A stretch of DNA of 42,089 bases from a virus (taxonomy: Duplodnaviria; Caudoviricetes), in IMG/VR virus record IMGVR_UViG_3300033232_000036, positions 1 to 42,089 of that record; one strand, written 5' to 3'. Shown one piece after another: positions 1-42,089 of this stretch. Numbering within the stretch: position 1 is the stretch's first letter; the number at the start of each line of letters is the position of its first letter. The notes below the pieces were generated by a model. That model had not been told where the DNA came from, ran no database searches, and was given only the letters and a program-made list of their open reading frames with translations. The translations under genes and the position numbers were made by a program.

Positions 1-127
1 TAATAAAAGTCAAGAGGCGTAGACATGACCGTGGAATCCTGCGGAAGCACACAGCGTCCACGTCGCCCACACAGTGCATCGGCGAACTCAAAGCATATCT
101 CAACACCAACGCCGCCAAGTGTTCCCC
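1..127. repeat. Terminal direct repeat (circular assembly overlap), copy 1
   Basis: Positions 1-127 are identical to 41963-42089. A length of 127 matches a common assembler k-mer, so the unit genome is about 41,962 bp and circular or circularly permuted. Confidence 0.95.
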
Positions 128-200
128 GACTATTTAGCCTATCTCATTTCGTGGTTAGCGCCGCGTATGCTGCTCCCCCGTTAACTCGGGTCGGCGTATG

Positions 201-293
201 GGCGAAGTCTTCATATACCTACCAATCAATTGAGGTATTGTATAACAACCAACTTAAAACGGTTGAAACAACATAAACGAGATGAGCAAAATG
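201..293 (+). promoter_or_regulatory. Dispersed early promoter-leader cassette, copy 1
   Basis: BRE-like GGCGAAG, TATA-like TCATATAC, 30-nt core GTATAACAACCAACTTAAAACGGTTGAAAC (240-269), then AACATAAACGAGATGAGCAAAATG (RBS and start). Confidence 0.85.
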
Positions 294-545
294 TTAGACC
301 AAACAAGAATCGAAATGTTATTAGTGGAATACGGGAACAAAATAAGCGACAACGACCACATTGACCCACAGTTCCGTCATGGTATTGTTGCAGCCCTGCA
401 AAGCGTGTTAGAAATTGACGACGACCAAGTGCGCGAACTTATGAACAAGCACCCAAGAGGACTTAACTTATGGCAGGTACAGGAAGATTTAAGTCCAATT
501 CTGATGGGCGCGCGTTATGAAGGCACGTACAACACAGAGGAATAA
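291..545 (+). CDS. Hypothetical early protein (paralog of 10090-10260)
   Basis: ORF directly after cassette 1. FRHGIVAALQSVLEIDDDQVREL resembles YNRGTVDAYQHILKLTDEQMQQL in the 10090 ORF. Confidence 0.75.
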   Translation: MLDQTRIEMLLVEYGNKISDNDHIDPQFRHGIVAALQSVLEIDDDQVRELMNKHPRGLNLWQVQEDLSPILMGARYEGTYNTEE

Positions 546-549
546 GTGC

Positions 550-1200
550 ATGACAGAAACCAACACACAAAACGAGTTTTATGGGGCGCTATTACGCGCC
601 CAACAGCGAATCGGCACTATCGCCAAGGACAAAACCAATCCATACCATCAGAGCAAATATGCAGATATAAACGATATGCTCGAAATGGTTAAGCCAATCT
701 TGAACGACGAGGGCCTGCTATTAATGCAGCCGTTGACCCACGTCGGCGGAGCGCCGGCAATCTCTACGATTATTATGGGGTACGGCACTTCCATAGAGTA
801 TGAAACGGTTATTCCCTTCCGAGATGACCCACAAAAGGCCGGAAGCGCGATAACGTATTTCCGCCGGTACGCGCTGCAATCTATCCTCGCCTTGCAGGTT
901 GAGGACGACGATGGCGAGGCTGCAAGACTTAAGATAAAAACCGAAGCCAAACCAGCCGCCAAGGCAAACCCCTCACAGGGCACCAAGTTCACGCCGGCAT
1001 CCGAACACACGCCAGACACAGAGGCGCCAAGCGAAGAACCTGCCGAGGCGGTTATAATCCCGACCTGCTCAATATGTCAAGCGCCAATGAAGCCTACGAG
1101 GGCAGGTAGTAAAAACCCGTTCTTCTGCAAGCACGGAAGCGCATGGGGCGTTCCTGTATGGCCACAAGAGGGCGTAAATGAAACGGGGTCAACTGAATGA
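550..1200 (+). CDS. erf: ERF-family ssDNA-annealing protein with C-terminal Zn-finger-like tail
   Basis: NPYHQSKYADI...DPQKAGSAITYFRRYALQSILAL..EDDDG are ERF hallmarks, followed by a Pro/Ala linker and CxxC...CxH. Confidence 0.9.
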   Translation: MTETNTQNEFYGALLRAQQRIGTIAKDKTNPYHQSKYADINDMLEMVKPILNDEGLLLMQPLTHVGGAPAISTIIMGYGTSIEYETVIPFRDDPQKAGSAITYFRRYALQSILALQVEDDDGEAARLKIKTEAKPAAKANPSQGTKFTPASEHTPDTEAPSEEPAEAVIIPTCSICQAPMKPTRAGSKNPFFCKHGSAWGVPVWPQEGVNETGSTE

Positions 1201-1246
1201 CCCCTGACGAACTTAATACAGCAGCGTCCCGCGAAGCGGCGGAACT

Positions 1247-1283
1247 GTCGCAATGCGAAATCCACTAAAACAAGGATTGAAAC
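1247..1283 (+). CRISPR. Solitary 37-nt CRISPR repeat (no array, no cas genes)
   Basis: GTCGCAATGCGAAATCCACTAAAACAAGGATTGAAAC is 37 nt with an AATCC/GGATT stem and the 3' handle ATTGAAAC. The 3' part matches, from memory, the Methanosarcina-type Cas6b repeat (...ATCCACTAAAACAAGGATTGAAAC). It lies between erf and the DUF488 gene. Confidence 0.85.
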
Positions 1284-1340
1284 ACCATAAACGACGAAAT
1301 TAACGAGGCTGTGGCAAAAGTGGTTCAATTCGGCATAGAT

Positions 1341-1733
1341 ATGACACCTATTAACAAAGGGTTTTATACGATAGGCTATGGAGATTTAACCGAAGAACAA
1401 TTCCTCTCCAAACTGACCAAGGCAAATATCACTCTTTTAATTGATGTCAGGAGCGCCCCCGACACCGAAAGGTTCGGTCGGCGTCGAATGATGGCCTTGC
1501 TAGGAAACAAGTACAGGTCAGTCCCTAAACTCGGCGGCCTGCAATACAGCCCGTTAAGATATGCGCTATGGAGGGACAATGTGCTTGCTGAACTTGAAAG
1601 TATCCACCAGTGGAGTAAATGGGGCGCCGTGTGCGTGATGTGCGCGGAGGCCGAACCGAACAGGTGTCACAGAACGTATTTTATTGGCAGGGCAATGAAA
1701 GAATTATATACTACCACACCAATTCATCTATGA
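1341..1733 (+). CDS. DUF488 family protein
   Basis: YTIGYG, LIDVRSAP, LGG and MCAEAEPNRCHR motifs typical of DUF488. Confidence 0.85.
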   Translation: MTPINKGFYTIGYGDLTEEQFLSKLTKANITLLIDVRSAPDTERFGRRRMMALLGNKYRSVPKLGGLQYSPLRYALWRDNVLAELESIHQWSKWGAVCVMCAEAEPNRCHRTYFIGRAMKELYTTTPIHL

Positions 1734-1949
1734 CGAGCAGGCTAAACACCCAAACCATTTTTAATAAACAAAGTTCCTCGCGGTTTTGTTTATGTACTAC
1801 CCAACCCCGTCGATAACATCGGCACACGATGAAAAGTATCCTGCTCGCACTCTCTTTTCTTATTGTTTTTAACTCCCCTATCCCCCCAAACCCCCCATAA
1901 GCGGTGCAAAACGCTATACTTTTATACCGTCGGCTGCATCTGTGTTGTA

Positions 1950-2177
1950 ATGGTTGATACGATAAATACACACACAGCCACACGAGGGAATAACGGGCTC
2001 GTGATATATATTCCACAGCCCTTAAGGGTAGATAGTAAAAACCCAATCGGGCCAAACATGGCTATCACAATAACCGTCGACGGCGACCGAATGATAATTG
2101 AACCGACGGGCGCGAAACCGTTGGAAAAAAACCCCCGAAATTACAAATCTGAAAACATCTTCGGGCGACACTTTTAA
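1950..2177 (+). CDS. AbrB/SpoVT-like small DNA-binding protein (probably leaderless)
   Basis: GNNGLVIYIPQPLR...ITITVDGDRMIIEP swapped-hairpin pattern. A TTTATA box at ~1920 lies about 25 nt before the ATG. Confidence 0.7.
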   Translation: MVDTINTHTATRGNNGLVIYIPQPLRVDSKNPIGPNMAITITVDGDRMIIEPTGAKPLEKNPRNYKSENIFGRHF

Positions 2178-2232
2178 TTTATGGTATATTGAAATTTTAA
2201 CTACTAAATATAATAAAATTAAAGAGGACAGC

Positions 2233-3024
2233 ATGGCAACACAAATCTTTAAACTCAAAAATCTCAAGGCGGCGCCATATAACCCGCGTGTGAAACAAGT
2301 GGCAGGAATGCCAGTATACGAACAAATCAAGGCCAGCATTGAAAAGTTCGGTTACGTTGATTTAATGGTCGTCAACCGGCGGAACAATGTTATTATCGGC
2401 GGGCACCAACGCGCGCCGGTGCTCGCTGACCTAGGATATACCGAGGTTGAATGTGCCGTGGTAGACCTTGACGAGCCGATGGAAAAGGCGTTAAACATTG
2501 CACTTAATAAAATCGATGGTAAGTGGGACGAGGCGTTGTTAAGTGCGTTGGTTTATGAATTGGGCGCGTTGCCTGCGTTCGATTATAATACAATCGGCTT
2601 CACCCTTTCCGAAGTTGACGACCTTGCGTTGTTCCTCCCCCCGCTAGAAACCGGCGACGATGCTGATAACCAGTTATACCCAAACGGGTCCGAAGATGGC
2701 GCTGCGATTGCCATGGGGCCAGACGGTACACCGGCGCGCGGCGTAACACAAGACGGCCAGCAGGCCCCTATCGAGTACAGCCGGCCAGAGTTCAAAGATA
2801 TATGCGACACGTTTGCACAGAACAAAACATCAGAGAAGAATACGAATTGGTTTTATGTAGAGTATTACGAGAATAATGAGTTATTTGAAGAACTCGCGGT
2901 ATTGCTGAAGTCGCATTTAAAGGGCCAGTCAGGGCATGAAATACACGGCGACACGTTTGCATTAATGGTCAAACAGTTCGCTGCCAACCCTGCATCTCCC
3001 ATCACGGAGCACACGGAGGGGTAA
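2233..3024 (+). CDS. ParB/Srx N-terminal domain protein
   Basis: LKAAPYNPR...SIEKFGY..MVVN...IIGGHQR...EKALNIALNKIDGKWD is the phage ParB-like domain normally paired with DNA-modifying enzymes. RBS GAGGA. Confidence 0.9.
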   Translation: MATQIFKLKNLKAAPYNPRVKQVAGMPVYEQIKASIEKFGYVDLMVVNRRNNVIIGGHQRAPVLADLGYTEVECAVVDLDEPMEKALNIALNKIDGKWDEALLSALVYELGALPAFDYNTIGFTLSEVDDLALFLPPLETGDDADNQLYPNGSEDGAAIAMGPDGTPARGVTQDGQQAPIEYSRPEFKDICDTFAQNKTSEKNTNWFYVEYYENNELFEELAVLLKSHLKGQSGHEIHGDTFALMVKQFAANPASPITEHTEG

Positions 3025-4442
3025 TGCGGTTCGAGGAACGAAACGTATGCACAGAGTGCGTCCAGCATTCGGGGTCTTGCGGCGGTGTAAATGCCTGCCA
3101 TGAGATACGGGCCCCGCTGCGCCCCTTTGATGGGATTAGATTAACAGCGGATGGCTTTGATTGTGCGCTGCCACTAACATTCGATTCACATTCGGTCTGT
3201 TCTTTTGGTTGTCTGTATTGTTTTGCGCCGAACCTAATAACACACCGCGCCGCTAGTCAGGCCCCCATCGGTCAGACGAGCCTGCAAAAGATTGAACAAA
3301 TATTCGCGGGTACCGGCGGAAAGTCGGCGGCGTTATATCGCAAAGCGCTCAAATATGACAACTTAAAAAACGGGTATCCGTGCCCCGTGCAAGTGGGCGG
3401 ACTATGTGACCCGCTGGACAACATTGAGCGAAATCAGGGTTGGTTTCTTAAGTTCGTTGAGTTGGCGAAGAAATACAACCAGCCGGTCAGGATTAGTACA
3501 AAAGGTAATCTTTTTTTAGAGCAGGAATATCTCGATGCAATAGCGGACCGGCCCGAATTGTTTTGGATTACCTACTCCATCATATCCATTGACGATGACA
3601 TAATCAAGCAGGTTGACAAGCGCGCCCCAGTTGCGAGCGACCGTTTGCAATCCATGCAAAATCTGACCGACATAGGCGTAAAGACCGGCTTAAGATTCCG
3701 GCCCATGATTCCGGGGATAAGCGATGCAACCAAAAACTATCCTAACGCATACGCAGACCTAATCAACGCAGCAGCCGACGCAGGGGCGACGTCATTGAGT
3801 TACGAAGTCGCGTTCCTCCCCGGAGCAATGACTCCCGACCTGCACGCGCGCTGGGAGGAAATAGAGCACATAGCCGATAAACCACTGATGAAGATTTACG
3901 AATCCTTCGGGAAGAAGCAAAGTTGCAACCGGCCGTCGCACGCATGGACAGAGGAAATTATGCACGCAGTATATAGAGTTGGCAAGTCGCGCGGCCTGCA
4001 AATAGGCGTCAGTGACCCCGTATGGAAACAGTTGAACGAGTGCGGGTGTTGTTGTGGTATCACCGAGGACGACCCCGTTTTCGGTAATTGGCAGACGGAG
4101 AGTGCTACGAATCAACTTCTCATCGCAAAGCGCGACGGTAAGTTTCTTCGGGCGTCGGATATTGTGCCTGCATGGGCACGCGAAGCAAAAGCCGACTTAA
4201 TGACGAACCCCGGAACGGGTCCGCTAGTACAATTTAAACGCCGACATGAAATGTGGAGCGATAAACTGGAAGAACTGTGGGAAAATCCGGCCAAGGAGCG
4301 TTCACCGCTGCAATATTTTCAAGGGGCACTCATGCCAGTTAAGCGGGATGCGGAAGGAAATTTAGTTTATAAATACGTTGGTTTAAAGCGGGTACACCCC
4401 AAAAAGACTCCGTACTGGACAGTAAATAACGTTAAGGAGTGA
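3024..4442 (+). CDS. Radical SAM protein (spore photoproduct lyase-like)
   Basis: CSFGCLYC (CxxxCxxC), then DP, ISTK and RFRPMIPG segments. Extra Cys clusters occur at the N-terminus and at CGCCCG. TAATG overlap with the ParB gene. Confidence 0.85.
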   Translation: MRFEERNVCTECVQHSGSCGGVNACHEIRAPLRPFDGIRLTADGFDCALPLTFDSHSVCSFGCLYCFAPNLITHRAASQAPIGQTSLQKIEQIFAGTGGKSAALYRKALKYDNLKNGYPCPVQVGGLCDPLDNIERNQGWFLKFVELAKKYNQPVRISTKGNLFLEQEYLDAIADRPELFWITYSIISIDDDIIKQVDKRAPVASDRLQSMQNLTDIGVKTGLRFRPMIPGISDATKNYPNAYADLINAAADAGATSLSYEVAFLPGAMTPDLHARWEEIEHIADKPLMKIYESFGKKQSCNRPSHAWTEEIMHAVYRVGKSRGLQIGVSDPVWKQLNECGCCCGITEDDPVFGNWQTESATNQLLIAKRDGKFLRASDIVPAWAREAKADLMTNPGTGPLVQFKRRHEMWSDKLEELWENPAKERSPLQYFQGALMPVKRDAEGNLVYKYVGLKRVHPKKTPYWTVNNVKE

Positions 4443-4969
4443 TTGGTTTGGATTATAAATGTCTCGGGAAAACGGAAGAACTAAGGGCGCGCCGATACCA
4501 AGTGCTCGTCGCATTCCTTAAAGGTGGGAATCCGGCCGAAATTGCAAAGGGCACAAATTTCCCCATTCGGCAGGTATACAGCGACATCGATTACCTTCGG
4601 CGCAATCCGTTGAATACGTTGCCCGTTGATATAGTGCGCGATTTTGGGGTGTCGTTTTACGAAATGAAAGTTACCGAATTGGAACGCCGTGCGCAATTAA
4701 TTAAAGACCCGAACTCTACATTGTGGCTCGGCATACAGAAATTGATTAAGGAATATAAATCGGAAATCTTAAAGTTGGTCGGTGCCAGCGTGGAACGAAT
4801 GGAATTAAGCGGAAAAGTCGAGCACACAGTGACGGCCACGTGGTTGAGCGATGTGCCCGATATGCTGGAATCCGAGGTAATACCAACACGGCTGAAGAAA
4901 CTTAAAGCCGAGCAGGCCGTCAAGGCGCTTGAAGATGCGGCCGATGAGGGAAGGCTGGAAGTGGAATAA
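4439..4969 (+). CDS. terS: Probable terminase small subunit
   Basis: N-terminal HTH (PAEIAKGTNFPIRQVYSDIDYL), a MELSGKVEH tail, and position immediately upstream of TerL. Confidence 0.7.
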   Translation: MIGLDYKCLGKTEELRARRYQVLVAFLKGGNPAEIAKGTNFPIRQVYSDIDYLRRNPLNTLPVDIVRDFGVSFYEMKVTELERRAQLIKDPNSTLWLGIQKLIKEYKSEILKLVGASVERMELSGKVEHTVTATWLSDVPDMLESEVIPTRLKKLKAEQAVKALEDAADEGRLEVE

Positions 4970-6474
4970 TGGGATGTAGCAGTTTCATTCAAAAACCCAC
5001 TCCTCGGGTCAGTATTAAACGGGGAATAACCGTCACGGGGCCGGATGGCCCTGTAAATCTTAATTTATTCGGCGTATCAAAATATATTTTAGGATACGAT
5101 AAACTCGGGTCTGAGCATGAGCAATGGTGCGCCGACCTGTATGACGTGGTGACGGTACAGGGCATAAGAAAATTATTGCTGTTGAAACCGCGTGGCACCT
5201 TTAAGAGCACGGTTTACACCGTGGCACTCCCCATTTATCTCCATCTCGGCGACCCGACCCTGCGAATCCTAATCGCCAGTTCGGTCGGCGAAAATGCAAA
5301 ACGTTTTTTATCGGAGATTACAGGGCATTACCTGCGGAATGACAGGTTGACCGAGGTATACAGGCAATTAGGATATAATGGATGCCCTGTGGACCCTAAT
5401 GCGTCCCTAGTTACAAGCTTGCGACTAACCAACTGCACCAAGATACAAAAGGAACCCAACATCAACACGACGGGGTATGGTTCAAGCATCGTTTCGCAAC
5501 ATTACGATGTTATAATTGTTGACGATATAGTGGACAGGAGCGACAGGGAGAGCGACGCCGTCAGGGAAGGAAAAAAGAAATGGTATCGTGACCTCGCCTC
5601 GCTGCTGGAACCCGACGGGCTATTGTTGACGGTTGGAACCCGCTGGCATAGCGATGACACTTATCACCACATAATCGACGAACTGAATCCGCAGCACACC
5701 GAAGAAAATAGGTTTCATGTGGAGATTGAGGGCGCGTACATGGACGAAGCGTGCACCGTGGCACGGTTTCCGCGCATATTAAGCATTGATAAACTAGAGG
5801 AGCTTAAGATAGATAAAAGTCTGCCCGAGTTCGCTGCTAATTATATGAATATGCCACTAGCGACCGAATCGCAGATATTTAAACTCGGGGATATGGGATT
5901 TTTTGATTATGCCGCTTATGCAAACGCATTCCCCGCGTCCGTGTTTGGGTTCTGCGACCCCGCACTCGGCAAGAAGACCGGGGATTATACAACGCTGATA
6001 ACCGGCTCGGTTTCGCCAAGCGGGACGATATATGTGCTGGATGCAATAATCGACAGGCTCATTCCAGATAAAGCACAGGAATTAATAATTCAACAAGGGG
6101 CGGCTGTAAAGTATCATAAACTCGGCATTGAAACAAACGGGTTTCAGGAATTGTTTTTAGATAATATACGAAAAGAGAGCAGCGCGAAACGAATATATCT
6201 CCCATTGGTGCCGGTTACAAATACACAGAATAAGCAGGCGCGCATAGAATCAATACAACCTCTGACAGTTGAGCGCATAGGGCACCCCGCCGTCATACGC
6301 TTCAGAGATGACTGGCGAACGGCGTATCCCTTGTTGATTGACCAATTAACTAAGTTCCCACTGAAAGGCGCCCACGATGACAGTCCCGATGCGTTAGCAG
6401 GGCTCGTCGAGTTGATTCGGGGGAAAGGCGCCAAGACTGCAACCATGCCATACATACTCGGCGGTGGACTTTAA
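4969..6474 (+). CDS. terL: Terminase large subunit
   Basis: Walker A PRGTFKST, Walker B VIIVDD, GTRWH coupling motif, and RNase H-like nuclease motifs DPA...ETNGFQ...HDDSPDAL. Confidence 0.95.
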   Translation: MGCSSFIQKPTPRVSIKRGITVTGPDGPVNLNLFGVSKYILGYDKLGSEHEQWCADLYDVVTVQGIRKLLLLKPRGTFKSTVYTVALPIYLHLGDPTLRILIASSVGENAKRFLSEITGHYLRNDRLTEVYRQLGYNGCPVDPNASLVTSLRLTNCTKIQKEPNINTTGYGSSIVSQHYDVIIVDDIVDRSDRESDAVREGKKKWYRDLASLLEPDGLLLTVGTRWHSDDTYHHIIDELNPQHTEENRFHVEIEGAYMDEACTVARFPRILSIDKLEELKIDKSLPEFAANYMNMPLATESQIFKLGDMGFFDYAAYANAFPASVFGFCDPALGKKTGDYTTLITGSVSPSGTIYVLDAIIDRLIPDKAQELIIQQGAAVKYHKLGIETNGFQELFLDNIRKESSAKRIYLPLVPVTNTQNKQARIESIQPLTVERIGHPAVIRFRDDWRTAYPLLIDQLTKFPLKGAHDDSPDALAGLVELIRGKGAKTATMPYILGGGL

Positions 6475-6537
6475 ACGGGGGCTTTTAAAGGCTCCTTTTT
6501 ACAATTATATCGGGATAAAATCCTTGGATTTGATAAT

Positions 6538-6792
6538 ATGATAGACCTAAACGCAGACTCAAACGGCCACACGGCCAATACATGGCACATAATCCGATTA
6601 AACGGGGCGAATGTGCCGGCAATGGTTGATAGCAATGGACATAGAATTTCACTCGCAGAGAATAGGATAAAATCAGACGGGACAAGCATGTACTCGGTGC
6701 GCTGTAAAGAAAAGGGCTGCAAGTTTCATTCGTTTGTGCACTTAAACGAATGGGGCGTGATACCGCTGCCATTTTACGACAATTATAGATGA
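6538..6792 (+). CDS. Small Cys/His-containing hypothetical protein
   Basis: ORF between terL and portal with a CxxxxCxFH motif. Confidence 0.6.
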   Translation: MIDLNADSNGHTANTWHIIRLNGANVPAMVDSNGHRISLAENRIKSDGTSMYSVRCKEKGCKFHSFVHLNEWGVIPLPFYDNYR

Positions 6793-6846
6793 TAGATACA
6801 ATAATATGCAATGTGAACAAATTATCATATACACAGTGAGTTCCCT

Positions 6847-8259
6847 ATGACCCCAAAAATGAAACAAACCCTAGCACACGCAGCCAAAACCGCAAACGGC
6901 GCAACAGACGCGGACGTGGTTGCTCTAATGGCTGTCGCCCAGCGGTATGCGAGCGCGGGCGTGATGAATATGACCCCCCGCGACCAAAGCGGCGACACGA
7001 CGCTTTATGGCGAGTATAGGGTGACAAACAACAACACATTTGAGAAATATGCTCAGTTAAGCATAATCACTCCCCATGTCTTTATTCCTCTAATTAAACT
7101 TGGATTAAGCACCGTATCGGGTTTGAAATTAGAATTGCCCCCTGAGCCGATGGGCACCGGCAGCGACGACCTGCTAATCAAAATGACTGAATGGGCACAA
7201 TATATCGGGCTCGCGAACAAAGTTCAAAATATAGCGCGTTGCATGATGCGCGATGGGACGACCGTTGTATCCATCGGCCGCGAACCCATTGACACAACCA
7301 TCATGAACAGGGATATTATAAACCCCACAAATGGAATCACCGCGCTGAGTGTGCTCCCTATGCAATACATGACCCTGCTGACCGAGGCTGAAAGTACCGG
7401 CGTTAAAAAAGGTGTATTGATTAAGGGCGACCCAACAATCGCAATCCTTAACGAGGCAAAAAAGACAGCCGATGCGGGTTTGGTTCGGTTTGAGCGCGCT
7501 GAATTTGCCCTGTTCCGCCTATTCAACGAAGGGTATTTCATGAATGATATATTGGGCCGCGAAACTTACGGTATTTATGGCGCCTCGTTGATTGAGCCTA
7601 TTACCCGCCCGATAAAGGGTTTGCTTGACCTGACCGAAGGATTTGGGGCATATATGCGCCGTTATGGAATTAATCGGCTTAACATAAACCTGCCAATCGT
7701 TGAAGATTTACGGCGGGAAGGGCGCTACGAAGAAGCCAAAACAATTCTACAAGACACAATCGGCGCGATGAAAAAACTCGGCGCTCATGAAGATATGGTA
7801 TCAGGTGGTGCTGACGTTACTGCAATCTCGTCCGGCGCGGTTCCGTCGGTCAGGGACATGAAGGAAAGTTACGAAGCTGATATACAAGTCGGCTTATTAC
7901 AAAGCCCGTTAACGATGGGTAAGGCCAGCGGGACAACGTATGCAAGCGGGTTCCTAAGCGAAGCCGACCGTATGGTAATCGTTGAAAGTATTCAAGCGAT
8001 TATATTAGACGTGGTACAGGCCGAAATTATAAACCCACAATTAATCGCATACGGTGCCACGAATGGCGCTGTAATAGTTACGGCTGTAGACCTCACCGTG
8101 CCAGTAATTGACCCACAGGTCATGACAGACGCACGGCTCAATAACGATATCACCATGGGCGAATACCGAGCCAGCCTCGGCCTGTCTGCGACCAAACCAG
8201 AGGAAGCGAAAGGCAACGAGGCCGCTGACAACGACGCAATCGATGATGAAGAAGAATAA
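6847..8259 (+). CDS. Probable portal protein
   Basis: 470 aa, located after terminase and before the MuF gene. Contains YGIYGASLIEP, TYAS and C-terminal ITMGEYRASLGL, followed by an acidic tail. Confidence 0.8.
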   Translation: MTPKMKQTLAHAAKTANGATDADVVALMAVAQRYASAGVMNMTPRDQSGDTTLYGEYRVTNNNTFEKYAQLSIITPHVFIPLIKLGLSTVSGLKLELPPEPMGTGSDDLLIKMTEWAQYIGLANKVQNIARCMMRDGTTVVSIGREPIDTTIMNRDIINPTNGITALSVLPMQYMTLLTEAESTGVKKGVLIKGDPTIAILNEAKKTADAGLVRFERAEFALFRLFNEGYFMNDILGRETYGIYGASLIEPITRPIKGLLDLTEGFGAYMRRYGINRLNINLPIVEDLRREGRYEEAKTILQDTIGAMKKLGAHEDMVSGGADVTAISSGAVPSVRDMKESYEADIQVGLLQSPLTMGKASGTTYASGFLSEADRMVIVESIQAIILDVVQAEIINPQLIAYGATNGAVIVTAVDLTVPVIDPQVMTDARLNNDITMGEYRASLGLSATKPEEAKGNEAADNDAIDDEEE

Positions 8260-8264
8260 ACATT

Positions 8265-9794
8265 ATGGCGGCTGAAGGCGATGTTTTAAAGCAAGAACAT
8301 TTATTTGTTCGTGAAATTACGCAGGCGTTTGAGCGCGCAATCTCGCGATTAAACGTGCATAAAAAAGTTAACCTTCGCAGCGCCGTCGGGCGTACCACTG
8401 TAATCAACAAACTCCATAAACGAACCGAGGCCGTTTACATGCTCGGCAAAGGCAACGCGCGCCAAGACATTAAAACCGCGCTTAAGCGAATTTCCGCAGC
8501 CAAGGCCGCCCCCACATTCTCGGGAGAGATAGCCGAGGGTGTTGTATTGGGGCCCTTTGAGGATAAACTTGTTAACAAATATACGCAGCAGTCCGTCGCC
8601 TATATGGATTTTATGGCGAAAGACGTACAGGCTAAAATGAACGATTCGTTACAAGAGGGCTTCCTTTTAGGCGAATCGGTGCCAAAGTTAACCAAGCGGG
8701 TTGAAAGTGTTTGGGGCTCGAATAAAGTTAGGGCAACACGGTTCGCACGTACTCAAACAAATTCGGTTTATAATGCAGCCCACGTCCACACGTACACCGC
8801 CGAACCGCTGATTGAGTGTGTTCAGTTTGTCGCTCGCCTTGATAGCCGTGTGTCCGAACAGTGCCGGTCTTATGATGGTACAATATGGAAATTAAGCGAT
8901 AGCAGCCTTCGGCGTCCACCCCTTCATTTCAACTGTAGAAGTAGATTAGTTGCATGGCCCTACTCATATCCGGGCAACCGAGATTTTACGAAGATGTCTG
9001 ATGGTACAACCAACACATACAGCCAACTCGCTGAGGTGAACAAACAGATAAAAACCTTCAACGAAAAGTATTGGAAGGAAATTAAGGTCACTGTCCGCGC
9101 AACGCGCGCCGGTAAGGTTGGTACCGTTGCAAGCACGGCAGCACCGAAGTTCACTACGGAAGAAATTGACTTTATGAAGTACGAATTTGAAACAAACGAA
9201 ATGAAGGAGGACATGTTTGACCGGCTGTATTCAAAAATGTTAACCGATGAGGAAAAATCCGCGGTTAAGGCATATACCGGAAGCGATTACCGGCTGATGA
9301 ATGAATATCTCCGCACAGGCAAAATCCCTGAAAATTACCTTCGCCATAATATATCATTAGAGGAAGTGACCGCGCGTGCACAAGCGTTAATTGATAACAT
9401 GGATTCCGCCTTTTCAAAAGCAAAGTTAAGTAAAAACATGACCGTACACCGTGGGATTTCCGCCGATGTTGCCGAGGGCATGTTAAAGACGGGCCGGCTG
9501 GAATATGCAGGGTATTCCTCAACAAGCGAGAGCCTTAAAACCGCGCGGTACTTTGCACGGGAAAACTCCGTTTCCGCTTTAGGTGAAGCGGGTTACAATT
9601 TAAAATATAAAGATGTTTTAGTATTTGACGTTAAAAAGGGTGCCAAGGGCATCCATTACGGCGGGGGCGAAGCCGAGATTATATTGGATAGGGGGCTGAA
9701 ACTTGAAGTGATTAAAATACAATTAGTCGAGGATGTGGAGTACTTATTAGGCCGGCACGACGCATACAGGTTTATTCATTGCAAGATTATTTAA
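8265..9794 (+). CDS. MuF/SPP1 gp7-like head morphogenesis protein fused to a C-terminal ADP-ribosyltransferase toxin domain
   Basis: MuF motifs FARTQT, D.RVSEQC..DG and PPLHFNCRS. The C-terminus has AYTGSDYRLMNEYLR, VHRG, YSSTS and EAE, the R-S-ExE signature of VIP2/C2-like ARTs. Confidence 0.9.
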   Translation: MAAEGDVLKQEHLFVREITQAFERAISRLNVHKKVNLRSAVGRTTVINKLHKRTEAVYMLGKGNARQDIKTALKRISAAKAAPTFSGEIAEGVVLGPFEDKLVNKYTQQSVAYMDFMAKDVQAKMNDSLQEGFLLGESVPKLTKRVESVWGSNKVRATRFARTQTNSVYNAAHVHTYTAEPLIECVQFVARLDSRVSEQCRSYDGTIWKLSDSSLRRPPLHFNCRSRLVAWPYSYPGNRDFTKMSDGTTNTYSQLAEVNKQIKTFNEKYWKEIKVTVRATRAGKVGTVASTAAPKFTTEEIDFMKYEFETNEMKEDMFDRLYSKMLTDEEKSAVKAYTGSDYRLMNEYLRTGKIPENYLRHNISLEEVTARAQALIDNMDSAFSKAKLSKNMTVHRGISADVAEGMLKTGRLEYAGYSSTSESLKTARYFARENSVSALGEAGYNLKYKDVLVFDVKKGAKGIHYGGGEAEIILDRGLKLEVIKIQLVEDVEYLLGRHDAYRFIHCKII

Positions 9795-9830
9795 AGTATA
9801 ACATACATAAACCAACATAGAGGAAACACC

Positions 9831-9992
9831 ATGGCAAAACCAACAAATAAAGAAAAATATGAGCGCTTCGTAATTGATGGGATGGACGGCGTAACTTTTA
9901 GCCAGTCCCCAAAGTTAACACCGGCGCGGGCCAAGGCGAATGACGCATTGGTTGCAGCACGGCAGAAGAAGCAGGGCATCAAAACCAAGTAG
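9831..9992 (+). CDS. Small basic protein (53 aa), candidate immunity or partner of the MuF-ART
   Basis: Not in the supplied ORF track. Translated manually as MAKPTNKEKYERFVIDGMDG...KTK, with RBS GAGGA. Confidence 0.6.
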   Translation: MAKPTNKEKYERFVIDGMDGVTFSQSPKLTPARAKANDALVAARQKKQGIKTK

Positions 9993-10002
9993 TTCGTTCC
10001 AA

Positions 10003-10092
10003 CCGCTGTCTTCATATACACACCAATCAATTGAGGTAGTGTACAACAACCAACAAAAAGGTTGAACCAACATAAACGAGATGAGCAAAATG
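10003..10092 (+). promoter_or_regulatory. Dispersed early promoter-leader cassette, copy 2
   Basis: TTCATATAC box, core GTACAACAACCAACAAAAAGGTTGAACC (10041-10068), then AACATAAACGAGATGAGCAAAATG. Confidence 0.85.
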
Positions 10093-10260
10093 ATACAAGA
10101 AACCGAGATTTTAGAAGCATTGAAGGCAGCAATCCGTCATTTAAACGGCACACACGGGGCATACAGTTTAGGATACAATCGGGGGACGGTTGATGCATAC
10201 CAACACATTTTAAAATTAACAGATGAACAGATGCAACAACTTTACACAGCGGAGGCATAA
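10090..10260 (+). CDS. Hypothetical early protein (56 aa; paralog of 291-545)
   Basis: Manual translation MIQETEILEALKAAIRHLNGTHGAYSLGYNRGTVDAYQHILKLTDEQMQQLYTAEA. Confidence 0.75.
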   Translation: MIQETEILEALKAAIRHLNGTHGAYSLGYNRGTVDAYQHILKLTDEQMQQLYTAEA

Positions 10261-10263
10261 ACA

Positions 10264-10635
10264 ATGAGCGAATTACCTATAATTTCAAGTTATACGAGCG
10301 AACAGGCAGCAGAAGACGGGTATCTGTTAGACATTACAACAATAAACCCCGTTTGGGACAAGGGGATTTTTAAGTATGTTACAATGACCTTAATGGACGA
10401 GCATGGGTATGTAGACGGCGACGGCGAAGGGGAAAGTACGGTTAATATTCCAAACCTGCTTGACCTGCTTAACCAAGCGAACGAGATAGTACGCAAACAG
10501 TCCCACGGGTTCAAGGACATGAAGGAGCGGCTTTACACCGGCTTGGTAGAACTACCAAGCGCGCGCCGCCTCCGTATCTACATTGAGATGAACGAGCACG
10601 GCAAATATACCATAATGCTTCCCGAAGACAATTAA
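10264..10635 (+). CDS. Conserved viral hypothetical protein (DUF6573-like)
   Basis: N-terminal SYTxEQAxEDGxLxD and C-terminal TIMLPED pattern, recalled for this family. RBS GGAGG. Confidence 0.65.
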   Translation: MSELPIISSYTSEQAAEDGYLLDITTINPVWDKGIFKYVTMTLMDEHGYVDGDGEGESTVNIPNLLDLLNQANEIVRKQSHGFKDMKERLYTGLVELPSARRLRIYIEMNEHGKYTIMLPEDN

Positions 10636-10697
10636 ATCGCAGGAATTTATATCGGGGTTTTTGTTAAATGGGGCACTTAAAAGCCCCCGTTTCTACA

Positions 10698-10789
10698 AGC
10701 GATATCCTTATATACATACCAATCAATGAGAGCATGTACAACAACCAACTTAAAACGGTTGAAACAACACAAACGAGATGAGTAAAATG
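10698..10789 (+). promoter_or_regulatory. Dispersed early promoter-leader cassette, copy 3
   Basis: TTATATAC box, core GTACAACAACCAACTTAAAACGGTTGAAAC (10736-10765), then AACACAAACGAGATGAGTAAAATG. Confidence 0.85.
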
Positions 10790-10966
10790 GAAAATACACA
10801 AAAATTAATATGCCCAGAATGTGGCAGCGACGAAACTGGTTGGTCTTTCAACGACGACGATGAATTTGTAGCAGGCTGCGACAACTGCGAACACACATGG
10901 TTGATTAGGGCCCAAGAACAATACCGCCTTATCCAGCAGCAGGTTAGGGAAAAGCGGGGTAACTAA
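10787..10966 (+). CDS. Small Zn-ribbon protein
   Basis: CPECGS...CDNC, directly after cassette 3. Confidence 0.75.
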   Translation: MENTQKLICPECGSDETGWSFNDDDEFVAGCDNCEHTWLIRAQEQYRLIQQQVREKRGN

Positions 10967-10967
10967 A

Positions 10968-11144
10968 ATGACCGAGCGTTACGAATGCCCTGCCTGCGGA
11001 GAGAAGAACACAATGTGGCCCGTTTACGTGGGCCGCAAACGGTTTTATCGTTGTAGCGAGTGTGACACAAACTACTCGTCTAGGAAACTGGACAAGATTT
11101 GGGGAGCAAATCCGGCGCCAATCGTTACGGCGCTCGGCTGTTAA
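10968..11144 (+). CDS. Small Zn-ribbon protein (58 aa)
   Basis: Manual translation MTERYECPACGEKN...YRCSECDT, followed by a T-run. Confidence 0.7.
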   Translation: MTERYECPACGEKNTMWPVYVGRKRFYRCSECDTNYSSRKLDKIWGANPAPIVTALGC

Positions 11145-11238
11145 CTTTTTTTACAATAACCAAAACGGGCGAATGGGATTGGAAATGTTTAGACTGTTTG
11201 CATACGTGGGTTGAAGAAAATACAATGGAGGAACTAAA

Positions 11239-11397
11239 ATGAGTAAACATCATCAAAAGACACCAAGGGAACCACTCGGATTTAAGCCGGTTTTAAGGGC
11301 CATAGTGAGGATTGACTGCCCGACCTGCTCATACCCTAGGGGCATAAAGTGCGAGGACGGCGTGGTCATGTGTGGTATGTGTGGGGGGATACAATGA
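11239..11397 (+). CDS. Small Zn-ribbon protein (52 aa)
   Basis: RBS GGAGG, CPTC...CGMCG, and an ATGA overlap with the next gene. Confidence 0.7.
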   Translation: MSKHHQKTPREPLGFKPVLRAIVRIDCPTCSYPRGIKCEDGVVMCGMCGGIQ

Positions 11398-11804
11398 TAA
11401 ACCCAATATCTCCTCAATATCGGGGATTATGTGCGGACGGCACGTGGGCATATGGCAGGCTCACAATAGTTGATGACGGGCAGGCCAGCACCAATAAAAT
11501 TGAGGCGGGGTACTATATCTCGAACCATGCAGGCGCCCTCTATGCATACAACGTCATCCCTAAAACTGCGGGCGTGTTAACCTTGGTCAAGGACGCGCTC
11601 GGCGGGGATGTTTACGTTGGTGACCAGATAGAAACAGAAACGGTCATTGGGAAAGAGTTAATCCTGTGGACTGTTGGCATTGGGGCGAACGGGTGTTTTG
11701 TATGTACGAGCCCAGAGAAGCCATTTGGGATATTTTATCTCAACACCATCGCGGCAATAGGCATCGTTGTTGGAAATATACATGAACCGGTTGAGCAAGA
11801 CTGA
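11394..11804 (+). CDS. YopX-family protein
   Basis: YRG....W.YG.L, then KD..G.DVYVGD.I, then VVGNIHE. Confidence 0.8.
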   Translation: MINPISPQYRGLCADGTWAYGRLTIVDDGQASTNKIEAGYYISNHAGALYAYNVIPKTAGVLTLVKDALGGDVYVGDQIETETVIGKELILWTVGIGANGCFVCTSPEKPFGIFYLNTIAAIGIVVGNIHEPVEQD

Positions 11805-11814
11805 GGAAAATAAG

Positions 11815-12132
11815 ATGATATACCGAATAAGTGGGGATTTTATCCCCGAAACATTTAACGAATGCCAACAGGAACGATGCGAAAAGTGCGTTTATGTATC
11901 ATATGTGTGTCGGATACGGGTGCAAGGATTGATGATGATTGATTGTAGCACCTGCCAAACTCGAAACCTATTGGTAATTATGCGCGAAACCGCTGACATG
12001 TACGAGAAGCCGGCATTACTGCGTGGGTTTCTCCAAATTGCAAAATTGGCCAAAGAGGCAGATACAAAAGTTGACCGAAAGAGCGCGCGTTGGTTGGCTA
12101 TATTGGGCGGTCGCCGCGGCATGATACACTAA
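11815..12132 (+). CDS. Cys-rich hypothetical protein
   Basis: RBS GAGG, with CxxxxCxxC and CxxC motifs. Confidence 0.65.
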   Translation: MIYRISGDFIPETFNECQQERCEKCVYVSYVCRIRVQGLMMIDCSTCQTRNLLVIMRETADMYEKPALLRGFLQIAKLAKEADTKVDRKSARWLAILGGRRGMIH

Positions 12133-12149
12133 AAACATGGAGATATAAA

Positions 12150-12869
12150 ATGGAACAAACAGTAGACATTGAACAGGATTTCAAAATAGAACCGAACATG
12201 GCAGGCACCGAAGTTGAGGCCAGTGGCGAAATATATACAATGCGGGTAATGGAAGACCCCGATAAACAGGGGGGGTTCTTTGGGCGCTGGGTGCCAAAGA
12301 AGAAGAAGGGGCTAATAGTACAGACCCATATTAAGCACGGACCCGAGCCGAATGTTATATGGGCGGAAACAACCCTGTCGGAAATGGGCGCCGGTGGGGC
12401 GTCGAATGTGGTGTCAAGTAGGGTCAAAACGGCTGACGACATGGTGCTCGCTGTCAAGAAGGCAATTCAAACAATCGTGGGCGGCGCCGCTGAATTAATG
12501 ACCGATAAGCAATTAGGCCGGTTGATGCTTGGCTCGTTACGGCGCGCCGTGCACGATGGAGTATTGTCAGAAGCACTCGCAAAGCGTATTTTGATGGAGA
12601 GGGTGCAGATATCCGTCGCCGCCGTCGGTAAATATACAATCGTAGAGTTAACCCACGGCGGGCTCACGTTTCACGGGCTTGCATCACGGCACCCTGACGA
12701 CCCGATAAACAGATTTGAAGGGATTGGGCGTGCGTATTCAAGAGCATTTAATCAGTTATGTGCTCGACTTAAATTCGGGTACCGGCACGACATAATTCTA
12801 AGAATTAAGTCACAGGAATATACGATTACATCGACCGAACTCGAATCTTTAATCTCGAAGGACTGTTAA
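12150..12869 (+). CDS. Hypothetical protein with C-terminal Rv2632c/DUF1876-like (dsRBD-fold) motif
   Basis: GLASRHPDDPINRFEGIGRAYSRA matches the G.A..hP.D......G...A..RA pattern. RBS GGAGA. Confidence 0.6.
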   Translation: MEQTVDIEQDFKIEPNMAGTEVEASGEIYTMRVMEDPDKQGGFFGRWVPKKKKGLIVQTHIKHGPEPNVIWAETTLSEMGAGGASNVVSSRVKTADDMVLAVKKAIQTIVGGAAELMTDKQLGRLMLGSLRRAVHDGVLSEALAKRILMERVQISVAAVGKYTIVELTHGGLTFHGLASRHPDDPINRFEGIGRAYSRAFNQLCARLKFGYRHDIILRIKSQEYTITSTELESLISKDC

Positions 12870-12896
12870 CTATATTTCCCAGATGGGTGACTTGCT

Positions 12897-12987
12897 CCGA
12901 AAGGCTCATATACTTACAGGCTAATGAGAACATGTACAACAACCAACTTAAAACGGTTGAAACAACACAAACGAGATGAGTAAAATG
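12897..12987 (+). promoter_or_regulatory. Dispersed early promoter-leader cassette, copy 4
   Basis: CCGAAAGG BRE, TCATATAC box, core at 12934-12963. Core and downstream sequence are identical to copy 3. Confidence 0.85.
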
Positions 12988-13296
12988 GAAGTAAAACAAA
13001 TCACAGCAGCACGAAAAATCGTACAGGAAGAATTAGAAACACTATGCACCGAACTCGGTATTGCACCGAGTTTCGTTGTCGGTGTTGTACAGGGGCGCGG
13101 GGATGGTGACGGAGTATGGGTTGGAGTAGAGGTCCGCACAGACGGGGACTTATATGAGGCATTTTACGATGATTGGGTAAACCCATACGCCCTTGAAAGC
13201 CAAGAAGCAATCGCAACCAAGATAGACGAAGCGCTCGGTGGCGAAACGGGCCGGTACTTTGAAAAGTACGGTGGTGGGGTTATTTACATTTTTTAA
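12985..13296 (+). CDS. Hypothetical early protein
   Basis: ORF directly after cassette 4. Confidence 0.75.
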   Translation: MEVKQITAARKIVQEELETLCTELGIAPSFVVGVVQGRGDGDGVWVGVEVRTDGDLYEAFYDDWVNPYALESQEAIATKIDEALGGETGRYFEKYGGGVIYIF

Positions 13297-13355
13297 ATAT
13301 AACATCGGCGCGGCCCACACAGGCCCGCCCACATACAAATACGGAGGAACCTAGA

Positions 13356-13745
13356 ATGAACACAGACGCAATTCGCGACGCAGAAACAGAGGCGCTCGCC
13401 CTATCTATTGAATATGTAAAAATATCCGAAATGGCCCGCGCTATTAAAAGCCAAACCACAGCCGACATTGAGCAAGAATGGGAGGACACAGGAAACAAGG
13501 CCATGTCAAACGCAACCAAGCGCAATATTATTGTAGAAAAGGCGCTGAAACAAAGGAACGATTATAACCAGATGATAGAAGCGACACAAAAATTATCTAT
13601 CCGTCAGCGCGAACTTGATATTGAGATTTCGTTTCTTAAGCGCGAGTTTCGGCGCGAAACGGGGCACTGTGCCGAAATCCAAAACATTAATACGTCGTTG
13701 GAATCAATCTCGTCGGATATAAATATATTTTTACAACGAACTTAG
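13356..13745 (+). CDS. Coiled-coil hypothetical protein
   Basis: RBS GGAGG and helical, charged composition. Confidence 0.75.
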   Translation: MNTDAIRDAETEALALSIEYVKISEMARAIKSQTTADIEQEWEDTGNKAMSNATKRNIIVEKALKQRNDYNQMIEATQKLSIRQRELDIEISFLKREFRRETGHCAEIQNINTSLESISSDINIFLQRT

Positions 13746-13755
13746 GGGAATAAAC

Positions 13756-14064
13756 ATGGTGATAAACGCATTAGTGGACAGGTGTCCCGACTGCCAAGTT
13801 GCAGCGGGTCAGCCACACGCAGACAACTGTGACGTCGAGCGCTGCTCGGTATGTGGCGACCAGCGGCTCGGGTGTAACTGCGAAGGGCACGACAAGCAGT
13901 TCGCTCGATGGACTGGCATTTGGCCCGGAGTCGCCGAGGCCGCGCATCTTGGCATAAATTCAAACGAACTATATGAATCAGGGCTCGCCGCGGTGTTATT
14001 TATAAAACCGACTCCGGCTGACGCCGGCGAATGGTTTTTTTCAATTTCGGTACTTTCAACATGA
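13756..14064 (+). CDS. Cys-rich metal-binding protein
   Basis: RCPDC...H..NCDVERCSVCG.QRLGCNC...WTG.WPG. Confidence 0.75.
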   Translation: MVINALVDRCPDCQVAAGQPHADNCDVERCSVCGDQRLGCNCEGHDKQFARWTGIWPGVAEAAHLGINSNELYESGLAAVLFIKPTPADAGEWFFSISVLST

Positions 14065-14111
14065 CCTGATTGATTTAATTACTGGCGATGTGGTTACTGC
14101 GAAAATACTAA

Positions 14112-14498
14112 ATGACGACAATATTGCACGGGCGCGGGGGGCACTTAGAAGTTACGATGGAGCAAACAATGACAGAAAATGACAAGAGCGAACTATTATT
14201 TGAGAACGAAACGGCGATAAAACACGAACGCGGCGGTATGAATGGATGTCGGAATGGCCCGCCAAAGGGATATAAACTGCCCCCTAATAAAGGGCACCAA
14301 TTAAGGGAAAAGCGGTTGGTCGCCATAGTGCACTCTTTGGGGCCGGGAGTATGTAAGCCGACAGATGTATATGTTCAAGCTGGGGGGAGCATGTTCACAA
14401 TAACAAGACGGTTAGTTCGTTTAAAAAACAAAGGGTTAATCAATGGTGCAAACCCGCACAAACATTGGACGTTTTGGCCATTAGAGGAGCAGGAATAA
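14112..14498 (+). CDS. Hypothetical protein, possible C-terminal winged HTH (start may be 14157)
   Basis: PTDVYVQAGGSMFTITRRLVRLKNKGLI resembles a wHTH. Confidence 0.55.
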   Translation: MTTILHGRGGHLEVTMEQTMTENDKSELLFENETAIKHERGGMNGCRNGPPKGYKLPPNKGHQLREKRLVAIVHSLGPGVCKPTDVYVQAGGSMFTITRRLVRLKNKGLINGANPHKHWTFWPLEEQE

Positions 14499-14869
14499 TG
14501 ACACCACAGAGATTAAGGATACGGGCTCGCCAAGCCGCGCGGGTTGCTGCAATTAAACAAGACGAACTTCAGGCGATAGAGATATTGGAGGGCCTGCCAG
14601 ATAACCCGCGGATAATTCGTCGGGATGGAAGCAGCACATTCAGTATGAAAATGCGCGACCTTGGGAAGGGCATGACGTTAAGTCCGCGATATCATGACTT
14701 TCAATTTCAGTACGGCATTCTCATTGACATAATCAGAACGCGCGGCCTTGATTATTTCGTGGCTGTTATGGGAAAGATATGCAATAATCCCAGATTAAAC
14801 CATCGCGGCGAACTGATAATATTCCATAAAGAAGTGTTGCAAAACGTGTCAGAGGGGCTGGGATTATAG
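14498..14869 (+). CDS. Hypothetical protein
   Basis: TAATG overlap with the previous gene and RBS GGAG. Confidence 0.65.
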   Translation: MTPQRLRIRARQAARVAAIKQDELQAIEILEGLPDNPRIIRRDGSSTFSMKMRDLGKGMTLSPRYHDFQFQYGILIDIIRTRGLDYFVAVMGKICNNPRLNHRGELIIFHKEVLQNVSEGLGL

Positions 14870-14886
14870 CACTTAAGGCGGGCATT

Positions 14887-15231
14887 GTGTGCAAGGGAAC
14901 GAAGCGCATTCGTCTTATATGTCCGAAATGCGCGAGTGTGCAACTACATAAGAAGAAGGGCTCCGGTTTGTATGTGTGCAATCGTAACGGATGTACATGG
15001 TCGGGTTTGGCCCCTACAAAGTCTTTCCGGCTTTGGGGCGTATCGGGCCGGATTCCAAACATGGCCAACCCAAAGTCTAACAAATCTAGAGAAGACCGGC
15101 TAGAGGCGTTAAACACGGCTCATAAAGCCGACTTAGCGATAAATAAAAATCAATTGATGCACGAGTGTGATGAAACTGCTTATTTCGTGGCGCTGCATTG
15201 GAATAACTGGGTCCCCCCTCCAACTGTGTAA
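14887..15231 (+). CDS. Basic Zn-finger protein
   Basis: CPKCAS...YVCNRNGCTW, followed by a T-run at ~15240. Confidence 0.6.
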   Translation: MCKGTKRIRLICPKCASVQLHKKKGSGLYVCNRNGCTWSGLAPTKSFRLWGVSGRIPNMANPKSNKSREDRLEALNTAHKADLAINKNQLMHECDETAYFVALHWNNWVPPPTV

Positions 15232-15339
15232 ATAAGATACTTTTTTAACGTTGCAGCCCAATTTAGATTCGCCATTGTCGGCGTTCCATGGGCGGGGGTT
15301 AAACCCCCCGCTTAAATTTTTAAAAATTCACATCGGGCT

Positions 15340-15379
15340 TAAGGTGTTCTTAAATACAATAAGAATATTTATTAGGTAA
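15340..15379 (+). promoter_or_regulatory. Candidate late promoter for the head operon (leaderless)
   Basis: CTTAAATA box about 25 nt upstream of ATG 15379. A GC hairpin GCGGGGG-TTAAAC-CCCCCGC lies at ~15292-15311. Confidence 0.55.
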
Positions 15380-16536
15380 TGAGTAATGCGCAAACCCCTA
15401 GTCAATCATTTAATATTTTGAAGGCAGCGTCGATAGATAACCGTGTCCTAGTATCGGGGCCCCTGATTCAAATCGACGCGATTAATTCCAACGATTGGGG
15501 GATAGGGGCGAGCGAGGTTGACAATTATATCAAAGGGGTTGTCGGCGTTCCACTTAGGAAATGCTCAGGGATTGACGAAACCGCCAGCGAGCATTCGTGT
15601 GATTATAACTGGAACCCAAAGGACGATATCGGTCGTGTGATTGGGGCGAAGGTATTAGATGGCTGGATATACGTCACTGCGGAAGTAACTGATTCTATCG
15701 CACAACGGAAAATAGACGAAGGTACGTGGGATACCCAGTGGAGCGCTTTTTTGGCATACACCAAACAACACGCCTCTAAAATGGTTTCCGGCACAAAACC
15801 ACTATCGGTCACACTCGTCAAAGACCCTGCGTATGGAAGCAACGCGAAATTTACAGTAGATAGAAATTTGCTTAAGGAGGCAAATAGGATGACGAACGAA
15901 AAGTATTCAAAAGAAGATGTTGACAAGTTAGTCGCAGCGGCGGTCAGCGAATCAACCAAAAATTTACTCTCCCCCGCCGCCGCCGACAAACTCGTATCGG
16001 CTGCAATCGTAAAGGAGAGAGAAAAGATAACTGGCATGGTGCCAAAGACCGAGGTTGATAAACTAATTGCAGCAGCGGTCGAACAAGCAACCTCGAAGGA
16101 AGGGGGCGAGGGAACTATTACCAAGGGTGAAGTCGCTGCATTGGTGTCCGCAGCCGTGGCAAAAGCGGCAGAGGGAACAATTCCAAGAGCGGACGTTGAA
16201 AATTTAATCGCTGCATCTGTGGAACAAGCAAAGAATCAGACCATTGAAAGGCTGAAGATTGAAGCCCTTGCAACCGAGGTCGCCGACTTGCAGGTTTCCG
16301 CAGGTATCATCAAAGCCGATGAAAAATCAAAGGTTGTTGAAGGACATATGCTCAAATCAGCGGCAACGCTTGAAGCAGACAAGGACATGTTCGGCAAAGT
16401 AATTACAGCACTCGCATCAGCGGGCATCGCCGCGGTTGATAAATTCCGAGGCGCGCACATACAGACAGGCGGGGCCAACAAATCAGGATATACCGTCGGC
16501 AATTTCAATGACGGGAAATCATGGGGTGATGTCTAA
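15379..16536 (+). CDS. Prohead protease / scaffold protein
   Basis: The N-terminal beta-rich domain has H, IGRV, WS and SVTLVKDPAY. The C-terminal Ala/Lys/Glu helical region has five (V)xxL(V/I)xA(A)(V/I) repeats. It lies upstream of the capsid genes. Confidence 0.75.
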   Translation: MSNAQTPSQSFNILKAASIDNRVLVSGPLIQIDAINSNDWGIGASEVDNYIKGVVGVPLRKCSGIDETASEHSCDYNWNPKDDIGRVIGAKVLDGWIYVTAEVTDSIAQRKIDEGTWDTQWSAFLAYTKQHASKMVSGTKPLSVTLVKDPAYGSNAKFTVDRNLLKEANRMTNEKYSKEDVDKLVAAAVSESTKNLLSPAAADKLVSAAIVKEREKITGMVPKTEVDKLIAAAVEQATSKEGGEGTITKGEVAALVSAAVAKAAEGTIPRADVENLIAASVEQAKNQTIERLKIEALATEVADLQVSAGIIKADEKSKVVEGHMLKSAATLEADKDMFGKVITALASAGIAAVDKFRGAHIQTGGANKSGYTVGNFNDGKSWGDV

Positions 16537-17069
16537 TGGCATACACAGGATTCACAAAACCAACAAACCGAATTATCGGTGCGGGCAAACCGCTCGTTCA
16601 AGAACTTAAAATCGAAACTGCGACCAGTATGTACGCGGGCCGCCTAGTTAAAAAAGGAACAAACGACGATGACATTGTTGTAAATACTGCAAACAACTCT
16701 AGTCCAATTGGCTGGCTCGGGTGGGAACAGGCAAATCCGGCATTCAGGCCTAGCACGGTCGACACAATTTACGTCACTGATGCAATGGCCCCCGTCGTTA
16801 GTGGTGGCGGATTTACAATTGTCGCTCGCCTAGCATCAGGTCAGTCAGTTGTCAAAGGCGCTCCATTAGTCGCCGCGGCATCAGGCGAATTAACGGCAGC
16901 AACAATTACCAGCGTTGCAACAGGCGCAACAACTGTAACTTCAAGCGCGGCAAACGGTGCAATAATAACCGGCTCAATGTTGCCACAGGGCCCAATCGTG
17001 GGATATGCAGAGGAAACCGTTGATGCAAGCGGCGCGGCTGCTGACATCCTTGTAAGGAGTGTGATTTAG
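16536..17069 (+). CDS. Probable capsid decoration/cement protein
   Basis: Small Ala/Gly/Thr-rich beta protein just before the major capsid gene, ending in IVGYAEE..A....I.V. Confidence 0.7.
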   Translation: MAYTGFTKPTNRIIGAGKPLVQELKIETATSMYAGRLVKKGTNDDDIVVNTANNSSPIGWLGWEQANPAFRPSTVDTIYVTDAMAPVVSGGGFTIVARLASGQSVVKGAPLVAAASGELTAATITSVATGATTVTSSAANGAIITGSMLPQGPIVGYAEETVDASGAAADILVRSVI

Positions 17070-17936
17070 ATGGCAGACACAACTCTCCAAGAGTTTACAA
17101 CAAAACTTGATTCAAAACTCGTAGACCCCCTTCGCAGGGTACTAATTGGACGTCAACTCGTCCATGTAACTCCGCCGGCTGGATTCGGTGTGACCGCTGT
17201 AAATTGGTCAAAAATAAACGAAATGTCAGCTGGAATGGTTTCTTATGGATTTAGCGGCGGCAATTCCGATTCGCTTAATGCAGTTCCAACAACCGAAAAA
17301 GTACCCGTATATTGGAAGGATTACAGCGTTGACAGACGCATGTACGAGGGGTTCTTGATGAACGGCTATGATATTGACACAAGCACCGCGCTAAGTGCTG
17401 CATTCGTGGCCGCAAAAGTTGAAGACAGCGCAATCATCATGGGAGTAACGAACGACGGAATAAACTATGATATCAACGGGCTTTATCAGGGTGCAGGTTC
17501 TGATTATAGCACCGCCGCTGACTTCGCAACCCCCGGAAAGCCTACTGAAGCGGTTGCGGGGGCGTTAAACCTGTTTGATATCGCTGACATACCGTCCACA
17601 CTGCCATTCAATTTAACTTTGGCAAGTGTACAGTTCAACCAACTCCGCGCGCTCAGAAATACAAACGGTGTAAGGGAAATGCCAGAAGTGCTTGAAATGC
17701 TCAACGGCGGAACCATACGCGCATCAAATGCACTGGCAGCCGGTACAGGTCTTTTGACTCCAACACCCGAAGTCGGCGAACCGTATGTGGATTTCTATCT
17801 GACATCAGACTGGAAGAACGAGGTCGGCTTTGACAGCGAACACCCCGACACAGGCGACATGAGCGGGCGGGTATATAGTGCCGGCAAACTGCGAATCAAA
17901 CACTCTGTCGCGCTTTGTAAATTAAGTGCAATCTAA
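17070..17936 (+). CDS. Major capsid protein, HK97 fold (encapsulin/Linocin-M18-like)
   Basis: 288 aa with LIGRQLV, VPVYWKDYSVDRR, AAFVAAKVEDSAIIMG, INGL and terminal LRIKHSVALCKL. These patterns are typical of family-1 encapsulin-like viral capsid proteins. Confidence 0.85.
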   Translation: MADTTLQEFTTKLDSKLVDPLRRVLIGRQLVHVTPPAGFGVTAVNWSKINEMSAGMVSYGFSGGNSDSLNAVPTTEKVPVYWKDYSVDRRMYEGFLMNGYDIDTSTALSAAFVAAKVEDSAIIMGVTNDGINYDINGLYQGAGSDYSTAADFATPGKPTEAVAGALNLFDIADIPSTLPFNLTLASVQFNQLRALRNTNGVREMPEVLEMLNGGTIRASNALAAGTGLLTPTPEVGEPYVDFYLTSDWKNEVGFDSEHPDTGDMSGRVYSAGKLRIKHSVALCKLSAI

Positions 17937-17949
17937 GGAGGCACATAGC

Positions 17950-18297
17950 ATGACGAACGTTATAGACAATGGCGCGCCCGTCACCGTAAAAGTGCAAATT
18001 GAAATCTTGCAAACCGACGCAACCGGCGTCGATGCAATATACCGAGCAGGCGAAACATTTAACGTATCACTTGAACGGGCCAAGCAGTTCGGCAATTCGG
18101 TTGAAATCTTGACAGATTCGCAGGTCGAAGAACCTGCGCTCGTTTGCATCGATACACCCGTTGAGGCGGCTGTGGAAGCAGTAATTGAAGTGCCTGCTGA
18201 AGTGCCTTCCGATGTACCGGAAGAAACCGATGTACCGGAAGAAACTATAGATGACGTGCTGACGGCACCAAAGCCACGAAAGACCAAAACAAGGTAG
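17950..18297 (+). CDS. Small acidic Pro/Glu-rich virion-associated protein
   Basis: RBS AAGGAGG, YRAGETF..S.ERAKQFG domain, and a tandem 18-nt DVPEET duplication. Confidence 0.7.
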   Translation: MTNVIDNGAPVTVKVQIEILQTDATGVDAIYRAGETFNVSLERAKQFGNSVEILTDSQVEEPALVCIDTPVEAAVEAVIEVPAEVPSDVPEETDVPEETIDDVLTAPKPRKTKTR

Positions 18298-18320
18298 TCG
18301 CCTTCGGGCGGCTTTTATTT
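18296..18320 (+). terminator. Stem-loop (cUUCGg tetraloop) plus U-tract after the capsid operon
   Basis: AGTCGCC-TTCG-GGCGGCT-TTTATTT. Confidence 0.75.
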
Positions 18321-18344
18321 ATTCTAAAACATGGGGATATAAAC

Positions 18345-18593
18345 ATGGATGTTAACACCATGGACAGTTTTATAAAATTAGGAGCGTTGATTGTAACCTT
18401 TTTGACCATGCTGTATTCAGTGTCGCAGCGGGCCGCTAGGAAAATCTCAGAGGCGGAAGCGGCGGCGTTTGTGCGCGAAGTTAAATGGGCCATAAATGAA
18501 GAATCAGACGAAGGTTCACGGGTCACGGGCACCGAAGCGCTGCGTTTAATCGCAATGGCAGCAGATGCTTATTTATCACCCGCTGAAAAATAA
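18345..18593 (+). CDS. Small membrane protein (holin-like candidate)
   Basis: One hydrophobic helix, FIKLGALIVTFLTMLYSV. Confidence 0.55.
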   Translation: MDVNTMDSFIKLGALIVTFLTMLYSVSQRAARKISEAEAAAFVREVKWAINEESDEGSRVTGTEALRLIAMAADAYLSPAEK

Positions 18594-18876
18594 ACGGGGT
18601 CTAACAGTGGATACGGAAGAATTTGATTTGTTCAAGTCGTTTCAGACTGATTTCAGGACCATGCGACTGGATGTCGCTGCTATAAAAGATGAAACAATGA
18701 AATTTATGGCAGGGCACGAAATCAGAATGTGCATGGTTGAAGGTGAAATTAAAATACTTAAGCCCATCATTGATACTAACAAATTATTCCGAAACGGCGT
18801 ACTCGCCGCAGGCACTGTTATCCTCGCGCTTGCAGCGCTTAAAAGCGAAATTGTGGCTTTTTTTGGTGGCGCTTGA
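18565..18876 (+). CDS. Coiled-coil protein with C-terminal TM helix (lysis-associated candidate; start may be GTG 18607)
   Basis: Helical N-terminal part followed by GVLAAGTVILALAAL. Confidence 0.55.
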   Translation: MLIYHPLKNKRGLTVDTEEFDLFKSFQTDFRTMRLDVAAIKDETMKFMAGHEIRMCMVEGEIKILKPIIDTNKLFRNGVLAAGTVILALAALKSEIVAFFGGA

Positions 18877-19038
18877 CTAATTATATCCGTGTATGTCCGA
18901 AAAAGTGTGGAAGATTAAGAACAGGCACACAGATATATTTAATTAGCCCAAAGATGGGAGATAAAATAAAATGTCCCGTTTGTGGGGCGACATTTGTAAT
19001 AGGAATGAGGCCGTTTTTAAAACCGGTGTGATATAATA

Positions 19039-19485
19039 ATGATATTTTGTACTAGTCAAGACGTAATAGATATAACGGGCACAACTCTAGACCCAAACAT
19101 TATTGACCGGCTGATAGCACGCGCCGACAATAAGATAAAAGCGATGATTGAAGGGGCTGGGTTGCCTGCGGTCGTCGGTGCAACCCCCTACAAGATTGAA
19201 GAAGCAAGTATCCACTTTTCGTCGGGGCTGGTTTTATCCCGCTCCATCGTTGACGGCACAACCCCCGAGTCGCTGGACGTGGAAAATACATCGGTTAAGT
19301 CGCCAATATTCAAGATGATACAAGAGCATAACCGCGAAGGCGTTGCAGCGGTATCGGCTTATATTGCACTTAAAATTGACACAACCATTCCCTCGGACTT
19401 CAAAGCGTTCGCCGTCGTTGGTAGGGGCGGGTCGCGCGAAGGGGCTTATTCAGTTATGTCAAGCAGCGAAGGCGACGAAACATGA
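19039..19485 (+). CDS. Head-tail adaptor
   Basis: FCTSQDV...LIARADNKI N-terminal pattern and gene position. Confidence 0.7.
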   Translation: MIFCTSQDVIDITGTTLDPNIIDRLIARADNKIKAMIEGAGLPAVVGATPYKIEEASIHFSSGLVLSRSIVDGTTPESLDVENTSVKSPIFKMIQEHNREGVAAVSAYIALKIDTTIPSDFKAFAVVGRGGSREGAYSVMSSSEGDET

Positions 19486-19823
19486 ATTTAATCGACAACG
19501 GTATCACCCAACACGGCACGGAAGTCACATTAAAGACCGTTATCGTGACCGATTCCCAAGACGTTTACGGAACGGCGACACAGACGTACACCGAGAGTTC
19601 CATTGATGTTATGATAGGTGCGCCGGTCAAAAACGACCGTATGCTCGTCATGGGGTTTATTGGTTCGGGTGATATGGTTGCAACAGTGAAGTCCACACAG
19701 GCCATAAAAGAAGGGGATATATTAGTATACGATTCAGTTGATTGGGTGGTCGTGAACGTTGCTGTCATTGATTATAAAAATATAACATCTCATAAACGGG
19801 TCGGGCTTAAACAGGTGCCTTGA
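19482..19823 (+). CDS. Head-closure protein
   Basis: D.YG...Y.E and IKEGDILVYD..DW.V motifs, plus position. Confidence 0.7.
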   Translation: MNLIDNGITQHGTEVTLKTVIVTDSQDVYGTATQTYTESSIDVMIGAPVKNDRMLVMGFIGSGDMVATVKSTQAIKEGDILVYDSVDWVVVNVAVIDYKNITSHKRVGLKQVP

Positions 19824-19824
19824 C

Positions 19825-20172
19825 ATGGTTATTAAAGTCACAATCAAAGGCGCCAAAGGCGCTAAAAAACAACTGACTGACATTGAAAAATCGATAATAG
19901 TTAATGCAGAAAACGAACTGCTTAAGTCGGTTTATATCCTTGAACGGGATTTGGTTAAAGGCAGCCCTGTTGATACAGGGCGGTATCGGCTCGGGTGGAG
20001 GATTATTAAGATTTCTAAATATTCTTACGAGATACGGAACTCGGTTGAGTACGCGGTACATTTAATATTTGGAACGGTTTATCGTGGCATACTGCATGAC
20101 GTGCGCGGCGTGGTAAGATATTGGAAGGCCCACACATACACAAAAGCGCTCGCGTCAGTTATCAAAAAGTGA
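19825..20172 (+). CDS. HK97 gp10-like neck protein
   Basis: SPVDTGRYR.GW...NSVEYAVHL.FGT. Confidence 0.85.
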   Translation: MVIKVTIKGAKGAKKQLTDIEKSIIVNAENELLKSVYILERDLVKGSPVDTGRYRLGWRIIKISKYSYEIRNSVEYAVHLIFGTVYRGILHDVRGVVRYWKAHTYTKALASVIKK

Positions 20173-20252
20173 CCTTAGACAAGTTTTTATAAGACCGGCC
20201 CATTATTATAATTGAGCAAGCGCTCGTTTATATATCATAGAGGCAAGGGCCG

Positions 20253-20738
20253 ATGACGAATGAAAACCTGTATTCTGATGTAGTTACTGGAATTGTAACT
20301 GTTTTAAGAGCCAATATCTCCGACCCCGACACGGTACGCAGTGGGGCGAATAAAAAGTTCATATACGACAGGTTTCCACACGCCGCAACTGGAATGCCTC
20401 GCATATCCGTGACAGTGTTACCACATGGCGATACAAACAACCTTGATATTATTTCTAATGACGAGTTAATCCGCTTGCAGGTACAAATCGATATATGGAC
20501 TGACTTAAAAAGTACCTACACAATCGGAGCCGGTGGGTCTTATAACAAATCAAAACTCCTTGATTATTTAGCGGGGCACGTTAGCAAAGTTATGAAGACC
20601 CAAGGCGCCGCGCTTAAAACATACAATATCCACAACGTGATTCGTACCCGCCCCTTCGGCGCGATGGATGCAGGCGCTGACAATTTAATGCGCTCGCTCG
20701 GCGAATACGAAATAACATATCATCAGACATATTCTTAA
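20253..20738 (+). CDS. Tail terminator protein
   Basis: IYDRFP....PRISV and LQVQIDIW, positioned before the tail tube gene. Confidence 0.7.
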   Translation: MTNENLYSDVVTGIVTVLRANISDPDTVRSGANKKFIYDRFPHAATGMPRISVTVLPHGDTNNLDIISNDELIRLQVQIDIWTDLKSTYTIGAGGSYNKSKLLDYLAGHVSKVMKTQGAALKTYNIHNVIRTRPFGAMDAGADNLMRSLGEYEITYHQTYS

Positions 20739-20754
20739 ATAAAGGTGAAAATAA

Positions 20755-21654
20755 ATGGCAATACTGGACGGAACAGCAGCAAAGTCAATAGAATTTGTGG
20801 ACGAAATTGCATTCGGCACATTCCCCACAAACCCGACTATGTTAGGGTTCGGCGGATACGCGAACCCCGTATCGATTAAGAAGACAATGGTGCCGGAAAC
20901 ATTTGCATATCTGAAAGGTGCGGGCGGTACGAACCGTTTACAGGCAACTGAAACCGTCAAAGTATCCGAGGCGTTTGAGGTCAGTTTAGAAGTACGCCCA
21001 GTCAACTGGACAATGCTGCCAAGGATTTTAAAAGCATCAGGGCCGACCGTATATGCAATCGGCGACACGAATTATGATGTGGCATTCGGGGTCCGCATTG
21101 GTTCAGAGTATGAATCCCTCGTTGGCGGGGTATTTAGTAAATACGAATGCACCATTGAGGAAGATAAAACAGTCGTATCAAACATTACGGCATTATGTGC
21201 CGCGACGAACGGCTTCGGTTTAACATATCTCGGCACCGGCAGCCACGCAGCAGACCCAGCGGGCGACGCGTTGACTTATGGCGACATGAGTTCCGTACTC
21301 TATGACGCGGCTGCAATAAGTACACATGAGGCGGTTTTGGATAGTGTAAAATTTGGAATTGAGTACCCCGTGAAGCCGGTTAAGGATATAACGAGTACAC
21401 TCGCTTCAAATGTTGGAGGTTGGTCATTTGGTCAGCGTAACATCACTCTTGAACTCGGCTTAAGTTTAGAAGCGATGGATTTGGCGGCTGATATGCTCGC
21501 CGGCGCGGGCCACACTTTCGCCTACACCCTCGGCGGCAAAACATTCACATTCTCTAATGTTAAATGGATTGGCGACTTTGACCAAAAACTAGACGCTGAT
21601 GACTGTTTGGGGATGGAACTTAAGGCAGAGTATGTCGACCTCGTAATATCATAA
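20755..21654 (+). CDS. Major tail tube protein
   Basis: E..FGT.P N-terminus, 299 aa beta-rich, RBS GGTGA, and position. Confidence 0.75.
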   Translation: MAILDGTAAKSIEFVDEIAFGTFPTNPTMLGFGGYANPVSIKKTMVPETFAYLKGAGGTNRLQATETVKVSEAFEVSLEVRPVNWTMLPRILKASGPTVYAIGDTNYDVAFGVRIGSEYESLVGGVFSKYECTIEEDKTVVSNITALCAATNGFGLTYLGTGSHAADPAGDALTYGDMSSVLYDAAAISTHEAVLDSVKFGIEYPVKPVKDITSTLASNVGGWSFGQRNITLELGLSLEAMDLAADMLAGAGHTFAYTLGGKTFTFSNVKWIGDFDQKLDADDCLGMELKAEYVDLVIS

Positions 21655-21683
21655 AATCAACAGAAATAGAAGGAATTGAAACA

Positions 21684-22190
21684 ATGGCAAATATCGTGAT
21701 AAATGGAACAGACATTGACCTGCATGAGCGACCTAAACATAGCGCCGTCATGGCCGTACAGAATTTTATGACGGATTGGTTATTAAGCCGAATCGATGTC
21801 GCCGCGCTTGATTTAGATGCAGGCACCGACCTTGAATCAACTATCAAACAAGCAATGGTCGTAGACCCTACTCTTCTGCAAGAGTTAACCCTGATGCAGA
21901 AAACGCTAGCAATCGACCAGACAATTATACTGTCCACAGGGCTGACCACAAAGGAATTGACCGCGCTTAAGGACGATATGTATGAGGACGAATACATGAA
22001 TCTTTATGAGCGTGCAAAGGAAGCGCTCGGGGGTGATGCAGCGGATTTTTTCGGGCGTTACGTTACAAATATGACCTCGAAAGTGGAGCCAGCACTGGAC
22101 GCGAACATTACGGTCCTGATTGTGAAGATAGATACGCTGATAAACCTATTACAATCGGGGACATCAATAAATCAGCACATCGATTTATAA
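21684..22190 (+). CDS. Tail assembly chaperone (gpG-like)
   Basis: Follows the tail tube gene and contains the slippery site T TTT TTC at 22046-22052. Confidence 0.75.
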   Translation: MANIVINGTDIDLHERPKHSAVMAVQNFMTDWLLSRIDVAALDLDAGTDLESTIKQAMVVDPTLLQELTLMQKTLAIDQTIILSTGLTTKELTALKDDMYEDEYMNLYERAKEALGGDAADFFGRYVTNMTSKVEPALDANITVLIVKIDTLINLLQSGTSINQHIDL

Positions 22191-22369
22191 AAGATATAAA
22201 TCTTGCTCTTAACGGAAAGCGGATAAATGAACCACGGCTTCGCGATTACATGCTGTGTAAACACATGCGCATATCGAAACAAACCCTCGACGACATGGCC
22301 GAGGACGATGTGCAAGCGTGGCAATGGATTATGAAACGCGAACAGAAACATACAACAAAAGGAAAATAA
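22046..22369 (+). CDS. -1 frameshift extension (gpGT-like)
   Basis: The -1 frame is open from the slippery heptamer to TAA 22367-22369: FRALRYKYDLE...DYMLCKHMRISKQTLDDMAEDDVQAWQWIMKREQK. Confidence 0.75.
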   Translation, partial: FFRALRYKYDLESGASTGREHYGPDCEDRYADKPITIGDINKSAHRFIKDINLALNGKRINEPRLRDYMLCKHMRISKQTLDDMAEDDVQAWQWIMKREQKHTTKGK

Positions 22370-22442
22370 TCTACCGGCGGCGCGTTGTATTGTGTTCTAT
22401 GCAATACCGCGCGATATGGTGCTAATACAGAAGGAGGAAAAT

Positions 22443-23603
22443 ATGGGTTTTTATATTGGGGCTGTTTATCTCCCCTATGTATCGGAATTTTCGGTTGACA
22501 ACCAAGCAAAAACCATCGAAGTCGTGAAGCATTTGGGCGCAATCCCTCCCCACGTGGCCGAGTTTAAAACCGACGTCAGATTGTTAAATATCGAAGGGAC
22601 GCTAATGCAGGCAAACGGCACGGTCAAAACCGTTGAAGAATACGCCGAAGATATAAACGCATTAATTGGTCAACCGGCCGCGTTCAATTCAATTTATAAT
22701 ATTATGGGCCGAACCGGCTGGGCCGTGGTTAAGGCAGCGGCAGCACCAAAGACGGCCGACGAAGGCGATACCCGAAAGTTTACTGCAAGCGGGCTATTCA
22801 TGCCAAAAAGCAAATATCAAACCAGAATGCGAACAGTGCCTGCCATCAGGGCGAATCCGTTTGGGTTTACTCTAGGAGTCAACGACTGCGATAATTATGT
22901 TGCAATCCCAATCGGCGCAACGTATACCGGCGGAGATGGAAGCACCATCACGCGCGCCGGCGAAGATGGAGATGTGACGTTGGTTCTTGCAACTGCTTTA
23001 AACAACATTAATTTCGACGTGCCCAAGGCTGACGTTAATAACGGTGAGGTCAAGATATGGGACGAAATGGGTGAGGCACTAGAAGCCGACTGGGTGCGCG
23101 TTTATAATGTAGACCATGAATTTATCGGCAAGGCGGTTATCCAAAACAGCCTCTATCGTGTGATTTTAAATAAAACGAACGGGTATATCTCGGTTTACAG
23201 GTTCACGACTGTATGGACGTTAATTGAAAATTTTACATGTGGCACTTTCAACCATGTGCAACTAAAAACCATTAATGACGATAAACTGACCCTTAACTTA
23301 AGTAGCGGGGTAGAGATTACGGTTCGTAGGGGGCATCCGATTTTAATTGACACAGGGGCCGACGCCCTGCTCGCGGTTACGCTCACTCCCGCCGACCAAA
23401 CCACAACGACCGAGAATTATTTGGTATTGGCTGCGAATACATACATTTGCAGCGATGCGGTTTTTAGTATCGTAAACATTACTAAGAATCTCGGAAGCGG
23501 CAAAAAGTGGATATATTACGAGGCTTACGCACCCACTGCCGAGGACATTGCTCATCAGGCAATGGTAGACCAAAACCTAACCCGAGAATTAATAATCCGG
23601 TGA
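22443..23603 (+). CDS. Tail protein (distal-tail-like N-terminus plus beta-rich domain)
   Basis: RBS AAGGAGG, beta-rich 386 aa, within the tail operon. Confidence 0.6.
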   Translation: MGFYIGAVYLPYVSEFSVDNQAKTIEVVKHLGAIPPHVAEFKTDVRLLNIEGTLMQANGTVKTVEEYAEDINALIGQPAAFNSIYNIMGRTGWAVVKAAAAPKTADEGDTRKFTASGLFMPKSKYQTRMRTVPAIRANPFGFTLGVNDCDNYVAIPIGATYTGGDGSTITRAGEDGDVTLVLATALNNINFDVPKADVNNGEVKIWDEMGEALEADWVRVYNVDHEFIGKAVIQNSLYRVILNKTNGYISVYRFTTVWTLIENFTCGTFNHVQLKTINDDKLTLNLSSGVEITVRRGHPILIDTGADALLAVTLTPADQTTTTENYLVLAANTYICSDAVFSIVNITKNLGSGKKWIYYEAYAPTAEDIAHQAMVDQNLTRELIIR

Positions 23604-23611
23604 CCCCCCCC

Positions 23612-25891
23612 ATGACAGCGATTGACGATATTATAATCAAAATCGACGCCGATATTAAAGGCGCGCTTGCAGGGCTTACAGCGGTCGACAAGGCAGTCGG
23701 GAATATGGACTCGGCCGTTGGTAAAAGCGCGGCGGGTATACGCAAGGCAACCACGGCAATCGTTAAATCGTTCGCTTTGGTTGGTGCAGCGGCCGCTGTA
23801 GGGCTCACTGTGGTCGTCGGGAAGGCAACCATGGCATTCGGGGACTTTGAGCAGGCTGTAACGAATGCTGCGAGCGTTACAGGCCAGAGCGGCGCACAAT
23901 ACGAATCCACAAAGGAAAATATAGCCGCATTATCAAAAACCCTTGGCGAAACGACTGTATTCAGTGCAAGCCAAGCAGCGAGCGCGATGTATGATTTGGC
24001 GTCGGCAGGTTATGACGTTGGAACAATGGTCAAAAGCGATTTAAAACCGATTCTTGATTTAGCAGCGGCAACTCAGTCCGATTTAACATTCGCGACCGAA
24101 ACCGTCACGTCAACGCTCGGTCAGTTTGGGTTGGGAATCGAGAACAGTGACCGTATCGCTGATGTGTTTGCAAAAACAATCGGAAGTAGTAAAGCGACTA
24201 TTGAGGCTTTGTCAAATTCACTAAAATATGTCGGCCCCGTGGCAAAAAGCATCGGTATGGAAATTGAAGATGTTAATGCTATCCTCGGGCAGTTATACAA
24301 TTCGGGTTTTAAGGGTGAACAGGCGGGCACCGCGCTTCGTGGAGCGTTAGCCAAGTTACTCAACCCCACGAGCGCCGTTAATGGCATACTGACCGATTTA
24401 GGCATCACATACGACCAAGTTAATCCCGCGACAACAAACTTCGCAGATACACTGACACTATTGAAGAACAGCGGTATAGACTCAAACCAAGCGATGGCGC
24501 TATTTGGTACAGAGGCCGCGCCGGCTATGATGGCATTAATGTCAAACACCGACGGCATATACGAACTTGAAGCCAGCCTCCGCAGCGCGGGCGGCGCCGC
24601 CGAAGACATGGCTGATAAACAACTTGATACGCTAAAAGGAAGTCTTACATTATTGAAATCCGCGCTAGAAGGATTGATGTTAACTATTGGGGAAATGGCG
24701 GGCCCTGTAATTCGCAAATTTGCCGACAGTTTGAGCGGCGCGCTGCCAACTATCCAAAGGTTGGTCAGTGAAGGGTTTGTTAAACTTAAAAAGATTATAA
24801 CCGAACTCGCGCCAACATGGGACAATTTAAAATCAATCGCCTCATCAAGCATTGGCATATTAAAAGACGTATTTAATGCTTTCAAAAGTGGTAACGATGA
24901 ACCCCTTGATTTCGTAGGAATAATAAACGACCTGACGACAGCACTGGCAAAGGTCTTTAAGTGGATTGATGAACACCCATCAATCACCAAACTCGCGGTC
25001 GCGCTCGGTGTTGCTGTGGTTGCGTTTGCCTATATACTTCCAGTCGTTGCGGCGGTCGTCGGTGCATTGGTTACAGTTGGCGCGGCCGTTGGAAGCGCGG
25101 CGGCATTCTTTGCAGGCGGCGGAACTATTGTGACCGCGCTAGGAATCGCAATCGCGGCGCTTGGTGGGCCCATAACGATAATAATTGTAGCGATAGCACT
25201 GCTCGCGGGTGCATGGGCCACAAACCTATTCGGCATCAGAGATAAAACCGCTTCAGCGGTTGAAACGATTAAATGGTGGATATTTTCGTTTAAACAGGCA
25301 ATCTCCGAGAATATGGAATTGATTAAAACAATATTATCCCTAGCTCTCGGCCCGATTGGATGGATAATTACCGCGTTTCAAAACTGGGATAAGATAAAGG
25401 ATATCGTTGGTAAGATATCCACATTCCTCAGTGATGCAATGCTTGAACTCGCAACCGGTGCGTTTGATTGGGGGAAAAACATCATAGTCGGCGTTATTGA
25501 TGGAATAATGTCCATGTATACTGGCATTCAAGACGCGGCAGCAGGCGTCGCTAATGTAATCAAAGATTACCTCGGATTCGGCAGCCCCACGAAAAAAGGG
25601 CCCGGACGCGACGTTATGAGCTGGGGGCCTAATATGGTCAAGGGCTTTGTGAGTGGCATCGAGAACAACATCGGCAGCGTAAATCAAGCATTTAACAGAT
25701 TAACCGGCCCACTGGGTCAACAGGGCGGCGCGGCGGCTGGGGTGGGAGTTGCTGGCGGCGCCTCGCAGGTTTACAATACTTTCAAAGTTACCATCCGCGA
25801 CACGGTAATTCGGGAAGATGCTGACATTGATAAATTGGTCGTAACCATGGAACGCAAACTCGCCGAAAATGGTAGGGGTGTATCGTTTTGA
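23612..25891 (+). CDS. Tape measure protein (TP901-type core), ~759 aa
   Basis: LGETTVFSASQAASAMYDLASAG, LKYVGPVA, GFKGEQAGTALR and a hydrophobic Ala/Gly region. RBS GGTGA before ATG 23612. Confidence 0.95.
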   Translation: MTAIDDIIIKIDADIKGALAGLTAVDKAVGNMDSAVGKSAAGIRKATTAIVKSFALVGAAAAVGLTVVVGKATMAFGDFEQAVTNAASVTGQSGAQYESTKENIAALSKTLGETTVFSASQAASAMYDLASAGYDVGTMVKSDLKPILDLAAATQSDLTFATETVTSTLGQFGLGIENSDRIADVFAKTIGSSKATIEALSNSLKYVGPVAKSIGMEIEDVNAILGQLYNSGFKGEQAGTALRGALAKLLNPTSAVNGILTDLGITYDQVNPATTNFADTLTLLKNSGIDSNQAMALFGTEAAPAMMALMSNTDGIYELEASLRSAGGAAEDMADKQLDTLKGSLTLLKSALEGLMLTIGEMAGPVIRKFADSLSGALPTIQRLVSEGFVKLKKIITELAPTWDNLKSIASSSIGILKDVFNAFKSGNDEPLDFVGIINDLTTALAKVFKWIDEHPSITKLAVALGVAVVAFAYILPVVAAVVGALVTVGAAVGSAAAFFAGGGTIVTALGIAIAALGGPITIIIVAIALLAGAWATNLFGIRDKTASAVETIKWWIFSFKQAISENMELIKTILSLALGPIGWIITAFQNWDKIKDIVGKISTFLSDAMLELATGAFDWGKNIIVGVIDGIMSMYTGIQDAAAGVANVIKDYLGFGSPTKKGPGRDVMSWGPNMVKGFVSGIENNIGSVNQAFNRLTGPLGQQGGAAAGVGVAGGASQVYNTFKVTIRDTVIREDADIDKLVVTMERKLAENGRGVSF

Positions 25892-27717
25892 GCAGCGGGA
25901 TAGAGATTAACTTTGATGCTGTAATGGGAACCACGGCGGTCGGGCTGGCAGACATAACCGAAATAGACGAATTAAATCAGATTTCGACATTTACAGCCAC
26001 ACTTGCCAATACAACAACAAACCGCGCAACCGTCGCGGCAAATATCTCGACACCGTTTAAGATTTACCATGACGGGGCGTTGGTTTTAACAGGGCGCGTC
26101 GACGTAGATAAAATAGTTTACACCCAAACAACAATCGTTCTATCCGGCTATGCATCATATATCGATTTACATTTCGTGTTTTTTAGCCGCGACCAAGGGC
26201 AATATGACATCAGGCGAGTTCAATTCGATAACACGCAGGCCGACACCATACTCGGGTTTATTGTTGCTGGCACGGGTTACACCGTGGTCGAGTGCCCTTC
26301 TACTCTAATTTCGTTACGGGGTGAATATGAGTCTAAACTGCAATGGATTTCAGCCGTCGCGAAAGCCTGCAAGTATGTTTATTCAGGGAATACTTATTCA
26401 TGCGATTGGTGGATTGATACCGCCGGCGGAGTGCATATAAAACAGGAGCGAGGCAGTGCACGCGGAGTTCTTAATTTAACTGATGCGCTTGAACGTGAAT
26501 TGGACTTCGCTGGCATCCAAAACGCAGCGTATGGCAGCGGATACGGCGATGGAATTAACCAATTAAGCGCCGTCAAAACAAATGCTGCCAGCGTTGCAAC
26601 ATATAATTCGCGCGAAGTGCGTAAAATTGACAGGCGTTTTATGAAACAGGCGGCGCTTGATGATGAAATGCAAGAGCACGTAGACACGCATTCCAATCCA
26701 GTCGAATCAATACCATGCAGCATCACGACGGCTGATTGGTACGGATTAGGGTTATCGGTCGGCGATACGGTTACAATTTCTGACGAAACCACAGGTATCG
26801 ATGGAACGTATAGGATAAAGCGTGCCACAATCACACCAGTTATCACAGTCATCGAAATTACAAACACCGTCGCGCGCTTAACTTCTGAAATACAGGATAT
26901 TAAGCGGCAACTTTACATCGACGGCGGATACATGCAGGGGCAAACAGTGCCCTTAAATTATAGCAATATGGACAACGTGCAAGACGGATTTCCATTGAAA
27001 CTTAATCTGCACATTCCAAACAAAACGGTCGCGATTAATGCAGCATACATTAGTTTTGATATTGAATTGTTTAGAGCATACAGCACGGCTTCAAGCGAGG
27101 AATCGGCGCACAAACACGAATTTATAATAAAAACCTACCATTGGGACGACATCGTTACAAATTTATCCGGCGCAATCGACAACACAGTGACTACGATTAA
27201 CGTTGTTAGCACAGCCGATTTTCACACATGGGGGACTATATATATTGACAACGAAGCGATTACATACAATAGCAAAACCCCCACAAGTTTCACAGAATGT
27301 ATGCGGGGGACAGGCGGCACCGTCGCAGCGGCACACCTTGACGCAGCCATGGTCGATGGCCCCTCTTTCATGCTTGGTGGGTTTTACGATGATTTAGGGA
27401 TTCCAGCGATTAAGATGGGGGGATTCGGAAACGATTCACCACTTAAAAACGAAACCTCCGAGGCTGGAAGTGCACATACGCACGTTCCAAATTACGGTAT
27501 CATGGAGAATACCGACAACACGCCAAATATTTCAATCCTCATCGATACGATTGATAGAACCGTGGCTCTCGGGGGCCCGTGGACGGTGGACGTTGAAGAA
27601 TTAGATATAACAAATTATATTCAATCAACGGGCAAACACACAATAGAATTATTAAGTTCAAAACTCGGGCGGCTTACTGCCGATATATGGCTGCAAGTGT
27701 TTATTCAGTCTGACTAG
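25888..27717 (+). CDS. Tail hub / baseplate-like protein
   Basis: Follows the tape measure gene. Contains G.G.G and GLSVGDTVTI.D...GIDG.YRI, with a C-terminal insertion GTIYIDNEAITY...RGTGGTVAAAH. Confidence 0.75.
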   Translation: MSSGIEINFDAVMGTTAVGLADITEIDELNQISTFTATLANTTTNRATVAANISTPFKIYHDGALVLTGRVDVDKIVYTQTTIVLSGYASYIDLHFVFFSRDQGQYDIRRVQFDNTQADTILGFIVAGTGYTVVECPSTLISLRGEYESKLQWISAVAKACKYVYSGNTYSCDWWIDTAGGVHIKQERGSARGVLNLTDALERELDFAGIQNAAYGSGYGDGINQLSAVKTNAASVATYNSREVRKIDRRFMKQAALDDEMQEHVDTHSNPVESIPCSITTADWYGLGLSVGDTVTISDETTGIDGTYRIKRATITPVITVIEITNTVARLTSEIQDIKRQLYIDGGYMQGQTVPLNYSNMDNVQDGFPLKLNLHIPNKTVAINAAYISFDIELFRAYSTASSEESAHKHEFIIKTYHWDDIVTNLSGAIDNTVTTINVVSTADFHTWGTIYIDNEAITYNSKTPTSFTECMRGTGGTVAAAHLDAAMVDGPSFMLGGFYDDLGIPAIKMGGFGNDSPLKNETSEAGSAHTHVPNYGIMENTDNTPNISILIDTIDRTVALGGPWTVDVEELDITNYIQSTGKHTIELLSSKLGRLTADIWLQVFIQSD

Positions 27718-27726
27718 GAGGGAAAC

Positions 27727-27921
27727 ATGTCAAGAATATTATTACCAAACGGACAAAACATAGCCGACGTCGGCGGGGGCGTACAAAACCCCATGAATAA
27801 AGATTTAGATGCAGCGGGTTTTAAGATATTTGGAATTAACACCGTTGCAGGCATTGCAGGCGCGAACATGATTGTTGAAGTGCCGGTAGGGTTTTCTATA
27901 ATTTTTAAGAGGCCAGCATGA
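27727..27921 (+). CDS. Small tail-associated protein
   Basis: RBS GGAGG and DLDAAGFKI fibre-like motif. Confidence 0.6.
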   Translation: MSRILLPNGQNIADVGGGVQNPMNKDLDAAGFKIFGINTVAGIAGANMIVEVPVGFSIIFKRPA

Positions 27922-28568
27922 CCGAAGGCACCATAACAAGTTCAACGCAAGGTTTCGTCAAAGCGGAAGTGCAATTAGAAGACGGCACATATCTTGAAAC
28001 GTTCGTTGGAGGCACCCCTGCATCAACGCCAATCAACGAATCCGTTGGTCAAGCGTTCACAGCCACAAAGGCCTTCAGCCGAATTAAAGTTGTAATCGCC
28101 AACGGTGGCGGGAATAAACTCGGGTTCGCAGTATATGACGGACCAGCAAAAACAAACTTATTACACAATGTGCCAATCGCCGGCGCGGGGGTTAGCAGTG
28201 TCGCCCATGTTGTATTTGATGCAATGCCAGCCGGTTCATATTATTGGGAGATTGTGGTTTTAAGCGGCTCGGGTACAACTTACATTTCATGCATGGCGGG
28301 TTCATCAATAAAAACAGCATACACAGACGGCACACTTGATACCTCGATTGATTTTAAGTCAAAAATAATGTATTCAGCGGCGGCCGTCATTGCTCCGCTT
28401 GCAATAGAGGGAGACGTGGTTGATTCAGGCATTACAACCGTCGCCGCAACTGACAATATCTTTGCCGTACAGGTCGGCGAAGTGGTTGGAAATCTTGCAT
28501 GTGTCGGGGATGCGCTCAACAATGGAGGAATAATCATTTCAGGCGCATGGTTTATCAATACAGAATAG
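27918..28568 (+). CDS. Beta-rich tail/adsorption protein
   Basis: VGQAFTA...LGFAVYDG...AGSYYWEI jelly-roll-like pattern and an ATGA overlap. Confidence 0.6.
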   Translation: MTEGTITSSTQGFVKAEVQLEDGTYLETFVGGTPASTPINESVGQAFTATKAFSRIKVVIANGGGNKLGFAVYDGPAKTNLLHNVPIAGAGVSSVAHVVFDAMPAGSYYWEIVVLSGSGTTYISCMAGSSIKTAYTDGTLDTSIDFKSKIMYSAAAVIAPLAIEGDVVDSGITTVAATDNIFAVQVGEVVGNLACVGDALNNGGIIISGAWFINTE

Positions 28569-28582
28569 AAGGAGGATAATAT

Positions 28583-29512
28583 ATGGGATTTACAAGCGGA
28601 GCGAAAAATTTATACGATTTGGTCGATGATATAGCGAACGGGTTAATAGGGTCATCAGTGAATTGGGTTGAAGGTGATGCAACGTGGAATACAACCGACC
28701 GAACGAATGGACAGGAGTATGGAAAAAGATGCTTAAAATACACCGGCGACACGGCTAATGTATGGATTGCGATTGAAGTTGGCAACTACTCAACGTCAAT
28801 ATATGCGACAACATATTACGCAAAAGGGCTAAGAATAACAATGAGTTCTTCATGGGACGAAATAGAACACAAACCCCCAGCCGGAGCAATGTATACTTAT
28901 ATCAGTTTTGAGATGGCGTACAACGCGCAAGCAACCGCAAACCTTTCGACGTTGTTATTAACTTATTATCTATGGATTGATGCATTCGGATTTTGTATCA
29001 TGGCAAAGCCGGAACCATTTGCCGCAGACTCACACCAACAATCCTTCTTCTGCTCACTGGAGCGCGTTCCAACGAAGGAATACGCAGACGGTTATTCAAA
29101 TTTTTTCCTTACATCACATTGTAATATATGGCCATCAGCGTATCATACAAGTTATCCCGACACGCATCGGCATTCTTGTTATTTAAGATTCCCTAACTTC
29201 AAGTTCCCCACAACCACAACAACCAACGCCGCGTGGAATAATGGCATTTCTTTGCCGCCTATAAGATATAATGCGTTCAAAAGTAATGGGAATGGAAAAG
29301 TGTATTATGTGAAACCGGTGTATCATAATACTCAAAATTGTCGAACCCCTATCGCTCAGGCGAATAATTGGTTTTATTGGTCCGAAATCGCTGGTTTAAT
29401 TGATGGGGATATTGTGGCCATTGATGGCGCAACAACGAAATATTTATGCAAATCGTTAGATTCGCCAAACAGCACCACACGCCTAACATATGCAATAAAA
29501 TACGTCGCCTAG
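28583..29512 (+). CDS. Putative receptor-binding/adsorption protein, paralog A
   Basis: Aromatic/Asn-rich and clearly paralogous to 29525-30469 (MGFTSGAK...LTYAIKYVA). Confidence 0.65.
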   Translation: MGFTSGAKNLYDLVDDIANGLIGSSVNWVEGDATWNTTDRTNGQEYGKRCLKYTGDTANVWIAIEVGNYSTSIYATTYYAKGLRITMSSSWDEIEHKPPAGAMYTYISFEMAYNAQATANLSTLLLTYYLWIDAFGFCIMAKPEPFAADSHQQSFFCSLERVPTKEYADGYSNFFLTSHCNIWPSAYHTSYPDTHRHSCYLRFPNFKFPTTTTTNAAWNNGISLPPIRYNAFKSNGNGKVYYVKPVYHNTQNCRTPIAQANNWFYWSEIAGLIDGDIVAIDGATTKYLCKSLDSPNSTTRLTYAIKYVA

Positions 29513-29524
29513 GAGGATTAAAAC

Positions 29525-30469
29525 ATGGGATTTACAAGCGGAGCGAAAGTCTCCGCAGATTTAATTGACTCCATCGCCAACGGGTTAATAGGGTCATCAG
29601 TGAATTGGAGTGACAATGATGTGACGTGGAATACCAGCGTAAGAACTGGAAATCTAGCAAGGCGGTCGTTAATTTATACTGGCGACACAACCGATATTTA
29701 CATCGCAATAGAGGTCATAAACACTCAAACACCTTTTGTTTATTATTATAATGGTAATAATAATGTATGGGTGTATGGGAAAGGAATTAGAATAGTAATA
29801 ACGTCGTCATGGGACTCTGTGAACCACACATATCCGGCCGGAGGGATGGCGACTTTCGTCCCATTTGAAGCACATTCAACCACAATTGCAGCGGATATGG
29901 AAACGCTCCAAATAACTTATTATATGTGGCTCGACGCGAATGGGTTTGTAATAATGGGAGTTCCAGAACCGACAACCGACGGATATCAACAGGCGTTTAA
30001 AATTTCACTTGAACGAGTCGCAGCAAAGGAATACGCAGACGGTTATTCAAATTTTTTCCTTCATGCAGCGTGTAATATATGGCCACACTTCTACGATACC
30101 TCCAACGTTGTCGACTATAACCGAAACCGTGGATACATTAGGTTTCCGGCATTTTATTACCCGACGAATGACAACAATACCACAGCAGTATGGAATAATG
30201 GAATAACGCTGGCACCAATAACCCAACACGCTTTCAAAAGCGAAGGGAATGGAAAAGTGTATTATGTCAAACCGGTATATCATAATGATGTTTTATGTAG
30301 AACTCCGATAGCACAGGCTGAAAGTTGGTTTTATTGGAATACAGATGTTGGTTTGGTTGATGGGGATATAGTGGCTATTGATGGCGCAACAACGAAATAT
30401 TTATGCAAAGGGCTTCAGTCTCCAGACAGCATAAATAGATTAACATATGCAATAAAATACGTGGCATAA
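29525..30469 (+). CDS. Putative receptor-binding/adsorption protein, paralog B
   Basis: Tandem paralog of 28583-29512. Confidence 0.65.
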   Translation: MGFTSGAKVSADLIDSIANGLIGSSVNWSDNDVTWNTSVRTGNLARRSLIYTGDTTDIYIAIEVINTQTPFVYYYNGNNNVWVYGKGIRIVITSSWDSVNHTYPAGGMATFVPFEAHSTTIAADMETLQITYYMWLDANGFVIMGVPEPTTDGYQQAFKISLERVAAKEYADGYSNFFLHAACNIWPHFYDTSNVVDYNRNRGYIRFPAFYYPTNDNNTTAVWNNGITLAPITQHAFKSEGNGKVYYVKPVYHNDVLCRTPIAQAESWFYWNTDVGLVDGDIVAIDGATTKYLCKGLQSPDSINRLTYAIKYVA

Positions 30470-32310
30470 TGAGTTTTGACGCAGTGGTATTCGGCTCGTA
30501 CATAGTTGGTACGGGGTTTACGGATGGGGACAGTATACCCAGCGGTGGCTTATCCTTATTTGCAAGAATTGTTGAGGATATCGGCGATACGCCAATAAGT
30601 GTTACGATTACTTACGTCGACCAATACGGCAACACTCCTGAAGTAGTGGGTATATCTACTTCCATTGCAGCTTTTGAAACAGCGGGCACTAGAATACCTA
30701 TCGTGCTTAATTCCGGCGACACAGGCATACGAGATATTACTGCTGTATCTATCACAGGCGGCACGGTGGGCGACTCAATTAGTTTCGAGAGTTACAATGA
30801 AGGTATAGGGAAAACAATCAATATCGCAACACGTGGTCTTGAACCCACGCAGTTTTTATCATTAACAACGAAGAATTATGCCATGATGCAAATGACTGAA
30901 CATAAATTTTACGAGGTCATACTAGATGGGGTAGAACGTAACGCCAACGGTACGTTCCAACTCGAAACCGAAACACATAATGTGAATACCGAAACCGAAC
31001 TTAATTACGATAGTGGATTCGCGGATGTATATTATTCTCAAGACAATATTGGGGCATATTTTAATATAAAAATCGATACTGATTATGTGGTTATCGACTC
31101 AGAATACCAGCGCGCATCGTGGAAATATACTGCATCGGGATTGTTTAGGCTGCAATTCATCTACGACGTAAATCTTGATGCAACTAAAATGAGATACGAG
31201 TTAGTAAATGACGCAGGGGTCGTCAAATGGTGGGTTAGTGGCAATGTAAACGGCGAAGGGGACGTTACTATGGATACTGAGAGTTTTTCGTTTAGGCTCC
31301 GCATTATCGCCAACCACACGAATACAACAGTCGGATTATATGCGAAGGTATTACTCCCCATAGTACACCGATATAAATTAGCGGGTGTTATGCAAATGAT
31401 GGATTATAGGTATAATCCAAATACGATTTTATACCATCGCTCACGAATCGTAAGGACTACCCCCGCAGGCTCCCTCGTTCAGGCCCACATGCGATTCAGT
31501 GACAATGGGTCAACGTGGACGGGGTGGATTGGCCCTGATGGCACCAGCAGCACGTTCATCACCGACCTCACGGTTCCCAATACCGGCGGGTACACTGGCA
31601 AATACTATCAGATTAAAATGTTTTTACTCGGCACCGGTATGACAACCCCCATATTCACTTCAATAATGACCGAAACGGTTGTATGGATAAGCGGGGACGA
31701 CGTGCCGTGGCTGCTCAGTTACAACACCGACGGCTCCCCTGTAAACCCATACAACACCCCGAGTTCAGCGGGGCCTCTGAGAATGATGCGTGAATTGGAC
31801 GGCGGGTACATGACTCCCCCCACTTATGCAACCCATACGAGCGCGGTTGTTGATTTGGCGGCTCGCGCCGAATGTGATTCATTTTTAGCTCAAACCCTAT
31901 CAAAACGAGCCGAGGCTATAATTAAAATTATTCGCGTGGTTGCATCATTCCCTGAATCCGAGTTCGGGCAAAAGGTTTCTGGATACGTGCTTGACCAAGA
32001 TGAAAACGTTATAACCGGCGCGATTAAAATGGTAATAACGTCAACACTCGACCCGAGTTATGATATTATGTGCGAGGTTGACCCCGTTACGGGCTTCTAT
32101 CAAGCTTTCTTCAAGAACACAATATACGACGCGCGTTTCTTGCTTGTTGAGATTAGCGACAGGGCATTCAGCGCAGGACTGGAAGGGTTTGGGACACCTG
32201 CTGAAATTGACGGGGGCAGTGCAATGACGACTTTAAATCTTCATTTCTTCCTCCCGAATCTGTATTGTCCAAAAGCAGCCGCGCACGTTGGCTCATTGGT
32301 TTCGTATTAG
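30469..32310 (+). CDS. Large beta-rich virion protein (adhesin/tail appendage-like)
   Basis: TPAGSLV....RFSDNGSTWTGW...KYYQIK..L.....TP module plus a C-terminal VSGYVLDQ transthyretin-like segment. Confidence 0.6.
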   Translation: MSFDAVVFGSYIVGTGFTDGDSIPSGGLSLFARIVEDIGDTPISVTITYVDQYGNTPEVVGISTSIAAFETAGTRIPIVLNSGDTGIRDITAVSITGGTVGDSISFESYNEGIGKTINIATRGLEPTQFLSLTTKNYAMMQMTEHKFYEVILDGVERNANGTFQLETETHNVNTETELNYDSGFADVYYSQDNIGAYFNIKIDTDYVVIDSEYQRASWKYTASGLFRLQFIYDVNLDATKMRYELVNDAGVVKWWVSGNVNGEGDVTMDTESFSFRLRIIANHTNTTVGLYAKVLLPIVHRYKLAGVMQMMDYRYNPNTILYHRSRIVRTTPAGSLVQAHMRFSDNGSTWTGWIGPDGTSSTFITDLTVPNTGGYTGKYYQIKMFLLGTGMTTPIFTSIMTETVVWISGDDVPWLLSYNTDGSPVNPYNTPSSAGPLRMMRELDGGYMTPPTYATHTSAVVDLAARAECDSFLAQTLSKRAEAIIKIIRVVASFPESEFGQKVSGYVLDQDENVITGAIKMVITSTLDPSYDIMCEVDPVTGFYQAFFKNTIYDARFLLVEISDRAFSAGLEGFGTPAEIDGGSAMTTLNLHFFLPNLYCPKAAAHVGSLVSY

Positions 32311-32366
32311 TGGTTCCACACCTTTTAAAAACAGTTAAATACAAATACCAATATACAACCATATTG

Positions 32367-32831
32367 ATGATAATTAATACACATGCATTAAAGAAGGCGG
32401 TATCGGTTACCGAGCAGGTCGACGGCGGGAAGAAAGTGACTGTTTATTCCAAGGCAGCGCTTCGGGCCCTTAAGTATTTTGAACTTACTATTCCAAGTTT
32501 CAGCAAGGGCGTCGTCGCGGCGCTAATCCTTGAAGACGAGATTAGGAAGCACTATCCATTTGAATGGGCCGAGATTGAGCAGGCAGTTCCTGAAAAGAAC
32601 ACCATGGGCGACCATGAAATCCCCGAGATTACCTTAATCAATCAGACTGTTTTAATGCAGGCGGACGAGGAAACGGCGACCCGTGACGGGCGTTTGGTCA
32701 CAGTATATGACCCGAGAGTTGCCACAATGTTGAGATATTTGGCATACACCCGCCCGAGATTTACTCGCAGTAAAGGCGCGGCGGAATTGCTTGAACTCGG
32801 GCTACAAAACAGATTCCCGAATCTGTTTTGA
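32367..32831 (+). CDS. Protein with two tandem ribbon-helix-helix-like repeats, adjacent to the origin candidate
   Basis: Internal duplication IIN...DG.K.VTVY...LKY...P.F.....A.ILE..I...YP versus LIN...DG..VTVY...LRY...P.F.....AELLE..L...FP. A TTAAATA box lies upstream. Confidence 0.65.
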   Translation: MIINTHALKKAVSVTEQVDGGKKVTVYSKAALRALKYFELTIPSFSKGVVAALILEDEIRKHYPFEWAEIEQAVPEKNTMGDHEIPEITLINQTVLMQADEETATRDGRLVTVYDPRVATMLRYLAYTRPRFTRSKGAAELLELGLQNRFPNLF

Positions 32832-32927
32832 TTGTGTGTTGTCAAAAACGATACGTTTATATTATGGCCTCGAATATAAAGTGTGAATGTTACGTCCAAG
32901 AGCCAAAGGTTCTAATGACGTTTTGCA

Positions 32928-33222
32928 GTTGTTAACAGATTGTTAACAAGATTTGTTAACAGATTGTTAACTGTTAACAAAATAACCCCCATGAAAGGAG
33001 CAACCCCCAACAAAAACAAATCAAACCCCCCCAAACACCAATAAATCAACCCAAAATGTAAATTTATTTATTCTATGTAAAAAAACCTTTAAATTTACAT
33101 TTAACACTATTTTATTGAGTATAGTTTAGTTAGTTGTAAATATAACTAAAAAAAAGAGTAAAAAAGAACAGCAGCCTAAAAGTTAACACCAGTTTGTTAA
33201 CAGTTAACAATCTGTTAACAAC
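32928..33222. repeat. Iteron-like GTTAAC arrays in perfect inverted repeat around an AT-rich core (candidate replication origin)
   Basis: Nine GTTAAC copies (32931, 32942, 32955, 32966, 32973; 33182, 33196, 33203, 33214). A 29-bp perfect IR at 32953-32981 / 33193-33221 and an inner 13-bp IR at 33054-33066 / 33090-33102. Confidence 0.85.
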
Positions 33223-33270
33223 CCCACAACCCGAACAAATATATGGATATTTAGGCAGTAAAAAAAAGAG

Positions 33271-33636
33271 GTGACAGGCGTGACAAAAGACCCCCGAATC
33301 TTTATCCCCCTAAAAGACCCCGCAATGCAGGGGTTCATAAAAAACGCACTCAAGCAAGAGGGCATGACATACGAGAAGTTGATGCACCGATATTTTAAAA
33401 TGCCAGATACCGCCGAACAACTCGATATACTCCACAATAAATTTGATGGGGTAGTTGAGGGATACAGCAATCTCGTCCCCGCCGAAGCGCACGACGACGC
33501 CGAGGCTTTTATGTCTTACATGTGGGTATTAATTGCAAAAACAGCAAACGGGAGCCTCGACCCACAAAAGATAATGACCACAATTGAAACGGCGCTTAAT
33601 GACGATTTGTGGGCCTCCAGCAGCCGAATTATATAA
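33271..33636 (+). CDS. Hypothetical protein, possible N-terminal RHH-like DNA-binding motif
   Basis: RBS GAGGTGA region and RIFIPLKDPAMQGFIKNALKQEGMTYEKLM (beta-helix-G-helix). Confidence 0.55.
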   Translation: MTGVTKDPRIFIPLKDPAMQGFIKNALKQEGMTYEKLMHRYFKMPDTAEQLDILHNKFDGVVEGYSNLVPAEAHDDAEAFMSYMWVLIAKTANGSLDPQKIMTTIETALNDDLWASSSRII

Positions 33637-33653
33637 CGGCTGAATCAAGCGAA

Positions 33654-33746
33654 GTCGCAATCCTTATATACATACCAATCAATGAGAGCATGTACAACAA
33701 CCAACCCAGAGCGGTTGAACCAACATAAACGAGATGAGCAAATATG
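33654..33746 (+). promoter_or_regulatory. Dispersed early promoter-leader cassette, copy 5
   Basis: Promoter part identical to copy 3. Core GTACAACAACCAACCCAGAGCGGTTGAACC (33692-33721) keeps the stem with a different loop. Confidence 0.85.
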
Positions 33747-34880
33747 AATACACAATTTAATACTATGATGAACGAACTGAAATTAGAGTTCGTGGAAAGA
33801 GATGAAGAAATCGTTGGCACAATGTGCGCGATTTTAAGCCAGCAACATTTATTTATGGTTGGAAAGCCGGGAACGGCGAAATCCATGCTGATTGATACTG
33901 TATGCTCCCGCATAACCGGCGCTGAATATTTCCAGTGGCTTTTGACGAAATTTAGTACACCAGAAGAGGTATTCGGTCCAATCAGCCTAAAGGCGCTTGA
34001 ACAAGACAAGTACACCAGAATCACGACCCACAAATTACCAGAGGCACACATCGGGTTCCTTGATGAGGTATTTAAGGCGAACAGCGCAATCTTAAACGCA
34101 CTGCTTACTATCGTTAATGAGCGAAAGTATCATAATAATGGGCACCCTGCCACAGTTCCGCTGCAATCTCTATTCGGCGCATCAAATGAACTACCAGACA
34201 GCGAGGAACTCGGGGCACTATACGACCGATTCCTGTTGAGATATGTTATAAACTACATAAAAGACGACGCCGACTTTATGCGAATGTTGCAAAACAAGGC
34301 GCCACACAACCCGACCACAATCTCGCTCACAGAGATTGAGCAGGCACAAAATGCAGTTCGACAAATTGCAGTTCCTAACAGTATGATAGAACTAATAATA
34401 AAAATCAGAAACGACATGCGGAACGAGGGAGTAATAGCCAGTGACCGCCGGTACAGGCAGGCAATTTCAATTCTGCAAGCCCATGCATGGCTCAACGGCC
34501 GTACAGCGGTATCTGATGATGATATGGGAATGCTATCTCACATTCTTTGGAGCCAGCCATCTGAAATTAAAACCGTCCAGCGCGTTATATTGGGCGCAAG
34601 CAACCCGCTCATAAACAAGGTTCTAGAGTTGCTTGACCAAGCCGAGGAAGTTTACAGCGAATGCATGGACAATATTAAACAGGATGAAACCAGCGCAAGT
34701 TCTGAAGGCGTGGAGGCAAATTCTAAACTAAAAAAGATTGGCAATGACGTCGCGGCCTACATGGGAGATGCCCAATCACAGGGACGCCAAACCAAGCCGA
34801 TTGAAGAAGCGCTTGACAGAATAATCGCTTTGAATCGGGTCGTGTTGAAGGAATGCCTCGGGCTGGATATAACCGATTAG
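33744..34880 (+). CDS. MoxR-family AAA+ ATPase (RavA-like)
   Basis: Walker A GKPGTAKS, LLTKFSTPEEVFGP, Walker B FLDEVFKANSAILNALL, GASNE, ALYDRF and SDRR. Confidence 0.92.
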   Translation: MNTQFNTMMNELKLEFVERDEEIVGTMCAILSQQHLFMVGKPGTAKSMLIDTVCSRITGAEYFQWLLTKFSTPEEVFGPISLKALEQDKYTRITTHKLPEAHIGFLDEVFKANSAILNALLTIVNERKYHNNGHPATVPLQSLFGASNELPDSEELGALYDRFLLRYVINYIKDDADFMRMLQNKAPHNPTTISLTEIEQAQNAVRQIAVPNSMIELIIKIRNDMRNEGVIASDRRYRQAISILQAHAWLNGRTAVSDDDMGMLSHILWSQPSEIKTVQRVILGASNPLINKVLELLDQAEEVYSECMDNIKQDETSASSEGVEANSKLKKIGNDVAAYMGDAQSQGRQTKPIEEALDRIIALNRVVLKECLGLDITD

Positions 34881-34890
34881 GGGCTCCAAT

Positions 34891-35499
34891 ATGGCAGCCC
34901 CCAACAGCATAACTGACCTAGTACGCTCGTTTGTAGACGGCGCAACGAAGGGACATAAAGCCCCCGTCATCGTTTTTGGTGACGGGCTTTACACCGTAAC
35001 GCAAAACCAATATAATTTAATAGGGTATCGTTTCAGCTCTCGGTTTTTCTTTGTTAATGCATATAATCTTTATAATCGGGGCGAGCGAACGGTTAAAAAT
35101 ATATTAATCCAGCAGTTGTCATTTCGAAACATAGAATACCGTAAAGTGGAATTAAAAAACCCTTGGCATCTAGGCGAATGCCCAACAGCAAACAACATAA
35201 CGGATATTTTGGAGGCCGTGGCTACATTAAATAATTATCAAAAAACAATCGAAAAGCAGACTGGATATGATGCCGTAAGGGTCAGGGTAAGCGCGCTCCG
35301 TTGGCTGCTCCACGGTTCGCGCATCCGTATTAAGCAAAAGGACAACAGTCTTTTAGGGGTGGATATATTTCGGTTAAAGTTTCAATCAAACGATACCGAC
35401 CAAGACAAACGCGCGCTTATCAAAGAATATAACGAATTTAAAATCAAACACGTTCATATTAATCGAACGATGCAACTGCTTAAAACGCTCGTTAGATAG
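34891..35499 (+). CDS. Hypothetical protein, paralog family X member 1
   Basis: NSITDLVRSFVDG...GDGLY.V...RFFFVN, shared with the next two ORFs. Confidence 0.7.
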   Translation: MAAPNSITDLVRSFVDGATKGHKAPVIVFGDGLYTVTQNQYNLIGYRFSSRFFFVNAYNLYNRGERTVKNILIQQLSFRNIEYRKVELKNPWHLGECPTANNITDILEAVATLNNYQKTIEKQTGYDAVRVRVSALRWLLHGSRIRIKQKDNSLLGVDIFRLKFQSNDTDQDKRALIKEYNEFKIKHVHINRTMQLLKTLVR

Positions 35500-35508
35500 G
35501 GTGAAATT

Positions 35509-36174
35509 ATGGGACATATAAATAATATAAAAGATTTAGTTGAGCATTTTTACACCGGCGGCACATGGCCCCGCATCGCAATGAAGAACTCGGCGATAAT
35601 ACACGGGCGCGGCCTGTATGCAGTATCCGACGGGATTTACATTCCGGCAGCGATAAAAATAGGGCGCGGGCTGTTTGTTGTAAATAACACAAATCTTAAA
35701 ACACGGGGCGCCCTTGAACGGTTAACCGGCATGATTAAAGCCCTTGCAGCCGAGGCACCAAGCGCCCCCGATGTATTTTATACCACGATGGAGCCGGTTG
35801 AGCGGCCCGGAATATACCCCGACATAACAACCACTTTAAACACCATGGAAAATTTTATCCAGCGCCGGCTCGCGGGGTTGGAATTTGATTGGGCGCAAGT
35901 CGGCACAATCCAACGCGAATCAATCGAACCAAGGCGTACCGACCACGTTGAAAAAATCGAAGCAATCGCCGAGTATAGGAACGAGCAGGAAAAGCAGGCC
36001 GAATATAATCGTTATAAGGAATTAATGTGCATAGACATAATACTGGAAGAAACGATAGCGGCTGGCGGCATATCTCCGGAAAAGTACGAACGGTTAAAGC
36101 GCACCTACAACGAAATGACGGCGCGGGCACACGAAACTGAAATCTTCATCAAGCACATAACCAGCATAATATAG
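35509..36174 (+). CDS. Hypothetical protein, paralog family X member 2
   Basis: NNIKDLVEHFYTG...GRGLY.V...GLFVVNN. RBS GGTGA. Confidence 0.7.
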   Translation: MGHINNIKDLVEHFYTGGTWPRIAMKNSAIIHGRGLYAVSDGIYIPAAIKIGRGLFVVNNTNLKTRGALERLTGMIKALAAEAPSAPDVFYTTMEPVERPGIYPDITTTLNTMENFIQRRLAGLEFDWAQVGTIQRESIEPRRTDHVEKIEAIAEYRNEQEKQAEYNRYKELMCIDIILEETIAAGGISPEKYERLKRTYNEMTARAHETEIFIKHITSII

Positions 36175-36189
36175 ACGGGCGGTTTAAAC

Positions 36190-37017
36190 GTGAATTTAAA
36201 AGGCGTTACAGCGACAAACCTGCCGAAAGGATTACGGCATGACAGCGGGACACATATCAGCCCAGTAGATGCACGTGGCGCTCTACTGGGCACCCTGCCC
36301 CCTCCCCCAGACAAACGACATAAACAGGCGATGGAAATAGTCGATGCGTTCCTTGACGGCGTGGATTATTATGTCACGGATAAGTACCTAATATGCAATG
36401 ACGTTTTATGGCTGCTCGGGCCGAAACCCGTTTTTAATTATGGGGATATTGAAAACGATACCGGCACCAATGCCATGGATATACAATATGTGCCAATTCT
36501 CGCCCGCATCGGTGTTAATAATGCAGTGATTCGCAATGATGCTCCCCTGCTTCAAAAAAGGATGTACGGCAAAGACATTAAAGCTATTAAAACGGCTATA
36601 CGGGGCCAAATAAAAGCGATTGTAGTGGACACTTCGATTGGTTTCCCATTTGGTAACCCCCATAGTGACATAATGAGTGCAATCTCGGTATTTCAGGTGC
36701 GTATGATATGTGAACGTGTCAATAATAAATTTAAACCGATGGTTGTAAGCGGTTTGCCCGCGCCGTCCACCGCCGAGCAGGTTAAGCAGGCGTTCCGATT
36801 GTTGGAAATGCGCGCTGTCAGCGAAGTTCGGCTCCGGCACGTTGAAAAAATGATTAGATTAGAAGAACGCTGTAAAGGGAGCACCGACATCGAACAAATA
36901 CTATCTCTTGCAGCGCATTTAAATGAGGTTTATGGGAAAATACGAGCCCACATTGAAACACGAATATTGGTCCTTCAAGAGTTCACACACAAACCAGAGG
37001 AAGAGTATGGCGTTTAA
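36190..37017 (+). CDS. Hypothetical protein, distant paralog family X member 3 (start uncertain)
   Basis: AMEIVDAFLDG...NDVLW...ARIGVNNAVIRN. Confidence 0.6.
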   Translation: MNLKGVTATNLPKGLRHDSGTHISPVDARGALLGTLPPPPDKRHKQAMEIVDAFLDGVDYYVTDKYLICNDVLWLLGPKPVFNYGDIENDTGTNAMDIQYVPILARIGVNNAVIRNDAPLLQKRMYGKDIKAIKTAIRGQIKAIVVDTSIGFPFGNPHSDIMSAISVFQVRMICERVNNKFKPMVVSGLPAPSTAEQVKQAFRLLEMRAVSEVRLRHVEKMIRLEERCKGSTDIEQILSLAAHLNEVYGKIRAHIETRILVLQEFTHKPEEEYGV

Positions 37018-37099
37018 AAGCCCATAAGTGAGGCTGAAGTGGGGGCAGGTCCGCGCAAATGTGTCGTTAATACATCGACGTATTGGGTCTAATGGGTTA

Positions 37100-37173
37100 G
37101 GCAAACCTTCATATATCTTGCAATTAATGAAGAAGTGTACAAATACCAACTTAAAAAGGCGGTTAAAGAGATG
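37100..37173 (+). promoter_or_regulatory. Dispersed early promoter-leader cassette, copy 6 (degenerate)
   Basis: GGCAAA BRE, TTCATATAT box, then GTACAAATACCAACTTAAAAAGGCGGTTAAAGAGATGAGC. Confidence 0.7.
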
Positions 37174-38706
37174 AGCACAAATAAAACAATACTAGAACAG
37201 GCGATACCCACTGAAACGAACGCTATTAAGCGCGATTCGTTTGATGCAGCGGCGTTCGCGTCTATGATAAACACGGCCGAGGCGCTAAAAACCGTAAATG
37301 AGGAAGGCGTCGCAGAACTGAAAACGTTTGAACCATTACTGGAAGACATTTTTAGCAGTCTGTTCAAATACAACCCGAAAAAACTCCTCGCCGGGGAGTT
37401 AAAGGAAAGCCATCAATTGAACTACGACATGGTTTCCAAATCTCTGATGTCCGAACAGTATGCGCGGTTAAGGCAATATACCAAACTGGACGACGTAAAC
37501 AGCGCTCTAGCGACTATAACAATCGCGAACGCATTGATTCCAGAAATTAAGGATGCACTCGCCGAGCAGGTTAAGCAGGCGAACGAACTTAAGGCCCTAG
37601 AGGATGGCGTTGAGGCGGCAGAAAATGAACTGGCAGAGTTTGAGGCTGGCAATGGCAGCGGACAAGGCAGCGACCCACAGACACGCAAAAAGCAAAAGCA
37701 ACAACTTTCCAAGGGAGTAAAAAGTGCGAAGGCCAAGTACGACAAGGGCGCCGCCGCGGCTAAGGCAGCACCGGCGAATCAACCGGCTATTAGACAAACC
37801 ATGAGAAAAGCCACTCAGGACGCGCTGGCTGAAATTGAGGAAACCTCGGAAATGATAGAAATGTGGGGAACCGACGCCGGCGAAATGCAATCTCTAAACG
37901 CAGAGCAGCGGATACGATTGGCTCAACAAATTAACGACAATGTGCGCCTTAAAAAACTGGCAAAAATACTCGGCCGATTTAAGCGGTTGGCAGTGGGTGC
38001 TCAAGCCACTAAAGTTACGCACGGGTTCGATGAAGTTTATGATATAACGCTCGGCAACGACCTTAACCGAGTGATTCCTAGCGAAATGATATTGTTACGA
38101 AATGCAAAAACGAAAATGGAGTTTGCACGGCGCTTCGCCGAAGCGAAACTGATGCAATATGATTTAAGGGGGCGCGAAAATATTGGGAAGGGCCCGATAA
38201 TATGTTGTCTTGACGCGAGCGGAAGTATGTCACTAGAACAGGACGTTTGGAGCAAGGCTGTCGCATTGGCATTGATGGAAATTGCACACCGGCAGAAACG
38301 CGCGTTCGCTGCAATCCACTTCGGCAGCGAGAACGACCCCTTAAAGACGGTATTTGTTAAGAAGGGCGAAACCAAAACCCTTCACAAGGTCATTGAAATA
38401 GCCGAATATTATCTCGGCGGCGGCACCGACTTTGAAAAGCCACTCAACAAAGCAATGGAAATTATAGAATGCGTGGAGTTTAAAAAGGCCGACATAGTGT
38501 TCATAACCGACGGAAGTTGTCGTATTGGCGACACATGGTTAACCGGCTTTAATGCAGCCCGCGCCGAAAAGGGGGTGCGGATTACAACGGTTTTAATTGA
38601 TGCGGGGCACACGTCCGACCACACCGTAAAAGAGTTTTCGGACCGTGTGCTATTCTCGTCAAATATGACAGCAGACGACGCGGTCGACATATTTGGGGCG
38701 GTGTAA
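37171..38706 (+). CDS. VWA-domain protein (ViaA-like partner of the MoxR ATPase)
   Basis: GNDLNRVIPSE, KGPIICCLDASGSM (MIDAS DxSxS), GGGTDF and FITDG. Confidence 0.92.
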   Translation: MSTNKTILEQAIPTETNAIKRDSFDAAAFASMINTAEALKTVNEEGVAELKTFEPLLEDIFSSLFKYNPKKLLAGELKESHQLNYDMVSKSLMSEQYARLRQYTKLDDVNSALATITIANALIPEIKDALAEQVKQANELKALEDGVEAAENELAEFEAGNGSGQGSDPQTRKKQKQQLSKGVKSAKAKYDKGAAAAKAAPANQPAIRQTMRKATQDALAEIEETSEMIEMWGTDAGEMQSLNAEQRIRLAQQINDNVRLKKLAKILGRFKRLAVGAQATKVTHGFDEVYDITLGNDLNRVIPSEMILLRNAKTKMEFARRFAEAKLMQYDLRGRENIGKGPIICCLDASGSMSLEQDVWSKAVALALMEIAHRQKRAFAAIHFGSENDPLKTVFVKKGETKTLHKVIEIAEYYLGGGTDFEKPLNKAMEIIECVEFKKADIVFITDGSCRIGDTWLTGFNAARAEKGVRITTVLIDAGHTSDHTVKEFSDRVLFSSNMTADDAVDIFGAV

Positions 38707-38955
38707 GTGGCCCCAGAAGTTACAGAAACCCCAGAGGAACGCGCGGCACGCAACAAGCACCGCGTCTTTAAGGGGCCGCTAAATTTAATTCAGCGATTTG
38801 AGGAAACCAACAAGGACAGAATAGACGAAGCGGTTAGAATGATGGTTGAGGACAATGCCTCCAACCACGAGGTCATAAAAACCTGCCATCTAGGGTCGCG
38901 CGTGGTACAACGTATCCGTCGGACGCGGGTTGAGCACGCCGAGCACCCGTTTTAA
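38707..38955 (+). CDS. Small HTH protein
   Basis: ASNHEVIKTCHLGSRVVQRIRR. Confidence 0.6.
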   Translation: MAPEVTETPEERAARNKHRVFKGPLNLIQRFEETNKDRIDEAVRMMVEDNASNHEVIKTCHLGSRVVQRIRRTRVEHAEHPF

Positions 38956-39078
38956 AATCAATTGAGCGGGGTATATATACGATGGAAACATACGGATATA
39001 CAATAAACAACAAAGGAGTAGATAGGCAAATAAACCAACAACAATAGACACGAACTGTAAGAATCAATACAACCTCCC

Positions 39079-39260
39079 GAACTATGCAGGGGCGGAAAGG
39101 CGGCCAGTTATTTTATAACTAAAACGCCTCATCTCGAATCTTTTAAGACCGCCCCGTACACCCTGCATCGTTCCACAAACAAATCAACCACAGTCGCTTG
39201 AATAATTGGTTAAGTCCACCCCCTGCAACGGGGTCAAGTGCATATAAACGAATGAGGCGA
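39079..39260 (+). ncRNA. Candidate structured leader RNA with alternative pairings upstream of ORF 39265
   Basis: Nested stems plus an anti-RBS segment; see findings. Confidence 0.45.
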
Positions 39261-39264
39261 AATA

Positions 39265-39729
39265 ATGTCAAAACCAATAACACCGTCAGAAATGCAAGCA
39301 ATTTTAGAAATGGAACAAAGGAGCCGCGAGGCATTCCCGCGCGTTAAGCGCGCGCTCAACGGTTTAAACGATAAGGAAGCAATCGCAATCCTCGGCATGG
39401 TCAAAAGTGACCTACAAACACAACGCACGACCCGCCAAACTGGCAAACTATTCAAGGACATAATGGACGCGGTGCTTGATGTGTTGACGGCAGACAAGAC
39501 CAACGATGAACGAAAGGCAATGCAAACCAGTTTAAACAGTAAATTACAAACACTTGAAAAGGCAGCGAACGGGGAATTAAATGAAATAATGCATGGCATT
39601 ATAGATTCGGAAGATGTCGATATTGGTGTCGTGCTGGCCAGTGTATTCGATGATATGAGAAAGGAGTTGACCCCCGAATTTAAGCCGCTGTTCACGGTAA
39701 TGGAATCTGGCACGCTGCCAGAAAAATAA
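39265..39729 (+). CDS. Hypothetical helical protein
   Basis: RBS GAGGCG, 154-aa ORF. Confidence 0.75.
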   Translation: MSKPITPSEMQAILEMEQRSREAFPRVKRALNGLNDKEAIAILGMVKSDLQTQRTTRQTGKLFKDIMDAVLDVLTADKTNDERKAMQTSLNSKLQTLEKAANGELNEIMHGIIDSEDVDIGVVLASVFDDMRKELTPEFKPLFTVMESGTLPEK

Positions 39730-39749
39730 GAATTGAATGAGGTACTTAC

Positions 39750-40103
39750 ATGGAATTGACTGTAAAGCAAACCGGCAAAACCCGAATCCTTGATGAGGGT
39801 GATGTCAAGGAAAAACATACGATGACAATGGTTGGCGCGAGCCGCGACGGAAAGTTAAATGTGAAGGTAACATTTACAGCGGACTCACCTGCAACTATCG
39901 CTTCGCAGGTGCCAATGATTGAGGGCACCAAGCGCGACATCGTGTTTAAAAAAGTAAACCAAACCCTTGACGAGTTTAAGGCCGACGGCGCTATTCCTAA
40001 GGGCGCCGTCGACATGACCGACGCAGACCAAGAGGCATATGAGGCACGGCTTAAAGCAGCACTTGACATAGACAAGCCCATCACCCTCTACACATCGGTT
40101 TAA
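39750..40103 (+). CDS. Hypothetical protein
   Basis: RBS GAGGT, followed by a T-rich terminator-like tract at ~40131-40150. Confidence 0.75.
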   Translation: MELTVKQTGKTRILDEGDVKEKHTMTMVGASRDGKLNVKVTFTADSPATIASQVPMIEGTKRDIVFKKVNQTLDEFKADGAIPKGAVDMTDADQEAYEARLKAALDIDKPITLYTSV

Positions 40104-40231
40104 ATCGTCTGTATGGGCCATTTAAACGCCCTTTCTTTTTTATTTTTATATTATTCAAACGCAGGCTTTTATCTCGCGTAAATCTCACAACGGGGCTCTT
40201 AAAAGGCTGCGTTTCCATTAATCGTGCTCTT

Positions 40232-40329
40232 AGGCGAAGACCTCATATACACACGGGTCAATTGAGGTATTGTACAACAACCAACTTAAAACGGTTGAAA
40301 CAGCATAAACAAACGAGATGAGCAAAATG
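40232..40329 (+). promoter_or_regulatory. Dispersed early promoter-leader cassette, copy 7
   Basis: GGCGAAG BRE, TCATATAC box, core GTACAACAACCAACTTAAAACGGTTGAAAC (40272-40301), then AGCATAAACAAACGAGATGAGCAAAATG. Confidence 0.85.
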
Positions 40330-40398
40330 ATGAAAGAAGAACTACACTTTACAATCGTCGTACCGATGTTGACTATAATAATCGCACTGCTTGCATAA
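40327..40398 (+). CDS. 23-aa hydrophobic micropeptide
   Basis: MMKEELHFTIVVPMLTIIIALLA, the first ORF of cassette 7. Confidence 0.55.
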   Translation: MMKEELHFTIVVPMLTIIIALLA

Positions 40399-40414
40399 AC
40401 CCGAGGCAAATATT

Positions 40415-40585
40415 ATGACACTAAACAACCCATGCAAATTTAAATTCTGCTACGATACACGCACCTTAAACTCAAAGTGCATCCGTATGAACGGGGATAA
40501 GTGCCCTGTTAACCCTGTGGAGCCAAACTGTTCCTACTTTCAGGCACACAACATTGACAAAAGCACAATCTTGAACGCACGCTAA
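40415..40585 (+). CDS. Small Cys-rich protein
   Basis: RBS GAGG and five Cys in 56 aa. Confidence 0.55.
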   Translation: MTLNNPCKFKFCYDTRTLNSKCIRMNGDKCPVNPVEPNCSYFQAHNIDKSTILNAR

Positions 40586-40683
40586 AACCTATAAATTATT
40601 CCGATGGAGTCAGCCACGTGGGCGCCGGCTCCGTCGGAACATTAACTTCAAATTATAACCTAAACGCATAGAGGCGAACCAAC

Positions 40684-41856
40684 ATGACAAACGAAGCAAT
40701 AGAAACCAAGATAGACAAGGCTGAAAAGCCAGTACAGACAAGCAAACAAGCAAAAGTAGACCTCAAGGCAGCGGCAAAAGCGATTAAGGTTAAAAAGGCA
40801 GTAGAAAAGGCAAAAGCGGCAACCAAGCCAAAAACCAACACACGCGCCAAGGTACTCCAAAACGCGGCGGCAATGCCAGCGGGCACCGAAGTGGACGAGC
40901 AGCGGTTCCCAGTTCTCGGAAATCTTGCATGGTACAGTTTGACCGATGTAAAAATCAAGCGCGGCGACCTCATGGAAATGCTCGCAAAGCACAACATTCC
41001 AGTTGACAACATGCCCCCCGAAATCTCACCGGCAAACGCATTCAGGCGGGCGACGACAAAGGTTAACAAGGAACGCAGCAGGCACGACAAGTTAAACGCC
41101 GACGGTACCACAAACGTCGTATTAATTCGCAATGTGGCGAATAACGAGCGCGAAATTGTAAAGCACATAATCGCCGAAAAGAGGGACGAAACGAATAAAA
41201 TGCTCTCCTACGAGCAGGTCGGCACTCTAATATTTGACCGCGACCTCGGTGAAATGCGCGGCACGGCACACGCAAATTATAACAGCGTTGTCAATGCTGC
41301 TCTCGAATATTATGAGGCGATGTGTGAATTTTACAATGGGAAAGCAATGCGCGCTCTTATACGCGGGCTCGTCCATGGCACCAATCCGGTCAATGTTAGG
41401 CCCGCCGGCGGAGTATACTTTATCTCCAAGGAGCATGAGGCAATCGTTAATTCTCTTGAAGGGTTTGTAAAAGACACAAATGCCTTCGCAGTATCCGAGA
41501 GCGGCGAAGCGGTGTTTGAGTTCATTCCGCTGCTCGACATGGAGAAGCAGCGTAAAATGATATTTGACAAGTATGAAAGCCAGTGCGAAAGCAGCGTTGA
41601 GGCAACCTTGACGGAGTTGGCGGACGTGCTTAAGTCTGACGCAGCTCCCTCAAAACGCACTATCGCGGCGTATGTGACAGAAGTGAAAACCCTTAAAGCG
41701 GGGATTGAAACATACGAGGCACTGTTGGAGCGGGATATGGACACGGGCCGCGCTAAACTTGCAGCGTTGCAAATGCAGGTCGCCCAGTTGTTGAATAAGG
41801 CGGCGGTGTCCGCCCTCCCAACAACCGACGCAGACCTCGATGAGGGGGATGAATAA
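40684..41856 (+). CDS. DUF6744-like protein with Lys/Ala-rich N-terminal tail
   Basis: LGNLAWYSL, PPEISPANAFRRAT and VRPAGGVYFI, a pattern I recall from a family that co-occurs with phage AAA/VWA pairs. Confidence 0.6.
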   Translation: MTNEAIETKIDKAEKPVQTSKQAKVDLKAAAKAIKVKKAVEKAKAATKPKTNTRAKVLQNAAAMPAGTEVDEQRFPVLGNLAWYSLTDVKIKRGDLMEMLAKHNIPVDNMPPEISPANAFRRATTKVNKERSRHDKLNADGTTNVVLIRNVANNEREIVKHIIAEKRDETNKMLSYEQVGTLIFDRDLGEMRGTAHANYNSVVNAALEYYEAMCEFYNGKAMRALIRGLVHGTNPVNVRPAGGVYFISKEHEAIVNSLEGFVKDTNAFAVSESGEAVFEFIPLLDMEKQRKMIFDKYESQCESSVEATLTELADVLKSDAAPSKRTIAAYVTEVKTLKAGIETYEALLERDMDTGRAKLAALQMQVAQLLNKAAVSALPTTDADLDEGDE

Positions 41857-41926
41857 ACGGAACTGTTATATAGTTGTGCGCTGACATGAGTATTGATTTG
41901 TTTGTGTTGGTCGCAAGACTAAAAAC

Positions 41927-41960
41927 CCCCGCCTTGCTCGGGCGGGGCTCTTCTATTTTC
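41927..41960 (+). terminator. GC stem-loop plus pyrimidine tract
   Basis: CCCCGCC-TTGCTCG-GGCGGGG-CTCTTCTATTTTC, with an A-run on the 5' side, so possibly bidirectional. Confidence 0.6.
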
Positions 41961-41962
41961 AA

Positions 41963-42089
41963 TAATAAAAGTCAAGAGGCGTAGACATGACCGTGGAATC
42001 CTGCGGAAGCACACAGCGTCCACGTCGCCCACACAGTGCATCGGCGAACTCAAAGCATATCTCAACACCAACGCCGCCAAGTGTTCCCC
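41963..42089. repeat. Terminal direct repeat (circular assembly overlap), copy 2
   Basis: Identical to 1-127. Confidence 0.95.

Follow-up and report, generated by a model that had tools for sequence, protein, structure and literature searches.

According to the accessible portions of the reports cited here, the class I intergenic repeats of the archaeal tailed virus HF2 are tested promoters (PMC8707807), and the early genes of SIRV2 share one regulatory sequence, which marks anti-defence genes in archaeal viruses (PMC11065993). Aca-like proteins have been proposed as early-gene repressors in Sulfolobales viruses. Where early regulatory sequences of archaea contain inverted repeats, these have been read as repressor sites (PMC11065993). 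In the tested RNA anti-CRISPR (Racr), inhibition is due to the stem-loop that Cas6 binds and to the RNA preceding it, not to the handle, and the activity of RacrIF1 is carried by the upstream product (PMC10651486). Strongly degenerate repeats can function in CreTA (PMC9458426).

The virus genome analysed here, a window of 42,089 nucleotides, is circular and of Methanosarcinales type. It contains seven promoter-leader-RBS cassettes, all on the + strand and each running up to a start codon. A unit of about 90 nt is made of a TATA-like box, a GTA, a leader of 37-58 nt, an SD-like motif and the start codon. In all seven cassettes 28-29 nt separate the beginning of the TATA-like box from the downstream GTA, and the transcription start sites given below are predictions from TATA spacing only. 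The units of promoter, leader and RBS described in the original prediction are thus present at all seven sites, with TATA spacing, SD-like motif and start codon. A profile of the seven copies recovers them at E values of 1.6e-25 to 2.9e-14, as it does its training copies by construction; in the rest of the genome no match falls below E 0.89. The cassettes and the genes behind them are as follows.

Cassette 1, 201..293, + strand: BRE/TATA-like promoter, predicted start 240, stem at 246-265, SD-like motif GAGATGA, start codon at 291; in front of an 84-aa ORF, ERF, the solitary repeat and DUF488
Cassette 2, 10002..10092, + strand: 8-nt loop, GAACC; heads small ORFs without known family at 10090 and 10264
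Cassette 3, 10697..10789, + strand: heads small zinc-ribbon-like ORFs at 10787 and 10968, then more ORFs without known family
Cassette 4, 12895..12987, + strand: leader identical to that of cassette 3, different promoter sequence; heads ORFs without known family, starting at 12985
Cassette 5, 33653..33746, + strand: loop sequence replaced at the same length, GAACC; heads a MoxR-type AAA ATPase, in frame with the second ATG only
Cassette 6, 37099..37173, + strand: short form without handle and tail; heads a vWA protein starting at the first ATG (37171)
Cassette 7, 40233..40329, + strand: tail with a 4-nt duplication; heads a 23-aa hydrophobic ORF (40327-40398), then DUF6744 (40684-41856)

The cassettes precede non-virion gene blocks (ERF, small ORFs of no known family, MoxR, vWA, DUF6744), and none of the seven heads a terminase, head or tail gene. 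Several near-identical intergenic copies in gene orientation, fixed BRE/TATA spacing and non-virion genes downstream, as in HF2/SIRV2-type cassettes, are all found here. The cassettes likely drive strong early transcription and translation using the host machinery. TBP and TFB would bind the BRE/TATA, transcription would begin near the GTA, and the weakly folded, A/C-rich leader would offer its SD-like GAGATGA to the ribosome. Bacterial -35/-10 elements were also considered for the handle and discarded: the -10 box would sit on the start codon, and the other signals of the genome look archaeal.

The leaders carry a CAACC/GGTTG stem with a 10-nt loop, which had been ascribed to the cassettes at large, in five of the seven copies; the loop has 8 nt in copy 2 and the stem is lost in copy 6. 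GAACC replaces GAAAC in the handle of copies 2 and 5, as had been predicted. The handle is thus altered in two of the seven copies, and it is absent from one. The copies are mosaic; promoter type and handle type assort independently. When they are aligned with the homologous cassette L121 described below (8 sequences), the columns that never vary fall within the TATA box, the 5' half of the leader and the SD/start region; the handle is not invariant.

The inverted repeat, a short way downstream of the predicted start site, could be the DNA operator of a viral repressor that shuts off the early genes. Its arms are conserved, the 10-nt spacing is kept in copy 5 despite the replaced spacer sequence, RNA covariation is absent, and the repressor-site reading of archaeal early inverted repeats in the available part of PMC11065993 points the same way. 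One ORF of an early block shows helix-turn-helix-like features.

82-aa ORF, 38707..38955, + strand: 3' of the vWA gene, helix-turn-helix-like features with a score of 0.87-0.88

This ORF, which has no Pfam match at E<=0.1, is a lead only for a putative repressor acting on the cassettes. Its helix-turn-helix score stays below 0.9 without Pfam support, copy 2 has a spacing of 8, copy 6 has lost the arms, L121 has different ones, and an operator alone leaves the link to the CRISPR repeat unexplained. We regard an operator as an unlikely account of the inverted repeat.

The CRISPR repeat lies in the block of cassette 1, where the following features were distinguished.

ERF single-strand annealing protein, 550..1200, + strand: candidate agent of inter-cassette exchange
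23-aa ORF, 1197..1268, + strand: ATG overlapping the ERF stop, end inside the repeat; coding-like, in frame with DUF488
Solitary 37-nt CRISPR repeat, 1247..1283, + strand: Rfam CRISPR-DR7, within the predicted transcript of cassette 1
Repeat end and 11 downstream bases, 1277..1294, + strand: stretch common to six leaders (16-17/18)
DUF488 gene, 1320..1733, + strand: P0026, the only relative found, is 67% identical and called from the equivalent start

That a solitary CRISPR repeat is present was confirmed: 1247-1283 matches CRISPR-DR7 at 47.6 bits (gathering score 37, E 8.4e-7), and an HMM built from 23 host repeats matches 1248-1283 at E 2.9e-10. It is the single repeat match in the virus record. 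The closest host array repeats differ from it at 4 positions, and none of 284 genomes contains it at <=3 mismatches. The closest repeat type flanks a type I-B operon in host genome G007; no Cas family was found among the 56 virus ORFs scanned. The repeat sits between the ERF and DUF488 genes, overlapping the 23-aa ORF, and the clear promoter nearest to it is cassette 1, about 1 kb upstream, as against the 250 bp within which the promoter of a Racr unit is expected. Both of its flanks are coding-like in the DUF488 frame, with log-odds of 6.5 and 6.7 against off-frame 99th percentiles of 3.2 and 2.8, so that a coding origin is available for the tail shared with the leaders. The 23-aa ORF is likely a gene start interrupted by the repeat.

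Such an interruption could also be produced by an assembly chimera of virus and host array, in which case only the cassettes would be biological. The repeat does break coding-like sequence, and the record is a single metagenomic contig. However, for a chimera to arise, two spacers in a row would have to bridge both flanks, viral contigs often carry solitary repeats of the CRISPR-DR7 family (31 loci), and the DUF488 of the relative is likewise called from a downstream start, which makes this explanation highly improbable. The solitary repeat is a likelier candidate for an RNA anti-CRISPR element than the leaders and is proposed as a Racr candidate. The SRU lists accompanying PMC10651486 may already contain it. 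No convincing spacer match to the virus was obtained among 255 spacers, nor among 731 spacers.

The similarity between the repeat and the leaders extends past the repeat end, as the original prediction stated. Positions 1277-1294 and 263-280 (cassette 1) are identical at 17 of 18 bases, five further copies are identical at 16 of 18, and no other site of the genome lies within 3 mismatches of the shared 18-mer. The match has a chance probability of 7e-5 without gaps (3/40,952) and of 0.0019 under a gapped null (76/40,408 random placements), in a test picked after the match had been seen and with the six copies counting as one event. None of 24 other viral repeats has a comparable match in its own genome and none of 255 host spacers produces one. 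When the whole genome is searched with the cassette model, the best non-cassette match is the repeat junction (E 0.074). Of 36 aligned bases, leader and junction share 29. The core itself, anchored at the 3' end, is identical to the repeat at 12-17 of 28-30 ungapped positions; its gapped local score of 22 is reached in 53/20,339 background windows and in 1.85% of 20,000 shuffles (p 0.0185). The proposed link between leaders and solitary repeat therefore exceeds chance (p about 7e-5 to 2e-3; 0/24 other repeats). A second, weak likeness (p about 0.03) is seen between the repeat tail and the RBS/start region of the leaders and is given no weight here.

It is quite improbable that the junction match is a coincidence among A/C-rich sequences and that the cassettes are ordinary promoters sharing no history with the repeat. 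The + strand does hold TTGAAAC 16 times, codons account for the tail at the repeat, and the gapped probability comes from a post hoc test of what amounts to one event. Yet two separate modest signals meet at the sole CRISPR repeat in 42 kb, and neither the other viral repeats nor the host spacers come close.

A functional reading of the same match, in which a self-directed crlRNA derived from the repeat uses its first 11 bases to guide the host's type I-B Cascade to leaders of the virus itself and represses early transcription, appears very unlikely. Repression through short matches is known for CreA, CreR and viral Cracrs (10.1101/2024.10.29.618823, part of the text available). Here the match is 10/11 in register with the handle in three copies and 9/11 in two more, and the closest repeat type adjoins the I-B operon of G007. 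However, guide position 2 is mismatched, and in four copies the PAM position is occupied by the same bases as the repeat end. Type I systems treat repeat-end bases in the PAM position as self. Guide and mRNA are moreover of the same sense, so type III pairing is impossible.

The original prediction took the leaders to be degenerate yet working repeats. No Rfam CRISPR family was detected on them (whole window at E<=1; copy 3 alone at E<=10), and the HMM of 23 host repeats gave 26 matches down to E 200, no leader among them. The core does not have CRISPR-repeat length, as had been claimed, but 28-30 nt compared with 37 nt in the matching host repeats. The stem register also differs: GG is followed by 8 nt (ATTGAAAC) in the repeat and by 7 nt (TTGAAAC) in the leaders, whose handle is thus one base short relative to the stem. 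A 3' motif invariant in 23/23 host array repeats, which were gathered with 2 mismatches permitted in the motif and had used none, is missing from the leaders. At <=3 mismatches the 24-nt core is found in 0/284 Methanosarcinales genomes. The suggested alignment for covariance revealed no covariation among the intact copies; a single 'both-sides' stem change was an artefact of misaligned copy 6. Leader folding is weak (z -0.01 to -2.25). The high identity over most of the repeat that characterizes Racrs is absent from all seven leaders, and so is the conserved Cas6 stem-loop with 8-nt handle: the loop motif is not kept, changing freely in copy 5, and the 7-nt handle is changed or lost in 3/7 and lacking in L121. 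The claim of working mimics was not upheld by these comparisons.

Several observations nevertheless speak for working repeats, namely the repeat-like stem geometry in five of the seven copies, the 29/36 bases shared with the junction, the low probability of this match with or without gaps, and the absence of a self-match for the other viral repeats. CreTA repeats tolerate degeneration (PMC9458426, in the part available), and in two other genomes (G294 and G300) a true repeat stands 14 nt upstream of a portal-like gene start. Against this, only 6 nt of leader precede the stem, whereas RacrIF1 activity resides in the upstream product (PMC10651486, in its accessible part). On balance, the leaders being degenerate but working repeats is doubtful. 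Leaders functionally responsive to Cas6 are a possibility to which we give little weight, and we are as hesitant about early 5' leaders rebuilt from a captured repeat junction, with host Cas6b processing or binding every early mRNA beside its RBS.

Searching related methanogen viruses, as had been advised, returned one homologous cassette. Locus L121 is a 1.4-kb metagenome locus of a distant virus upstream of a 48%-identical DUF6744 gene, and it is the top match of the seven-copy profile among 54 loci (E 0.065). It retains promoter, leader start and SD, and no handle. Among the DUF6744 loci (54 metagenome and 4 genome) it has the only cassette. The cassette model found none in 151 sampled Methanosarcinales genomes and, in 81 loci, L121 only, itself a training sequence. 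Scans of viral contigs with the cassette gave 0 loci in one case and 6 in another, all due to chance; 119 loci among the matches listed (34/64 parts scanned) were likewise dismissed as chance, judged by context. ERF, DUF6744 and MoxR each gave 0 matches in viral contigs, and the 35 distant loci from the terminase scan (26-40%) contain no cassette. The nearest relative, a 51-kb contig known by its proteins only, has terminase, DUF6744 and DUF488 at 79%, 72% and 67% identity. In ANMV-1 (terminase 38%), none of the 20 largest repeat families is a cassette family of this kind. G297, a virus with a solitary repeat of the same family, has four dispersed promoter-leader copies, which are unlike its repeat.

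The explanation we lean to is that these are early promoter cassettes of the HF2/SIRV2 type and that sequence was exchanged between their 3' half and the locus of the solitary repeat, the repeat itself being the Racr candidate. The CRISPR-like 3' half probably stems from this past exchange, not from selection for Cas binding. We favour this because the cassettes stand before non-virion genes, the invariant columns lie outside the handle, L121 has no handle, promoter and handle types assort independently, no CRISPR model recognises the leaders, the 24-nt core was found in none of the 284 genomes, the repeat flanks score as coding and the promoter-leader copies of G297 are unlike its repeat, and because the HF2 repeats and the SIRV2 early regulatory sequence are precedents. 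A host repeat would have inserted in coding sequence, creating a new junction. An ancestral short leader (cf. copy 6, L121) would then have acquired the handle-plus-tail segment from this junction, and this version would have spread to six copies, homogenised by recombination or gene conversion with ERF encoded beside the repeat. Conversely, the repeat may have been captured at a leader tail through microhomology. The polarity, gain of the handle, rests on a single distant 1.4-kb outgroup, L121. Host Cas6b would cut the solitary repeat, which would be carried in the early transcript of cassette 1.

Some evidence weighs against exchange. The stem geometry (5 pairs, 10-nt loop) equals that of the repeat in five of seven copies, core-to-repeat similarity alone exceeds background, no site outside the cassettes fits the cassette model better than the junction, and strongly degenerate repeats can work in CreTA (PMC9458426, as far as its available text goes). 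If the segment was gained, selection could explain its spread to 6/7 copies, which also counts against exchange. A host spacer in G224 opens exactly with the leader tail (21/25 identical), an observation that exchange leaves unexplained.

With past exchange as the best reading, this is a further archaeal virus with repeated early promoters, which could serve to mark candidate anti-defence genes in a Methanosarcinales virus. It also yields an archaeal type I-B Racr candidate that is open to testing, and it gives a glimpse of CRISPR-repeat sequence passing into the regulatory DNA of a virus. Were the leaders Cas6 substrates, they would represent a new coupling of the viral early programme to host immunity; were they rebuilt from the repeat, the early regulon would be wired to, or titrating, the host crRNA maturation machinery.

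The statement that no described system has this layout is true of the repeat link as far as searched, published repeat-linked leaders not having been found in open-access papers and preprints, but not of the cassettes, for which HF2, SIRV2 and PeSLs provide counterparts. The comparisons that follow draw on the available parts of the cited reports. Like the HF2 intergenic repeats, the cassettes belong to an archaeal tailed virus, consist of near-identical BRE/TATA units scattered ahead of early/middle genes, and have motifs that are conserved about the start site (the HF2 TATA lies at about -26 to -29). Unlike them, the unit of about 90 nt includes a 37-58 nt leader and an SD-like motif, and its promoter activity is predicted, the two being likened by layout; in the accessible text on HF2 no CRISPR link is described (PMC8707807). 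With SIRV2 they share a single conserved promoter region for early genes, mostly small and unknown, and inverted repeats, there proposed as repressor sites; the host order is different, the inverted repeat is found 3' of the predicted start and not over the BRE, and the genes or blocks behind three of the cassettes are larger (MoxR, vWA, ERF) (PMC11065993). The PeSL cassettes of T4-type phages also combine a repeated early promoter with a recombinable stem-loop, and the copies here are mosaic; in contrast, the promoter is archaeal and the hairpin is weak, downstream of the start and not a terminator (PMC2839356). CreA, CreR and Cracr resemble the present case in that degenerate repeats and short guide matches can work (PMC9458426; 10.1101/2024.10.29.618823; 10.1101/2023.03.03.530964), whereas here the leaders of the virus itself are matched, the handle is part of the match and there is no separate PAM. 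Finally, 1247-1283 differs from Racr units in its coding-like flanks and in its place some 1 kb inside a transcript predicted to be polycistronic, but like these viral solitary repeat units it is complete, solitary, close to host repeats and preceded by an early promoter (PMC10651486).

The stretch is a whole virus record that was taken as circular, with a terminal overlap of 127 nt. Among its products are terminase, MuF, capsid and tail proteins, ERF, a MoxR ATPase, a vWA protein and DUF6744. We infer a Methanosarcinales archaeon as host, because the CRISPR repeat family of its solitary repeat is present in that order (67/284 genomes), Methanosarcinales bins contain DUF6744 relatives, and ANMV-1 is the top terminase match among described phages (38%). 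The exact host was not found when the repeat was searched in the 284 genomes and spacers (sets of 255 and 731) were compared with the virus. Elsewhere in the genome, an AT-rich non-coding stretch (32920-33230) is a candidate replication origin; it holds several direct repeats containing GTTAAC, as well as two long inverted repeats (perfect over 29 nt). An ADP-ribosyltransferase domain is fused to the MuF head protein (8265-9794), and two paralogous genes of ~310 aa each, 75-83% alike over stretches, lie in tandem at 28583-30469. Consecutive DUF488, ParB-like and radical SAM genes (1320-4442) may form a DNA-modification cluster; DUF488 also matches the PADLOC candidate families PDC-M45 and PDC-M19.

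Seven dispersed promoter-leader cassettes had been proposed, and all are present as described:

201-293, plus strand, cassette 1
10002-10092, plus strand, cassette 2
10697-10789, plus strand, cassette 3
12895-12987, plus strand, cassette 4
33653-33746, plus strand, cassette 5
37099-37173, plus strand, cassette 6
40233-40329, plus strand, cassette 7

A profile of the seven copies gave no further match below E 0.89. In 7/7 cassettes a TATA-like box starts 28-29 nt upstream of the GTA of the predicted start, and all of them head non-virion gene blocks. The start codon is likely the second ATG of the cassette, which alone is in frame with the downstream gene in copy 5 and in L121, a homologous cassette of another virus; this would make GAGATGA an SD-like motif. 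In copy 6 the first ATG is used. Two promoter types and two types of handle (the TTGAAAC-like end of the leader core) combine independently of each other across the copies, suggesting that these have recombined or undergone conversion. Just upstream of the cassette 5 TATA box, the 8 bases at 33654-33661 are identical to those that begin the solitary repeat, a single post-hoc match. Behind cassette 7, a GC-rich inverted repeat (40600-40650) separates a 23-aa ORF from DUF6744.

The solitary element at 1247-1283, between ERF and DUF488, is a true CRISPR-DR7 repeat. At the 32 loci inspected, the closest array repeats differ from it by 4 mismatches, and in G007 an array of this kind lies beside a type I-B operon. 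Similarity had also been claimed past the repeat end, and it holds: six leaders match the 18-mer of the repeat junction (1277-1294) at 1-2 mismatches, and nothing else falls within 3. The link between the leaders and the solitary repeat is real. The six matches amount to one event, and the test was picked once the match had been seen. A 10/11 match of the tail downstream of the handle occurs at 3/40,952 plus-strand positions; the frequency is 120/2,113,092 positions for other viruses and 0/255 for host spacers. With the true repeat placed at 40,408 random positions, 76 placements gave as high a gapped score (p 0.0019), and a cassette model returned the junction as its top non-cassette match (E 0.074). 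As controls, 24 of 31 viral loci carrying repeats of the family were traced to records and 23 retrieved, seven of them partial; one was dropped, its repeat lying at a contig end. None of the 24 repeat copies in these 22 records has a self-match within 2 mismatches.

The original prediction saw in the leaders CRISPR-repeat mimics, possibly responsive to Cas6/Cascade or acting as decoys. Its cassettes, true repeat and junction match stand, and with them a real link to the solitary repeat, whereas the core is not a repeat by any CRISPR model and is not supported as a working mimic. Neither an Rfam search nor an HMM built from 23 host repeats recognised the leaders, and the core was found within 3 mismatches in 0/284 Methanosarcinales genomes. 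The final 15 bases are invariant across the 23 host repeats, which were gathered with up to 2 mismatches permitted in that region; in the leaders GG runs straight into TTG, the intervening base being absent, and the host loop is not preserved. The handle is changed in copies 2 and 5 and absent from copy 6, and the leaders have 7 nt after the stem, in contrast to the 8-nt handle of type I-B crRNAs (PMC5965381, in excerpt). The hairpin folds weakly, at a minimum free energy between -2.5 and -5.7 kcal/mol (z from -0.01 to -2.25), with no covariation in the stem among intact copies. In the excerpted account of RacrIF1, inhibition comes from the stem-loop bound by Cas6 and from the RNA preceding that stem-loop, the handle being dispensable (PMC10651486), whereas the leaders have just 6 nt upstream of the stem. 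Stem geometry equal to that of the solitary repeat in 5/7 copies, and a gapped leader-repeat score matched by just 53/20,339 background windows (shuffle p 0.0185), count for a mimic. Since neutral and selected spread cannot be told apart from one genome, Cas6-responsive early leaders are retained as an unlikely explanation.

The segment setting the six long copies apart from the short forms (copy 6 and L121) is the one common with the repeat junction. L121, which precedes a 48%-identical DUF6744 gene, is the only homologous cassette found elsewhere and was the top profile match among 54 loci (E 0.065, before inclusion in any model). Promoter, leader start and SD are retained in it, but the handle-plus-tail segment is missing, as in copy 6. 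Most simply, one cassette would have exchanged sequence with the repeat junction and the result would then have spread among the copies, with the ERF gene adjoining the repeat as candidate agent. We infer both direction and agent, the polarity being based on one distant outgroup. Because both repeat flanks are coding-like when read in frame with DUF488 (log-odds 6.5 and 6.7; the off-frame 99th percentile is ~3), and because this frame opens at an ATG that overlaps the ERF stop, the solitary repeat seems to have entered a coding region, where the shared tail reads as codons.

Another virus, G297, carries a solitary repeat of this family and four dispersed promoter-leader copies on its contig C1:

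2345, minus strand, promoter-leader copy
4855, minus strand, promoter-leader copy
35778, minus strand, promoter-leader copy
38502, minus strand, promoter-leader copy

These are unlike its own repeat, and dispersed cassettes thus need no CRISPR explanation. Placement of a repeat in a leader does occur, since in G294 and G300 (L286:4001-4023; L292) a true repeat lies 14 nt upstream of a portal-like gene start, directly before the RBS; Cas6 might use it to process a late operon. Under a strict rule, an RBS-led ORF lies within 150 nt of only 5/25 other repeat copies. In G224, a spacer (L385:1512, minus strand) of an array adjoining Cas6b and RAMP genes opens with the leader tail, directly behind the handle. 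Its match (14 exact bases, 21/25), in a register imposed by the search, ranks first among 1,462 comparisons made with 731 spacers, seven others reaching 20/25 somewhere in the window; we estimate the probability of such a match by chance at roughly 1e-4 to 1e-3. In four genomes (L371:1380-1680, also L370, L372 and G242) an orphan CRISPR leader is conserved together with one degenerate repeat, an RBS-like tail and a 30-aa hydrophobic ORF, a candidate host crlRNA or toxin-antitoxin module. A host bin (G001, L179:1501-1537) has a solitary repeat upstream of a small operon.

Viral crlRNAs repressing host promoters are described in the excerpts of four sources (10.1101/2024.10.29.618823; 10.1101/2023.03.03.530964; PMC9458426; PMC12102369). 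That a crlRNA-like guide from the solitary repeat is aimed at the virus's own leaders is unlikely: its seed would be mismatched and the target has a repeat-like flank. Type I systems treat such a flank as self. Compared with RNA anti-CRISPRs and viral solitary repeat units (Racr/SRU), the leaders lack two defining features, repeat identity and a stem-loop with an 8-nt handle, while 1247-1283 shows two, a full repeat-family match and solitary occurrence. As to a third, an intergenic place with a promoter inside 250 bp, this element sits between ERF and DUF488 yet overlaps a 23-aa ORF, and cassette 1, the nearest clear promoter, is 1 kb upstream. As far as the excerpted sources go, the cassettes would work like the class I intergenic repeats of HF2, which have been shown to act as promoters (PMC8707807), like the early regulatory sequence of the SIRV2 type (PMC11065993) and like PeSLs (PMC2839356). 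Three HF2/SIRV2-type features are found in them: near-identical intergenic copies, BRE/TATA spacing and a place before non-virion genes.

Follow-up and report, generated by a model that had tools for sequence, protein, structure and literature searches.

Gene Content and Organization of the Repeat Locus

The window, which is the entire 42,089-nt tailed-virus record IMGVR_UViG_3300033232_000036, has 127-nt direct terminal repeats and a listed CheckV completeness of 59. Searches against Pfam and PHROGs identified a terminase, a Linocin-like capsid protein, tail proteins, a MoxR/VWA pair, ERF and a DUF488 protein among its gene products. Near the left end, a small ORF, erf and the DUF488 gene follow the first of seven near-identical BRE/TATA promoter cassettes, which were recognized by alignment and precede gene clusters (Table 1). 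The gap between erf and DUF488 contains an intact 37-nt CRISPR repeat, found letter for letter where an earlier note on this DNA, made from the sequence alone, had placed it. The repeat is intergenic and in sense orientation, and only a mini-ORF overlaps it. It ends 36 nt short of the DUF488 start codon, a distance equal to the commonest spacer length in the repeat family (310 of 805 spacers).

Table 1. Positions of the solitary repeat, the surrounding genes and the promoter cassettes in the window
Feature	Position	Strand	Basis or remark
Cassette 1 promoter core: BRE-like GCGAAG, TATA-like TCATATA; predicted operon driver	202..221	+	Archaeal reading from motif
Cassette 1 (202-281), leader, similar to 1258-1294; hairpin 246-265, 5-bp stem, 10-nt loop	240..281	+	
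Cassette 1 leader end: handle-like GTTGAAAC, A-rich tail after	262-269	+	
87-aa small ORF without family; first gene 3′ of cassette 1	282..545	+	Pfam, PHROGs
erf: ERF single-strand annealing protein, C-terminal Cys/His motif	550..1200	+	PF04404, E 2e-22; alignment
Mini-ORF, 23 codons; overlaps erf stop, TAA end within repeat loop; may be chance	1197..1268	+	
Solitary 37-nt CRISPR-DR7/type I-B-family repeat	1247..1283	+	Rfam; letter-for-letter match
Repeat parts: predicted stem-loop	1259-1278	+	Fold
Repeat parts: predicted Cas6b cut	1275/1276	+	By analogy, PMC3479195
Repeat parts: predicted handle	1276-1283	+	Cut by analogy, PMC3479195
36-nt guide-length DUF488 leader; cassette-like tail first, likely ribosome site GAGG at 1305-1308	1284..1319	+	
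DUF488 gene, 137 aa, intact	1320..1733	+	PF04343; start common to two other called relatives
First five-T run after cassette 1; likely operon end, putative terminator	1758..1762	+	
Cassette 2 (10003-10080), leader	10041..10080	+	Hairpin, 8-nt loop; handle-like end changed
Cassette 3 (10698-10777), leader	10736..10777	+	Hairpin and handle-like end intact
Cassette 4 (12896-12975), leader	12934..12975	+	Hairpin and handle-like end intact
Cassette 5 (33654-33743), leader	33692..33743	+	Stem kept; loop and handle-like end changed
Cassette 6 (37099-37170), leader	37137..37170	+	Hairpin and handle-like end lost
Cassette 7 (40234-40320), leader	40272..40320	+	Hairpin and handle-like end intact

The earlier note had also described a DUF488 gene downstream of the repeat, which is present and intact, with its start corrected to, most likely, the codon at 1320. 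Relatives that are 67% and 56% identical to the window protein share this start, and a length of 137 aa is found in 9 of 13 members of the DUF488 protein cluster (P0123). The ATG at 1197, which overlaps the erf stop, shares the DUF488 frame, to which the repeat contributes two stops; the possibility that the repeat is a gene-breaking insertion was nevertheless rejected, as all three called proteins (the window's and those of the two relatives) begin at the 1320 codon. The DUF488 protein matches the candidate defence families PDC-M45B and PDC-M19A (PADLOC). Its structural model has a pLDDT of 94 and the residues C108, C116, H117 and R118 are invariant. Searched against the PDB, the model matched nothing at E<=0.001, the best likeness being a weak one, to an RNA triphosphatase domain as one example of the cysteine phosphatases (E 0.012, TM 0.46), that serves as a lead only.

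No promoter of the repeat's own was found within 250 bp, the best cassette-type site upstream ranking 571 of 42,069. The nearest cassette is cassette 1, approximately 1 kb upstream, with zero T5 runs in between. Since no T5 run occurs between cassette 1 and 1758 and no cassette-type promoter stands at the repeat, a single transcript would extend from cassette 1 through the 87-aa ORF, erf, the repeat and DUF488.

Identity, Copy Number and Predicted Fold of the Repeat

CRISPR-DR7 was the sole Rfam match in the window, aligned to the full model (1-37) at 47.6 bits, where the gathering score is 37, and with an E-value of 8.4e-7. The claims that the virus has neither a second full repeat nor a cas gene both held: the next best ungapped match on either strand has 14/37 mismatches and lies far from the repeat, a gapped search of the window with the repeat's 3′ 24 nt returned this copy only, and no cas family was matched by 60 ORFs compared with Pfam and PHROGs or by 28 ORFs compared with PADLOC. 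A candidate second, degenerate repeat at 41675 (23/37, within a gene) was put down to chance by a rough binomial estimate. The locus therefore has the properties that define a solitary repeat unit (SRU), namely a match to a known repeat, no second or partial repeat in its flanks, an intergenic position and a cas-free mobile element as its carrier.

In its sequence context, the stem of the repeat is predicted to form with pair probabilities of 0.79-0.98, and the predicted 8-nt handle starts at 1276, as had been claimed. The fold prediction also pairs the upstream flank with the first bases of the repeat. Repeat positions 2-12 form a palindrome that is absent from the nearest host repeat.

Repeat Family and Candidate Hosts

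The exact 37-mer was absent from GTDB contigs, JGI metagenomes and the phage collection, so that host and subtype could not be named by a repeat search as the earlier note had envisaged. The repeat's 3′ 26 nt are present in 27 stretches, both archaeal and bacterial. Its 3′ 23 nt are the same as in host array repeats, and the 5′ part varies among the host repeats too. Of 26 distinct host array repeats, the closest are two at 33/37, both from the ANME-1 class (that of G001, a Methanophagales MAG). In the class of the Methanosarcina MAG G004, none of 392 genomes has the repeat within 3 mismatches. The suggestion that the repeat points to a Methanosarcina-like host was thus sustained in part, the ANME-1 class fitting at least as well and neither class supplying an exact host repeat.

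Compared with the nearest host repeat (G401), the viral repeat differs at positions 8, 10, 11 and 12 and has the same 3′ 25 nt. The four differences turn positions 8-12 into the reverse complement of positions 2-6, as only 6 of 1,024 five-mers would do, and a single template-switch event could account for all four.

That this is a genuine CRISPR repeat of the I-B family, as proposed, is borne out by the CRISPR-DR7 match and by the genes flanking its sister arrays. In the ANME-1 class, matches to the window were found in 17 of 79 genomes; they lie in repeats in 16 of these and in a capsid gene in the other one. Sister arrays adjoin cas8b/Csh1, cas7/Csh2, cas5b, cas3, cas4, cas1 and cas6b in 4/4 ANME-1-class contigs scanned, these being four with genes beside sister arrays, out of 12 stretches and exclusive of the array contigs of G401. 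One further contig carries a RAMP gene, which makes type III use possible. In the Methanosarcina class, sister repeats adjoin I-B cas7/cas3 in two genomes.

Capsid relatives were found in both classes: 13 proviral loci, spread over 12 Methanosarcina-class genomes, have them at 57-62% identity, and one ANME-1-class contig has one at 56%. The repeat family is found in 2/12 of the provirus-bearing Methanosarcina-class genomes, at 28-29/37, and one genome of this class (G206) combines a capsid-related provirus with a repeat-family array beside I-B genes. Members of this provirus family (L240-L275, 12 Methanosarcina-class genomes) have the virion module in common with the window, and not the early region. 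Comparison of 805 host spacers with the virus gave no match, and no spacer-like match was confirmed by DNA search in the ANME-1 class or, for window positions 1284-21280, in the Methanosarcina class. Because neither an exact host repeat nor a matching spacer was found, we infer both host and subtype; the host is likely a methane-cycling archaeon, of the ANME-1 or the Methanosarcina class, and it is to methane-cycling archaea that the repeat narrows the host of this unclassified tailed virus.

Dispersed copies of the repeat family were also encountered. Two archaeal MAG contigs (L013 and L028) carry many single copies among non-cas genes, including those for a prenyltransferase and a large repeat-rich protein, and several of these copies have a degenerate repeat 36-37 nt upstream, with a conserved stretch between. 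Other IMG/VR contigs carry the same repeat family as a two-repeat mini-array (L002, 1487-1596; L006, 211-320) or as a lone repeat (L004, 1487-1523).

Relatives of the Virus and Integrity of the Locus

Relatives of ERF (62%) and DUF488 (67%) are each reported on a 51,265-bp contig and probably belong to the same virus. Searches of IMG/VR, metagenomes and MAGs may have omitted records very near the window's genome. ERF, DUF488, terminase and capsid queries of IMG/VR gave no close relative with DNA, and in a set of 82 loci the repeat core was matched with 5 mismatches at best and the cassette was absent. A metagenome search yielded two unrelated AT-rich ERF contigs, and the ERF relatives in MAGs are distant. 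The repeat is found in 0/13 capsid-related proviral loci, which are distant, temperate and also without erf, DUF488 and the cassette, and in 0/3 loci of the DUF488 subfamily, likewise distant relatives.

As the element is known from one record only, an assembly chimera of the virus with a host CRISPR array was considered, and is very improbable. The right flank is of viral type, with a cassette-like tail and a ribosome site, and neither flank matches the CRISPR loci compared. The left flank, at 46 nt, is longer than all 805 spacers, which measure 30-41 nt apart from one of 22. The 127-nt terminal overlap additionally suggests a long assembly word.

Promoter Cassettes and the Kinship of Their Leaders to the Repeat

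The genes that follow most cassettes are small, of no known function and candidates for an anti-defence role; in archaeal viruses, shared or repeated early promoters mark such genes, according to the available part of PMC11065993. The cassettes run into leaders in which arms of CAACC/GGTTG with loops of 8-10 nt are kept in 6/7 cases, where 0.16 would be expected by chance. In four leaders the loop is 10 nt, as in the repeat, and is followed by the GTTGAAAC end.

The genome's top match to the cassette-1 leader is the repeat's 3′ half together with the next 11 nt, scoring 41 where the next locus scores 30 (6,765 windows). This score was reached by 1/300 simulated genomes and by 0/20,000 constructs in which a random tail was added to the repeat. 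The 11 nt 3′ of the repeat agree with the cassette tail at 10/11 positions in the same register. Without these nucleotides the likeness is weaker, with 0.8% of random 37-mers scoring as well as the repeat against the cassette-1 leader. The 21-nt cassette core has four sites within 4 mismatches in 1.70 Mb of loci. Two of these sites, both in archaeal MAGs, are degenerate repeats (18/21 in L013; 17/21 in L028) followed after 36-37 nt by an intact repeat, on loci that had been pre-selected for repeats. Counter to a kinship of leader and repeat, CATAAAC occurs 15 times on the plus strand, also in front of unrelated starts, the hairpin is gone from cassette 6, and the handle-like end is altered in cassettes 2 and 5. 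An mRNA-stabilising or operator role is an alternative explanation of a 5′ hairpin. The leader was also considered as the repeat of another array and rejected, with no Rfam match, no exact copy in IMG/VR and none in 5 host genomes. On balance, the leader and the repeat locus are likely of common ancestry, and six of the leaders may be degenerate repeat units.

One account of this kinship is that the repeat is a neutral relic, a host repeat that entered a former cassette leader by recombination at the TTGAAAC end common to both, with the neighbouring ERF as a possible aid, and that has no selected function. The register of the tail, unmatched by random tails, is in keeping with this account, as are the confinement of all four host-repeat differences to positions 8-12, where one template switch would perfect the palindrome, and the absence of the repeat from all relatives examined. 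Those relatives, however, are distant and temperate and have neither erf nor DUF488, and a relic is rather unlikely for a repeat whose 3′ 25 nt are the same as in the nearest host repeat, whose ends are exact, and which lies in sense orientation with no gene broken.

A more far-reaching account, which we regard as improbable, is that early-gene control in this virus was built from a CRISPR repeat. The cassettes would then be degenerate repeat units and the 1247 repeat their full-length member, a hairpin and handle of the Cas6b type would stand at the start of most early transcripts, and either repeat mimics would arise from up to seven sites or host Cas6b would act as an mRNA processor. If the leaders are indeed worn repeats still recognised by host Cas6b, the virus would have made an early regulatory element, present in multiple copies, out of a CRISPR repeat.

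A Putative RNA Decoy

In the explanation that we tentatively prefer, and which falls a little short of probable, the repeat is transcribed from cassette 1, is cut by host Cas6b at the predicted site and most likely serves as a targetless RNA decoy by which Cas6b and subunits of Cascade are kept occupied. Strong early transcription, cleavage, loading and inhibition are all predicted steps. Cassette 1, predicted to be early, would drive co-transcription of the repeat, and host Cas6b would cut the transcript between 1275 and 1276 to give two products. The first would be the erf message with the 5′ part of the repeat at its end, which could hold Cas6b. The second would start with the 8-nt handle and run on through the guide-length leader of 36 nt into the DUF488 message, and I-B Cascade could load it without a 3′ handle. 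Its guide would match the virus's own locus only, and as this match is flanked by the repeat in place of a PAM, a loaded complex should be harmless to the virus.

These steps have precedents in sources that were available in part. Cas6b of M. maripaludis cleaves a single 37-nt repeat, leaving a AUUGAAAC handle (PMC3479195), and in the I-B system of Haloferax the 5′ handle is required and the 3′ handle dispensable (PMC4326828). With RacrIF1, inhibition comes from the RNA upstream of the cut, the handle-side product alone not being inhibitory, and RacrIC1 is transcribed together with a protein gene that precedes it (PMC10651486). Given that the upstream product of RacrIF1 inhibits and that I-B tolerates a missing 3′ handle, either product is a candidate here. 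The earlier proposal that the handle and the downstream piece could sequester Cas proteins has the upstream location of the inhibitory RNA in the one dissected Racr against it (PMC10651486) and the tolerance of I-B systems for crRNAs without a 3′ handle in its favour (PMC4326828).

The full-length Rfam match, single copy, sense orientation without a broken gene, in-context hairpin and guide-length leader all argue for a decoy. On the other side, the predicted pairing of the upstream flank with the repeat's first bases could hinder coating by Cas7, and solitary copies of the repeat family are scattered in host chromosomes, so that solitary occurrence does not by itself mark a copy as an anti-CRISPR. 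As a candidate RNA anti-CRISPR (Racr) the element keeps the I-B-family identity, solitary state, intergenic position and predicted hairpin described above, and is short of an exact host repeat and a promoter of its own.

The leader is exactly of guide length and finishes at the start codon, which is conserved, and this would also suit a Cas-sensing mRNA switch. Here, the Cas6b cut would free the DUF488 message, and Cascade seated on the handle and the following 36 nt would cover the ribosome site, such that production of DUF488 would be confined to conditions in which Cascade is missing or saturated. The matches of DUF488 to PDC-M45B and PDC-M19A suggest that its dose may matter. No precedent was found in the literature searched, however, and a 36-nt spacing could well arise by chance; we consider such a switch distinctly unlikely.

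Search for a Guide Target

The earlier note had further proposed that the stretch after the repeat could act as a mini-guide, for which the searches for a protospacer returned no target. No protospacer for the 36-nt stretch was found in 2.71 Mb of loci, the best site having 11/36 mismatches; comparison with 50,697 phage records gave only 4 weak matches, at E>=2; and there was none among the matches listed for 392 Methanosarcina-class and 79 ANME-1-class genomes. A guide directed against the virus's own cassettes was rejected as unlikely, seed position 2 being mismatched and the flanks, AAC or ACC, constituting no recognised PAM.

A short match to a cas gene was found. On 2/4 surrogate I-B contigs, a site within cas6b that is flanked by TTC agrees with the guide at positions 1-5 and 7-9, with 8 bases paired. 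As a null, 5.4% of window 9-mers match at least one contig with TTC and 29% do so with any of 11 PAMs; 0.5% match at least two contigs with TTC, but the cas6b copies are homologous, which makes the null for at least one contig the fairer. The 4 surrogate hosts offered 11 cas upstream regions, and these hold no run longer than 8 except one at a start codon, which is flanked by TGT, outside the 11 PAMs tested. The cas6b seed match, which lies in coding sequence and not in a promoter, is a weak lead.

A mini-guide would consist of the handle and positions 1284-1319, loaded as a crRNA against a competing virus or silencing a host cas gene in the manner of a Cracr. In favour of this, the stretch is of guide length, I-B crRNAs do not need a 3′ handle (PMC4326828, available in part), and cas6b holds the TTC-flanked seed match. 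Against this are the lack of a protospacer in the loci and phage records searched, the homology of the two coding matches and the chance rates given above, the absence of any longer run upstream of cas genes, the TGT-flanked exception apart, and the want of a second repeat. We consider a mini-guide distinctly unlikely.

Comparison with Known Systems

Solitary repeats in viruses are an established class: 2,103 viral SRUs have been reported, archaeal hosts included (Camara-Wilpert et al. 2023, PMC10651486, consulted in its available portions). The SRU table of that study has 20 rows with the core of this repeat family, typed I-B or III-C. The sequence of the present element was not found in nine supplementary files of the study. 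The solitary-repeat class is thus already catalogued, this repeat family included, and this element is not on the published list. Like an SRU or Racr as described there, the element is one intergenic host-type repeat in a cas-free virus, and it is operonic as RacrIC1 is; unlike those selected there by a promoter within 250 bp upstream, it has none at the repeat. Racr are often found near acr genes (an enrichment in the same source), and among the neighbours of this repeat no Acr-named family was matched in Pfam or PHROGs, the 87-aa ORF being without family. The Racr tests seen in the accessible text concern bacterial I-C, I-E, I-F and V-A systems, with no archaeal or I-B test among them, and kinship of a repeat to the leaders of a virus's own promoters, as in this virus, is not described there.

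The preprint on viral crRNA-like regulators (Cracr; bioRxiv 10.1101/2024.10.29.618823, partial text) offers a second likeness, in that a viral repeat is followed by a guide-length stretch and I-B is among the predicted targets. In contrast to Cracr, no comparable promoter match was found here in the surrogate hosts, and the string 'archae' is absent from the main text of the preprint. Host CreR/CreA mini-arrays and repeat-like RNAs are further guide-type relatives (bioRxiv 10.1101/2023.03.03.530964, in part). A Cracr/CreR-like regulator should pair over 9 or more PAM-proximal bp with the promoter of a cas or toxin gene; no such pairing was found in the cas upstream regions of the surrogate hosts, and the TTC match of 8 bp falls inside cas6b. 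Viral mini-arrays (PMC11656645; PMC6858448; both in part) are similar in placing a host-type repeat in an archaeal virus and in depending on host Cas proteins; however, they have at least two repeats and spacers against related viruses (PMC11656645), as opposed to one repeat and no target found here. The cassettes resemble the early regulatory sequences of archaeal viruses in the available text of PMC11065993, in that one BRE/TATA cassette is repeated before clusters of mostly small genes without known function. They differ in running into a leader that resembles the 3′ half of a CRISPR repeat, and the terms 'hairpin', 'Racr' and 'UTR' are absent from the main text of that paper. Further related literature comprises PMC9894754 and bioRxiv 10.1101/2025.10.10.680097, each available in part.

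No report was found of a tested Racr from an archaeal virus or methanogen, or for Cas6b-type I-B, in a literature search that mostly had subscription journals outside its coverage, and the search returned nothing on repeat-derived viral leaders or a multi-copy early element derived from a CRISPR repeat. With one repeat, a predicted cut site and known Cas6b genes in the candidate hosts, the element is a compact test case.

Other Features of the Genome

Several additional features were observed outside the repeat locus. At 2233-4442, immediately 5′ of the terminase region, a ParB-like gene is succeeded by one for a radical SAM protein, possibly as a DNA-modification pair, and at 8265-9794 an ADP-ribosyltransferase domain is fused onto a MuF-like head morphogenesis protein. 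The tail region contains a tandem pair of paralogous genes (28583-30469) encoding products of 309 and 314 aa, with DNA blocks that are 76-83% identical. The non-coding region at 32920-33230 has 28-29-nt inverted repeats of GTTAAC units with an AT-rich core between them and is possibly a replication origin. The MoxR ATPase and VWA genes are located at 33744-38706, and their relatives (52% and 38-40%) on two MAG contigs of the Methanosarcina class (L189 and L190) have a DUF488 gene nearby.
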